Origin: Chiloscyllium plagiosum
Taxonomy: Eukaryota
Reading direction: 5' to 3'
DNA: 64,000 bases
Assembly (NCBI RefSeq): GCF_004010195.1
Contig: NC_057734.1
Coordinates: 45,271,605 to 45,335,604, forward strand
Part shown: positions 1 through 64,000 of the stretch, in pieces
Layout of the letters: each line of letters begins with the position of its first letter
Position numbering within the stretch: the first letter of the stretch is position 1
The notes under the pieces: model-generated
The model's input: the letters and a program-made list of their open reading frames with translations, nothing else
The model's database searches: none
Told to the model about the DNA's origin: nothing
Position numbers and translations under genes: made by a program

Positions 1-347
1 ATAGCTCATGCTTTGCAAAACTACTCTCCAGCGCATTCCTCTCCGTTTACCAATTGCTTCGTGTTCCTTTATTGAATGCTAAAATTCTCAGGCATGGTAC
101 CCTATGATAAATATAAGACGTCTCTTTTTTTTTAATCTATGCAAATATAGCTACACACAGTCGCAATCACCTTATGACAGGTACTCTTTTGGACCATGCG
201 GAACATTATGTTTCTTCAGACCGTTGAGCACTTTGCACGATTTACTTCCGGGGGTCGAAAAGTACTGACATCGCAATAGATTTGACTCATTTTGACAGAA
301 ATGAAAGACGCCGAAATGAACGATGGATTTGACGTTCGATCAATTGT

Positions 348-353
348 TTTATT
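348..353 (-). terminator. Polyadenylation signal (AATAAA) of IgL unit 1
   Basis: AATAAA on the minus strand ~280 nt after the C stop; conserved at the homologous position in unit 2 (23919-23924). Confidence 0.6.
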
Positions 354-631
354 GAACTGCGGTATTGGGATAGATTCAGAATGGTTAAATACTTAAGACA
401 CAGTCTGTTCCTGTCTTTTATTCAGATGTATAGATGCAAACTAATAATCATTGGCATTTCGGTTAACACGGCGAGATTGTAAAAACCGGTTTCTTTTCCG
501 GAAGTTTCCGGCGCGATGAACATTTTTTTTAAATTAACCGGAATGCAAATAATTTCGACCGTATTGTTACATGGGAGGCATGAACAGGAATAAACAAGCT
601 TTCTCAACTGAGACAAGTGGAGTTTCCGAAA

Positions 632-1230
632 TCACATACAGCTCGATCTCGAGATACTTGTCTGAAACGGAGTTCTCCGAGTCTCGTGTTTAACCCCACA
701 GGAGTAACGCTCGTGTCAGTTCCACTCTGAGGCTGACAGGGTCAGATAGCTGTTCAGGAGTCCGCGGCGTCTCCCGATTCAACTCTGCTGATACCTAAAA
801 TTCCTGCGTTGCCGGAGACAGAGCCCGAAAACCGGTCTGGAACACCTTGAGGCTCTGTTCGTGCTGCTGCTGACCCAATGTTTAAGCAGATGCCGAGGAG
901 CATTTCCAGATTTCTGTTGATACCAATGAATGGTGGCGCTTCCTAAGGAGGCACCAGACGGAGTGCAACTAACCTGGACGGTCCCTCCCCGGGGGAAGTC
1001 GGTTGGTTTACCGCAATCTCTGCGCTCGAAACTGGAGGGAAAAAAACAAGCATCAGGAACCTTACTGCTGTGTACTTTGGTCAATTATTGAAACTATTGA
1101 ATATATACGCATTGGAAAGATCACCCCAAACAATCTCCACAAAATGGATTTCACAGTAGATCTAAATGTGAGAACACCCACCTGCAAGGCAGAAACAGAA
1201 AACAACAGTAAGACGTGCCCAGTCGGACGT
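632..1230 (-). pseudogene. Immunoglobulin light chain pseudogene (lambda-type): leader exon + V exon fused directly to 3' half of C exon
   Basis: Leader exon 1230-1182 reads (ACG)SDWARLTVVFCFCLA, phase 1, donor GTGGGT. Intron 1181-1032 ends in ttttttccctccAG. V reads EIAVNQPTS/GGTVQVSCTPSGASLGSATIHWYQQKSGNAPRHLL...NRAS/GVPDRFSGSVSGNAGILGISRVESGDAAD with 2 frameshifts. At ~757 it switches to C sequence SYLTLSASEWN*HERYSCGVKHETRRTPFQTSISRSSCM* (stop 634-632). Start codon is ACG in a cacc context; internal TGA. Confidence 0.9.
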
Positions 1231-1302
1231 GGTGAAAGGTTTAACCAGGCTGAGATGCACTGAGAGCTGTTTAACAAATTGGATTTAGTACCTGAAAGGT
1301 TA

Positions 1303-1358
1303 ACTCTTTTAATAAGACCGGACACCAAGAAGGTGTTGCCCTTTGCTGGTATGCATAT
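1303..1358 (-). promoter_or_regulatory. Degenerate Ig V promoter (octamer-like + TATA-like)
   Basis: ATATGCAT (1358-1351; one mismatch to the light-chain octamer ATTTGCAT) and TTATTAAAA (~1314-1306), 75-125 nt upstream of the leader start. Confidence 0.45.
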
Positions 1359-3442
1359 TAATAATTTCATCTCACCCAATCAGTCTCTGAAACCTAAAGA
1401 CAATCTCAAAATCCCTTCAGCGAACAGCAAATACACGGAGGGTAATAGAAAATCAAAATGCAGAGGTTGCGGAAATTCTAAGATTAAACAGAAAATACAT
1501 GTCTATATCAGTGCAGGAAATATCATAGAGCGAGAAACTGGATCCATATTTCATTTCGTGACCTTTCTATAGAAGCTCAACTTGCCAAAAGCCTTACCAC
1601 GCTCCCAACGTGTATTCTGTGCGATCTATATTGCTAAAATTGATTTGAATCCTCGAAACGAGCACAATAAAAGATGTCAGAAACAGATGTAACATTTTGA
1701 GTCCAGCGACTTGTTCAGTTCCAAAGATCGTGAAACGTCACTTTTCTTTTCTCCACAGACGCTGCCAGACCTGCTGTGTTTCTCCAACGCTGTATGTTTT
1801 GTTTATGATTTTCAGCATTCGCAGCATTTTATGTTTATATAAAAAATATAATTTAGCCTCTTTGACACATCTACCCAACACTCAAATGTCACAGTGTTCC
1901 GGGTAAAGTGATGGGCTCCAGTCCTCCCAGCAATGGCTCCGACGCCACAACGCAGAATAATTGGTCACTGGGAAGGACAGTTATACTCACTGATATTGCC
2001 AGAATCTTCTGCTTATTCTCCGAATTTCAACATCCGCTGCATTTTGATTTTGTAACACCTCCGTCTTCTAACACCTTCCTTTCAGTTTCTATTCGTTTTG
2101 AGATTGTATTCAGGTTTCTCAGACTGACTGGATGAGTTGAAAACATCCATCGATGTTAATTTTAACTCTGAGATAGATAAATGTTGTTAAGCATATGTCT
2201 TAAGGGGTACGGTCCAAAGTCAGGAATATGACGCAGGCCCACTGATCAACCATATCTCATTAAATTGCGGAACAGGGTAGAGGGGCTGAATGGTCTATTC
2301 CCATCTCTATGTTCCATAGATTCTCCATTGGTCAGTCATGACACCAAATCAGGTTGTGAAAATAAATCGGGCGGAAAGGTAACAAATGGGGTTGAAGAAC
2401 GGTCCCCGGCGTCCAATAGAATTGGGAAACCCAAATACGGGTGTTTTGGCCAACACGCGATTTCCACTGCAGATTGAATTATTAATGAAATCCCAATAAT
2501 GTCTCTCACAGCCAGGACGGTAAGAACAAACCTGTTGATTGGTGAGTGAAGAGGTGATAGGTCAGTAACGCAGCAGATGGTGGGTTAATGGTCCATGGGT
2601 CCAAAAAGAACCTGTGAATGAGTATAGCATTAAATTCGCACCGTTACTAACTCTGCTTTCGCTTCTTCGCCAACGGTTGCCTCCCTTTTGCTGAGATTAA
2701 CATCTGTTATTGATACCGATTAAAAGTTTCTTCAGTTGGGGATATACCTTTATTCAATTTCACTATGCAAATTTGGCAATTCATATGAAACTGTTCTTCA
2801 ATTTCTGATGAAATAACGCACCAGGAAGAGATTGCCTCTTTCTTTCCACAGGAATCTGCAATGCCTGTGTTCCCAGGATTTTCCTGTTTTTATTTTGAAG
2901 GTTAAACTAGGTGGACCTAAGATGCAAGTATTTTGCAATCTTGTCTTTTTATGTTTGATTCAAGATATATTGTTGTAAATAGTTCTAGAAATGTTCTAGA
3001 GCCGTTTTCTATAGAAAAAAGAGATAATGTAAGAAGTAAAATGTGCTTTTTTCCAATAGTTTTGTGAAACTGGGCGAGATTTCAGGAAACAGCGCGTTTT
3101 AGAGACATTTGAATTTATTGGAAGGAATTTCACCTGACAGTATGGCACAATTTCATATACGAAGCATTTTCTGAGATTTCAAGTTGTGATTTATACGGGC
3201 TTCCTTCTGTTACGGGGGTATCCTTGTCTGTTATGGACAGTGCGACGAACCCTCTTCTACTGAACTACTATATGAGCTTCACGGACATCTTTCTCAAAAT
3301 GACGAAGTCATGGAGATGGCGTGGGGGTGGGGTGGGGCGGGGTGTGGGGGGCAGGGTTTCAATTATCACAGACTCTCCCTTCTTCAAACTGCACTTTTGA
3401 GGTGAACACAAGTATTACCACACAGCCATCTCTGCCCTCACA

Positions 3443-3458
3443 TGCGCCCCCTGCTGCT
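3443..3458 (-). promoter_or_regulatory. CTCF-like motif
   Basis: Minus strand AGCAGCAGGGGGCGCA matches the CTCF core CCAGCAGGGGGCGC at 13/14 positions. Confidence 0.45.
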
Positions 3459-3704
3459 CCATTTCATGATGTCTTTCTTCTTCCTTCAAAATATCCCGAT
3501 ATCACGTTTCTGGAAAACCCACGGTTCTGCTGCAGGGACAACTTTCTATTGTAGACACTAAGCAGCTGCCACTGCTGAATTACTGCCGTCACCAATTGAT
3601 ATCCCCATTGACCCTGTGGACTGCTCAGAGAACTACATTAGATATAACTAATTTTCTTGTTCATACGTGATTTCCATTTTCAGCTCATGACGTCCTCCTT
3701 GTAC

Positions 3705-4850
3705 ACAGAGTCACTGCGTCATACATCACGATAACAGATCCTTTGGCGCAAATAATCCATTCCGAATATAATCCCGAACTAAACTCGTTCCACCAGCCCA
3801 CGCTTAGCCCATATACTTCCAAACATTTTCTATTTGCTTACTTATCCAAATGTCTTTTAAATGTTCCCCCATCCACCACTTCCCTTGGAAGTTCAGTCCA
3901 CACATGAGCCTCACTCTGTGCAAAAACGTTGCTCCTCATGTCTTTTTAAAATATTTCTCCGCTCACCTTTAAAATATGCCCTGTGTCTTGAAATTCCTCA
4001 CCGCGGGGAAGAAAATCATATGCTATTCACCTTTGCTATACCCTTGTGATTTTATAAACCGCTATAAGATCGCCCCTCACCCTCTTACGCTCCAGTGAGA
4101 AAAGTCCCAGTCTCTCCAGCCTGGCAACATCCTGGTAAATCTCTTCTGAATCCTCTCCAGCTTAATGATATCATACTTATAACAGATGGATCAGAACTGG
4201 ACACAGGACTTCAAAATAGGCCTCACCAACCTACTCTACAACTTCAACATGATGTCTCAACTCCTCTACTCAAAGCTCTGAATGCTGAAGGCAAACGTCC
4301 TAATCGTGACCTAATCAGTTCTTAACTGATCTACATGTGGCGCACACTTCAAACAATTATATGCCTGACTCCCTGGTCTCTCTGTTCTACAACAATAGCT
4401 AAGGCCCTACTTTTAACTGTATAATTCCTTCCTTATTGTATTAAAATGCAATACCTTGCATTTACCCAAAATAAAATCCATCTGCCACTCCGCTGCCCAT
4501 TAGCCCAACTGATCAAATTTTTTTTAGTCTTAGATAACCTTCTTTATTGTCCACTATACCGCCATTTCTGGCGTCATTAGCAAATGTAGAAATCATACCT
4601 CATTCAATATCCTCATTCAATTAATTCATATAAGTGACAAACAAAAGTGGATCCAGTACGGAACCCTGCAGAACACCGCTGCTAACAGGCTTCCAGTCGA
4701 AGAAACAACCCTGCACTCCCACTCTCTGTGTCCTACTGTGAAGGCAATTTTGGATCCAATTGGCAAGGTCGCCCTGAATCCCATGTGATCTTACTTAACT
4801 AATTAGACTACGCTGTGGAGTCTTGTCAAAGGCTTTGAAATGTCCAAGTA
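3705..4850 (-). mobile_element. CR1-clade LINE, 5'-truncated, decayed
   Basis: Minus-strand RT/3' end sequence homologous to the CR1 copies at 17188-19215 and 25292-25962. Confidence 0.8.
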
Positions 4851-5791
4851 AACATCCTAACACTAGATGGAGACGGGTTGCTAGTTCCCAAAAGTCGCCA
4901 ACTCGCCCTGTTAGGTGAGCTAATTTAGGAATGTTTCCCACCCGCCCAGATGGAACTTCATTCGAAGACGTAGAAAATCCGTGGGATCCGGTCGGGATGT
5001 CGTAGGTGGGGGGGGCGGGGGGATGTTGGCGATGTTAGTGGGAGTGCAGCTCCGCTGTGGTTTCAGTATCCCCATCTGTGCGAATATACTGAAGCAAAGA
5101 GCGCGCTGTAGGTTCAAGCTCTGCTGTTTGTTTTCCGGTTAGCCAATAATAGAAACTCTGCGGGAATATCTGCAGTAAACCTTCAGATGAAATCACTGGT
5201 CTGATTATAGGTGAAGTGATCTGAAGCCAGGCAGGTGCTCCCGGGTTTGGACGAACGAGCCGCTCAATTCCTCAATGAAATTGCATGGCCACAAATCCCA
5301 CTTCAGCCCTTCATAAGCTCCAGCCAATCGGAATCTTCCTGGTATTTCCTTTCAGTTCGCAAAAGATCCGAACCCGATTGGACAGCGCTGGCTTTTGAGA
5401 ATGGGGTAGGGGCATTTGTTGCCACTCGGTCACTGATGACCAATTACCGAACTGATCTGTGTTTAAACGCCTGGATTTACTTCCGAGTTTCTAAAGAAAA
5501 GCCAGCAAAAACCACAAACTTCATCCTGCCCCCTCAAAAGACCATGCTGTCCTGGCCGAGTGCCTGTCCCGCCGAGTGGAACGCTACAGCTCAGTTAAAG
5601 AGCACTCAACAGACCTTCTGCGCCAGTGACCCTTCAAAGAAAAAATAATGATGACTAAAAATCTTGACATCTTGCCTTTCACGACATTTCATACGATCAT
5701 TACTGCTATTAAATCAAAAACAAATTGAATGGTTCCTTGTGCGGGGCGAACTTTACAGATAATAGTTAATGACAAGGCGAGCTTTATGTTT

Positions 5792-8700
5792 AAAAGAACA
5801 AAAGAACAAAGAAAATTTACAGCCCAGGAACAGGCCCTTCGGCCCTTCAAGCCTGAGCCGATCCAACTGTAATGTCTGAACCTTTCGGTCAATTCCTAAG
5901 CATTTGTATCCCTCTACTCCCTGCCTACTCATATATCTGTCCGGACGCATCTTAAATGAATCTACCGTGCCTACCTCTACCACCTCTGCTGGCAACGCAT
6001 TCCAAACGCCCACCACCCTCTGTGTGAAGTACTTGCCGCGTGTATCCCCCTTAAACGTTCCACCACTCACCTTGAAAGCATGACCTCTGGTTATTGAATC
6101 ATTCACCCTGGGAAAAAGCTTGTCTCTATCCATCCTGTCTATACCCTTCATGATTTTGTAAACCTCAATCAGGTTCCCCCCTCAATCTCCTCTTTTTAGT
6201 GAAAATAAACCTAACCTACTCAACCTCTCTTCATAGCTAGCACCTTCCATACCAGGCAACATCCTTGTAAATCTTCTCTGCACCCTCTCTAAAGCGTCCA
6301 CATCTTTTTGGTAATGTGGCGATCAGAACTGTACACAATATTCTAAATGCGGCGGAATCAATGTCTTGCACAATTTTAATATGACCTGCCAGCTCTTATA
6401 CTCAATACCACGTCCAATGAAGGCAAGCATACTATACGCCTTCTGGACCACTCAATCCACCTGTGCAGCAACCTTCAGGGTACAATGGACCTGCACTTCC
6501 AGATCTCTCTGTCCATCAACTTTTCCCAAGGCTCTTCCATTCATTGTATAATTCGCTCGGGAATTAGACTTGCCTAATGCAACACCTCATATTTGTCTGG
6601 ATTGAAAGCCATCTGCCACTTTTCCGCCCAACTCTCCACTCTATCTATATCCTCCTGTATTCTCTGACAGTCCCTTATGCTTTCTGCTACTCCACCAATC
6701 TTTGTGTCATCTGTAAACTTGCTGAACATACCAACAGTGATTTGTATGTAGATTCTAGATTATTTATGTATATTACAAACAACAGTGGCCCCAATACTGA
6801 CCCCTGTGGAACACCACTGGTCACATTTCTCCATTTCGAGAAATTCCCTTCAACTACTGCTCTCTGTCTCCTGTTGCTCAACCAGTTCTTTATCCACCTA
6901 GCTAGAACACCCTGCACACCATGTGACTTCACTTTCTCCATTAGTCTACAATGGGGAACGTTATCAAATGCCCTACTAAAGTCCATGTATTCGACATCAA
7001 CAGCCCTTCCTTCATCTAACAACTTGGTCACTTCCTCGAAGAACTCTATTAAGTTGGCAAGGCACGATCTCCCCCGTACAAAACCATGTTGCCTATCACT
7101 GATAAGCTCATTCTTTTCTAAATATAAATATATCCTATCTCTTAGTACCCTCTCCAGCAATTTCCCCACCACCGACATCAGGCTTACTGGTCTGTAGTTA
7201 CCCAGAATATCCCTACTACCCTCCTTGTACAGAGAGACAACATAAGCTACCCTCCAGTCCTCTGGCATCTCACCTGTATTTAAGGATGCTACAAAGATAT
7301 CTGTCAGGGCCCCAGCTATTTCCTCTCTCGCCCCTCTCAGCAACTTGGGATAGATCCCATCTTGTCCAGGGGAGTTTTCCACCTTAATAACCTCGAGCAT
7401 ACCCAACACATCTCCCCTACTTATGCCAACGTGATCCAGACTAATCAAACTTCTATCTCTAATCTCAAGATTCATCATGTAGCTCTCCTCAGTGAACACT
7501 GATGCAAAGTAATCATTCAGAATCTCATCCATTCTCTCAGGTTCAGCACACAGCCTTCCTTCATTATCTTTTAGTGGACCAATCCTTTCTCTAGTTACCC
7601 GCTTGCTTCTTACATAAGAATAAAATGCTTTGGGATTTTCCTTAATTCTGCTTGCTGAAGCTATTTCATGACCCCTTTTCACACGCTTAATTCCTTGTTT
7701 AAGACTTGTCCTATTCTTCCGATATTCCTCCAGGGCCCGTTCTGGTTTTAGCTACCTAGACCTTATGTACGCTTCCCTTTTCCTCATGGCTAGTCATACA
7801 ATTTCTCCTGTCATCCACGATTCACGAATCTTGCCCTTCCTATCCTTTGCCTTCAACAGGACATGCCTATCCTGCACTACCGTTAACCTATCTTTGAAAG
7901 CCTCCCACACCTCAAATGTGGACTTCTTTTCAAATAGCTGTGTCCAATCCATATTTCCCAGCTCCTGCCTAATTTTGATATAATGGGCTTTGGCCCAGTT
8001 TAGTACTCTTCCCTGAGGACCACGCTCTTCTTTATCTACAAGTATTCTAAAACTTAGAGAATTGTGGTCACTGCTCCCAAATAAATCCCCACTGCAACTT
8101 CTTCCACTTGTCCTGGCTCGTTCCCCAGAACCAGGTCCAATATGGCCCTTTCCCTCATCAGACTATTGACATACTGCTCTAGAAAACTCTCCTGGATGCT
8201 TCGTACACATTTTACTCCATCCATACCTCTGACGCTAAGTGTATCCCAGCCAATGTTGGGAAAATTAAAATCTCCCAGCACCACTACCCTATTGCCTCTA
8301 CATCTATTCATAATCTGTTTACCTATTGGTTCTTCTACCTCACACTCACTGTTGGGTGGTCTGTAATACAGCCCCAACAATGTAACTGCACCCTTCTTAT
8401 TTCTCAGCTCCACCCATAATACCTCACTACTCAAGACCACCATAGTGTCCTCCTTTAGCACAGCCGTGATATCGTCCCTGACCAGTAATGCAACTCCACC
8501 CCTTCCTTTACTTCCCTCCCTGTCCTGTCTGAAGCATCTATATTGTGGAACATTTAGTTGCCAATCATCATGCCCTTCCTTCAACCAAGTCTCTGCGACG
8601 GTAATAATGTCATACTCTCAGACACCAATCCAAGCCCTAAGTTCATCTGCCTTACACACTATACTCCTTGCATTAAAGTAGATGCATTTCAGGCCACTAG

Positions 8701-10110
8701 TTCTTTTGTGCTCACCTGCTCTCTGCCTATTCTTCCCTTTATTAGTGCTATCTTCATAATTCTTACAGTCTCCACCTCGCTGCCTACTTGTTTTCTCTTC
8801 TGGTTCCCAGTCCCCTGCCACATTAGTTTAAAACCTCCCCAACAGCAGTAGCAAAAACTCCCCCAAGGACATTGGTTCCGGTCTGGTTCAGATGTCGACC
8901 ATCCCTTTTGTAATAGTCCCACCTTCCCCAGAACCAGTCCCAATGTCCAACAAATCTGAAACCCTCCCTCCTACACCATCACTCAAGCCACGTGTTCATC
9001 CTACCTATTTTTTAATTTCTACGCTGGCTAGCTCGAGATCACTACCTTTGAGGTCCTCCCCTTTAACTTCTCTCCTAGCTCCCTGAATTCTTCTTTCAGG
9101 ACGTCATCTCGCTTTCTACTTATATCGTTGGTGCCTATATGCACCAAGACAACTGGCTGTTCACCCTCTCCTTTTAGAATGGCCTGCAGCTGATCAGTGA
9201 CATCCCTGACCCAAGCACCTGGGAGGCAACATACCATCCGGGAGTCCCGTTTTCGGTCACAGAACCCCCTATCTACTCCCCTCACAATAGAATCCCCTAT
9301 GACTATGGCCCTTCGAGTCTTTTTCCCACCCTTCTGAACAGCAGTGCCTGCCACGGTGCCATGATCTTGACAACTGCTGCCCCCCCCCCCCCTCCCCCGG
9401 TGAGCTATCTCCCCCAACAGTATCCAAAACGGTATACCTGTTTTGGAGAGAGATGACTGCAGGGGACACCTGCACAGCCTTCCTAGTCTTTTTCTGTCTT
9501 TTTGGTCACCTATTCACTGTTTCCCTCTGCAATCCTAACCTGCAGTGTGACCAGTTCACTAAATGTGCGATCCACAACCTCCTCAGCATCGTGGATGCTC
9601 CACAGTGAGTCCATCCGCAGCTCCAGAGCCGTCATGCGGTCAAACAACTGCTGCAGCTGGACACACTTCTTGCAAGTGTAAGAGTTAGGAATGTCTAAGC
9701 TCCCACATCAAGCTAGAGTCACATGCCACGGGTCTGAGGTCCCCTGCCATTGTAAGCTTAGCATTATATGAACTAACTGAAACCAAACAATGCACTTAAA
9801 TAAATGAAAAAGAAAGATAAGAAATAAAAGCCTTACCTTACAGGGTCTTTTTTTCCGGTTAGAGGAGGGGGCGGGAGGGAGATACTACACGTGTAGTATC
9901 TCGAGTTTAGCCACTGCCAAAATATAAATTAAGCCCTTACCTTCCCGGCAGCCCTCGCTTTGCTTCTCCTTCTCTCCTCGCCGCTCTGGCAAAATGGTGG
10001 CCCGACTCCCGAGGTAAGTCCCTTTTTATGTGGGAAAATTTACCCTTCCCGGCAGCCTTCACTTCACTCCTCCTTCGCTCCTTGCCACTCTGGCAAAATG
10101 GAGCGGGATC
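5792..10110 (-). mobile_element. Full-length CR1 LINE (5'UTR, ORF1 with SGNH esterase domain, ORF2 APE+RT), frameshifted
   Basis: ORF1 starts MAGDLRPVAC at 9750 and contains AIVIGDSIVRG and LVHIGTNDI. APE motifs YRPP and GDFN in 8054-8584. RT in 6687-7682 (NYRPVSL, GVPQGSVLGPLLF). Microsatellite-like 3' tail (ttctttg)n at ~5792-5812. Confidence 0.95.
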
Positions 10111-10259
10111 AATTTTATTAAATGAGGTACCATCCACATGAACTTTTAAACTCTCAACTTCTAAGCATGGAATCATAGGATCATACAGTACAGAAGATAC
10201 CATTTGACCCATTGAGTCTCTAGCACCCCATTTAGACTGTGAAAAAAAAAACAGAATAT

Positions 10260-10964
10260 TGTTATGAAGATGTGGGTGTACTATACCTTTAAGAGGGTTA
10301 AAAGCTAGTAGAACTACCTGACAGCACCAAGTGTTCTGAGTGAGGTTACAATGTAACACTTGGTCGAAAGATTAGCTGGGTTGCTTAGAAACAATAAAAC
10401 AGATTTGAATTAGGCCAATCAGTTTAAATTATACCCCGAAAAATACCAATCTCCAATCCAGAATGAATTTCGTATGTTGACAATCTTAAAAGCCAATGAC
10501 ACAATCCAATGCTTTGGGGGTATAAAACTGGGGAAAATTGAACAGATGGGAGGAGAGCTGCCAAGCAACCAGCATCTCCGGACTGCCCAGAGAATAGCTC
10601 TCTTGAAGGTATCTTTATCATTCAGTGTTCTGTGAAACAGAAATCCCTAAGAAGAAGAAAAGAAGACTGAGGAAGAGAAGATTTGACATCTGGCTAGTTT
10701 TGAAAATTTGAATTTTTGGTAAATCTTAAACAGGGGGCTTTATTGGACTAGCGTTGTAGAAGGGGTAGGTAAAAGATAGGTTGGAGGAAGGAGTCGTAAA
10801 TAGTTGTTAGTTAATTATTCTCTGTTACACTTTAAGAAATAAAGTTGTTAATTTTTACTAAATAGGTCTTGGCCTCTCGAATTTTCACAGATTACTGCAC
10901 GGGATAATTTTTTTCAGTGTTGCTGGTTTAAGTTAAGCAGGAGAGTTTACCCCGTGTCGCAGCA
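10260..10964 (+). mobile_element. Probable solo LTR
   Basis: Begins TGTTATGA and ends TCGCAGCA (degenerate terminal inverted repeat). Internal CCAAT, TATAAAA (~10521) and AATAAA (~10838) in LTR order. No clear TSD. Confidence 0.5.
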
Positions 10965-12996
10965 CTACATATTCATATACAAATCCTGTCAAAATGCCAT
11001 TCTCATTCAGTGGCTGCATTTACCATTGAACGTGTCGGCAGGATTGCGTGTGCGCAATGATATTGTCAGAGAATCAAAGAATTCCTCAGTGCGGAAGGAG
11101 CCAATTGGTCGTTTAAGTCTACACCCAGCCTGTGAAGAGCAACCCGCCAAGACCACAGCTTGGCATCACTGCGACAATTAAAAGAGCTGTGACAAAGGAC
11201 TTAGCACACTCTTGGCACCTGAAATTTTGATGTTCAGAATTTTGTTCTCTCTGACTATATATTTCCACAAACAATATTTGTGTCAAACCACGTTTTATTT
11301 TGTCTGCCTCTGTCTGTACGTAAGCCTGAGTTCCAGGTTTTAAATGAATATAATTTAATTACTGTTGTCCTGTCATGTGTTAAACAATAAGTGTTTGCCA
11401 ATAAACAACGTTTCTGCTCGTGGAAGTAAGATGTGAAATGCTTTTGTCGTGAATAACAGTCAGTAAATACATTGCTCAATTTGGTCGTTTGAAGGGTTAA
11501 GATTAGGATTAATCCTAACCCAACCCTTTCTCTCAGGTTTTGAGACTCTGAAGCTCGATTATCGGCGCATTAGTTTAATTTTGGTCACACTGGATCGTGG
11601 CAAACAGAACTGAATACAGCAATTTAAGCACGGGTTTACCGATGATTTTTTTAAATGGAAAAAGTATTACATTATTTCTTGTCCACTATTTTTCTACTAA
11701 TGCATAATAAATTCTCATTTGCGTTCACAGCAGCAAGTAACAATGATATCGATTCCACTTATTGTCTAACAGATAACCGTTCATACTTAGCACTTCTTTT
11801 TATCATTATTAAATAATAGTCAATTCCTCAATTATTTAAATTTTGCAATATTGTATTTCATTTTCTAAACAATTATACAATGATAAGGTGCATTCAAATC
11901 ATGCACTGGATTGCTCTGCTTGGCTTTGTAATCTCGCATTTAGCGTTCAGTTGTAGTGTTACAAATGTGTTCTTAATTCCATGCTCCAAATCACAAACCT
12001 ATTAAATAAAACCTGTCCTCAACAAACGTCGTTGGGCACCGAAAGGGATTTGGGAGTCCATTTGGCTGGTGAGTGGTTTGCCATGTAGCCTGCCATTAAT
12101 GGCAGTGTTTCAATTCCCACATCGAATGACGATTACCATGAAGCTCCTTTCTTCACCTGTCTGGCGCCTTGCTCAGGGCGTGGTAATCTTTAGATCGAAC
12201 TTCTCCCTTGAATGGTCTCCGAGAAACCATTTTCCAGACTGTGAACCCCAATTCCTTTTCCATGTGAAGCATTTTACGAGCATTAACAATTTATATTTAA
12301 TAATTACCATGCGTTTTATTTCTATATACTGCAGTGAATATACCCAGTGTCTGTTCAAACAGCGAGTCTAGTGAACGCTTGATATGCCCTTCATGAAGCA
12401 AACCGGGGTTTATTTAAGTAAGGAGACAGTATAAAGCAGTTCTCCAGCTATGGCATCAATAATGTCCTATATAATTGTAGAAAAAATTCTTTGTTCTGAA
12501 ACTCAAATCTCTTTCCAATAAATGTTACATACCACTTGTCTTCCTAATTGCTTGTTGCGCCTGCAGTGTCATTCATTTATAAAGACATCCATGGCTCTCT
12601 GAATGGAAAGATCACCATATTTTCATCATCACTTACCTTATCAATGTTAACAACATCACGTTGAGTCACAGTATCTTCTCTCACTCATGTCCTTGCCCAA
12701 ACATCAAAGCTATTCATCATCCCCACCCCCAAACCCCACACCTCCAACCCCCACCACCCGCAGCTTCTTTGTATCCTCCATCCACCTGACTATAATCATG
12801 ATACCACTTGGCCGTATCACGCTACTCAGCCTCATCATTGCAGTTATTAAAGTATAGTGAAAATTGTACAGGCACAAATATTGAGTACTGCGACACCCTG
12901 TTAGTTAAAGCATGTCAACCAGCAAACGGCCTTTTCATTGCTCATTTCTGTTTCTTGTCCAGTAACCAATGTCATTGTGAACTAGCCTGTAAGCAC

Positions 12997-13520
12997 TAGA
13001 GTCATAGAGACGTACAGAATGGAAACAGACCCTTCAGTCCAACCCATCCATGCCGACCAGATATCCCAACTCAATCTAGTCCCACCTGCCAGCACCCGGC
13101 CCATATCCCTCCAGACCCTTCCTATTCATATACCCATCCAAATGCCTCTTAAATGTTGCAATTGTACTTCCTCTGGCAGATCATTCCATACATGTACCAC
13201 CCTCTGCGTGAAAAAGTAACCCATAGGTCTCTTTTATATCTTTCCCCTCTCACCCTAAACCTATGCCCTCTAGTTCTGGACTCCCCGACAACAGGGAAAA
13301 GACATTGCCTATTGACCCTATCCATGCTCTTCGTAACTTTGTATACCTCTAAAGGTTACCCCTCAACCTTCGATGCTTCAGGGAAAACAGTGCCACCCTG
13401 TTCAGCCTCTCCCTGTAGCTCAAATCCTCCAAACCTGGCAACATCCTTGTAAATCTTTTCTGAACCCTTTCAAGTTTCACAACATCTTTCTGGTAGGAAG
13501 GAGAGCAGAATTGCATGTGT
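12997..13520 (-). mobile_element. CR1 (HER1-like) LINE 3' fragment
   Basis: Near-identical to 25292-25810; (ctctatga)n-type tail at the left end. Confidence 0.85.
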
Positions 13521-14344
13521 GGCAATTAATTGACCCTATTTTGAAAGTCCTAATAGATCATGTCCATTGGTACCACTACTGAAGCAGCCACTGACTGCTT
13601 TTGAGTAACCTATTCTTGAGCTCCTAATAACATTATCACTACAGTTAGGTCCACAGGTCTGGAATTCCTTATTTCTTTCTTCCACTTTTCTTAAGGTTAT
13701 GTTAACCAGCAACAAACCCTCAGAAACTTGAAAAATATAGGAGGTTCTGGTAACACATAAAGAACGCATTTCTGCATGTACTGTGGCTAATTCCCAAAGA
13801 TACCCATAATCACAGAGATATTTCACAAAACTCCTCATAATTTTATGCATCTCCCTTGTGTCCTTCCTCAATCTAATCTGATGGAAAACAATTCTGCTGT
13901 GTCCAATCTCTCTTTATAACTGAAAATCTCCAGCCCAGGCAACATCCTGGTAAATGTCCCCTGCACCCTCTCCAGTGTTATCAAATCTGTCTTACAATGA
14001 GGATTCCACAGCTGCACACAATACCCAAACTATAATCTAGCCAATGTTCTATACAGAGCCAGCATAACCTTGCCGCTCTTAAACTCAAAGCCCCAGCTAA
14101 CAAAGGCAAGTATTCCATGTGCCTTCTTAACCACCATATTCACCTGTCCCAGCATCTTAAGGGACTGACATGCCTGTGCATCAAGGCCTTCAGATCCTCA
14201 GTGCCTCCCAATGTTGTACCTTTCATCAAACTGGAGGAAGGGAAGGCGAGGTTTAAATGAACTGTTTAATCATTTTACTCCTTTCTCTGGAGGCACAAGA
14301 GTGGTCCTTGGACTTTTTTATATCAACCTGTAGATAGCCATTAT

Positions 14345-15025
14345 TCAGTTGTCCAAACAACCTATCCCTTTCATGAATGTCCTGGAGGGATGGAATCTGC
14401 CATCTTTAATAGCTCTGGCCTACATGTGACTCCAGATCCACGGCAGTGTGGTTGCCACTCAATTTCTCTCTGAAATGGCTTAACAAGCCATTCACTTGTA
14501 CTAAGCTCTACACAGTCTCGAAGAAGAAATGAAACCAGGTGGATAACCTGGCATATACCTAGGCACCGGAAAAGACAATGGCAGAAACAGCCCTGTTGAC
14601 CCTGCAAAGGTGTCCCTACTAACATCTGGGGGCTAGTGCCAAACTTGTGAGAACTGCATCATAGACTAGTCAAGCAACAGCCTGACTTAGTCATACTCAA
14701 TTACATACAATGTCCCAAATACCACCACCACCACCATCCATGGATAAGTCATTTCCCGACTGACAGGACAGACCCAGCTGAGGTGTCTGCACAGTGGTAA
14801 ACAGTTGGGAGGGAGCTGTCCTGGGAGTCCTCAACATTGACTCTGCACCCCATGAATTCTCATGGTTTCAAGTTAAACATGGGCAAGGAAACCTTCTGCT
14901 GATAACCACGTAGCATCTTCCTTCTGCTGATGAATCCATGCTCCTCAAAGTTGAAGAATATTTAGAGGAAGCACTGAGGATAGCAAGGGCACAAAATGTA
15001 CTGTGGGTGGGGGATTTCAATGTCT
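14345..15025 (+). mobile_element. LINE 5' fragment: Deu-domain-like leader followed by APE endonuclease
   Basis: 14360-14495 matches the Deu-SINE core also seen at 62600-62790. Downstream translation TNIWGLVPNL*ELHHRLVKQQPDLVIL ... EEALRIARAQNVLWVGDFNV shows APE motifs. Confidence 0.75.
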
Positions 15026-15029
15026 GGAT

Positions 15030-18000
15030 ACTGGGAAAAAGATAAATCAAGAAAAAGGCATGTAAGAAAGGCATTACAATCATGGCAGGACTTCAATAAG
15101 CAAGTGGACTGGGTAAACCAGATTAGTAGCGGACTTCAAGGAAAGGCATTAGTGGAATGTCTGCACAATGTTATTTTTGAGCAGCTGTGGTAGAGCCCAC
15201 GAGGGAACAAGCAATCCTGGATTTGATGGTATGTAACAAGGTGGACTTGATTGCGAAACTAAAGCTGAAACGATCTCTGGGATGGTGATGGTAAGATGAT
15301 AGAATTCACCCTGCAGTTTGAGAGGGAGAATCTGGAATCAGATGTAATGGTATTACAACGTAACTATAAAAACCTGAGGGAGAGTTGACCTAAATTGATT
15401 GGAAGGGGTTTATAGCAGGGAAGTTGTTGGCGCAGCAAAGCAGGAGTTTTGAGGGGTAATTCAGGAGGCACAGCAGAAACGTATATCGTGGAAGAAGAAA
15501 CATGCTAAGGGAAGACAAGGCAACCATCGCTGACAAGAGATGTCAGGAGCAGCACAACATCAAAACAGCAAGCACACAATATCGTGACAGTTCCTAAAAA
15601 TACAATTCTGGGAGAGGATGAAATATCAAACTTACATAGCTTTTTTTTTAGATAGCTGAAAATTAAGAGACACCCAAGAGTGGACAATGGACCACTGGAA
15701 AATGACGCTGGCGAAGTAGGAATGGGGAATAAATAAATGGCAGAGCACATGGGCAGGCTTTATGCCCCAGTTTCACTGTGAAAGACGTCAGTAGCATACC
15801 AGAATCTGATGAGAGTTGCAGGCAGAGGTGAGTGTAGTGGTCATCATTAAAGAGAAGGTACTGAGATAGCTGGATGGTGTGAAGCTTCATAAATCATCCA
15901 CACCAGATGGATGACAAACTAGAGTTCTGAAGTAGACAGCTGAGGAAATTGCAGAGACTTATGAGGTAATTTTTCACGATTCACTAGAATGAAACGACTT
16001 GAAAATGGCTAATGTAAACCCCTTGTTAAAGAAGCAGGGGAGGGATTGGAGGGGGAGGTAGAACAGAGGAAACTGTAGGGTTCTTATGCAGAAATCATCC
16101 TTGAAAGATTTTAGAGTCTTAGGAAGAGATTCTGGGATACTAGAAAGTGCAGGGTAAAATAGTATTGAGTCAGCATAGCTTCGTCAAAGGGCTGTTATGC
16201 TTGACAAATCTGCTAGAAATCTTTGAAGAGGTAATAAACAAGTTAGACATAGGACAGCCAATAGATGTGATCTCTTTGGATTTCCAGATGCCTTTGACAA
16301 TGTGCTGCAGAGGAGGTTGCTAAGTAAGATAACAGTCCATGGTGTTAGGGGCAAGGTGACAGCATGTATAGAGGACTGGCTGACAAAGCAGAAGGCAGAG
16401 AGTATGGATAAAGGAGGTTTTTTCAGGATGGCAGCTGACAACTATTGAAGTTCAGCAGGAGTCTGTATTGCGATCAATTATTCTTTTCATGCATTAATGA
16501 TCTGGACAAAGGAATTGAGGATATCGTTGCTAATTTTGCAGATGACATAAATATAGGTGGAGGGACAGGTAGAGTTGAGGATATAGCGAGACTGTAGAAG
16601 GAGAGTGGGCAACGAAATGATAGATGGAGTTCCGTGTAGAAAAGTTTTATGTTATGCACTTTAGGAGGAAGTATACAAATATAGTCTAATTTCTAAATGG
16701 GAAAGATTCCGGAAATATGAAGGACAAAGAATTCTCTTAATGGTAACATGCAGGTTCAGTTGGCAGTTAGAAAAGCAAATGCATCATTCGCATTCATTTC
16801 AAGAAGGTTATAATGCAACTGCAGATATTTACTTCAGAGGCTGTATAAAGTTCCAGTCAGACCACATTTAGAAAATTGTGAGCAGTTCTAGACTCCTACC
16901 TGAGAAACAATCTGCTAGCCTTGGAGGGTGTCCAGAGGACATTTACCAGAATAATCCAGGGATGAAGAGTTTGTTACATTTGAAGCAGTTGAGCATTCTG
17001 GGTCTGTCCACGACAGAAATTAAAAGGATGAGAGGGTGATCTGGCTGTACTTACAGAACACTGAGAGGCCTGGATAGAGTAGATATAGAGAAGATGTTTC
17101 CACTGGTAGAGAAGACTAGGACATGCGGGTGCCACCTCAGGATGAAGGGGCAGCTCTTCACAAAGATGAGGAGGAATTTTTTCAGTCAGAGTCATACAGT
17201 CAGAAAGTCATAGAGATGTACAGCACCGAAACAAATACTTCAGTCCAACTCATCCATGCCGAACAGATGTCGTAACCTTATCTAGTCCCATTTGCCAACT
17301 CTTGGCCCATATCCCTCTAAACTCTTCCTATTCATACTTCCATCCAGGTGCATTTTAAATGCTGTAATTTTACCAGTCTGCACCACTTCTGCTGGCAGCT
17401 CATTCCATTAATGCACCACCCTCTTCGTGAAATGTTGCCCCTTAGGTACCTTTTAAATCTTTCCCCTCTCACCCTGAACCTATGCCCTCTAGTTCTGGAC
17501 TCCCCCACCTGACAGAAAAGACCTTGTCTATTTATCCTATCCTCGCCCCACACAATTTTATAAACCTCTATAAGGTCGCCCCTCAGCCTCCAGCACTCCA
17601 GGGAAAACAGCCCCAGCCTATTCAGCCTCTCCCTGCAGCTCAAATCCTCCAATTTTGGAAACATCCTTGTAAATCTTTTCTGAAAGTTTTCAAATTTCAC
17701 AACATCCTTCTGATAGAAGGGAGACCAGAATTGCAAACATTATTCCAAAAGTGGCCTCACCAATGTCCTGTACAACTGCAACATGACCTCCTAACTACTA
17801 TACTTAATGCTCTGACCAATAAAGGAAAGCATACCAAATGTCTTCTTCACTACCTACAACTTCACTTTCAAATAAATATGAACCTGCACTTCAAGGTCTC
17901 TTTGTTCAGCAACACTCCCAAGGCCTTATCATTAAGCGTTTAAGTCCTGTTCTGATTTCCTTTTTCAAAATGCAACACATAGCATTTATCTAAATTAAGG

Positions 18001-19400
18001 TCCATCTGCCATGCTGTAGCCCATTGGCCGATCTGATCAAGATCCCATTGTTCTCTGAGGTAACCTTCTTCGCTGTCCACTACTTCTCCAATTTTGGTGT
18101 TATCTGCAAAATTACGAACTATACCTCCGATGTTCACATCCAAATCATTTATATAAATGGCAAAAAGTAGTGGACTCAACACCGATCCTTGTGGTACTCC
18201 ACTGCTCACAAGCCTCCAGTCTGAAAAGCAATCCTCCTCCACCACCCACGGTCTTCTACCTTTGAGCCAGTTTTGTATCCAAATGACTAGTTCTCCCTGT
18301 ACTCCATGAGATCTAACCTTGCTAACCAATCTACTGTGAAGAACCTTTTCAAATGCCTTACTGAAGCCATCACTCTGCCCTCATCAATCCTGTCAGTTAC
18401 TTCTTCAAAAAAGTTTGTGAGACATGATTTCCCAAGCACAAAGCCAAGTTGACTATCCATAATCAGTCCTTGCCTTTCAAAACACATGTTAATTCTGTCT
18501 CTCAGGATTTCCTCCAACACCGATGTCAGGCTCACCAGTCTATAGTTCCCTGGCTTTTCCTTATGACCTTTCTTAAATAGTGTCACCATGTTAGCCAACC
18601 TCCAGTCTTCCAGCACCTCACCTGTGACTATCGATAACACAAAATATCTCAGCAAGGGGCCCAGTAATTACTTTCCTAGCTTCCCTCAGAATTCTAGGGT
18701 ACACCTTATCAGGTCCAAGAGATTTATCACCTTTTATGCATTTCAAAACATCCAGCACTTCCTTGTCTGTAATATGGACATTTTTCAAGATGTCACCATC
18801 TATTTCCCCACATTCTGTACCGTCAATGTCCTTCTCCACACTGATGCAAAATACTCATTTAGTATCTCCCTCATTTTTTGTGGCTCCACACTTAGGCTGC
18901 CCTGCTGATCTTTGAGGGACCCTATTGTGTTGCTAGTTACTCTCTTGACCTTTGGATTCTCCTTAACCTTATTTACCAGAGCTATTTCATGACCCCTTTT
19001 TGCCCTCCTGATTTCCCTCTTAAGTATATTCCTAATGCCTTTATATTCTTCTGAGGGATCTCTGCTGACTATACCTGACATATGCTTCCTTCTTTTTCTC
19101 AACTAAAACCTCAATTTCTCTAGTCATCCAGCATTTCCTACACTACCAGCCTTTCCTTTCACCCAAACAGGAATGTACTGTCTCTGGACTTTCGTTATCT
19201 CATTTTTGAAGGCTCATTGCTGCAGAGGACTGTTGAGGTCAAGTCACTAAATGTATCGAAGACAGGCATAGGTTCTTGTATGGTAAAGGGATCAAGGCTC
19301 ACAAGGAAGAGACAGGAGAAAGGGATTTGGAAACAAACCAGACATGATCAAGTTATGGAACGAGTTCAATGGACTGAAAGACAAATTCTGCTCCTATGTC
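15030..19400 (+). mobile_element. Old CR1 LINE ORF2, interrupted by a younger CR1
   Basis: Decayed APE/RT on + strand 15030-17187 (FADDI-like motif ~16535); 3' end resumes at 19215-19400. Confidence 0.75.
17188..19215 (-). mobile_element. CR1 (HER1-like) LINE, 5'-truncated, nested
   Basis: ORF fragments with NYRLVSLTS, GVPQGSVLSPLLF, FADNTKI; 3' tail at the left end. Confidence 0.9.
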
Positions 19401-19999
19401 AAATTGTGGTGAGTATGGGTTCCATTTTACTGGACAAGTATTTAATGAATCACTACGAAGTTGTATGTGGGTTCTCGCTTGCAATCCTAAAGAGACATTG
19501 GAACTGAGTGATTGGGCCTTGAAAGGTTTGGACAAAACAGTTCCCTCAATGGTTTCAAATGATGCCCAAGTACTTACATGCCATCTGATCAACAGCTCTC
19601 TCCTCGGTGGAAATATCCTCTTCTCAGAGATGTTCACTTCAGAATTCCAGCCTGAAAATTTAGAAAAGAAAATTTCTGGGTTAAGAGCTTGTGAGAAAAC
19701 AATATGAATCCATGATGGGATGGCAGTGGTGATGCCTTCTGTATAAATATAGGGGATCACCAGCAATTCTGATTCAGTAGATACAGCATGGCCCATTAGG
19801 AGTTGAAAACCAGGGTGTGCAAAATAGAGTTATTAAGTTGAATGAAACAACTGACACTTCATGTAGCATGCGTGAGTGGTCTGTGAATGTCTTCATCGTA
19901 CTATTCAATGGTGACAGCTTAACAGATTGGGGAGGGCTCCAGAACACAGCAGTAACATCAGAATCATAGAGTCGTAGAGATGTACAGCATGGAACCAAA

Positions 20000-22080
20000 C
20001 ATTATCAAGGCATTTATAGCTGAGCACTTAGAAAACAGTGGCAGGATCAGACAGAGTCAACATGGAGTTCTGAAGAGGAAATCATACGTGACAAATCTGT
20101 TGGAAATCTATGAAGATGTAACCAGTAGAGTTGACAAGAAGGAGCTGTATATTTCGACTTGCAGAAAGCATTTGACAAAGTCCCACATAAGAGATTATTG
20201 TGCAAGGTAACACCGCATGGGATTGGGGGAGGTGTATTGACATGGATAGAGAGGAAACAAAGAATGGAATTAATGGGTTCTTTTCAAATTGGCAAGCAGT
20301 AATTAGTGGGGTGCCACAGGGATTGGTTCTATTCACAGCTATTCACAATTTCTATTAATGATTTGGATGATGGAACAAAATTTAACATCTCAAAATTTGC
20401 AGATGATACCAAGTTGGGAAAGTGGGTGAACTGTGATGAGAATGCAGAGACCCTTCAGTATGATCTGGACAGGTGGTGTGAAGGCAAGTGGCATGTTGGC
20501 CTCCATTGAAAGAGGTTTCAAGTACAGGAGCAGGGATGCATTGTTCCAGTTGCACAGGACCTTGGTGCGGCCACATCTAGAATGCCGTGTGAGGTTTGAT
20601 CTGCTTTTCTGAGGAAGGATGCTCTTGCTCTTGAGGGAGTGCAGCAAAGGCTTAACAGGTTGATTCTGGGAGGGCAGGACTGACATATAAGGAGAGATTG
20701 ACTAGGTTAGGATTGTTTTCACTGGAGTTCAGACCGGTGGGGTGGGGGTGGGGGGACTTCATAGAGAGTGGGCTAGACAGGGTAAATGCAGGGAGGATAT
20801 TCCCGATGATGGGTACATCCAGAACCTGGGGTCACAGTCTGAGGATTCTGGGTAGACCATTTAGGCCAGAGTGAGGAGACATTTCTTTATCCAGAGAGTG
20901 GTGAGCCTGTGGAATTCATGACCTCAGAAAGTAGATGATGTCAAAACATTGCATTCATTAGCTAGGTAAAGCATGGGCCAAATAGGATCAAAGTTTATGG
21001 AGATAAAGCAGGATTGAGCTATTGAATTGGACACACCTCCTCCCACCCTGCCTCTTATAAAGACACTATCCCTTATTCCCAATTCCTCAGCCTCTGCCGC
21101 ATCTGCTCACAGGAGGACCAGTTCCGTCACAGCACACACCAGATGGCCTCCTTCTTTGAAGATTTTCCCACCCATCATCCACTTCCTGCACCTCTGCCCT
21201 CGAACCCCACCCTTTCAACCACACAAGGACAGAACTCCCCTGGTCCTCACCCTCCACCCCATCAACCTCCATATACATTGCATCATCCTCCACCATTTCT
21301 GCCACTGAATAATGGACCCCACCACCAGAGATATATTTCCTTTTCCACCCCATCCACTTTCCATAAAAAACGTTCCCTCCCCAACTCCTTCGTCAGGTCC
21401 ACGCCCCCTCCCCCCCACCAACCCACCGTCCCCTCCCGACACCAGCCTCAAGTCACTGCAGGAATTGCAAAACTTGCACTCAAACCTCCCCCCTCACCTC
21501 TGTCCAAGGCCCCAAAGGATCCTTCTGCATCCATCAAAGTTTTACCTGCACTTCCACACATGTCATTTACTGTATCCATCGCTCTTGATGTGGCCTCCTC
21601 TACACTGGGAGAGGAGGCCACATCAGGCCACGGGAGACAGGACGCCTACTTGCAGAGGGCTGCAGCGAACATCTCCAGGACACCTGCACCAACCAACCCC
21701 ACTGTCCTGTAGCCGAATACTTCAACTCCCCCTCCCGCTCTGCCAAGGACATGTAGGTCCTGGGCCTCCTCCATCACCACTCCCTAACCACCCATTGCCT
21801 AGAGGAAGAATGCCTCATCTTCTGTCTTGAGACCATCCAAGCCCACGGCATCAATGTGGATTTCACCAGTTTCCTCGGGCTTTTGCCCAAAACGTCAATT
21901 TTCCTGCTCCTCGGATGCTGCCTGACCAGCTGTGCTTTTCCAGCACCACACTGTCAACTCTAATCTCCAGCATCTGCAGTCCTCACTTTCTGCTATTGGG
22001 TTGGACGATCAGCTATGTGATGAATGGTGAAGCAGGCTCTAAGGGCCTCCTCCTGCTCCTATTTTTTATGTTTCTATGTT
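20000..22080 (+). mobile_element. CR1 LINE RT/3' part, split by a Penelope-like insertion
   Basis: SKFADDTKLG at ~20390; 3' end resumes after 22006. Confidence 0.8.
21033..21991 (+). mobile_element. Penelope-like element fragment (RT C-terminus + GIY-YIG endonuclease + terminal repeat)
   Basis: IPYSQFLSLCRICS and CTSTHVIYCI..CGLLYTG motifs; terminal repeat at 21878-21991; degenerate 15-bp TSD gctattg(aa/gg)ttggac at 21018-21032 and 21992-22006. Confidence 0.85.
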
Positions 22081-22084
22081 TCTT

Positions 22085-22580
22085 CAGTCAAACTCGTCCA
22101 TGCCAACTGAATATTTTAAATTAATCTAGTCGCATTTGCTGCATATTGGCCCACATCCATCTTATCCCTTCCTATTCTTATACTCATCCAGATGCCTTTT
22201 AAATATTGTAATTGTACCAGCCTCCATCACTTCCTCTGACAGTTCATTCCATACACGCAGCACCCGCTGCATGAAACCAAAACCCTTAGGTCCAATTGAA
22301 ATCTTTCCCCTCTCATCTTAAACCTGTGCCCTCTAAGTTTTGGACTCCACAACCCTGGCGGAAAGACCTTGACTATTCATCCTATACATGCCCCTCATCA
22401 TTTCATCAATCTCCCTCAGGTCACTCCTCAGCCTCTCATGTTCCAGGGAGAATAACCACATCCTATTCAGCCTCTCCCTATACGTCAAACCTTCCAATCC
22501 CGGCAACACCCTTGTAAGTCTTTTCCGAACCCTTTCGAGTTTAATACCATGTTTCCTATAGCAGAGAGACTAGAACTAAG
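22085..22580 (-). mobile_element. CR1 LINE 3' fragment
   Basis: Homologous to the other HER1-like 3' ends in the window. Confidence 0.75.
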
Positions 22581-22649
22581 AGAGTTTCCAGGAACAATGA
22601 TTTTCGCGTGTATGGACAGGCAATGTGGCTTGATGTATGCAGTGCTTAA

Positions 22650-23085
22650 GAAGCGCGATATACCCAGAATAAAGCAGCGTGCATGATAGGCACCCTATCT
22701 ACAAATATTCACTCTCCCTATCACGGACGCTCAGTAGCACCAATGTGTGACATCTACAAAGTCCATTACAGAAAGTCACAAGCCTCCTTATACAGCACCT
22801 TCCAAACCCAGGGCATGTTTCATCTGGAAGCACAGCATATATATGGGGACGTCACTAAGTTCCCTTCCATGCCACTCCTGATTTGAAAATACATCATCTT
22901 CACTGTCATTCGGCCACAATTCTGGAACACCACCACCACCCCGCCCCCCACCTACACCATTTGAGTGACTCCGCACCAAATGGTCCACTGTAGTTGAAGA
23001 ATGTCACTCACACCACCTTCTCAAGGGCAATTAGTGACAAGCAATAAATGCTGGACGAGATAGCACAGCTCACAATCCCAGAATG
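22650..23085 (+). mobile_element. LINE 3' end (L2/CR1-group family sharing its tail with Deu-SINEs)
   Basis: Ends caccaccttctcaagggcaattag...gcaataaatgctgg; a second copy lies at ~26400-26870. Confidence 0.65.
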
Positions 23086-23582
23086 TTTTTCCCCCTCTAT
23101 TCTAAGTAAATCTTTACTCTAGTCAGGAAGGTATCAGTTTGTAGAAGCAATCACAATGTGCTAGCCACTCTTCCGAAAGTTTAATCCATATTTCCCTGGG
23201 ATCACTGCGGAAATCGGATTCATTCAGCCCCTTTACAGGCTCTGATTCGATTCGCAATGAGCCATCTCCTTGTTATAAAAGGGCATGTTTAGGAACCCTG
23301 GTCGGCATGGATGGGTTGGGTTGAAGAGCCTGTTTCCGTGCTCAATGACTCTATACGAACAGCATCGACTTACGAGAATAATATCAGCGCTGCTCACCCG
23401 GTGCCAGTCTGGAAAACGGTACACATTGAAAGTGGGCAATATGTTGTTTTCACAATAATGGAATACTGGTTATAAAGCTGTTTCTTCGGTCTCAGCCCGG
23501 AGACAATCGGGGCTCCCTGGTTTAAGCCCCGGTCCATGACTGGAATCTTGTTCTTTGTATCCACATGTTGATCTGCAATGAT

Positions 23583-23763
23583 TTAGATTTAGATTACTTA
23601 CAGTGTGGAACCAGGTCCTTCGGCCGAACCAGTCCATACCTATAGCAGGACGATCGACCCACCCAGACTCATTCCCCCACATTTACCCCTTCACCTAACA
23701 CTAAGGGCAATTTAGCATGGCCAATTCACCTAACCTGCACATTTTTGGACTGTGGGAGGGAAC
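23583..23763 (-). mobile_element. HE1-like V-SINE, 3' half
   Basis: Reverse complement of the 3' half of the SINE at 40240-40570; (tttaga)n tail. Confidence 0.8.
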
Positions 23764-24338
23764 TTTGGGGTCATGCGGAAGAGTACACTTCATCCGACCT
23801 TTGATCCCTGCACTTTTTTTCCCTCCGGGAGCTTTAATAAATCACGATAAAATTGACTCGTTTTGACAAGAATTAAAGAGGCGAAAATGAAGGCTGCGTT
23901 TGATGTTCGATTAAATATTTTATTGGATTCCTGTGTTAGGATAGATTCATAATTATTAAGGACTTAGCATACAATCAAATTATTGCTGTCTTTTGATCGA
24001 CCTGATCGCATGTATAGATGTAAGCTTTTAAAACGTTTCAGTTAACACCGGCAAATCTGCAAACAAGAGGTAACTTTTACAAACGGAAGTTTCCCCCGCG
24101 ATGACCATTTGTTTTAAAAATAACCGAAGTCCAAACAATTTCTACCGTTTTATCACATGGGAGACATGAGCAGGAATAAACAAGCTTTCTCAATTGAGAC
24201 AAGTGGAGTTTCCGAAATCACATACAGCTCGATCTCGAGATACTTGTCTGAAACGGAGTTCTCCTAGTCTCGTGTTTAACCCCACAGGAGTAACGCTCGT
24301 GTCAGTTCCACTCTGAGGCTGACAGAGTCAGATAGCTG

Positions 24339-24972
24339 GATTAGTGGTGCTGTAAGAGCACAGCAGTCTAGGCAGCATCCGAGGAGCAGTAAAATCCACG
24401 TTTCGGGCAAAAGCCCTTCATCGGGAATACAGGCAGAGAGCCTGAAGGGTGGAGAGGGAAGTGAGAGGAGGGTGGGGGTGGGGAGAAAGTAGCATAGAGT
24501 ACAATAGGTGAGTGGGGGAGGGGATGCAGGGCAGAGGAAATTACCTGGGAGTTGCAGTGGGAGAGGGACTCCCTGAGATCCTTGTAGAGAGAGGAGGATG
24601 TTTTTACCTTGTTGATTTTAACCCTACTGCGAATCCTCTTGCAAGGATGCCTGCCTTGAAGAAGTTTTCCTCCTCTCTCTCTCTACAAGAATCTCAGGGA
24701 GTCCCTCTCACACTGCAATTCCCAGGTCATTTCCTCTGCCCTGAATCTCCTCCCCCACTCACGCATTGTACCCTATGCTACTTTCTCCCCAACCCCACCT
24801 TCCTTTCACTTATCTCTCCACCCTTCAGGCTCACTGCCTTTAATCCTGATGAAGGGTTTTTGCCCGAAACGTCGATTTCGAAGCTCATCGGATGCTGCCT
24901 GAACTGCTGTGCTCTTCCAGCACCACTAATCCAGAATCTGGTTTCCAGCATCTGCAGTCATTGTTTTTACCT
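24339..24972. mobile_element. Penelope-like-derived inverted-repeat element inserted in the Ig C exon
   Basis: Perfect 15-bp TSD AGAGTCAGATAGCTG at 24324-24338 and 24973-24987; ~260-bp inverted arms with a ~70-bp spacer; extra tail on the right arm only. Confidence 0.9.
24842..24877 (+). ncRNA. Minimal type I hammerhead ribozyme motif
   Basis: AATC-CTGATGA-a-GGGT-tttt-GCCC-GAAA-C-GTC-GATT: intact core, helix I AATC/GATT, helix II 4 bp, palindromic ACGT helix III, GUC cleavage triplet. Confidence 0.8.
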
Positions 24973-25291
24973 AGAGTCAGATAGCTGCTCACACTGAACG
25001 TGTTGTCCGTCTCCTGCTGGATCCGACTGGCCTCTACACCGTTCCTCCTGACACTGCCATCTACCGTCCACTCAATTTCCACAGCGCCCGGGTTAAAACC
25101 GCTCACCAAACACACCAGGTCGCCGTGTTCTTTTCGGTGATTTGAACCGATGAAGGCGGAAGGAGGGAAACTGATGGTTCCCGCGGACCTGTTTAAAATA
25201 AATTAGGTTCATATGAGTTAAGGGACTGCGTCTTTTAAACAGGAAATTTCTTCAAAGATAATACAATTTAAAATATGTCCATCCATGGAGT

Positions 25292-25962
25292 AGTCATAGA
25301 GATGTACAGCATGGAACCATCCTGTCCATGCCCACCAGATACCCCAACCCAATCTAGTCCCACCTGCCAGCACCCAGCCCATATCCCTCCAAACCCTTCC
25401 TATTCATATACCCATCCAAATGCCTCTTAAATATTGCGATTGTACCAGCCTCCACCACATCCTCTAGCAGCTCATTCCATACACGTACCACCCTCTGCGT
25501 GAAAAAGTTGCCCCTTAGGTCTCTTCTATATCTTTCCCCTCTCACCCTAAACCTATGCCCTCTAGTTCTGGACTCCCCGACCCCAGGGAAAAGACTTTGT
25601 CTATTTATCCTATCCATGACCCTCATGATTTTGTAAACCTCTATAAGGTCACCCCTCAGCCTCCGATGCTCCAGGGAAAAGAGCCCCAGCCTGTTCAGCC
25701 TCTCCCTGTAGCTCAAATCCTCCAACCCTGGCAACATCCTTGTAAATCTTTTCTGAACCCTTTCAAGTTTCACAATATCTTTCCGATAGGAAGGAGACCA
25801 GAATCGCACGCAATATTCCAACAGTGGCTTAACCAATGTCCTGTACAGCCGCAACATGACCTCCCAATTCCTGTATTCAATACTCTGACCAATAAAGGAA
25901 AGCATACCAAATGCCTTCTTCATTATCCTATCTACCTGCGACTCCACTTTCAAGGAGCTATG
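25292..25962 (-). mobile_element. Young CR1 (HER1-like) LINE 3' fragment
   Basis: Open ORF2 C-terminus (25354-25960; LVKPLLEYCVRFWSP, RTRGH). Confidence 0.92.
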
Positions 25963-27073
25963 CATGAGTTTCAGTATATAGTTTAATCCGAGAAAGGTTA
26001 AAGGTGACAGACTGGTTGGGTTTTCGTTTTGAAGAAGCAAAGCTGACAGTCAATGATAAGCTGCAGTGATACATTGGGTAGGACCGAATTTACAGAGAAC
26101 AAAACAATTTATGCCTTTTCTAGTTTCTTAATGGCAGGCAGAATAACGCAATATCTACAACACTTTATACAGCTCCATGGCTCTCTATTGAGATATCAAG
26201 GTGCCGGCAACCATTAAATAGCATTATGAAAACATGAACCTATGTTAAATTTGTTCTGAAGTGCTATCATGTGAAGAAATTGTGATCCGTTTTATTATAA
26301 GTGATACAGTCAGCTTTTGCTCATGTAAAACAAGTAACTGATGGACATCTCCCATCTCTCCTTGGCATTACGATGGCATTACATCCTTACTAACAATAAC
26401 CATTGGATTACAGTTGAGAAGAAATTGAACTGGAGCAGCCATATGCAGGGCATAGACTGGGAAACTTGCAGCGAAATACGCACTTCCGATTCCCCTAAAT
26501 CTTGTCGGCCATTCAAATGCAGTTTCAACAGTACTCCAGCAGCTCCACGCCAGGCACCCCATTTACCATCTCAAACACTGTATCATGTACAAAATGTTTT
26601 GCATCAATTCACCAAGGGTTGGACAACTGCATCCTCTACCACCCGGAAGGACATGGATAGCAGATATGTAGGTATAAAACCGCCTGCAAGTTGCCTCCAA
26701 GACACACGCCAACCTGTTCTGGAACCATATTACCGTTTATTAATTGTGGCTGTTTCTAACTGCAGAAGCTCCCTCTACGTTTACACCCTCATGAAATCTG
26801 CTCGCCACCACGTTCTCCAGATCAATTAGGGATGGGCAATGGATGCTAACCGAGCCAGTGACACCGCCTTACACCAGCCTCCTCCACCCCTTCATGCCCC
26901 ACACTTTCCTCACCCCAACCCCGCCACACATACAGACACATCGCACGAAAGAATGAGTGATTAAGAAGGCATTTTTAATCCTGAAATCAACAGAGATGCC
27001 AACAGAAAAGTATAAATAGATTGTCCGCCCAGTAGCAGCCGTTTTACTCCTCCAACAAATCTTTAAATCTCAC

Positions 27074-27260
27074 GATTTGGAGATGTCGTTGGTGGACTGG
27101 GGTGTACAAAGTTAAAAATCACACAGCACCAGGTTATAGTCCAACAGCTCTAATTGGAAGCACTAGCTTTCGGAGCGCGGCTCCTTCAGCAGAAAGCTCC
27201 GGAAGCTAGTGCTTCCAATTAAACGTTTTGGACTATAACCTAGTGTTGTGTGATTTTTAA
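27074..27260. mobile_element. Short palindromic Penelope-like-derived element (AGCT hammerhead family)
   Basis: Inverted arms around ~27190; TSD ctt(t/a)aaatctcac at 27061-27073 and 27261-27273. Confidence 0.8.
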
Positions 27261-27899
27261 CTTAAAATCTCACCGATGCGCGCTCCTTGAATGGGAGATT
27301 TAGATCTATATTACCTCGAGCAAGAAGTATGTCTACAAGATGTTTTGCGGGGTTAGATTCCCAATTCCACTAACGCTGCACAGAATTGTAACTTTGATTG
27401 TGTTTTGCCCTTCGCTGATCACTGATATTGAAATAACCAGCAAATGAGATCAGATTCCCACAGCCTGTATGTAGTGCACATTCTCAATGCACTAAACTAC
27501 CTGAAAATGTCAATAACCGGAGTGCAATAGGATGAGGTATTTCGTGCTCCTGAGCTCACGCTCACCTCTGCGTTCATTTTAACCACACTCTGCGCTGCTT
27601 CACCAGGATTTGTTCAGTAAAGACCACGAAAAGTCCGGGCTGATTTCATTGCCCCGGGCTGATTTCATTGCCACCCTGCACACACCTCTTCAGATAAGTG
27701 TTTCCTGCCTTTTTTGTTGTCGTCTTGTGAAATCAAAGCTTTCCATTGGGTGCTCCGCAATTAGCCAACAGGCAACAAATGAAGCAATTCCTAGTTGCTT
27801 TAACTACACCCAACGCGTTCAGTTTTTCCATTGCAACTCAAAGCCGCTATATTCAATGCAACAATAGCCGCAGCTAACAAAGCTGGACTCCTAACATCT

Positions 27900-28200
27900 T
27901 CCACCCCTCCAAACACAATAAATACAGCGTCCCCCTTGTCCTCACTTTCCACTCCACCTGCATCCGCATCCAACGGATCATCCTTAAACACTTCCGCCAA
28001 TTCCAATTAGACCCCACCACTCAGAACATCTTCTCCTCCCCACCCCTCTCTACCTGCCGCAAGGACCGTTCCCTTTGCCAAACATTGGTTTGCACCCCAC
28101 TCCTCACCAACCTCCTGTGACAGCTACCCAATGAAGGAGCAGTGCGTTGAAAGCTGGTGTTTCCAAATAAACCTGTTGGACTGTAATCTGCTCTTGTGTA
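27900..28200 (+). mobile_element. Penelope-like element fragment
   Basis: Similar to 51790-51950 (PLVLTFH..RIILKHFRQ...DPTT); followed by a terminal-repeat remnant. Confidence 0.65.
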
Positions 28201-28559
28201 GCCTCACACAATTCCCCCTGCTGTTCCATTCTATGATGCCTCCCTTCCTACTTCAAAACAGTTTCTATATCACTGTTGTGGAAAACCAATGGTTCTGTCC
28301 TTTGAACAATATTCCTCTACTGAGTCGCTGTCACTGCTCAATCACCGCTGTCACCAGCTGATGTAGCCATTGACTCTCTGGACTTCTCAGAGGTGAAAGT
28401 TTGTAATTACTAGATGCAACAACTAATTTTCTTGTTCAGTCTTGATTTTTATTGTTTCAGCTAGTGACACCCTCCTTGTTCATCCGAACATTAGATTGAG
28501 TACTGTTGGTGATCCCCAAATTGCCTTGTTGGGTGAGCTAACTCAGGAACGTTTCCTGC

Positions 28560-29775
28560 CCCCGGGAGTAGCCAAGAGAAGTGGGAAACAGGAAGATTGG
28601 GAAAACTTTAAAAAGCAACAAAGAACCATGAAGCAAGAAATAAAGAAAGGAAAGATAGATTATGTAAACGAGCGCAGAATATAAAAACAGGTAAGAAATG
28701 TTGTTGTAAATTTATGAAATGGAAAAGGGTTGCTAAAGTGAGTGTAGATGTCTTGCAGGATGAGAAACGGGAATTAATATTAGAGTCCTAGGGTGCTGAA
28801 ATAAATGGTGGAAGTTCTAGTAAATACGTTAGTGGTAATTTATCGAAATTTACTGGGCTCCAGGCAGGTCCCGGCAAACCCGAAAACAGTAAATGTCACG
28901 CAGCAGTTTAAAAAAGGGTGTAGGCAAAAGGAAGGTAACTATGAGCCAGTTAGCTTAACAGCTGTAGTCAGGAAAATGCTGGAGGCTGTCACTAAAGAAG
29001 GAATAGTGAGACATCTGGATGGAAAATGTTCCATCAGGTAGACGCAGCATGGATTCAGGAAGGGGGGGAGGTCATGTTTGACAAACTTGCTGGGGTTCTG
29101 TGAGGATGTAACAAGTGTGGCCGATGGAGCGGAACAGGTTGATGTTTTATACTTGGATTTCCAGAAGGCGTTTGATAAGGTGCCACATAAAAAAAACTCA
29201 TCCATGAGATAAGAATGCATGGAGTTGTGGGAATGTACTAGCATAGATAGAGGACTGGTTAACCAATAGAAAGCAGAGAATTGGGATAAATGGATGTTTC
29301 TCTGGTTGGAGATCAGTCCTGAGCGGAGTGCCACAGTGGTCAGTGTTGGGCCCACAGTTGTTCATGATATGTATAAATGATTTGGAAGAGGAGACTGAGT
29401 GTAATGTATCCAAGTTTGCTAATGACACTAAATTGAGTGGAAAGGCAAACCGTGCAGAGGATGATTTAGATAGGTTAATTGAGAGGGCATGGGTCTGGCA
29501 GATGGAGTACAATGTTGGTTAATGTGAGGTTATCCGTTTTGGGAGTAAAAATACTAGGTCAGATCATTATTTAAAGTGTGAAAGATTGCAGCATGCTGTT
29601 GTGCAGAGGGACTTAGGAGTGCTCGTACATGAATCACTGAAAGTTGAGTTGCAGGTGCAACGGGGAATCAGGAAGGCAAGTGAAATATTGGCTTTCATTG
29701 CGAGAGGGATTATATTTAAGAGCAGGGAGGTACTGCTGCAATTGTACAAGGTGTTGGTGAAGCTCCCACCTGGAG

Positions 29776-29816
<41 letters not shown>

Positions 29817-30380
29817 CCCACCTGGAGTATTGTGTGCAGTTCTGGTCTCCTTACTTGAGAAAGGATATACTGGCTTTGGAGGTGGTGCAGAGGAGGTTCA
29901 CCAGGTTGATTCCAGAGATGAGGGAGTTATACTATGAAGAGAGGTTGAGCTGCCTGGAACTGTACTTGCTAGAATTTAGGAGAATGAGAGGGGATCTTAT
30001 AGAAACATATAAAATTGTGAAAGGGTTAGATAAGATAGAGGCATGCATGTTGTTTCCATTAGTGGGTGAGACACGGACTAGGGGAAATGGCCTCAAGATT
30101 ATGAGGAGTAGATTTACGACAGCGGTAAGGAGGAACAGCTTTTCCCAAAGAGTAGTGAATCTATGGAATTCTCTGCCCAAGGAAGCAGTAGAGACAGCTT
30201 CATTAAATATATTCAGGACACAGTTGGATGGTTTTGCTATGGTAGGGGAATTAAGGGTTATGGTGATGATGCAGGAGCTGAGACAATGGATAGATCAGCC
30301 ATAATCATAATGAATGGCAGAGCAGGCTCAACAGCCAAATGGCCTACTCCTGCTTCTGTTACTGTGAAACTATGAAACAA
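28560..30380 (+). mobile_element. CR1 LINE ORF2 fragment
   Basis: NYEPVSLT, GVPQWSVLGPQLF, SKFANDTKL, RTRGNG motifs. Confidence 0.9.
29776..29813 (+). repeat. Poly-C tract (C38)
   Basis: Homopolymer flanked by a duplicated cccacctggag. Confidence 0.9.
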
Positions 30381-30654
30381 TGACTGGGAGCAGGTTCTGA
30401 GATGTCACAAAGCCCTCAGAATCTGGTCTGAAATATGGGACTATGGTTTCAGTATTTCTGCATTGGGAATTTGCACCCCCAGTTGTGGGAATACACTCAA
30501 GTAAAGAGCACACTGTAGGTTAAAGCTTTGCACTTGGTTTCTAATTATCATTAAGAGAAAAAACAAACCTGCGGGAATACTTGCAGTAAACCTTCAGAAC
30601 AAATCACTGGCCCGATTCAAAGTGATCTGAAACTAGGCATGAATGCTCTGCTCA

Positions 30655-31355
30655 ACGTCACAAGGATTGGTGCTGGGTCTACTGTTTTTGGTCATTTATA
30701 TAAGTGATTTGGATGTGAACATAGATGGTATAGTTAGTAAGTTTGCAGATGACACCAAAATTGGAGGTGTTGTGGACAGCGAGGAGTACAACAGGATCTT
30801 GATCCAATGGGCTAATGAGTGGCAAATGGAGTTCAATTTGGATAAATGTGAGGTCCTGTGTTTTGGAAAGACAAATCAGGACAGGACTTATATAATTAAT
30901 GCTGAGAGTGTGTTGCTGGAAAAGCACAGCGGGTCAGGCAACATTCAAGGAGCAGGAAAATCAATGTTTCGGGCCAGAGCCTTTCATCATTCATCATGAT
31001 GGGCTCCCGCCCAAAATGTCGATTTTCCTGCTTCTCGGATGCTGCCTGACCCACTGTGCGTTTCCAGCAACACACTCTCAACTTGGATCTCCAGCATCTG
31101 CAAACCTCACTATCTCTTTATAAACTTAATGGTAAGATTCTGGGGAGTATTGCTGAACAAAGAGACCTTGGAGTACATAGTTTCTTGAAAGTGGAGGCAC
31201 AAGCAAAGAGGGTAGTGAAGAAGGCATTTGGTATGCTTTCGTTAAGTCGCATGTAGATGGGATAACAAAGTAGGCATTTGGTATGCTTTCCTTTATTTGA
31301 CAGAGCACAGAGTATAGCAGTTGGGAGGTCATGCTGTGGCTGTACAGGATATTGA
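30655..31355 (+). mobile_element. CR1 LINE RT fragment
   Basis: SKFADDTKIGG; interrupted by a palindromic element. Confidence 0.8.
30902..31117. mobile_element. Short palindromic Penelope-like-derived element
   Basis: ~90-bp inverted arms around ~30990; degenerate ~14-bp TSD ttata(ta/aa)(a/c)ttaatg at 30888-30901 and 31118-31131. Confidence 0.8.
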
Positions 31356-32334
31356 TTAACTGATGTGAACCAGCTGAAAACAAATTTCTCCCTATTTGTT
31401 TATTGTTTATTGGATAACGTTGGCATTGTTATTGATACATCCAATTAAATGACAGAATTTGCTGGCTAATCAAGCAGTATCCCACTTTTCATGGATTGGA
31501 CTCACTAACCTGGACAAAGAAGGTGTGTGGCTTTGGAAAGATGTGGAAAGCTCTTTAAGTATGAAGATGAAAGTAAATACATCGTGTCCCTTTTAATAAG
31601 CGATTAACTTTAGGACAAATAGTCAGTGTTACTTTCAGTGAGCTTAGAATTTATCAGATTCAGACACACCTGCCTGGTTAGCACACAGTTTTGGTTTTGA
31701 TAACTAAGTACCGGAAGTCAACTTAACCTGGTGCTAAGCCAGGCAGAAGCAGGTTTCTAGACTAAATCTATTAGAGCTGTCTATTGTGGTCTAATGGCCA
31801 ACAAATGTGGATTCATTGCACCCATATCCAGAGTCATTGTGTGATGTACTTGGCGGACACAGCAGTAAGTCTTGCAATGACTTGAAAACTGAGGGAGACA
31901 GCACAAAGGCTTTTGGAAATTACACAGGAGGTTCTAATGGAAGAGGTCCAGAAGGATGTCCGAGATCAATTGGAGGGAAGCATACCAACTAGCTTTCCTC
32001 ATTGTCCTCGTCCTACTGTCCCACAATCCTATAGTGGCTGCTTTTCCTGGCCTCATGTCCTCTTCTCAACCTTCATCCACACCAAAATAGGCCTTAAAGA
32101 AACTGCCTGGAATACATACCCTGTTTCCTGAGGTTTCACAAGGTGTTCAGTACAATGGAATAATGCAGCACTTGCTCTTTTTTAGAGAAATTCTCAGAGA
32201 ATTCACAATGGAGCTTATTCAAGGAACAGTTACTGTGGATTCTTGATAAGTGTGTACTGTTCAGGCAGGGAGAAAGTTGTCGAACATGGGAGCTGTGGTC
32301 TACTATAGAAGTTGAATCTCTCTTCATTAGGAAG

Positions 32335-33905
32335 AAGAAGGATTATGTGATGGCTCATTTAGGGCGCTTGAGAGTTACAAGTTAGCCAGGAAAGACCTAA
32401 AGAGAGAGCTAAGAAGAGCCAGGAGAGGGCGTGAGAAGTTCTTGGTGGATAGGATCAAGGAAAATCATAAGGCTTTCTACAGGTATTTCAGGAATAAAAG
32501 AATGACTAGAGTAAGATTAGGGCCAATCACGGAAATTAGTGGGAAGTTCTGTGTGTAGTCAAAGGAGATAGGGGAAGCACTAAATGAATACTTTTTGTCA
32601 GAATTCACACTGGAAAAAGACAATGTTGTCGAGGAGAATACAGAGATACAGGCTGCTAGACTGGATGGGATTGAGGTTCACAAGGAGGAGGGGTTAGCAA
32701 TTCTGGAAAGTGTAAAAATAGACAAGTCCCTGGGCCAGATGGGATTTATCCCATGATTCTGTGGGAAGCCTTTGGCTTTGATCTTTATGTTGTCATTGTC
32801 TACAGGAAAAGTGCCAGACAACTGGAGGTTAGCAAATGTTGTTCCCTTATTCAAGAAGGGGAGTAGAGACACCCCTGGTAATTACAAACCAGTGAGCCTT
32901 ATTTTGGTTGTGGGTAAAGTGATGGAAAGGGTTATAAGAGATAGGATTTATAATTGTCTAGAAAGGAATAAGTTGATTAGGGGCAGTTATCGCGGTTTTG
33001 TGGAGGGTAGGTCACACCTCACAAACCTTACTGAGTTCTGTGAGAAGGTGACCAAACAGGTCGATGAGGGTAAAGCGGTTGATGTGGTGTGTATGGATTT
33101 CAGTAAGGCATTTGATAAGGTTCCCCAAGATAGGCTATTGCACAAAATACAGAGGCAAAGGATTGAGTGTGATTTAGTGGTTTAGATCAGAAATTGGCTA
33201 GCTAAAAGAAGACAGAGGGTGGTAGTTGATAGGAAATACTCAACCTGGAGTTCAGTTACTCATGTGTACCGCAAGGATTTCTTTTGGGGTCACTGCTGTT
33301 TGCCATCTGTAGATGAGCAGAGAGATCTCGGTGTCCATGCACATAGATCCCTGAAAGTTCCCACCTACGTTGATAGGGTTGTTAAGAAGGCATACGGTGT
33401 GTTAGCTTTTATTGGTAGAGGGATTGAATTTCAAACCATGAGGTCATCCTGCAGCTGAACAAAACTCTGATGTGGCCGCACTTGGAGTATTGCATACAGT
33501 TCTGGTCACCAAATTATAGGAAGGATGTGGAAGCTTTGGAAAGGGTTCAGAGGAGATTTACTAGGATGTTGCCTGGTATAGAGGGAAGGTCTTATGAGGA
33601 AAGGCTAAGAGGTGACTTAATTGAGGCATATAAGATAATCAGAGAGTTATATAGGTTGGGCAGTGAGAGCCTTTTTCCTCAGGTGGCAATGGCTAGCACG
33701 AGGGGGCATAGCTTTCAGTTGAGAGGTGATAGATATAGGACACATGTCAGAGGTAGTTTCTTTACTCAGAGAATAGTAGTGGCGTGGAACGCACTGTCTG
33801 CAACCATAGGAGACTCGCCAACTTTAAGGGCATTTGAATGGTCATTGGATAGGCATATGGACAAGAATGGAATAGTGTAGGATAGATGGGCTTCAGACTG
33901 GTTTC
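32335..33905 (+). mobile_element. CR1 LINE ORF2 fragment with internal deletions
   Basis: NYKPVSLI, MDFSKAFDKVP, PHLEYCIQFWSP. Confidence 0.9.
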
Positions 33906-34944
33906 TCAGCAGATATTCTAAGTAACACACAACTCATTAAAAAACACTAGATGAATATTCCTAACATAGGCTTCAGCTGCTTTCCCAAGTATATGGGTTA
34001 AATCTAACCATTTTTTGTCTAAATCTCATTTTCAGGAAGTTGACCAGGGGAATAAGATATTTAGCAATGACTAGGAATATACACCTATTTCTTATGTTTG
34101 TATGAAATCAGATTGCAATTTATGAGATGCCTATGTGATGAAAATGGTAATAAAATACTGAGTTTTTCTGTCCTGTTCAGAAAATATTCTAGTTAGAGTA
34201 GAGTACACTCTGCATTCATTTAATTGAATGACTGTAAACTTGTGCTCAGATTTCTGTGATATGACAATGAACCACAGCTAGCTGAAACATGTGCTGTCTG
34301 AACCCTATTATTTGACCAAAAATGTTGCCACATTTTCAAGCACCATTTAATAATGCTCCCAGGTGTGTATGCTGTTTACTTTGAATCTTCCAGAGTTTGG
34401 AGTATCTGTGTCCCCATCCCACTCTTTATCAGATACTGACTGAACATCAGTTGTACTTGTGCTATGGGCTCTGACTTCATCAAAGTCTTAAACCTCAGAA
34501 ATAATCGCTTAGTCTGCTGAAGATATGGGAATTTCATTTTGAACCTGATTGAAGCAAGTATTAGAGTCTGCTGAAGATATTTTCCTAATCAACCTGCAAT
34601 ACGTAATGATACATCTCTTGAACCCAGACCTTCTGACTAAGAGGCAGGGGCATTACCATTGTATCACAAGAGTCCCTCAACTCCAATGTTATCCTGAGGA
34701 AATTTCTGATTTAAGCACTGTAGGGCTTGACCAGGAAGTTTAGCGATCTGGAGACTTAATTTTGGTTTATATAGGCACTTTTTCTCAACTTACTCTGAAA
34801 CAAATTCAAAAATAAGTATAGATTCTATATCAAAATTAGAACACACGAAACTGGCTGGTAATTGTGGCGTTTTACAATCAGTAATTCCCCTCCCCTCAAT
34901 GACCGCTAGAGGGAGCCAGACTCTAGGAAATGGAAGGAGTAAAT

Positions 34945-35990
34945 GACTCAGATGCTGGATTTCGTACTGAAAACAACAAATGTGAGAGATCACAGCAGGT
35001 CAGACAGCATCCATGGAGAGAAAGCAAGCGAATATTTCGATCTAGATGTCTCTTTCTTAGAGCTGAAGTGAATTATGGAGGGGACAGCATTTATGCTATA
35101 GTTTGGGGGTGGTTGTGGGAGTAGTGGGTATAGGAGAAAAGAAGGGGGAGAAAATATGTTGACAGTTCAGATTCAGTAATCAGAATGTGAGAATGGCAGA
35201 GCAATGGTGTATCTAACTGACAGACTGGAAAGAACAGGCAGTCCCACTGGGGTAGAGGGAGGGGAGAGAGGACATGATAACAGAATGGAACATATAAAGC
35301 TAAAAGGGAAGAAATGGGAAAAGGTTCACAATTTGAAGGTGTTGAACTCAATATAGTGTTAAGTCCAGAAGGTTGTAAGATGCCTAGTCTAAGATGAGAT
35401 GTTGTTCTCAGTTTGTGTTGTGATTCACTGGAGCAATGCAGCATGCCAAGGACAGACTGCCTTCCATTTCTTTTAGCTTTACTCTGGCATCATGTCCTTT
35501 CTCCCTTCCCCCGACCCCGGTGGGACTGTCTGTTCTTTCCAGTTAGAGACAAAAAAACTGTGGATGCTGGAATCCAAAATAGACAGGCAGGAGAACACAG
35601 CAAGCCAGGCAGCATCAGGAAGTGGAGAAGTCGACATTTCAGGTATAACCCTTCTTTGGGTCCCAAAATGTCAACTTCTCCACCTCCTGATGCTGCCTGG
35701 TTTGCTGTGTTCTTCCAGCCTCCTGCCTGTTCTTTCTGGCAGTTAGACATACCATTGTTCTGCCCTTCTCACATTCCAGTCACTTAATCTGAACTATCAA
35801 CATCCCTTCTCTCCAAGCACCACACTACCATTACCGCCCCTGACCAAATTATAGCATTAATGCTGTCCCCACCACACATCACTTCACTTTAACTCTGGTG
35901 ATGAGTCACCTAGACTCAAAATGTTAGCTTGCTTTCTCTCATGGATACTGTCTGATTTGCTGTGATCTCCAGCATTTGTTGTTTTCAGTC
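34945..35990. mobile_element. Large inverted-repeat Penelope-like-derived element with a nested short palindrome (~35547-35730)
   Basis: 34965-35320 is the reverse complement of 35460-35990; the same family occurs at 44195-44988. Confidence 0.7.
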
Positions 35991-36279
35991 CAGGAAATGA
36001 CCTCCAGCTAAAGGAGGAAAATCAGGCAAGAATATTTTCTTCACCATAATCATCTAAATCCTTTCTTCGCATAGCTAGGTTGTAATTTCCAGAGGTATAA
36101 AGGTCCTGGTGAATTTCCTCTGGAAATATTCCCTTTACCATGATTATTTAAGTTTTAAGTATGCATGAATTTGTCATAAAATAGCTAGCAATCTATTTAT
36201 ACAAAGAATATAAAATACCCAGCGAAATAAATCTTGCAAATGAAGTGTAATTAGTTCTTACTTCTGAGAGAGATTTCTG

Positions 36280-39200
36280 GCATATCAGGGAGGGGGAGTG
36301 TTACCTGGACTCAGTGTTTCAGGAGGCAGTGATACTCCTTAGATTAACTACAGTCGTCAGGGACAGGAGGGTGTGACTATGAGTGAGGTGTTCAAGGGAT
36401 CCAGGAGATGCTGCTGAAGGAGCCTCAACCCTTGAGATTTTCTAACAGGTTTGAGATTCTTGCTCCCTGTACTGCTGAGAGCGGGAACTGAAGGGAAGAT
36501 GAGCAAACTAACCAAAGCACTATGGTTCAGGGAACCATTCAAGAGGGGAGAGTAAAGAGAAATGTAATTGTAATCAAGGATAGTATAGTCAGGGGAATAG
36601 ACATTGCTCTCTGTGGTCAGGATTGAGAGTCCTGAAGACTGTGTTGCTTACCTAGTTCGCGATATCTCATCTGGGCTGCAGAGGAACTTGGAGTGGGCGG
36701 AGAACTATCCAGTTGTAATAGTCTACATAGACACCAACCATATCAGTAGAAAGAGGAAAGAAGTTCTGCGGAGGGAAAATGAGCATCTAGGGGCTAAGTT
36801 AAAAAGCAGAACCACAAATGTAATAATCTTTGGATTATAACCTGAACCACAAGCTAATTGGCACAGGGTCAACAAGATTAAAGAGGCTGAAAGATTAGTG
36901 TTGGAGAAAGGGGTTCAAATTCATGGGACATTGGCACCAGTACTGGGGAAGGAGGGAGCTGTTCTGATGTTATGGGCTCCACTGGAATCATGCTGGGTCC
37001 AGTGTCCTGGTGAATAGTATAACTAAGGCTGCAGGTAGGGCTTCAAATTAAATAGTGGAGGGGGAGGGTTTAAATACATGGAAAGTTATGGAACAAGGGA
37101 GCGGGATAGGGCTCAGCAGAGATTATTAATTTTACCAGAACAAGTAATAGGACAGAGAGTATGGAAATGCTCAGGAATCTAAATTTCAGGCATAGCAGAC
37201 AAGAGGACAACTGTGAGAAAGGGGGCAGTCAATGCAGGACTGAGGGTGTTGCACTTAAATGCATGCAGTATATAAAACAAGGTAAATGAGCTTGTACTGC
37301 AGATGGAAATCACTAGGTACAATGTTGTGGTCATCACAGAGACTTGGCTGCAAGGAGATCAGGATTGGGAACTAAATTGATTGATTGGTGCAGTTATTGT
37401 CCCACTTTTATTTGCAAATACAGTGAAAATATTGTACAATGTCAGCATAAAAATAGAAGTTCAACATTATAGTCATTCATAAGTACATAGCCTTGGGCCT
37501 GGATTCAGGCTCTTCCACCCCAACATGAAGCAGTCAGCTAGCCTGGAGTACCTTCGTCATGCCACTGCTGCAGTACAGTTGCCATTCGTCAGTGCCATCT
37601 TGACTCTACTGTTGCCACTGCCCACCCTGAGTCTGCACTGGGCTAATCTCAGCAATGCAGCCCTTGCTGAAGTTGCCGAGTCTCATACCAGACACTCAGC
37701 CCAAACCCGCCTCCCTCTGACACCCCTGTGAACACAACACAAACTCAACTCCCCCCACCGCTGGAGGGAACACAATCTTGCCTCCGATGCACTGGACCCC
37801 TCGATACCGTCAGAGCTCTGAAAACATTCTGAGCTCCTTAAATCTTCAATGGGCTTACAAAATTAAAACTCACACAACACCAGGTTATAGTCCAACAGGT
37901 TTAATTTGACGCATTAGCTTTCGGAGCGCTGCTCATACATCAGGTGGTGATGAAGAAGCAGCGCTCCAAAAACTAGTGCTTCCAATTAAACCTGTTGGAC
38001 TATAACCTGGTGTCATGTGATTTTTAATTTTGTACACCCCAGTCCAACACCGGCATCTGCATTCACATGGCAACTACACCAAAGAATACACATCCTATTG
38101 CAGGGACAAGCAGATGGGCAGAGGGGCGGGGTTGCCTTGTTAGTAAGACATGAAATTAAATCAATAGCAAGAAGTGATATAGAATCAGAAGGCGTAGAAT
38201 CTGTGTGGGCAGAGTTGAGAAACTGCAAAGGGAAAAACGACCCTGAAGGGAGATATGTACGGGGTCCCGAGCAGAAGTCAGGATATGGGACAGAAAATAA
38301 GTCATGACATTAAAAAGGCATGTAAGAAAGGCACTATTATAATAATCAAGGGTGACCTCAATCTGGATTGGGATAATTAGGTTGCAGCAGGTCCGAAATA
38401 AAAGAATTTCTGGAATGCCTATGAAATGTTCTTGGGGCAGCTTGTGGAAGAACCCACTAGGGAAGAGGAAATTCTGGATTTGTTGATGTGTAATGATGGG
38501 GACTTGATTAGCGAGCTTAAGTTAAGGTGAACAAACCCCTGGAGGCAGGGCAGTGACCGTAATATAATAGAATTCAACCTGCAGTTTGAGAGGGAGAAGC
38601 TGAAATCAGATGTAATGGTATCAGAATTGTATAAAGGTAATCTAAACAGGATGAGGGATTCTCAGAGTTGGTTGGAATGGCAGTCTAGCAGGAAAGACAG
38701 TGGAGCGGTAATGACAGGAGTTTCTGAGGGTAAATTGGGAGGCAGAGCAGAAATTCATCCCAAGGAAGAAGAAACCTACTAGCAGGAGGAATAGGTAACT
38801 ATGGCTGACAAGGAAAGTATAAAAGCAAAAGAAAAAGGATACAGTGTGGTGAAGATCAGTGGGAAGTCTTTAAAAACCAGAAGAGGATAACTGAAAAAGC
38901 AAAAGGAGGAGAAGATGAAATATAAGGGTAAGTGGCTAGTAATATAAGAGAAGATTGGAAGAATATTTTTAGATATGTATAAGGTAAGAGAGAGAGAGAG
39001 AGGCAAGAATGGAGTTGGGGCCACTGGAAAATGAGGCTGGAGAAGTAGTAATGGGGAACAAAGAAATGGTGGAGGAACTGAATAGGTACCATGCATAAGT
39101 CTTCATGATGGAAGGCCCCAGTAACATACCAGAACTTCAAGAGAGTCGGGTACAGAGGTGAGTGGCAGTCACTAAAGAGAAGGTACTGGGATAGCTAACA

Positions 39201-39570
39201 GGTTTGAAAATGGACAAATCACCCAGACTGAATGGGCTACACCTCAGGCCTCTGAAGGAGACAGCTGAGGAGATAGTGGAGGCAATGATGGTAGTCTTTC
39301 AGGAATCACTGGAGTTAGGGAGGACTGGAAAATGGCTTATGTAACATGCTTGTTTAAGAAGGGAAAGAAGCAGAAGACAGGAAATGTATAGGCCGGTTAG
39401 CCTGAATGCAGTCATTGATAAGATTTTAGAGCCCATTTTATTAAGAATGAGATTGTGGAATACTTGGAAGTGCACAATAAAATAGCATCGCTTTGTCAAG
39501 GAGGAACACCATTGATAAATCTCTAGAATTCTTCAAGGAGGTAATGAGCAAGTTAGACAAAGGAGAGGCA
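36280..39570 (+). mobile_element. Old near-full-length CR1 LINE (ORF1 esterase remnant, APE, start of RT) with insertions
   Basis: VIVYIDTNHISRKRKEVL..LGAKLKSRT (ORF1); LNACSI..VITETWL (APE); RGGVALLV..ESVWAELRN. Confidence 0.8.
37863..38070. mobile_element. Short palindromic Penelope-like-derived element (AGCT hammerhead family)
   Basis: Inverted arms around ~37948, plus tail tgtacaccccagtccaacaccggcatc. Confidence 0.8.
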
Positions 39571-39999
39571 GTATTTCATGCAAAAAGATTTTTTTCGTGA
39601 AGTTAATTTTTTTTTAGTCACTTGTGGAATGTGGGCTTTGTTAACTGGCCAGCATTTATTGTCCATCTGTAGTTGTCTATGTAATCCTAGAAATTTGTTC
39701 TGTGAAACCTTTTGGGCAGGCAGTTCTAAAAGAATAATGGAGAGCATCAAATTCATCTTGTGATAAGAAAGGTAAGCTTATGGAGCAAAGAAGTAGGGAC
39801 ATTCGTGAATTAAGAATGCAAGAACTAAATATAATGAAATGATGGAAGTTGTGAAGCCATTGGTTGTCCTGGTTGATATTTTGTGTACAATTTTTTACAA
39901 AGTTTTTGACAAAATGCCACATATTAGATTGTTAACAAAGTTGAAGCCAAATGCATTAAAATACCGCTCAGAAAAAGAATCGGAAATCATACTACCTAC

Positions 40000-40142
40000 C
40001 ACATCAGACCAAGGCACATAAATAGCAAGTGGGACAAAACACCTGTGCTTCAACAGAGGCTCACTGATGATGTTACCTAGCATGGGGGTGATGAAATATC
40101 TGACAACAAATCTACCAGCTCAGCAAGCAAACCTACAACCTG
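40000..40142 (+). mobile_element. Penelope-like 3' terminal fragment with degenerate hammerhead
   Basis: caCTGATGAtgttacc...ggtgatGAAAtatctg at 40062-40102; related to the 52615-52811 element. Confidence 0.55.
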
Positions 40143-40239
40143 ACAGTACACAGTACTCCAGCTCACCAGCACCCTGTACAGCCACAGCATGGCCTCCCTC
40201 TTTTTAAAACTCCCCCCTCCATTACTGAAGGACAATGAA

Positions 40240-40570
40240 GTGCGGCACGGTGGTTAGCACTGTTGCCTCACAGTGCCAGGGATCCGGGTTTGTTTCCACC
40301 CTAGGGTGACTGTCTGCATGAAGTTTGCACATTCTCCCCATGTCTGCGTGTGTTGCCTCTTGGTGCTCTGGTTTCATCTCACAGTCCAAAGATGTGAAGG
40401 TTAGGGTGGATTGGCCGTGCTGGATTGCCTGTGGTGTCCAGGGGTGTGCAGGGTAAAATGTAGAGTAATAGGGTAGGGGAATGGGTCTGGATGGGATACT
40501 CTACAGTGGACCTGTTGGTCCGAAGGGCCTGTTTCCACACTGCTAGGATTCAATGATTCTTGATTCTATG
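40240..40570 (+). mobile_element. HE1-like V-SINE, near full length
   Basis: tRNA-like head (gtggttagcactg...gggtt), V-domain core (gtttgcacattctcccc.tgtctgcgtg), CR1-like 3' tail ending in (gattct)n. Confidence 0.85.
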
Positions 40571-41024
40571 TCTAAAAGACAAGATGCAGAGAATAATAGT
40601 GATTTGTTCTATTTCAAACCACAGAGTAGTATATAGAGGAATTTTGCAGGGATTCGTATTAGGATCACTGTTGTTTTTAATCTAGATTAATGACCTGGAT
40701 TTAGATATACATTGTATTATTTCAATAATTGCGGATAGTCCCAGACTCAAAAATATAGTAAGTGGTGTGGAGAGTATAGACTGGCCAGAGAAATGACCAG
40801 AAAGTTGACAAATAAAATTTAACACAGAAATGTGAAGAGCAACAGCTTTGTCAGAAGAATGCAAAATAGTCATATAAATTAAGTGGCACAATTATAAACG
40901 AACGTCTAGATCAGATAAGCTCAGAGGCATAGGTACATAAATCATTGAAGGTGACAGCACATGTTTCAAGCACATTATATTCTGGACCCATGAGTTAATA
41001 AACAAAGACAATGAACTATTGGAG

Positions 41025-42825
41025 GCAGATGATCGCAGGTAAAGGGACAGCTGGAAAATGGGAAGCCTTCAGAAATGAGATAACAAGAATCCAGAGAAAG
41101 TATATTCCTGCCAGGATGAAAGGGAAGGCTGGTTGGTATAGGAATGCTGGATGACTAAAGAAATTGAAGGTTTGGTTAAGAAAAAGAAGGAAGCATATGT
41201 CAGGTATAGACAGGATAGATCGAGCGAATCCTTAGAAGAATATAAAGGAAGTAGGAGTATACTTATGAGGGAAATCAGGAGGGCAAAACAGGACATGAGA
41301 TAGCTTTGGCAAATAGAGTTAAGGAGAATCCAAAGGGGTTTTACAAATATATTAAGGACAAAAGGGTAACTAGGGAGAGGACCCCTCAAAGATCAGCAAG
41401 GCGGCCTTTGTGTGGAGCAACAGAAAATGGGGGAGAATCTAAATTAATATTTTGCATCAGTATTTACTGTGGAAAAGGATATGGAAGATATAGACTGTAG
41501 GGAAATAGATGGTGACATCTTGCAAAATGTCCAGATTACAGAGGAGGAAGTGCTGGATGTCTTGAAACGATTAAAAGTGGATAAATCCCCAGGACCTGAT
41601 CAGGTATACCCGAGAACTCTGTGGGAAGCTAGAGAAGTGATTGCTGGGCCTCTTGCTGAGATATTTGTATCATCGATAGTCACAGGTGAGGTGCCGGAAG
41701 ACTGGAGGTTGGCAAACATGGTGCCACTGTTTAAGAAGGGNNNNNNNNNNNNNNNNNNNNNNNNNNNNNNNNNNNNNNNNNNNNNNNNNNNNNNNNNNNN
41801 NNNNNNNNNNNNNNNNNNNNNNNNNNNNNNNNNNNNNNNNNNNNNNNNNNNNNNNNNNNNNNNNNNNNNNNNNNNNNNNNNNNNNNNNNNNNNNNNNNNN
41901 NNNNNNNNNNNNNNNNNNNNNNNNNNNNNNNNNNNNNNNNNNNNNNNNNNNNNNNNNNNNNNNNNNNNNNNNNNNNNNNNNNNNNNNNNNNNNNNNNNNN
42001 NNNNNNNNNNNNNNNNNNNNNNNNNNNNNNNNNNNNNNNNNNNNNNNNNNNNNNNNNNNNNNNNNNNNNNNNNNNNNNNNNNNNNNNNNNNNNNNNNNNN
42101 NNNNNNNNNNNNNNNNNNNNNNNNNNNNNNNNNNNNNNNNNNNNNNNNNNNNNNTGGAGTCGCAGGTAGATAGGATAGTGAAGAAGGCGTTTGGTATGCT
42201 TTCCTTTATTGGTCAGAGTATTGAGTACAGGAATTGGGAGGTCATGTTGCGGCTGTACAGGACATTGGTTAGGCCACTGTTGGAATATTGAGTGCAATCT
42301 GGTCTCCTTCCTATCGGAAAGATAATGTGAAACTTGAAAGGGTTCAGAAAAGATTTACAAGGATGTTGCTAGGGTTGGAGGATCTGAGGTACAGGGAGAG
42401 GCTGAACAGGCTGGGGCTGTTTTCCCTGGAGTGTCGGAGGCTGAGGGGTGACCTTATAGAGGTTACAAAATCATGAGGAGCATGGATAGGATAAATAGGC
42501 AAAGTCTTTTCCCCGGGGTCGGGGAGTCCAGAACTAGAGGACATAGGTTTAAGGTGAGAGGGGAAAGATATAAAAGAGACCTAAGGAGCAACTTTTTCAC
42601 ACAGAGTTGGTACGTGTATGGAATGAGCTGCCAGAGGATGTGGTGGAGTTTGGTACAATTGCAACATTTAAGAGGCATTTGGATGGGTATATAAATAGGA
42701 AGGGTTTGGAGGGATATGGGCCAGGTGCTGGCAGGTGGGACTAGATTGAGTTGGGATATCTGGTCGGCATGGACGGGTTGGACCGAAGGGTCTGTTTCCA
42801 TGCTGTACATCTCTATGACTCTATA
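41025..42825 (+). mobile_element. Young CR1 (HER1-like) LINE spanning an assembly gap
   Basis: KSPGPDQVYPR..VPEDWRLAN before the gap; 3' end near-identical to 25292-25950 (reverse strand) after it; ctctatgactctat tail. Confidence 0.92.
41741..42154. other. Assembly gap (414 N)
   Basis: Run of N. Confidence 1.
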
Positions 42826-42947
42826 ACTGAAAGCAAGGAAGTTATCTTAACCTTTTTAAAATCATTGATTGGACAAAATATTGTTTTCAGTTTTGGCAAT
42901 CACACTTCTAAAACGATAACAAGGCTTTGAACGAGCCAACTTTTAGT

Positions 42948-43164
42948 AAGTTAAAAAGTCACTTTGGTTAAGTCACCTGTTAAACCAACAGGTTTAATTG
43001 GAAGCACACTAGCTTTCGGAGCACCGCTGTTTCGTCAGGTGATTGTGAAGGAGCGATGCTCCGAAAGCTAGTGCTTCCAATTAAACCTGTTGGACTATAA
43101 CCTGGTGTTGTGTGATTTTTAACCAGAATTACACCCTAGTCCAACACCGGCATCTCCAAATCAT
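42948..43164. mobile_element. Short palindromic Penelope-like-derived element (AGCT hammerhead family)
   Basis: TSD aacttttagt at 42938-42947 and 43165-43174. Minus strand 43041-43007 reads cac-CTGACGA-..agc ggt gct..-GAAA-G-CTA-gtg. Confidence 0.8.
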
Positions 43165-43779
43165 AACTTTTAGTCATGTAGGGAGACCAGAGAACTGGGA
43201 GATTTCCCTCTAAGAGCAGTGAAGGTTCACACAAGTTTATTAGATGTCCAAAATCATGAAGCATTTTGGTGCATAAATAAGGTAAACCTATTTCTAATGG
43301 GAAATTTGAAATGATCTGGAATGCGTTGCATAGAATGGTAATAGAAACTAAATTGGTATTAAACTTTGAAGGGAATTGTATAAGTACATGACAGGCAATG
43401 CGAAATGCAAGTATCTATATAGCTCTTTTAAGCAGCTGGCACAGGAATGATTGCAAAGTGACTTTCAGTGTCATATCGTTGTGTCTCTCTTTGTTTCACT
43501 GCCAGTTGTTCCTTGACAGGGTGACATACATTTGTGAAAGTTGGCCAAGAATTTCCTTGTGGGTTCTCTCAATTCATACCAAACTGCCACAGACACCCCT
43601 GGCAAAAAAAAATTTACTTTATTTTATCATGAAAATGGCCTTTGCCTAATACAGTTGGTGCGAGCCTCTCAGTTGGATCGTATTAGCGTCAAGATTCATT
43701 CCATGGGCTTGAACACAAAATTTATATGTGGGAGTTGCAACCCATTTGATCAGTCTTTGAACTGCAGCACAGGCCACTT

Positions 43780-44190
43780 TGCCAGGTGGAGTGAAAGATT
43801 GTAACAACACTAATCAATGAACAGGAGATGAAGACTCCACAAATATCCCCATCCTCACTGATGGAGGAGCCCAGCAAATCAGTGCAAAAGAGAAAACTGA
43901 AATATTGGCATTGGTCCTCAGCCGGAAGTGCCAAGAAGATGAGCTAACTTGACCCTCTCCTCGTGGCCCCAATAATTTCATTCACTTCACAGGATAATAA
44001 GAAATGGCTGAAGACATTGAATACTACAAATGCTATGGGCCTTGCTAATGTTCTGGCAATAGTAGTGAAGACTTGTGTTCCTAACTGTGCACTTAACCAG
44101 TTGTTTCAGTACAACTATAACATTGGCAACACAAGAAAATTGCCTAAATATGTCCTGTGCACAAAAAGAACAATAAATCCAACCCAGGTA
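43780..44190 (+). mobile_element. LINE ORF2 fragment (L2/CR1 group)
   Basis: KKWLKTLNTTNAMGLAN..VVKTC..LNQLFQY, the region preceding an RT domain. Confidence 0.6.
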
Positions 44191-44194
44191 GGAG

Positions 44195-44988
44195 CAAGTT
44201 ACTGCAGATGCTGGAATCTATACTGAAAACAAAAGATACTAGTGATTACAGGAGGTCTGGCAGTATCCATGGAGAGAGAACAAGCTAACGTTTCAATTCC
44301 AGATCTGACATGAAGTGTGGAGAGGGCAGCATTTCTGCTATAGTTGGGGGATGGGCGAATGGGAGAGAAGAATGGTGACAGAGAACGTAACAATTCAGCC
44401 AGAAGAAACAGAAGACAGTCTGTGCTTGGCATGCTGCAGTGCTCCAGTGAATCGCTGAACAAACTGGAGAACAACATCTCACCTTACAACATTCAGGACT
44501 TAATATTGAGTTCAACGCCTTCAAATTGTCAACCATTTCCCATTTCTTCCCTTTCTTTTAGCTCTAACTGTTACATTCTGTTATCACGTCCTCTCGGTCC
44601 TCCCCCCACCCCAGTGAGTCTGTCTGTCCTTTCAAATCTGACAGTTAGACACACCATTGTTCTGTCATTCTCATATTCCAATGACTTACATTCTGTTATC
44701 ACGTCCTCTCGGTCCTCCCCCCACCCCAGTGAGTCTGTCTGTCCTTTCAAATCTGACAGTTAGATTGTTCTGTCATTCTCATATTCCAATGACTTAATTT
44801 GAACTATGAATATTCTTTGTCCTCCAACACTCCACCTCCCCACACCCCACACACACACACATACACACACAAAATTAAATGCTGTCCTTTCCACACCTCA
44901 CATTAACTCGAGTGAAGAGTCATCTGGACTCAAAATATTAGCTTCCTCTCTCTTCCCATGGATACTGCTTGACCCACCGTGATCTCCA
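44195..44988. mobile_element. Inverted-repeat Penelope-like-derived element with an internal ~115-bp tandem duplication
   Basis: Same family as 34945-35990; 44571-44688 is repeated at 44686-44797. Confidence 0.7.
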
Positions 44989-45600
44989 TGAATCTCCGAG
45001 AGCTCACAATATAATAAATTTCAGTCCGAGTCAAATTCTGAAGCAGTGAATTTTATTGAAACGTTCTTGCAAGAAAAGGGGTGACTAGCAAGTAGCCACA
45101 CGATCCAGAAATTACTCCACAATTTATACAGTTTAATTCTCAGTACTTCCCCATTTACCTCATTGGCCTTCAAACCTACCGAAATTCCTTATTGTGTTCT
45201 GCCTCGACCCAGCTGTGCTCCGCCCTTGTTTACTTCTCCCCCTACTCCAAGCTGGGTGACCCTCCCCCCTATAAGTGACTTGGCTCACTTCAGTGCTGAC
45301 ATGAGGGAAATTTGCTGAGCTTGGAATATCTTGATGTTCTTTTTCAATTTATCTATTTGTCTGTAACATCTTCCATTGTTTGCAGGCATGTTCCATTCTA
45401 GTATGCACATTTTAGCTAACTCAGAAGAAACGATGTATCCCTTTACATAGTCTTCATTCTTGTATGCACATTTTAGCTAACTCAGCTCTTTGCTGAAACG
45501 ATTATACACTGGTGTAGGTTAGTTCATTCACCTTGCATAAGCAATCATTATTATCAAGAAACAGTCTGCTGTTTAGAATTTGCTTTTTAAATATCTTCCA
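44989..45600 (-). mobile_element. Possible solo LTR
   Basis: On the minus strand it starts TG and ends CA, with TATAAA (~45128-45123) upstream of AATAAA (~45058-45053). No TSD found. Confidence 0.35.
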
Positions 45601-46896
45601 TTGATTCAGTGGAAGTATCCAAAATAACATGATCACCTGGCTGGGATAGAGAGTGCTTTCCTTTTACTTTACTATTCAGTTAAGTGCACCTCAGATGTGC
45701 ACTTGTGATGCCAAAGTATACAAGCTGATAGGTTAATGCTGGAAAATGAGATTTGAATAGTAAAATGGTGCTGTTGACCAGCACAAATGCATTTGGTGAA
45801 TGGGCCTTTTTCTGTTCTGTAGGTTTTTCAGATTCTATGATTCTAAGTGAAATCCCCACTTTTGGTATAATGGGATGTTTGTTCTCAAAACGTTAATAAA
45901 AATTACAGAAGAAAATAACAAGAATAAAAATATCCAAAGTGTACAGAACGTTTTGGGAAATGGAAAAATAGAGTTAGGCTATTCCAGCACATTATTACCT
46001 TCCAGATATCACACCCAGGTGTTTACAACACCTACACTAAATAACTGTATACATTCATATACAGCCTTTCAGCTGTTCAACTCTTTAAGAAGCATAGTTG
46101 TTGTCACAGAGTCATCCAGAATGGAAATCGACCTTTCGGTCCAATTCATCCATGCTGACCATGTTTCCAAACTATAGGAGTCCCACTTGGCATCGAAGAT
46201 TGAACCCAGTATGTGGAAAGAATGCACCATTTTTTCTGGGCAAATGACACTGGGGCAGACAAAAACAACAAGCAATTCTCTTGACAGCATGTAGACCCAC
46301 AGCTTTTTTGGTTATTGGGAGCCTAACATTGCCTGAGGCACCAGATATTAAAACCTTTCAAAAGTTGACAACTTTAGTTCAGGAATATTATGACTTCAAG
46401 CCTCTTCTAACTCTGAGATGCTATCACTTTTACTCTGCATTTCAAGTACGGGGGAACCATATTGGGATTTTTGACGAGGTTAAGATAACTGGCAGAGGCA
46501 TGTGATTTTGGTTTAACCCTAGATGAGTTGCTGAGAGACCATTTGATATGAGGGATTAATGATGTGACCATGCAGAAGTGCCTACCAGCTGAAAACCAAC
46601 TGAACTTCAAACAGGCACTACTACTAGTTTTGTCATTAGAAAATGCAACAAATGGAGCTCATGAGTTGCAGAGCATTCTGAAGGACATGTATACCCTTGG
46701 CAGGGTGACTGAGCATGAATGCAAACAGTTGCATAGCCTCACTCAGGACGTATCCTGAACAGAAGGACTCTAGGTCAGCCTACAATAAAACCCCAAAATA
46801 AAGCCATTCCTCAGTCAAATGGTTAAAATTTTCTTCAGGATCTGGGCCACAGGCCATTGTAGTTACTGCCGGTATGTGGATTCAAGATAGCAAAAG

Positions 46897-47119
46897 TTGA
46901 AACTTTATTGCTGGAACAGCACAGCAGGTCAGGCAGCATCCAGGGAACAGGAGATTCGACGTTTCGGGCACAGGTCCTTCTTCAGGAATCATTCCTGAAG
47001 AAGGGCCTGTGCCCGAAACGTCGAATCTCCTGTTCCCTGGATGCTGCCTGACCTGCTGTGCTGTTCCAGCAATAAAGTTTCAACTTTGATCTCCAGCATC
47101 TGCAGACCTCACTTTCTCC
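46897..47119. mobile_element. Young near-perfect palindromic Penelope-like-derived element
   Basis: 97-bp arms (46893-46989 / 46991-47087) with 1 mismatch and a 1-nt spacer; perfect 15-bp TSD TCAAGATAGCAAAAG at 46882-46896 and 47120-47134. Confidence 0.92.
46991..47026 (+). ncRNA. Minimal type I hammerhead ribozyme motif
   Basis: ATTC-CTGAAGA-a-GGGC-ctgt-GCCC-GAAA-C-GTC-GAAT: intact core and fully paired helices I and II. Confidence 0.82.
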
Positions 47120-47327
47120 TCAAGATAGCAAAAGACATCCCACCAGGTCTGAATTGAGTAAGAAAACTCAGAGATCAGTATCCAGGAGACTGCAGGAACT
47201 GGAACAGTTCAATTGTTTAGCAACATCTAAATCTGAACCAATCAAAATAAACATCTGGTTAAATGGTCACCAGGTTCTCATGGCAGTTAATCCCAGTGAT
47301 GCAGATCCTGTCTTGACCAAAATTCAA

Positions 47328-49243
47328 ATAGTCTTCAGGTACCTTGGATGAGTATGCCACCACCATCACAGACTTTATCAGCAAGTGTGTGGAGGACTAC
47401 GTACCAAAGAAGTCAATCCAGGTGTTCCCCAATAGGAAACCTTGGATGAATCAGGACACACAGAACCTGCTAAAAACCGAGCATGAGTCCTTCAATCAGG
47501 AGACCCACTCAAATATGAGGAATCCAAGTATAACCTTTGCAGAGCCATTAAGACAGCCAAGGACCAATACTGATCCAAACTAGAGACCCTGATGGACACC
47601 TGGCAACTATGGCAAGGACTGAATGACATCACAGGTTCTAAAAAGAGACAGTGCAAGGTAGCAGATGATGACATATCCCTCCCAGATCGTCTCAACGCCT
47701 TCTATGCTCGCTTTAAACAAAATTTCGGCCAAGAGGTAACACCTATTCCGACAAGTCCTGATGAACCTATCCCAACAGTTACTACATCAGAGGTCAGATC
47801 AGTTTTCCTTCGTGTGAATCCAAGGAAAGCGATGGGACCAGATGGAGTATCAGGCTGTGCACTCAGAGCACGCACAGATCAACTGATCAAGAGGTCTTCT
47901 CAGACATCTTCAACCTCCCCCTGCAGCAGGCCACTGTCCCTGCTTGTTTCAAGAGGCCAACATCATCCCTGTGCCTGAGAAGGCTCATGCAGCATGTCTC
48001 AATGACTACCGCCCAGTGGCCCTAACTTTGGTGGTGATGAAGTAAGTGCTTTGAAAGGCTAGTCATGGTAGTAATCAACTCCAGCCTTCCCACTACTCCA
48101 GGTCGCCTATTGGACTGACAGATCCATGTCCAATGCCATATCACTTGCCCTTCACTCAACCCCAGAACATCTTGATGCCAAGAACAGCTACGTAAGTATC
48201 CTACTCATTGACTACAGTTCATCCTGCAACACTATTATCGCCTCGAGACTGATTACTAAGTGTAGTGATCTCGGAATAAGCCCCACTCTCTGCAACTGGA
48301 TCCTCAGTTTCCTGACCCACAGGCCACAATCAGTGAAAATTGGAGACAATATTTCATCGTCACTACCACTCAACACTGGAGCCCCCCAGGGGTGCGTACT
48401 CAACCCCCTACATTGACCATGCAGAAGTGCCTACCAGCTGAAAACCAACTGAACTTCAAACAGGCACTACTACTAGTATACCCATGATTGCGTCGCCAAA
48501 CACCAGACTAATGCCATTTACAAGTTCGCTGGTGACACCACCATAGTCGGTCAAATCTCAGACAGCGATGAAACAGACTACAGACGGGAGGTGGGAAGAC
48601 CTGGAAAAATAGTGCACTGAGAACAACCTAGCTCTCAATGCTGGCAAAACCAAGGAACTCATTATTAACTTTCGGCAGGATGTTACTCATGCCCCCCCTA
48701 CACATTAACAGCACAGAGTTGGAACGAGTGGAGAGTGTCAAGCTCCTGGGAGTGGTCACCCACAACAAGCTTTCTTGGACTCTTCATGTGGACACATTGG
48801 TTACAAATGCCCAACAATGTCTCTTCTTCCTCAAGCAGCTGAGGAAATTTAGCATGACGGCAAATATCCTTGCCAACTTTTATAGGTGCGCCATCAACAG
48901 CATTCTGTCTGGATGTATCACTACCTGCTATGACAACTGTACCATTCAAGATCGGAGACGGATACAGAGAGTGGTGAACTTGGCCCAGACAATCACAAAG
49001 GCCAACCAAGAACACACACACCAGCCAATTTCGCAACAGTTTCTACCCTACTGCTGTTGAATACTGAATGGACTCACAAACCCCTAACGTTCGCCTGTAC
49101 CTGTGTTTTTGTTTTTGCCACTAATTACCTATTATTTACTATCTATGCTACTTAACTATGTGATCTGCCTGTATTGCTCGCAAGATAAAGCTTTTCACTG
49201 TGCCCTGGTACATGTGACAATAAATTCAACTCAATTCAATTCA
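47328..49243 (+). mobile_element. Rex1/Babar-type LINE, 5'-truncated, inserted in the Gypsy protease region
   Basis: FPNRKPWMN, KAMGPDGV, NDYRPVALT, GAPQGCVLNP, KFAGDTT motifs; tail aataaa(ttcaa)n. Confidence 0.85.
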
Positions 49244-51082
49244 CTCTGGAATCCAACCCTTAAGTTTTCATAAGACCTCGGCCAGGCTGAGAACCTGTAT
49301 GGGGAACCTTTAAAGAGTAAGGATGCAACTTTAGTCCTAGTCTCTTCTGAGAAGCAGCTTGTTCAGTTACCACTGATTGTCATAAAAGGCTCAGGCCCAA
49401 GCCTGATGGGATAAAATTGGTGGAGAAACATTCAACTTGATTGGCTCAAGATTTTTCAATTAGAAAATGGCTGCCTGAGTGAAATCTTAATTATAGTTTT
49501 CTGGAAAGCCCAGGGATATCAAAGGAGGCAAGGCCACCTTACACGTTGACCAGGAAGCAATTCCATGATTCTGCAAGCACCAAGCAGTGCCATTTGCCTT
49601 ATGTGGAAAAGTAGAGGTAGAATTCAGGAGTAAACCACTTTTTGCAGCTGCATAAATACCCAATCCCTTGGATAGAGGACTTATATGTAAAACTGGCAGG
49701 GGAATTGTCCTTCACGAAGCTGGACTTGAGCCATACATATCTGCAATTATGATTAGATGAGGATTCCCAGAAGTATGCTCCAATTAATAGCCATAAGGGT
49801 TTATACCAATGTATAAGACTGCCTTTGGGATTTTATCAGCCTGTGGCATTTTCTGGTCGACAATGGAGAACATTATACAATGTCTATCCGAGGTGCTAAT
49901 AACCAGGAAGACCAATAAAGGGCATGTAGAGAACTTGGACAGGTTGCTTAAACGTTTCTCCGAGTTGGGTGCACGCCTTAGGAGGGAAAACTATGTGCTC
50001 CAGGCACCCCAAGAGACCTACTTAGGCAACAGAGTCGACAGACCAGGTTATACCCCTTGGACGATGAAGTGAGGGCAATCAAAAATGTTCTGGCTCTCAC
50101 TTCTGTACCATGGCTTAGGTCTTTCTAGGATTTGTGGGTAAATACAAAGCTTCATACATAACCCAGTCTCCATCTTGGCAGCCTTATACCCGCTATTGTA
50201 AAACGGACAGTCTTGGAAAAGCTCTTGTAGCCAAGAAGTAGCCTTTAAGGAAGTGAAGCAGCTTCTATCCTCATCCAAGGTATTGGCACATGACAATCTC
50301 AAGTGAGGTGTGGTGCTGACATGCAATGCCTCCCCATATGGTATCAGGGTAATGTTGGCTCACCGGTGATGTAGCAGTGGAGGAATGCCTGATAACGCAT
50401 GCTTTCTGGACTTTGGCTGATGCTGATGAAAAGTTTATGCTTGAAATGTCGACTCTCCTGCACTTCAAATGCTGTCTAACCAGCTGTGGCCTTCCAGCGC
50501 CACACTCTTTGACCCTGAATGAAAATATCTCCAGATAAAGATGGAAGGTTTGGCAGCCATTTTTGGTGTACAAACGTTCCACCAATAACTTTGTGGATGT
50601 AAATCTGTAATAGTAATGGACCACAAACTCCTGCTAGGGTTACTCAAACAGGACAGGCCTGTGCTGCCCATAGCTTCCGGTGAAATTCAGCGGTGGATTC
50701 TTATTCTGAGAAAGTACAATTTCAAATTGGAACACTGTCCAGGAGGCCAAGTGACAAATGCAGATGTCTTGAGGGACTTCCCACTGGCGGGTATATCACC
50801 AGTTGCACCACCACTAGAAGAGTCCATTCTGATTTTAACCTTTCTGGACACCCTTCTGGTCACTGCTGACAATATCAGACCATGAAGACAAAAAGATCCC
50901 ATTCTGGCAAAACCAGAACAGCTACTGGTGATGGGGGAAACAAAAGGGCTGTCACAATTAGGATTAAAACCTTTCTGGACCTGGTGAGACTAAATCAGTG
51001 CAGAGGATGGTATATTACTATGGGGAGCAAGAGTGATTGTCCTGAGCAAAGGTTGCTGCCAGATATTGGCTGAAATCCACCA

Positions 51083-52516
51083 AGGTAAAAACAATGACTG
51101 CAGATGCTGGAAACCAGATTCTGGATTAGTGGTGCTGGAAGAGCACAGCAGTTCAGGCAGCATCAAAGAAGCAGCGAAATCGATGTTTCGGGCAAAAGTC
51201 CTTCATCAGGAATAAAGGTAGAGAGCCTGAAGCATGGAGAGATAAGCTAGAGGAGGGTGGGGGTGGGGAGAAAGTAGCATAGAGTACAATAGTCTCTTTG
51301 TTGGCTATGTAGAACAGTTGATCTTCCGTAATTACACCGGCACCACTCGCCACCTTTTCCTCCGTTACATTGATGACTGCATTGGCGCCACCTCGTGCTC
51401 CCGCGAGGAGGTTGAGCAATTCATCAACTTCACCAAAACATTCCACCCTGACCTTAAATTTACCTGGACCATCTCTGACACCTCCCTCCCCTTCCTGGAC
51501 CTCTCCATCTCCATTAATGACGACCAACTTGCCACGGACATTTTTTACAAACCCACCGACTCCCACAGCTACCTGGATTACACCTCTTCCACCCTACCTC
51601 CTGCAAAAATGCCATCCCATATTCCCAATTCCTCCAACTCCGCTGGATCTGCTCCCAGGAGGACCAGTTCCACCACAGAACACACCAGATGGCCTCCTTC
51701 TTTAGAGACCGCAATTTCCCTTCCCACGTGGTTAAAGATGTCCTCCAACGCATCTCGTCCACATCCCGCACCTCCGCCCTCAGACCCCACCCCTCCAACC
51801 ATAACAAGGACAGAACGGCCCTGGTGCTCACCTTCCACCCTACGAACCTTCACATAAACCAAATCATCCTCCGACATTTCCGCCACCTCCAAAAAGACCC
51901 CACCACCAGGGATAGATTTCCCTCCCCACCCCTTTCCGCCTTCCGCAAAGACCNNNNNNNNNNNNNNGGACGTCTCATAGCAGAGCACTTTAGGGAACAT
52001 CTCTGGGACACCAGCACCGATCAACCACACCGCCCTGTGGCCTAACATTTCACCTCCCCCTCCCACTCTGCCAAGGACCTAGAGGTCCTGCGCCTTCTTC
52101 ACCGCCGCTCCCTCACCACCAGAAGCCTGGAGGAAGAATGCCTCATCTTTCGCCTCTGAACACTTCAACCACAGGGCATCAATGTGGACTTGAACATTTT
52201 CCACATTTCCCCTTCCCCCACCTCACCCCAGTTCCAAACTTCCAGCTCAGCACTGTACCCATGACTTGTCTTACCTGTCTATCTTCATTTCCACCTCTCA
52301 ACTCCACCCTCCCCCCGACTGCCACCTTCATCCCCTCCCCCACTCACCTATTGTACTCTGTGCTACTTTCTTCCCACCCCCACCCTCCTCTAGCTTATCT
52401 CTCCACACTTCAGGCTCTCTGCCTTTATTCCTGATGAAGGGCTTTTGTCTGAAATGTCAATTTCGCTGCTCCTTAGATGCTGCCTGAACTGCTGTGCTCT
52501 TCCAGCACCACTAATC
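51083..52516 (+). mobile_element. Penelope-like element (RT + GIY-YIG remnant) with ~170-bp inverted terminal arms, inserted in Gypsy integrase
   Basis: LRYIDDCIG (RT catalytic motif), LPFLDL, FYKPTDSHSYL; 51122-51291 is the reverse complement of 52348-52516; duplication ctgaaatccacca(aggt) at 51070-51086 and 52517-52533. Confidence 0.92.
51954..51967. other. Assembly gap (14 N)
   Basis: Run of N. Confidence 1.
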
Positions 52517-52614
52517 CTGAAATCCACCAAGGTCATCCAGGGATTTCCAAAATGAAGATGTCGGTGAAAAGTTCTGTCTGGTGGCCAAGATTGGATACCA
52601 ATGTAGATGGTAGT

Positions 52615-52811
52615 CCAAAGTTGTGAGAAGATTTGTAGCTCGGGTGCTCGTTGTTGTGGTTCTGTTCGCCAAGTTGGGAATTTGTGTTGCAGACATTTCG
52701 TCCCCTGTCTAGGTGACATCCTCAGTGCTTGGGAGCCTTCTGTGAAGCGCTTCTGTGATGTTTCCTCCAGCATTTATAGTGGTTTGTCTCTGCCACTTCC
52801 GGTTGTCAGTT
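52615..52811 (-). mobile_element. Penelope-like 3' terminal fragment with hammerhead motif
   Basis: 17-bp TSD ccaatgtagatggtagt at 52598-52614 and 52812-52828. Minus strand 52728-52689 reads GCA-CTGAGGA-t-GTCaCC-tagaca-GGgGAC-GAAA-t-GTC-TGC. Confidence 0.75.
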
Positions 52812-53713
52812 CCAATGTAGATGGTAGTTGATAGGGCAATGCTCAGAGTGCCAATAAGGACAAACTTTACCACCAGCAGCTCCTCCACTTTCATAAGTAT
52901 GACCGGATAATCCCTGGACTCTGTTACACATTGACTATGCCGGCCCTTTCATGGGGTCTATGTTTTTAGTCATTATGGACACACATTCAGAGTGGTTGGA
53001 CATGCATAAAGTTCATTCGACAGTACAGTGATGATGATTGAAAAACTGCGAGCATCTTTTGCAACACACAGGCTCTCAAAAGTGTTGGTCACAGATAGCA
53101 GGGCTTGCTTTAACAGCAGAAAATTTGTGTATTTTCTCAAGTCGAATGGCATTTAGCATGAAAGGACAGGTCCATATCATCCATTGTTCAATGGTCTCAT
53201 GGAAAGACCAGCCCAAACTTTGAAGACAGGCTTAAAGAAACAGACTCTTCTAAGTGAGAGAGACAGTTTCCTTCATCGAGACCATGGGAATGTCCTTGCA
53301 TGGGTACGAGGCATGGTTGACATGAGGTCAGGTCCTGTGACGTAAGAGGGGAGATCCTGACCAAGCATGTGGACCACATGAAAGCTGTAACTTCACAAAT
53401 GGACAGGAGCAAAAATACCCAGCCCCTCAGAACATCCAGCAAGGCTGTCAGAACCTGTGGGTTCTCCCGTCCACCTTGCATTGACAAAACCTCTGAGGAT
53501 GATATGGACACAGTAGATGTCACAGCATCGATGCCATTGCCACCTGAAGAAGACAAATTTCTTCCGAGACGCTCTGGGCACAAGGGGTAGGTTTGTTTAA
53601 TGTCGTCAGTAACTGAGGTAGAGTCAGAGGAACCAGACCTGATATGAAAATGCCCCAAGATAAACTGCAGAAAATGAATGAGCCTATACCCCAGAACTTA
53701 AGAGGGGAACAAA

Positions 53714-53948
53714 TGTAGCGAATGGAACAATGTCAGCCAGGTGGCCTCATTGACTATGAGTTCCCTCATTGGGGCTATTAACCTGGTCCAATCATGGAGT
53801 GCTGGCTGACAGATATAAACAGAAGTGTCAGGGGTTCTGCTCACTCTAGGAGCCAATTCTGAGCTAGCTGGGTCAGTGTCATATACAATGCACATATAAA
53901 TAAAGGGTGACATGGTGATGAGATATTGGCCTTCATGGAGTTATTCCA
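53714..53948 (+). mobile_element. 3' LTR of the Gypsy element
   Basis: TG...CA directly after the polypurine tract; internal CCAAT, TATAAA and AATAAA. Confidence 0.75.
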
Positions 53949-54504
53949 GGAGCAATTCTGAGATTCTGTGAAAAAGCCCAGAAGATGAGATTTGTTTTCA
54001 GCAGATTCTTAAAGCAGCATTTTTAGTGCCAACTGGAGATTAGATCTTTCTAGACCTGGTAAGGTGAACAAGACAGGGTTAATAACAGAGAGAAGTTGGG
54101 GCTAAGAACTGCATTTTGAACTTAAGTAATAGCAGTTATGGCGAAAGTGAACTGGAGAACTAGTTTAAGCCATTTGTTTGTAGAGTATTTTTTTTTAAAA
54201 AGGTATTTAGTAACACTCAATAAATAATATTCCAGTGAAAAAGATTGTCCAGAGAAGGTTTCCCTAACTGGCAAATATCCCCAGACAATCTTTACGTGGC
54301 ATTTTTTGATGAATAAATTTAGGCCAGAATATGGGAGGAGGGGGTGGCATAAGGAGGTGATGGGGAGACCTTTTCTAATCTGCTTTCAATGGTGCCCAGG
54401 GATTGTTTTACATTCACCAGAACAAGTAGGCAGTGCTTTGCTTTAATGCCATTCACCAACTTCAGCACTTGAATCATGTAGCATTCCTTCCAAATGACAT
54501 ATAC

Positions 54505-55995
54505 AAAACAGCTTGGGATTTTTCTTAATCCTGTTTGCCAAAGACATTTCCCATTGCCTTTTAGCCCTCCTAATCCCTCATTTGAGATCTTTTCTGTTAT
54601 CTTTGTATTCTTTAAAGGTCCTGTCTGTCACTAATTTCCTAAACCTTACATGTGCTTCCTTTTTTTAACTAAGCTCTCAATTTCTATTGTCATCCAAGGT
54701 TCCTGAATCTTGCCATCCCTTTCTTTTATTTTCACAGGAACATGCTGCTCCTGAATTCCAATCAGCTGGTCTTTAAAAGATTTCCACATGTCAGATGTCA
54801 TTTTACCCTCAAACAGCTACTCCCAATCTACACTCACCAGTTCCTGTCTTATCTTGGCCTTTTCATAATTTTGGTACTTTCAACCAAGGACTTGACTTCT
54901 CTTATCCATAAATAATTTAGAACTTGCAAAATTATGGTCATTGTTTCTGAAATGCTCACCCACTGAAACTTCAATCACCTGGCTGGGCTCATTCCCTAAT
55001 ACCAAATCGAGTATTGTCCCTTCCCAAGGTGAACTATTTAAATCTTCTGGATACACCTAACAAATTCAGTCATCTCTCCCATCCAAGCCATATGTGCATT
55101 AAGCATTTTTAATCCATCAAACATTGCTTCTGCATAACCCATGATTGAGTGTTCGAGTTGGGATGTCATGTTGCAGCTGTACAGGACATTGGTGGCCACT
55201 TTTGGAATACTGAGTTCAGTTCTGGTCTCCCTGCTATCGGAAAGATGTTGTTAAACTTGAAAGGATGCAGAAAAATTTACAAGGATTTTGCCAGGGTTGG
55301 AGGGTTTAAGCCATAGGAAGAGGCTGAATAGGTTGAGGTTATTTCCCCAGAGCATTGGAGACTGAGGGATAACTATGTAGAAGTTTATAAAATCTTGAGG
55401 GACATGGATAGGCTGAATAGCCACGGTCTTTTTCCCAAGATAGGAGAGTCTAAAACTAGAGGGCATAGTTTAAGGTGACAGGGGAAAGATTTAAAAGGAA
55501 CCTAAGGGACAACCTTTTCATACAGAAGGTGGTCATGTATGGAATAAACTGTCAGAGGGAGGTGGTGGAGGCTGGTACAATAATAGCATTTAAAAAGCAT
55601 TTGCCTGGATATATGAATAGGACAGGTTAAGAGAGATATGAGCCAACTGCTGGCAAATGGGACTAGATTACTATAGGATACCTGGTCTGTTTGCATGAAT
55701 TGGACCAAAGGGTCTGTTTCCATGCTGCATCTCTATGAATCTCTTACTTACTGCTATCCAATTATCTTTTTCACACAGAGGGTAGTGCGTGTATGGAATA
55801 AGCTGCCAGAGGAAGTGGTGGAGCTGTCACAGTTACAACATTTAAAAGCTGTCTGGATGGATACATGAGTAGGAAGAGTTTAGAAGAAAATGAGACAAAT
55901 GTTGGCAAATGGATCTAAATCAATGTAGAATATCTGGTGGGCACGGACGAGTTGGACCGAATGGCCTGTTTCCATACTGTACAACACTATGGCTA
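54505..55995. mobile_element. Cluster of CR1 fragments (minus 54505-55050; plus 55140-55995)
   Basis: Homologous to 7600-8200 and to the HER1-like 3' ends. Confidence 0.8.
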
Positions 55996-56446
55996 TATAA
56001 ATGTATTTGTTAAAAGTACTCATTTATTAGTCCTGTGCAGCTATGATCTCAGGTTGAAATCTCTGTGGAGCACAAAATATCCGTGTCGAACTTCTTGTAA
56101 GATTATTTGGAAAGATTATGCAAAACTGCTCTTTTATTTTGAAAAAATCAGTTTTCAAGAGCTGTCCCCTGTTCGCAGTTCACACACCACTTGCGTATAC
56201 ATCACTAGGGCATAACGCTTCATAACCTCAATTGCTTTAGTCCCTGAAATAAAATGAATGTCTCCATTGAGCTGCAATTTTACGTGCCCGGCAGCTTTCT
56301 GAATGTCCCAGCTACTGCTTATTAAAGCGTGTGGTACCAGTAAACAGGAAGAGTGTTTGGGGTTGGGGGGGGGAGCTGGTATGTTATTATCTGACACGGT
56401 TAAGAGCACGCTTCGCCTCCAAAATGCATGCAGATGTTGCTGGCAG

Positions 56447-56457
56447 TTTCCCACGTG
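56447..56457 (-). promoter_or_regulatory. RBPJ/CSL site overlapping a CACGTG E-box
   Basis: TTTCCCACGTG = CGTGGGAAA on the minus strand plus CACGTG; ~2.9 kb upstream of hes5. Confidence 0.55.
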
Positions 56458-57616
56458 CCGAGAAGAAAGGCCAGTTTAGTAGCGGTCACAAGCCTGACCT
56501 GTCCATAAAAAAACAAATGGACCGCAGTAATTGGCCGCGCATGCGCCTTCGCTTCCTCTGTTCTCTTTCAAAAGCAGCAACTTAGATTAGCGCCTGACAT
56601 GCCAATCCCAGTTTCTAGGGCACAAATATTAAAATGGAAGCCAACCCATAGAAATATCTTTTATACCTCTCCCATAGATTCATTGGTTGCCAGTAAAGGT
56701 ATTTTGCTAATCATTTCGAACCGTGACTGCAGTTTGGGGCTTCTTTCTCTATCTGGACCTAGGCAGGTCTCAGTCAACCGAGTCTGTCACTATTCAGGAA
56801 TCGAGATCAGAATTTCTTCTCAACCTGGTCAGAAATATTACTACATATCTCTAGAGCAGGTGGGAATTGAACCTAGGCCTTCTGGCTTAGAGGAGGGACA
56901 TGAACGCGGCGCTACAAGGACCCTAGTAACTCGTCATGTTCACCTATAAAGTTTAAATATCAATCAAAGGATAACTTTTGTTTAAACACCTTTTTTAACA
57001 CCGTTCCGATTCGTAAACAAGTACTTTTTCCACTCCCCTTCTTGCTACGTTGGGCAGCTGTCCTTTCCAGCATTGATTTCTTGTTGATTCCCTGCAGTGT
57101 CGGATTATCATAACACCCATTTTGTTTACAAAAACATGAAAGAACTGCGGATGCTGGAAATCGGAAACCAAAACAGAAAGCGATGGAAAAACTCAACAGG
57201 TTCGGCAGCATCTGGAGAGAGAAAGAGAGTTAATCTGTTCGGGTCGATGACCTTTCATTAGGGGTTAACTTTTATTTATATTTTTAAAGGGAAGAAACGT
57301 GATACCAAAATAATGAAGACCCCGCCCAAATGAACTGATATTGTGAACCCTCTGAGAAAATGCAACCATGACTTTAAGATTTTATTGTAATCTAACAGCC
57401 TGAAATATATCAAAATTGTGATTAGTGCTAGAGTGTAATTCATATAGAATTCGGCTTTTGATGCAGGTGAACAAAGCCAATTTTTAAACTTCCGCATAAA
57501 CTCTGGGTCGTGCAGGTGTTTCCTATGTTCCTGAGTGAGACGAACAAGCTGAACTCACGGTGGATTGATCTGATCCAAGACATTTTCCGCAGCGCTGAGA
57601 TCTCTGATACTGCCCG

Positions 57617-57627
57617 TTTCCCACGTG
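57617..57627 (-). promoter_or_regulatory. RBPJ/CSL site overlapping a CACGTG E-box
   Basis: Second TTTCCCACGTG; CAGCTG E-box at 57651-57656. Confidence 0.55.
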
Positions 57628-58228
57628 TTAAGAAACAAAGAGGACGCGTGCAGCTGGTGCCTTTCAACAGAGACTTGGCTCACATCATTTATTCGGGCAT
57701 TAACCACCGAACAGTTGGTGAAATGGATCTGAAATACTAACAGAATGTTGCACATACAGACTCCCACGTTTGAACAGATCATCTATTTTTCCTGGCTCTC
57801 CCACACGCACGGACACATATATGTTCATCAGGCGTACACAGTTACAAACATTAAACAATTATTAGGTACAACAGTCGGGTATTCATTTTATTTAAATCCC
57901 GCTGATTCAGTAACTTGATAATGGAAAACATGAGTTCCTGCAAAGATTTCAGTACTAGAATATTTTTGCAAAGCGTTAATGCCATAAGATTAAAGTTATT
58001 GCAATCTGCTTCTTGGGTGCAACAATGAAGATAATTTGTCTTTGATCATAATGTTTTGGGAATTGATTTGTAATACACCCATGATCCTCTCTATCTTTAT
58101 TTTGAAATGATATATTTCTCCAGCTTTAATTCAGCTGGATATGGTTGTGTCATCTATCGCACCACTCTATTGACTTGATGTTTCGAGGGCTAAAGCTGAA
58201 TTAACTGGGAAACGGCAAATATCTAACC

Positions 58229-58246
58229 TTGCAGCAGGGGGCGCTC
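58229..58246 (+). promoter_or_regulatory. CTCF-like motif
   Basis: TTGCAGCAGGGGGCGCTC; one mismatch to the core CCAGCAGGGGGCGCT. Confidence 0.55.
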
Positions 58247-59232
58247 TACTACGGTTTAGATGATGTCACTGTGAGGACGATTTATTCTGCTGAATTTAAC
58301 ATCGTGTAGTTGATCAATGATGCCTGTTGGTACCTGAAATGGAAATAATAACCTTCTTCACCTCCATCAAAAAAATAACAAATTCTATGTATTTACAAAC
58401 AGAGCAATAACGAGTTGCATTGATTCACTCTCTTTGCTTGTGTTCTTTCCAATGCTACAAATCTTGCCTGAGGAAGTTCATTTTTATACACACAAAAGTC
58501 TCCTGATTTAAAGTCAAACTACATGATATATTTTCTTCTTTAATCTTTAGGGGTTCTGAAACAGCACATCAGCATGAAGTTCGCTAATATTAAATTGAGA
58601 AATGCAAAAGTATTTGGATTATTAATAAACCTGTTCAAAAGAGGATCCCAATAGTTTGCCTTTCTGACCTATATAGCAATACATATTAAGATGATTCCGA
58701 TTACCAAAAATTACCAGTTGTGGAACTAAAAAGAGGAGAGGAGACTGGGGAGAACTGTGAATGAAATGTTAGAAATTGGAAACGGAAAATGTACTCGTTT
58801 GAATTTTTTTTTACTGTGAATGGTCACTTTTTAAAACAGACTGTAAGCTCACACCGATTGGATATTAGAAACGCGCAATTAACAGTAGTGGACAGAATGA
58901 ACGTCCTCCACATGCTAACATCTGTGATCTCACAGGTTTTATTCTTCAAAGTAAAAAGGATGTGGAGGAGGGTGGGGGGGAGATTACTTTAAAATGGACC
59001 AGCGGTGTACGAACAAGCATACTTTCTGTCACAGAATTCCCTCCATAACAATGACAGGAGGATCTTTCCCAGGGTCCTATAACCTCAGATGAGAGTAATT
59101 TCCTCTGACTTACTGTGTCATACGTGCCGTCCAGATGGTCCTCAGAGACTGCTGCAGACAAAGGGTTGAAAACGGCCCTTAATTCAGCATTTAGAATGAA
59201 AAGCTTCTGCTATTGTGGCTCCGACGCTTTCG

Positions 59233-59306
59233 ATTGGCTGCCGACTGTGGGAAACACCAAGAGAAACAGGCACACGCTCTCTTATGGGCAGGAGGGCGGA
59301 TAAATA
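59233..59306 (+). promoter_or_regulatory. hes5 proximal promoter (CCAAT, RBPJ site, GC box, TATA-like)
   Basis: ATTGG 59233-59237, TGTGGGAAA 59246-59254, GGGCGG 59294-59299, GATAAATA 59299-59306; ATG at 59392. Confidence 0.75.
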
Positions 59307-59391
59307 GCGTAGCAGGACCCCTTCCCTCAGCAGCGTCTCTCCAGCCGATCCCAGTCTCAAAGCTAACTGCGGCGCAGTCTGCTCCAAAAGA

Positions 59392-60114
59392 ATGGCTCCT
59401 AAAACCTCCGGAGGTAGTCCAAAGGAATATTCCGAGGAAAAGATCACACGAAAGGAGAAGTACAAGGTAAGTAAGTCTCTGCGCTTTTTTTAAAAAGGGA
59501 ATGATTCAGGGTTTCTTAAAGGTCGTGTTCTACATGAAAAGCTGTTGTTAATTCGCTTCGCTTTTCCTTTCTCAGTTAATGAAGCCAATTATCGAGAAAA
59601 AGCGCCGAGATCGCATCAACAGCAGCATTGGGCAACTCAAGGCTTTATTGAGGGAAGAATTTCAGAATCAGGAGCCCAACATGAAAATGGAGAAAGCTGA
59701 CATCTTAGAGATGACCGTGAATTACCTGAAACTGCATAACCAGAGAATGTTCACAGGTACCTGTCACTGTGTGTTTGCTGATTAACCAGGCTCTGTTGAT
59801 AGCTCGTTATCATTACCCAATAATATCCATCTAAGCCGGTTTGTTTGCTTCTACCTGCAGTGACCTACAGCAAGAGCCTCACCCAGAATTTTAAAGAAGG
59901 CTATTCCCGCTGTCTGCAGGAGATTCAGCATTTCAGCTTCTCCCCGGAGGGCACAAGCGACGTGCAGAACAAGCTGGTGAACTATTTGCACAGAGCTCAG
60001 GAGCCGGCTAAGGGCCTGTGTTACCCACTTCCTCCCATTCAGCTTCCAGTCTGTCAACCGGTAACCAAGCAAGAACTGAAACCCAGCGTCACAGTGCTCT
60101 GGAGACCCTGGTAG
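59392..60114 (+). CDS. hes5: Transcription factor HES-5-like (bHLH-Orange, WRPW), 3 exons, 169 aa
   Basis: Exons 59392-59466, 59576-59756, 59861-60114 with GT-AG introns in phases 0 and 1; 510 nt in frame. MAPKTSGG...EKYK|LMKPIIEKKRRDRINSSIGQLKALL...MEKADILEMTVNYL...|..FKEGYSRCLQE..LWRPW*. Confidence 0.95.
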
Positions 60115-60728
60115 GGAGAGCTGAAAGACGTTTGCTGTGAGCAAGGAAGAGAAAGTTACACGCGTGAAACGCTAGAGTTGTACCCTGGTGTGAAATAGTA
60201 TTCCATAATGGAAGAACTATTATTTAATGCTCTTCTCTGAAGAAAATCGAAATTATTTTAATATATGAATTATTTTCGTTTAATTTTAAAACGTGACTGC
60301 CAGGTTATGGGGTATTCTGCAATATTTGTAGGTGACTAATATCATACATAAACTGGCAGCTAACTCGGTCATTGGGCTGCCTATTATATGTAGGCAGTGC
60401 TATCCGAGCTGTCCTTTTATAAAGGAATGTCAGTGATGTGTTGTGAGTAGTCTTTTCACTGAGGGCTGTCTGTATCTTTTTTAAAAGGAAGTGCCTTGAG
60501 TGTATGCTGATGTACCAGTATGCAGACGAGTGTCATAGAGTGCCTTGCATTATCGTGAGTTTTTCAACATTTAAAGATCAATCGGTTCGATTATTCCTTG
60601 TGTATTGTTAGTGTGACAGATATTTTACTCTATTCCATTTCGTAATGTTCCCTGCGTATTACAGGAATTTGCTGCTTGTATTATCTCCTGCACATTGATG
60701 CAAATTCTTCTTTGGCTATCTAAATGCT

Positions 60729-60835
60729 AGGAGAAAATGAGGACTGCAGAAGTGCTTATGCCCGTTATGTAGATTCTCCTGCTCCTCGATGCTGCCTGGC
60801 TGGCCGTGCTTTTCCAGCACCACATTCTTCGTCTC
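60729..60835. mobile_element. Internally deleted palindromic Penelope-like-derived element downstream of the hes5 stop
   Basis: Tail ggagaaaatgaggactgcag plus one arm; flanked by ctatcta(a)atgc repeats. Confidence 0.6.
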
Positions 60836-61057
60836 CTATCTAATGCCCTTGCCCTGTAACAATGCGGGATATGAATCAAGCCTCAATCCCAAGTTTCACT
60901 GTATATTGCATTGTAACAATGCTGATCTAAATATATTCCTCTATTCATGGTTCTGGTTGTAAATATGTCCTATCTATACTGATGGTGAATCCATGCACAA
61001 GCTATAATCACAATCCTATGTTAAAATCGTTATTTCATTGTAACAATGCTAATTCTG

Positions 61058-61063
61058 AATAAA
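61058..61063 (+). terminator. Candidate hes5 polyadenylation signal
   Basis: First canonical AATAAA I found downstream of the stop codon. Confidence 0.4.
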
Positions 61064-61769
61064 TGATTGCATTGACAATTCCTTCTCTGTGTCTAAGTGA
61101 ATGTATGTTAAGCAGTCCGTAATCCGTTTATAATTGGCAATTACACCTGTGCCACTAAAAGTCAAAACAGCTGAGATATGCTTATAAGGTATTTTTAGTG
61201 CAGATTTCCCACAACCAACACCAGTCATATTTATGTCTGTATATTATATTGATTTATTTAGGTAATTTCTCATTTTTATTGCTTAAATTAATGCCGTTTG
61301 TGTCTTTTAATGACACTTCATGTAAAATCTATCAGGCATGACTGATTGGGGGAGTGAATCAGTGTTCAGCTGCTAATTGCTGCCAATATTTTGACAGAGC
61401 GGATTAGCATAGAGTCCCGGTGATAGCACATACCTTACTCTCTGTCTCATATTTTCTGTTCAGTTCTTGTTGCTTGCAGTAATTTCTTCATTATTAGCAT
61501 CATTTTATTCCAACAAGTAAGGATATATTGTGAGACAGTGGTAATGTCCCTACCTCTGGGACAGAAGGCACAGGTTGAAGTCTCACTGGCTTTAGTTTTG
61601 TGTGCTAACAGATCTGAACACGTTAATTATCATATCAATTACCACAAGCAAATTCACATTAAACAATTATTAGTTAATTAATCCTGAGTTGAGGCAAAAT
61701 TTGTATCGCATTCATGAGTTAACCTTTCAATATTTGACTTGACATGTACACAATTACCACATTAAGGGT

Positions 61770-61990
61770 TGAAAATGTGTTGCTGGAAAAGCGCAGCAGG
61801 TCAGGCAGCACCAAGGAGCAGGAGAATCGACGTTTCGGGCATAAGCCCTTCTTCAGGAAGGGCCCTGAAGAAGGGCTTATGCCCGAAACATCGATTTCCC
61901 CTGCTCCTTGGATGCTGCCTGACCTGCTGCGCTTTTCCAGCAACACATTTTCAGCTCTGATCGCCAGCATCTGCTGTCCTCACTTTCTCC
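61770..61990. mobile_element. Short palindromic Penelope-like-derived element with hammerhead cores
   Basis: ~90-bp arms around ~61860; perfect 15-bp TSD TACCACATTAAGGGT at 61755-61769 and 61991-62005; CTGAAGA-aGGGC ttat GCCC-GAAA on both strands. Confidence 0.9.
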
Positions 61991-62569
61991 TACCACATTA
62001 AGGGTAGACCTGGATTTCATAGAGGAAAAGACAAATGTGGAAACTGATAGAAACTCAAATATATCCTCAAAAGTTTAATGCAAGCGTCATTCAGTTTTGT
62101 AGGGTTAAACTGGGCCTGCAGAGTTTTACAGTAGAGTCTGTGTTTGGCTTTGGAGGAGGGGGATGGGGCAACTCATTAAGAGACATAACTTGATAAGACT
62201 AAGAGAATGATTCGACATAGCTAATTGACTGAATGCACATACTTGGAAATGTACATCCACAACAAACATACTAAGTAAGGGCAGAAGTAGACATTCAGCC
62301 CCTCGAGCCTAAACCACTATTCAATCCGGTCATGGCTGATCTATTTGTATTTTGAATTTCACGTTCCCATTACCCTTGATTGCCTTGCCTAAGAGAAATT
62401 ATCCACCTCTGTCTTTAAAATATTTGAAGACATTGCCCCCAGAGTGTTCCATAGTCCCATAACACTTTGAGAGAACATAATTCTGCTCATCTCTGTCCTG
62501 AAAGGGCATGCATTTAAGATCACAGATTATGAGAGAGAGGGCCCTAATGGAAATGACACAGGGCAAATA

Positions 62570-62830
62570 ATTAAGAGGGCCAGAGCATAGGTTCAAATCC
62601 CTTCATGTTAGTAGCGATGACCATGAAACTCTCTTCAATTGCTTTAAAAGAAAATCTTGTTCACTAATGTCACTTAAGGAGTCAAATCCATTATGGTTAT
62701 CTGGTCTGGCCCAAATGTGACTCCACGCTCACAGCAATGTGATTGGCTCTTATTTGCCCTTTGCAATTCCTGATCAAGTTACTCAGTTCAAGGTCACATA
62801 GTGGTTCTGAGCAAGTTTTGGCCTTTAAGT
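62570..62830 (+). mobile_element. Deu-domain SINE (SacSINE1-like), decayed
   Basis: B-box-like ggttcaaatccc, then gttcactaatgtc...tggtctggcc..atgtgactcca..cacagcaatgtg. Confidence 0.7.
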
Positions 62831-63225
62831 TGACAGTTGAATACAGGTGGCATTTATCGGAGTGTCAATGAAGGGAGAACAGGTCATGGAGTCAAAGAGA
62901 CAAATAGAATGGAAACAGTCCCTTCGGTCCAACTCATCCATGCTGACCAGGTTTCCCCAGCTAAACTAGCCCCATTTCTGAAGTGAAAGTAGAAAGCCCC
63001 CTATACCCAGAGCCAGCTGGCAGCACCACCATTAACAGGAAACAGCGAGCAAACATAAATGGGTATTTGTGAGGTTGGCAAGTTGAAGTAAGTGGAATGT
63101 CACAGGGCTCAGTGTGGGACCTCACCTATTTAGACCATACAAAATGTGGTGGCAGTGACGGTGAATTATATTGTGGATTGCTTGGAAGTGTGGGTGAACT
63201 GGGATCAAAGTAGTTGTTATCAGTT

Positions 63226-63282
63226 CAATGTACAATTTTACCAGTACAATGTACAATTTTATCATTACAATGTACAATTTTA
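63226..63282 (+). repeat. 21-bp tandem repeat (~2.7 copies)
   Basis: caatgtacaatttta(c/t)ca(g/t)ta units. Confidence 0.8.
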
Positions 63283-64000
63283 TTTTGTTTGCTCACAGCT
63301 ATCTAATTTAACAACTTCTATTGAATGACATCCATTCTAAGGGTTTGGAGGATAATTGATCCTAAATATTTTATTCATAACAATGTAGGACTCTCCATTG
63401 TTAAAAAAAAAAGTTGCAGAAATAAAGTTGCCTTGATTTGCAGAATAATAAGGCAAGGACCAGACATTTTTTTTAAAGATCAACACATTTCATGTCAATT
63501 GTGATTTGCAATAACATTCATTCCATTTCTGGAGTTTAATTTCCTTCTATCTATGCTGGGACAATAAGCAAAATTGTTTTGACAAGACTTTCAATGATTT
63601 CTAAAAGGATGGGCCTAACATTTTGTCAATAAGTATTCAGACTAATGTTCCAGAGACATGTCTTCAATTCCACTATAGTTGGGAGATAAATCAGTAATGA
63701 AACAGAAAGTTTGAAAAGCAGTATCACAATCGGTGTTGACTTGGGAACTAGATATGGCAAATATAGAATAAATGTGTCACCTGTAAAGTTGACCTCACTA
63801 TCTTGTGGGGACGTGTCACAAACTTAGATAATATGGCCACAGTAGTCCTCAGTATAGGCCTTAAATAGTCACACTCATCAAATCAAATCTTAAATTCAAC
63901 CTCCTAGATACTTCCACCATTATCCCTATTGTGTCCCATCCCACTGCCATAATACAACTGCAGGTGTTCCTTGGTTTTATAAAGCATTTTCCTTCCAACA

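Follow-up and report, generated by a model that had tools for sequence, protein, structure and literature searches.

Minimal hammerhead ribozymes (min-HHRs) have been described in the pseudo-LTRs of metazoan Penelope-like elements (PLEs) (Cervera and de la Pena 2014, PMC4209133). They are type I motifs without loop 3, with palindromic positions 15.2–16.2, an extra base between positions 9 and 10.1 and a G10.1–C11.1 pair; they occur as several families per genome, mostly solo or as close opposite-strand pairs, and show low activity in vitro (PMC4209133). An inverted repeat with a one-sided tail is the described Penelope architecture (PMC8557442, PMC3846280), and the former account treats hammerhead function in endonuclease-positive PLEs as still open. 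In work on the green anole element Poseidon PAc, homologous motifs cleave in vitro and core mutations abolish activity; the anole ribozyme cut only with the element's protein and was dispensable for insertion in vitro, and none of the reads in the anole RNA data stops at the cut site (Frangieh et al. 2024, PMC11167929).

The bamboo shark DNA analysed here is a single 64-kb stretch (the window, to which all positions refer). The descriptor search proposed with the original prediction has been run: a strict minimal-hammerhead descriptor matches at 24846+, 40064+ and 46995+, against a chance mean of 0.003 and a maximum of 1 in 300 dinucleotide shuffles, and a relaxed descriptor gives five matches against 0.04 in shuffles, so that motifs do lie at the predicted coordinates, far above chance. 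With nhmmer profiles, 30 terminal-repeat copies (21 A-type, 7 B-type and 2 C-type) were found in 19 insertions, and none in the reversed window; the predicted "more than a dozen" copies was thus correct but too low. The motifs consist of CUGANGA and GAAA..UH boxes with helices I and II; loop 3 is absent, positions 15.2–16.2 are palindromic (ACGT in family A, AGCT in family B), and the extra base after A9 and the G10.1–C11.1 pair are present in A1, A2, A4, B and C copies. As predicted, they are minimal type I hammerheads in which a 4-nt palindromic helix III is unable to close within one molecule (PMC4209133). Four traits in that report, including a short helix I, are matched here, as are the multiple families and the prevalence of solo copies and inverted pairs, whereas the host is a shark (none is named in the text of PMC4209133 or in two of its supplement files), and family A has a helix II of just 4 bp and a majority helix I of 2 bp plus a U–U mismatch. 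The best explanation, with a probability of roughly 85%, is that minimal type I hammerheads lie in the terminal repeats of several PLE families, the copies in the window being mostly 5′-truncated, decayed and likely no longer cutting.

The best-preserved motifs of family A lie in inverted structures. A subfamily A1 hammerhead with all features kept (24842–24877, plus strand, predicted cut after 24873) is part of an insertion (24339–24972) that holds an internally deleted unit as two inverted arms with 89% identity; in this unit the first ~30 codons of the Neptune ORF are fused to the terminal repeat. The right arm contains one whole 363-nt unit (24600–24962) with a tail, and the insertion, flanked by an exact 15-bp target duplication (24324–24338, 24973–24987), interrupts an Ig light-chain constant exon. 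The A2 hammerhead at 46991–47026 (plus strand, all features kept, predicted cut after 47022) belongs to a short foldback of two terminal-repeat ends (46897–47119; 92 of 93 bases alike, axis 46990) with a tail on the right arm only and an exact 15-bp target duplication. Another A2 foldback (61770–61990, axis about 61860, exact 15-bp target duplication) has a minus copy with all features (C3 at 61856) and a plus copy in which helix III reads ACAT; its helix I, expected as AATC/GATT or ATTC/GAAT at 61826–61890, is neither, with 2 bp in the minus copy and 1 bp in the plus copy.

Family A repeats adjoin reverse transcriptase (RT)–thumb–cysteine linker–GIY-YIG remnants at two loci (21026–21870 and 51285–52195). 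The second is a 5′-truncated Neptune-type element (51087–52516, plus strand) with an exact 17-bp target duplication, ordered as an inverted terminal repeat with tail, a broken RT–thumb–endonuclease ORF (51285–52195) and a terminal repeat; both of its hammerheads are decayed (C3 at 51209, minus strand, and at 52431). At the first (21026–21995, plus strand), a broken Neptune-type thumb, cysteine linker and GIY-YIG remnant is joined directly to an A2 terminal repeat that starts at helix II (21877); a CRNCKTC-type linker and endonuclease remnant at 21442–21867 gives the order RT, linker, C-terminal GIY-YIG. The remnants are 92% identical to a Chiloscyllium protein, and their identity rests on relatives, since Pfam assigned no family to the window's own six Penelope-like frames among 13 proteins; in the seven related proteins scanned, RVT_1 scored above cut-off in four and GIY-YIG weakly, below cut-off, in five. 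Nematis, which has a cysteine linker as well, is set apart from family A only by host range. The C-terminal GIY-YIG, the cysteine linker between RT and endonuclease, the 5′ truncation, the adjacent inverted copy and a 30–40 bp tail at one end are all shared with the Neptune clade (PMC8557442), although all ORFs here are broken fragments.

The remaining A-type copies are a decayed A2 foldback (30902–31117, axis about 30991), a decayed solo A2 copy starting at the core (50419–50520, plus strand), a decayed A2 copy starting inside the core and preceded by an inverted tail stub (60724–60835, plus strand), an A-type repeat end starting at the GAAA box, without core (1731–1824, plus strand), and a decayed repeat end of another subfamily (57145–57261, minus strand). 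An A3 foldback lacking the core in both arms (35540–35722; 14-bp target duplication with one mismatch) is nested inside an A4 element (34933–35988) whose two long arms are inverted and whose hammerheads are decayed (right-arm helix II GAGTC/GACTC). A second A4 element (44202–44991) likewise has inverted arms and decayed hammerheads; a Neptune protein profile found no match or remnant at the A4 arms. Exact target duplications of 15–17 bp flank five insertions in the window, where 300 random pairs scored 11 at most; the candidate duplications of the B foldbacks and of the 30991 foldback score 8–10, inside the null range. The predicted membership in PLEs is thus supported for family A, by its terminal-repeat position beside RT/GIY-YIG remnants at two loci and by its inverted terminal repeats, one-sided tails and target duplications.

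Family B comprises foldbacks at 42948–43164 (axis about 43043), where the minus copy has both boxes and a broken helix II and the plus copy has helix II without a core, at 37851–38062 (decayed, axis about 37945) and at 27074–27260 (decayed, axis about 27192). Its only protein link is at 27902–28199 (plus strand), where a Neptune-type ORF fragment (27902–28114) lies 13 bases ahead of a decayed family B repeat, an adjacency without target duplication. The predicted CAC/GTG and GGAGC/GCTCC form of this family exists only as a composite: none of the seven copies is intact, and helix II at 43038 (minus strand) reads ACAGC/GCTCC. Family C is represented by a solo terminal repeat (52615–52811, minus strand) with TATAAA and a hammerhead at 52728–52689, bounded by an exact 17-bp target duplication within a Gypsy-like integrase remnant, and by a divergent copy (39991–40163, plus strand), in which the hammerhead at 40061–40103 passes the strict descriptor. 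The predicted palindromic helix III holds as ACGT in A and AGCT in B, but the 52689–52728 motif has the non-palindromic ATGT, and the predicted copy at 40062 is on the plus strand with ATAT rather than ACGT or AGCT; ATAT is reachable from ACGT by two CpG changes. As in PAc, an ATG lies at the start of helix II of the solo repeat; the cut site follows 28 bases after the ATG (26 in PAc) and the element end, in an AC-rich stretch, 105 bases after it (111–118 in PAc) (PMC11167929). Unlike PAc, family C has only solo repeats and, within the window, no ORF body that could show the RT and GIY-YIG without cysteine linker expected of the Penelope/Poseidon clade, and the ATG of subfamily A1 lies ~135 bases downstream of the cut site. 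A protein search with the 34 codons of family C gave two matches, both to unrelated repeat proteins. The family is thus tied to PLEs by such sequence features only.

The helices bear on whether these motifs are ribozyme-derived at all. The claim of covarying helices within family (a) is not supported: in a test of 12 of the 21 A copies, the observed values were equalled or surpassed by 22 to 171 of 500 shuffles. Several of these copies contribute the opposite arm, instead of native sequence, to the columns of the 5′ strand. Seven of the 12 lack a base pair at the third position of helix I, and the predicted helix I pairs AATC/GATT and ATTC/GAAT proved to be one-sided variants of an ATTC/GATT majority; GATT stands at 47023–47026 in 46,087 of 54,820 reads (84%). 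An Rfam search (up to E 10) returned six matches, all to hairpin microRNA or snoRNA models below gathering scores and none to a hammerhead family. The lack of significant within-family covariation, the mismatched majority helix I and the Rfam result are what functionless look-alikes, kept only through their location in abundant repeats, would produce. Across families, however, pairing-preserving variation is real: four distinct helix II sequences (GGGC/GCCC, GAGTC/GACTC, GGAGC/GCTCC and GTC/GAC) all pair, each opening with G–C after one extra base between the same boxes. Rfam hammerhead models require a closed helix III. Together with the cleavage by homologous motifs and its loss in core mutants (PMC11167929), these points make mere look-alikes highly improbable.

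The hammerhead copies in the window are mostly decayed. Under a rule looser than the strict descriptor (both boxes, helix II of at least 3 bp, palindromic helix III, helix I of at least 2 bp), only 4 of the 30 copies keep all features (24846+, 46995+, 61856− and 40064+), and 26 have lost at least one; both boxes are retained in 11, and box and palindrome together in 12. Of the 23 A and C copies, 14 have TG, CA or TA in place of the helix III CpG, whereas 6 of the 7 family B copies retain their non-CpG GC, a pattern that fits neutral decay. In both foldback transcripts tested, the computed probability of helices I and II is 0.00, whereas helix II is predicted at 0.93–0.96 in the excised 46995 arm, and the two best copies are accordingly predicted to be buried in double-stranded RNA. 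For the double hammerhead the computed energies are −11.5 and −13.1 kcal/mol, compared with −21.4 and −18.3 for alternative dimer folds. Cleavage assays on excised 36-mers would inform on the motif rather than on these loci.

In reads, family (a) has a density of about 19–42 copies per Mb, with about 19 cores per Mb, bearing out the prediction of very high repeat numbers in the genome. With a genome size of about 4 Gb, there would be tens of thousands of cores of this family group. This exceeds the 4,000–9,000 descriptor hits for coelacanth and Xenopus, counted by a different method (PMC4209133). The original prediction deduced a very large ribozyme population; in a working one, many dispersed copies would be transcribed, cleave as dimers in trans and shape host RNA. 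The density of cores, the four complete copies and the predicted helix II of excised arms speak for it, as would the repeat's presence in contigs of two runs that are only guessed to be RNA and are uninformative on RNA ends or levels. The deduction from copy number is nevertheless not supported, since 26 of 30 copies fail a feature, helix III decays like methylated CpG and the best copies are buried in predicted hairpins; there is also no direct tandem among the 19 insertions, and the double hammerhead lies 5–10 kcal/mol above other dimer folds. Published activity is low (PMC4209133), the anole data lack cut-site ends (PMC11167929), and 8 of 9 Xenopus dimers were inactive (bioRxiv 10.64898/2026.07.22.740005), which leaves a working population quite improbable. 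The copies likely record past insertions instead, because most are broken or lie in hairpins predicted to block folding.

Inverted pairs account for 22 of the 30 copies. Short foldbacks could be master elements, transcribed as hairpins and retrotransposing as a unit like a miniature inverted-repeat family: seven share a size of about 185–225 bp and a one-sided tail, a single ancestor could account for the junctions at 37945 and 43043, and the junction at 46990 recurs elsewhere, as 147 of 584 reads there carry the complementary axis base. Against this, the three A2 junctions differ from one another, junction variants 3 and 4 bases shorter occur in 10 and 16 reads, nearly 300 distinct joint rows were obtained, of which the best 15 have few reads each, and an axis like 46990 is crossed by only about 0.2% of core depth. 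(Joints at 47010, 47038, 47078 and 47087 coincide with mismatch clusters and were not taken as breakpoints.) A master-foldback origin is thus unlikely.

With 5′ ends read by eye, 18 of the 30 copies start at the ribozyme front edge and none at the cut site, so that uncleaved RNA was likely the template for reverse transcription, as in PAc (PMC11167929); cleaved RNA was rejected as template, none of the loose ends listed from reads lying at the cut site either. Front-edge truncation is not the rule genome-wide, because at least 9,926 A2-type and 8,924 A1-type read alignments, at a core depth of ~34,800, continue into native upstream sequence. Splicing is not favoured as the origin of the front-edge ends. 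A pyrimidine tract and CAG do precede the core in A1 and one A4 copy, but it is these subfamilies that extend upstream, and in the A2 loose-end consensus the nearest AG stands ~25 bases ahead of the core rather than at the ends.

In source elements, the motif was likely a slow ribozyme that needed a second copy paired through the ACGU or AGCU palindrome and, by analogy with published work, probably also the protein encoded by the element. Staggered cutting by the GIY-YIG endonuclease is likely, consistent with the 15–17 bp target duplications, and reverse transcription likely starts at one of two sites ~60–100 bases downstream of the ribozyme, in keeping with the one-arm tail. It would copy uncleaved RNA and often end at the ribozyme front edge; head-to-head joining of two cDNAs, one per DNA end, would then likely produce foldbacks whose junctions vary.

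The unit at 24600–24962 resembles animal non-LTR retrozymes (PMC7229834; bioRxiv 10.64898/2026.07.22.740005) in being a 363-nt non-autonomous PLE derivative with a type I hammerhead. In the preprint, 363 bp is also the mean consensus length for one chondrichthyan genome, a match that may be chance. Unlike retrozymes, the unit forms one whole and one partial inverted copy, not two or more consecutive tandem units with complete hammerheads; its motif is minimal, not canonical, and it keeps the first ~30 ORF codons. A bolder scheme is tentative and rather doubtful: the uncut hammerhead domain would set the end of reverse transcription, the protein gripping it, copying through and releasing at the front edge, and, through head-to-head joining of the cDNAs, most insertions would lock their ribozyme into a silencing hairpin and spread sources of double-stranded RNA across the genome, while the 363-nt unit would spread from circular or tandem RNA as a Neptune-derived shark retrozyme.

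No shark description of these elements is named in the literature searched, although a paper by Lunse, Weinberg and Breaker on such dimers may include sharks. The hammerheads are of an already described kind, and the idea of a new ribozyme class or a working population does not hold. Tens of thousands of copies make such a genome a natural experiment, because the end of each copy reflects the RNA that served as template for reverse transcription. In the window, the ends indicate uncleaved RNA and a stop at the ribozyme front edge, a pattern that is countable genome-wide and testable in a published in vitro system.

A strict descriptor for minimal hammerheads (CTGANGA; GAAA-x-y-T-H, where x and y are complementary; and helices I and II of 3 bp or more each) has three matches in the window (24846+, 40064+, and 46995+), whereas 300 shuffles average 0.003; a relaxed descriptor has five versus 0.04. 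Profiles made from the window's own hammerhead copies detect 21 copies of type A, 7 of type B, and 2 of type C (sequence groups of the motif), and none in the reversed window as control; the original prediction of more than a dozen copies in 64 kb is thus exceeded, with 30 terminal-repeat copies. These belong to 19 insertions, 11 with two inverted copies (22 copies) and 8 with one, and direct tandem copies are absent from all 19. Scored singly, 11 of the 30 copies retain both boxes (CTGANGA and GAAA), and four retain all motif features (24846+, 46995+, 61856−, and 40064+). The family B motif as first described is a fair composite but not an actual window sequence, because no family B copy in the window keeps every feature.

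Exact target duplications of 15–17 bp flank 5 of the 19 insertions, above the best score (11) in 300 random pairs; eight further insertions score 8–11, within or at the edge of the random range, and none was obtained for the other six. No copy among the 30 starts at the cut site, and none of the loose read ends listed lies there. As read by eye, 18 of the 30 copies (9 A2, 2 A3, and 7 B; A1–A4 are subfamilies of A) start in the interval from about −6 to +18 bases relative to C3, a core position used for hammerhead numbering, and 10 (A1, A4, and C) reach well upstream of the ribozyme; the 5′ ends of two singletons could not be judged. One-sided tails and inverted pairs are also seen. Reverse transcription probably starts downstream of the ribozyme at two nearby sites on uncleaved RNA, and the cDNA would often terminate at the front edge of the ribozyme; the joining of two such cDNAs head to head would yield an inverted pair. 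This route agrees with the anole system, in which cleavage required protein and was dispensable for insertion (PMC11167929). Palindromic junctions could instead arise by self-priming on an antisense template, as has been proposed (PMC3846280).

The junctions of the three A2 foldbacks (two terminal-repeat copies in inverted orientation) differ from one another, and shorter variants of the junction at 46990, the axis of the 46897–47119 foldback, are present in reads, which favours repeated formation over descent from one master foldback. Front-edge ends are not a general rule, however: at least 18,850 read alignments continue into native upstream sequence where the core depth is about 34,800; only 0.2% of that depth crosses an axis like 46990. 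Pyrimidine tracts ending in CAG (52410–52430, 24825–24845, and 35063–35090) resemble a 3′ splice site, and their distance to the hammerhead core that follows is about 17 bases in A1 and 2 in A4; a similar likeness is reported for Drosophila virilis Penelope (PMC4209133).

Helix II occurs as four different sequences, all paired around identical boxes; in each, an extra base precedes the opening G-C pair, and both traits are listed in PMC4209133. The predicted covariation has real support across families, where pairing is kept, but is not shown inside family A, where (in 12 of the 21 copies) 22–171 of 500 shuffles reach the observed values and no measure is clearly better. The third helix I pair is unpaired in 7 of these 12 aligned copies. 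T occupies position 47025 in 46,087 of 54,820 reads, and upstream of the core the native sequence of both main A subfamilies ends in ATTC (in reads and, for A1, also in window copies); the majority helix I of family A is therefore ATTC/GATT with a U-U mismatch. AATC/GATT and ATTC/GAAT, originally taken as a covarying pair, are separate single changes from this majority.

Active copies in the window are probably few. The helix III CpG is TG, CA, or TA in 14 of the 23 A and C copies, and the helix III GC is retained in 6 of 7 family B copies. In nearest-neighbour predictions, which leave aside protein, magnesium, and co-transcriptional effects, the double hammerheads of the two best motifs are computed at −11.5 and −13.1 kcal/mol, about equal to two monomers and 5–10 kcal/mol above alternative dimer folds. 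Inside the foldbacks of these motifs both helices have a predicted probability of 0.00; in isolated arms, that of helix II is 0.93–0.96 for 46995 and 0.12 for 24846. Transcripts that begin at the axis would avoid hairpin formation.

The window is animal DNA rich in retroelements, with CR1-like reverse transcriptase (RT) frames and Penelope-like fragments beside immunoglobulin V and C exons. CR1-like LINE remnants (6690–9513, 17332–19102, 25354–26049, 28939–33880, and 41448–42846) are numerous; one frame among them encodes RT (RVT_1, E 2e-25), and an ORF1 at 9031–9513 is esterase-like. An RT remnant of another LINE type (47574–49057) ends in an ALKBH8_N-like stretch (E 4e-08). Nested inverted repeats at 1365–2142 (47 and 56 bases, 79–85%) belong to an element that lacks a hammerhead, and they enclose an A-type repeat end at 1731.

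RT, thumb, cysteine linker, and GIY-YIG remnants lie upstream of family A repeats at 21026–21870 and 51285–52195. Among seven relatives of these remnants, RVT_1 is above cut-off in four, and GIY-YIG is weak and below cut-off in five. The cysteine linker marks the Penelope-like clades Neptune and Nematis (PMC8557442); the family A carrier is provisionally assigned to Neptune. The RT fragment 51279–51611 shares 92% and 90% identity with two predicted Chiloscyllium punctatum proteins and at most 74% with the listed proteins outside that species, which makes a bamboo shark the likely host. The Neptune-type element at 51087–52516 (inverted repeat with tail, truncated ORF, and repeat, with an exact 17-bp target duplication) has a textbook Penelope-like layout. 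Assembly gaps lie at 41741–42154 and 51954–51967, the second at the linker inside this ORF. An A3 foldback is nested in the A4 element 34933–35988, a case of one Penelope-like element inserted into another, and a second A4 element (44202–44991) has a direct duplication of about 120 bases at 44570–44800. Family B repeats are preceded by a Neptune-type fragment at one site only (27902–28199). The solo family C repeat (52615–52811) lies inside an integrase remnant (52520–53100, plus strand, reading GHPGISKMK...), which we take to be Gypsy-like and which abuts 51087–52516. An ATG stands at the helix II start of the family C repeat, with the cut site 28 and the element end 105 bases beyond, versus 26 and 111–118 in an anole Poseidon element (PMC11167929); a protein search with family C gave no support for placement in the Poseidon clade.

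In both arms of the 24339–24972 insertion, approximately 30 codons from the beginning of the ORF are fused in the same way to the terminal repeat, so the internal deletion likely already existed in the template. These codons match the beginning of P0241 at 89–92% identity, and a stretch of 10 residues in P0241 also occurs at the beginning of the RT-bearing P0124. The right arm exceeds one complete 363-nt unit by a few bases, which is what a tandem or circular template would produce. According to a 2026 preprint, animal retrozymes derive from Penelope-like elements, with a mean of 363 bp in its one chondrichthyan (bioRxiv 10.64898/2026.07.22.740005). Because it falls outside the preprint's tandem criterion, the unit is retrozyme-like only; the preprint's supplements may contain its family. 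The insertion splits an immunoglobulin light-chain-like constant exon (24250–25202, minus strand), likely a pseudogene, with an in-frame stop past the insertion point. At 650–1084 (minus strand), a V-set exon fragment (782–1084) adjoins, in an odd juxtaposition, a second copy of the constant exon's 3′ part (about 650–752), which has the same stop and aligns by BLAST over 39 bases at 97%.

The hammerhead class, its dimer logic, the occurrence of copies in pairs on opposite strands, and their high numbers are already published (PMC4209133; review PMC6765202), with descriptor counts of about 4,000 in coelacanth and 9,000 in Xenopus (PMC4209133) and as many as 120,000 copies of retrozymes in axolotl (PMC7229834). 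The literature searched, mostly non-subscription papers, yielded no shark description of such elements and no statement that ends cluster at the front edge of the ribozyme. Of the reads in a single raw genomic run (1,874 million bases, from a species that may differ from the window's), 104,930 fit 46970–47270 at 80% or more; per Mb, the depth corresponds to about 19 copies of the core and 42 of the downstream motif. Family A copies in the window reach 328 per Mb, far above these densities, partly because the profile also detects copies below 80%, and this figure should not be extrapolated. With a genome size that we take to be 3.5–4.7 Gb, the read-based densities give roughly 65,000–200,000 copies.

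Follow-up and report, generated by a model that had tools for sequence, protein, structure and literature searches.

The window, a 64,000-nt stretch of Chiloscyllium plagiosum contig NC_057734.1, carries a short palindromic insertion near position 46990. The two arms (46893–46989 and 46991–47087, 97 nt each) differ by a single mismatch at 46975, and the axis at 46990 can be described either as a 1-nt spacer or, if the right arm is taken to start at 46989, as a 1-nt microhomology. An exact 15-bp direct repeat (46882–46896 and 47120–47134) forms the target-site duplication (TSD). The final 4 nt of its left copy are also complementary to the right arm's end and so overlap the left arm, which leaves 46897–47119 (223 nt) as the insert proper. 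A 32-nt tail (47088–47119) is present on one side only, and no ORF of at least 120 aa in the window's ORF list overlaps the insert. The first-pass annotation had described 97-bp arms with a 1-nt spacer and one mismatch, a one-sided tail of about 30 nt, a 15-bp TSD, and no ORF, and each of these features was borne out. The element is embedded in an older dispersed repeat (46500–46881 and 47135–47330). The features of the focal insert are as follows.

46882–46896, plus strand: left TSD, 15 bp (direct-repeat match)
46897–46989, minus strand: inverted pLTR arm without a tail, carrying a minimal hammerhead on the minus strand (palindrome and motif)
46990, unstranded: axis, or head-to-head junction (palindrome and loose ends)
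46991–47087, plus strand: tailed pLTR arm (palindrome and homology)
46991–47026, plus strand: minimal type I hammerhead without helix III (motif search with the PMC4209133 descriptor)
47088–47119, plus strand: Penelope tail, 32 nt, its end a sharp family boundary (loose read ends)
47120–47134, plus strand: right TSD (direct-repeat match)

Reads were aligned to a 501-nt stretch at 82% likeness in 4 of 24 runs, comprising three DNA runs (50,433, 32,392, and 34,726 contigs aligned, the first of these counts pointing to very many copies in the genome) and RNA run X21 (3,007 raw reads, drawn from ∼2% of a poly(A) single-cell library run). The tail end was sharp at 47118–47121 in all four runs; 307, 953, and 247 contigs of DNA run X1 came loose behind 47119, 47120, and 47121, respectively, and at 47120 the numbers were 519 in run X5 and 991 in run X9. 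Loose read ends were also found at 46989–46991, around the axis. At 46975, 53 of 79 RNA reads had the right-arm letter yet were positioned on the left arm, which reads as molecules that span an axis and as palindromes being present in the raw reads. The folded insert RNA had a predicted energy of −195.2 kcal/mol (z = −27), which none of 200 shuffles equaled. The focal palindrome is real and beyond chance. Across the diagnostic stretch of the focal subfamily (47070–47085), the summed depth, which is not a copy number, was 930,911 and 672,103 in the runs of organism A; in organism B it was 25,664 at 47073, ∼30-fold lower, with 70% of it showing another letter. The contrast suggests a recent lineage-specific burst of the focal subfamily, and it agrees with the near identity of the focal arms.

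The RNA reads continued into unlike sequence in 97% of cases, as expected of copies that lie inside host transcripts, and no place where many RNA molecules begin was seen in the reads of the poly(A) single-cell library. Within 46897–47119, places with A>G plus T>C versus C>T plus G>A changes numbered 68/66 in RNA and 44/88, 46/79, and 45/89 in the DNA runs, a contrast (Fisher p = 0.004, 0.025, and 0.006) drawn against unmatched DNA with different units and stretch; it hints at A-to-I editing of inverted copies. For the host repeat around the element, ∼100 contigs per DNA run shared other letters and a few skipped the insert. Flank translations yielded nothing of use. A joint from 46896 to 47135, the form of an empty site, was not among the 15 joints listed (387 further), and none of the pieces listed extends across the locus. 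A joint from 46849 to 47200, whose intervening sequence is not known, occurred in 4, 3, and 5 contigs and hints at paralogous host-repeat copies without the insert.

The ribozyme assignment was made by motif search with the minimal-hammerhead descriptor found in the accessible portion of PMC4209133. Helix I is formed by 46991–46994 (5′ strand) and 47023–47026 (3′ strand), the CUGAnGA box (46995–47001) is followed by an unpaired A (47002), stem II (47003–47014) is followed by GAAA (47015–47018), a self-complementary ACGT lies at 47018–47021, and the predicted cut falls after 47022. The core boxes, a 4-bp helix I, the G10.1–C11.1 pair of stem II, the extra base before stem II, a palindromic 15.2–16.2, and the lack of helix III were all found, and the last four of these are likewise described in that portion of the paper. 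It also reports motif pairs on opposite strands 100 to 700 bp apart, most of them ascribed to truncated Penelope-like elements (PLEs), whereas here the distance between the two motifs is ∼50 nt and stem II is 4 bp long; the organisms named in the part available do not include sharks. In the minus-strand copy, one stem II pair is broken by the mismatch at 46975. The hammerhead core pattern had 11 matches in the window versus 0.02 expected. An Rfam search of the focal insert gave no hammerhead match; its four hairpin matches (three miRNA and one snoRNA) were all below the gathering score and were taken as chance. Metagenome scans with two hammerhead patterns gave 0 matches for each.

When folded as a single arm, the sequence was no better than its shuffles (z = −0.4), with stem II predicted to form and helix I not. 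In read-through RNA the ribozyme is predicted to be completely paired within the −195.2 kcal/mol structure, as the first-pass annotation had anticipated in proposing that a long hairpin masks it. This masking probably does nothing, because a hammerhead without helix III needs a partner and cleavage was dispensable for insertion in vitro in the accessible portion of PMC11167929.

The first-pass annotation had pointed to six further sites of the same architecture, and all six proved to be palindromes of the focal form, giving seven in all from three sequence families. The six sister copies are listed below.

61755–62005, unstranded: family-A sister, axis ∼61860, 4-nt filler, 15-bp TSD (palindrome)
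30895–31135, unstranded: older family-A palindrome, axis ∼30991, imperfect TSD, within a LINE fragment
27065–27275, unstranded: family-B palindrome with its tail on the left, axis ∼27186
37850–38065, unstranded: family-B palindrome, axis ∼37945
42938–43174, unstranded: family-B palindrome, axis ∼43040, 10-bp TSD
35530–35745, unstranded: third-family palindrome, axis ∼35653 (palindrome), nested in the pLTR of an older Penelope-like inverted insertion (34922–35999)

Clear TSDs of 15, 15, and 10 bp accompany the axes at 46990, 61860, and 43040, those at 27186, 35653, and 30991 are short or imperfect, and no convincing TSD was found at 37945 or 44187; in other copies the lengths were 9 to 17 bp. 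Measured from the start of helix I, with the family-A spacing of 24 nt applied to all families, the seven axes lie at −0.5, 0, +1.5, +1.5, +3, +9.5, and +12 nt. Plotting axis position against the hammerhead, as had been suggested, thus revealed a nonrandom placement. The original wording, an axis within a few nucleotides of the core, holds for five of the seven (−0.5 to +3 nt) and fails for 27186 and 35653 (+9.5 and +12 nt), the two palindromes that also lack the CUGAnGA box in the second arm. Among the 12 inverted insertions of the window, a count that leaves out a decayed remnant at ∼1700–1830, seven have their axis within a stretch of ∼13 nt; with the chance set at 0.1 or 0.2, the binomial p comes to 5e-5 or 0.004, under a null that we chose ourselves and with one window as the sample. 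The axes truly cluster, though not without exception, and they do so away from the ribozyme cut. All seven fall 20 to 33 nt upstream of the position where the ribozyme would cleave, and cleavage was accordingly rejected as the axis-setter. We conclude that the ribozyme is a passenger and that no cutting takes place at the axis. Stalling of RT at the ribozyme is unlikely, since both arms reach or nearly reach the 5′ core box in five of the seven. An intron that ends at helix I, as described for Drosophila virilis in the accessible portion of PMC4209133, was considered as well and set aside; there is no AG at that place in families A or C.

Longer copies with related ends are present in the same window.

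51070–52533, plus strand: long form with a tailed inverted pLTR (∼210 nt), a 5′-truncated RT/GIY-YIG ORF remnant, and a tailless pLTR, 17-bp TSD
24324–24987, unstranded: long palindromic form with a 15-bp TSD, both arms reaching at least ∼200 nt upstream of the hammerhead
60725–60830, unstranded: inverted tail piece (∼22 nt) and tailless arm without overlap, TSD-like flanks
21026–21991, plus strand: decayed remnant of the ORF 3′ part (CxxC linker, GIY-YIG) and, after it, a tailed pLTR whose hammerhead core is deleted

The long inverted insertions at 24336, 34922, 44187, and 51083 have 461 to 1261 nt between their two GAAA anchors; together with 60725 they are the five inverted insertions whose junction falls outside the cluster near helix I. 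Copies in the window grade from stubs into ORF-bearing elements whose tailed and tailless ends are the same (24336, 34922, and 51083). Over 65 nt, the focal arm shares 72% to 85% identity with arms from four other copies, including two long forms. Remnants were located by tblastn at 21026–21873, 27902–28111, and 51255–52249, each directly upstream of a hammerhead-type arm. The RT remnant at 51279–51584 is 90% to 92% identical to Chiloscyllium punctatum proteins among the matches listed (120 of 265, from 300 candidates), and the 51070–52533 long form also retains a GIY-YIG C-terminal remnant. On the basis of this homology of the arms to copies with RT/GIY-YIG remnants upstream of hammerhead-type arms, the focal arms are assigned as Penelope-like pLTRs. 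The protein homologues P0011, P0037, and P0043 have a CX2-5CxxC linker and a CxxC inside GIY-YIG, the longer homologues also have RT and GIY-YIG, and both cysteine motifs occur in decayed form at 21454–21873. Pfam assigned 0 families to three ORF fragments of the window, and the GIY-YIG matches on the homologues were below the curated cut-off. Such a linker between RT and endonuclease marks the Neptune and Nematis clades (PMC8557442, in the portion available). Judged by sequence, the parent is probably an endonuclease-bearing Penelope-like element of putative Neptune type, as read from the linker. For the focal subfamily itself, the window yielded no ORF-bearing or autonomous copy. Two runs of N, 428 positions together, start at 41741 and 51954; the latter interrupts the 51083 element at the expected location of the linker and the beginning of GIY-YIG. 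An old inverted repeat at 1365–2142 (arms ∼1365–1513 and ∼1988–2142, 71% alike) surrounds the decayed hammerhead-type remnant at ∼1700–1830.

The first-pass annotation had also proposed that identical axis junctions among copies would speak for replication as a unit and unique ones for formation per insertion. The outcome was divided: the junctions were mostly diverse, which favors assembly at each insertion, and two forms recurred in the three DNA runs. The form with 3 letters out at 46988 was seen in 15, 11, and 9 contigs and in 3 of 102 RNA reads, and the form with 4 letters out at 46989 in 14, 13, and 12 contigs and in 1 of 290 RNA reads; both were found in two organisms with large summed depth. 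Besides these, there were 15 listed and 387 further joints and 12 listed and 271 further fillers, some of which will be alignment breaks of other subfamilies. Anchor spacings were 24, 29, 42, 45, 45, 48, and 49 nt with differing centers. The three family-A copies have three different centers, and the family-B copies at 37945 and 43040 share the 45-nt spacing and have alignable centers.

We interpret the focal insert as a young, short Penelope-like insertion of Neptune type, in which a tailless and a tailed hammerhead-bearing terminal repeat were likely joined head to head at insertion and which was likely dead afterward (probability roughly 0.75). That it is a Penelope-like stub formed at insertion, with self-priming included among the possible routes, is highly probable, and double priming is the probable route. 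According to the accessible portion of PMC11167929, the protein of the Poseidon element PAc of Anolis cuts and extends both strands in vitro, RT begins at two internal sites that bound the tail, and product length tracks the template's 5′ end. By analogy, one target strand would prime at the tail end and the other ∼30 nt upstream, at two such internal start sites; both cDNAs would extend until they met a shared 5′ end of the RNA close to helix I, and their ends would be joined by a short microhomology or filler. This single route could yield the palindromes, the asymmetric 51083 form, and the nonoverlapping 60725 form, and read-through RNA from tandem copies would add more upstream sequence in the long forms. 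The asymmetric copies (∼0.2 kb versus 1.2 kb in 51083; no overlap in 60725) fit two independent primings. The recurrent 46988 and 46989 forms are what the joining of two cDNAs ending at or beside 46991 would give.

The common 5′ end near helix I would most simply be a transcription start, a proposal that we hold tentatively and place slightly short of an even chance. The focal axis falls on an initiator-like motif (consensus YYANWYY) with its A at 46991. The same motif occurs at the same place in family C (24842 and 52427), and no full fit was found in families B and D. We give the match little weight because the motif is frequent upstream (10 occurrences in 605 nt of natural upstream sequence of family C, ∼1 per 60 nt) and because helix I pairing constrains the same bases. 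An internal promoter within the pLTR is described for Penelope in the available parts of PMC2377424 and PMC8557442.

The best-surviving rival, which we nonetheless consider unlikely, is that the palindromes are non-autonomous hairpin elements, with a few masters giving transcripts that the Penelope protein copies in full in trans. It would account for the recurrence of two junction forms in each of the three DNA runs, the second organism included, and for the shared spacing and alignable centers of 37945 and 43040; recurrent junctions and shared spacing also fit replication from master palindromes. There are precedents in the accessible portions of the literature, in that pLTR-flanked cargo is movable in trans (PMC3846280), non-autonomous PLEs exist (PMC8557442), and retrozymes have been proposed as PLE derivatives (10.64898/2026.07.22.740005). 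The recurrent forms are, however, rare in raw reads next to hundreds of other joints, and the family-A centers all differ. Short and long forms have their tailless end at roughly one position, which would be expected of an RT start site and not of a transcript 5′ end. Moreover, the pLTR sequence farther upstream, the likely seat of promoter elements, is missing from a stub, and a hairpin of −195 kcal/mol is predicted for the stub's RNA. The separate non-autonomous system envisaged in the first-pass annotation is not upheld, as its architecture is the published ordinary Penelope insertion form and there is a continuum to ORF-bearing copies. A bolder version, to which we give marginally less credence, would have some shark palindromes as master elements whose hairpin RNA, with the hammerhead locked by its antisense copy, is retrotransposed whole by a Neptune-type protein; if true, these would be a MITE-like class of RNA-based fold-back elements, and the junction forms recurring in two organisms would be subfamilies.

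Self-priming is a second, improbable rival to double priming, in which one cDNA (or an antisense template) snaps back, copies itself, and stops ∼30 nt short. This route has been proposed for Adineta Penelope elements (PMC3846280, in the portion available), but the second RT start site of PMC11167929 accounts directly for the fixed position of the tailless ends, again as far as the accessible text goes. It is also formation at insertion and shares most of its evidence with double priming, and the common subfamily of both arms of one element and the near-symmetric junctions are in its favor. In three of four tabulated copies each arm had its own partner as the closest match, the exception being the right arm at 24336, which is nearer to 51083 (0.89 versus 0.86). 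Self-priming or gene conversion would account for this closeness no less well than double priming on one RNA would. The arms of 60725 do not overlap, so one could not have been copied from the other without later deletion, and the asymmetric 51083 form raises the same difficulty.

A third possibility, that long inverted insertions later lost their centers by cruciform or hairpin deletion with breakage favored at the ribozyme, had been raised in the first-pass annotation and is very improbable. Inverted repeats are unstable, and long palindromic forms are indeed present in the window (24336 and 34922). Against this, a single mismatch in 97 nt and an exact TSD mark the focal copy as very young, older long forms with 75% to 92% arm identity are still long, and the junctions are mostly diverse. 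A deletion at the DNA level has no reason to target one RNA-motif position in three dissimilar families, and the lone arms at 50443 and 57240, with decayed 5′ edges, appear to start at about the same place. A short, noncoding inverted repeat could also be a DNA-transposon MITE or an assembly artefact, but we regard both as negligible given, for the former, the one-sided tail, TSDs of 9 to 17 bp in place of a fixed short length, and arms homologous to PLE pLTRs, which sustain the earlier argument for retrotransposition, and, for the latter, the arm mismatch, the exact TSD, and the raw reads on the axis.

The double-priming reading has a parallel in L1 twin priming, in which a single insertion, primed at two places, carries an inverted segment within one TSD. 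The 60725–60830 copy resembles that outcome; the L1 segments lack overlap, whereas here the overlap is usually almost full and a palindrome results. Among PLEs, the insertion unit of endonuclease-bearing elements is described in the accessible portions of PMC3846280, PMC8557442, and PMC8969392 as including an inverted 5′-truncated copy, a pLTR, a one-sided tail of 30 to 40 bp, and a TSD. The focal insert resembles it (PMC3846280 and PMC8557442) in its hammerhead pLTR, head-to-head inverted copy, one-sided tail, variable TSD, and junction palindrome and differs in that the whole insert is only ∼220 nt, has no ORF, and belongs to a set whose junctions cluster at the start of helix I. Neither this clustering nor PLE palindromes in sharks were reported in the literature searched, of which coverage was partial and which excluded Repbase and Dfam. 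Poseidon PAc shares with the shark copies a tail bounded by two internal RT start sites and the cutting and extension of both strands, and its hammerhead lies upstream of the start sites and is unneeded for insertion. It belongs to a different clade, the shark relatives having the CX2-5CxxC linker, and the inverted junction is not modeled in the available part of PMC11167929. Non-LTR retrozymes, as presented in the accessible text of 10.64898/2026.07.22.740005, are likewise short, noncoding, hammerhead-bearing, and PLE-related. They bear type I hammerheads and take the form of monomers or direct tandem repeats, whereas the focal insert is an inverted pair with a PLE tail, and a retrozyme assignment was rejected on that basis.

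We conclude that the focal insert is an ordinary by-product of a known Penelope insertion form and is real and young; the useful lead is that the junction position may mark the 5′ end of the element's RNA. The value of the palindromes is as a record of how Penelope-like elements make inverted ends. Such Penelope debris could be mistaken by repeat annotators for MITEs or microRNA hairpins, and a large load of near-perfect 90-bp intronic hairpins may matter for dsRNA handling in sharks, where editing is only hinted at.

Two further observations concern the surroundings and the tail. Decayed LINE-type RT/endonuclease frames occur at 5750–8620, 17330–18670, 25350–26050, 32750–33880, and 47570–49060, putatively CR1-like and others by their motifs. 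A pyrimidine tract closes the tail in three or four PLE families, and several copies have YAG there, as in a 3′ splice site; these tail ends lie at the positions below.

47100–47121: pyrimidine-tract tail end
24950–24974: pyrimidine-tract tail end
51083–51105: pyrimidine-tract tail end
34922–34955: pyrimidine-tract tail end
44184–44210: pyrimidine-tract tail end

The RT start site and the end of an intron may fall at one position, in which case the templates would be unspliced RNA. In all three DNA runs, the loose ends behind 47120 start with AG.
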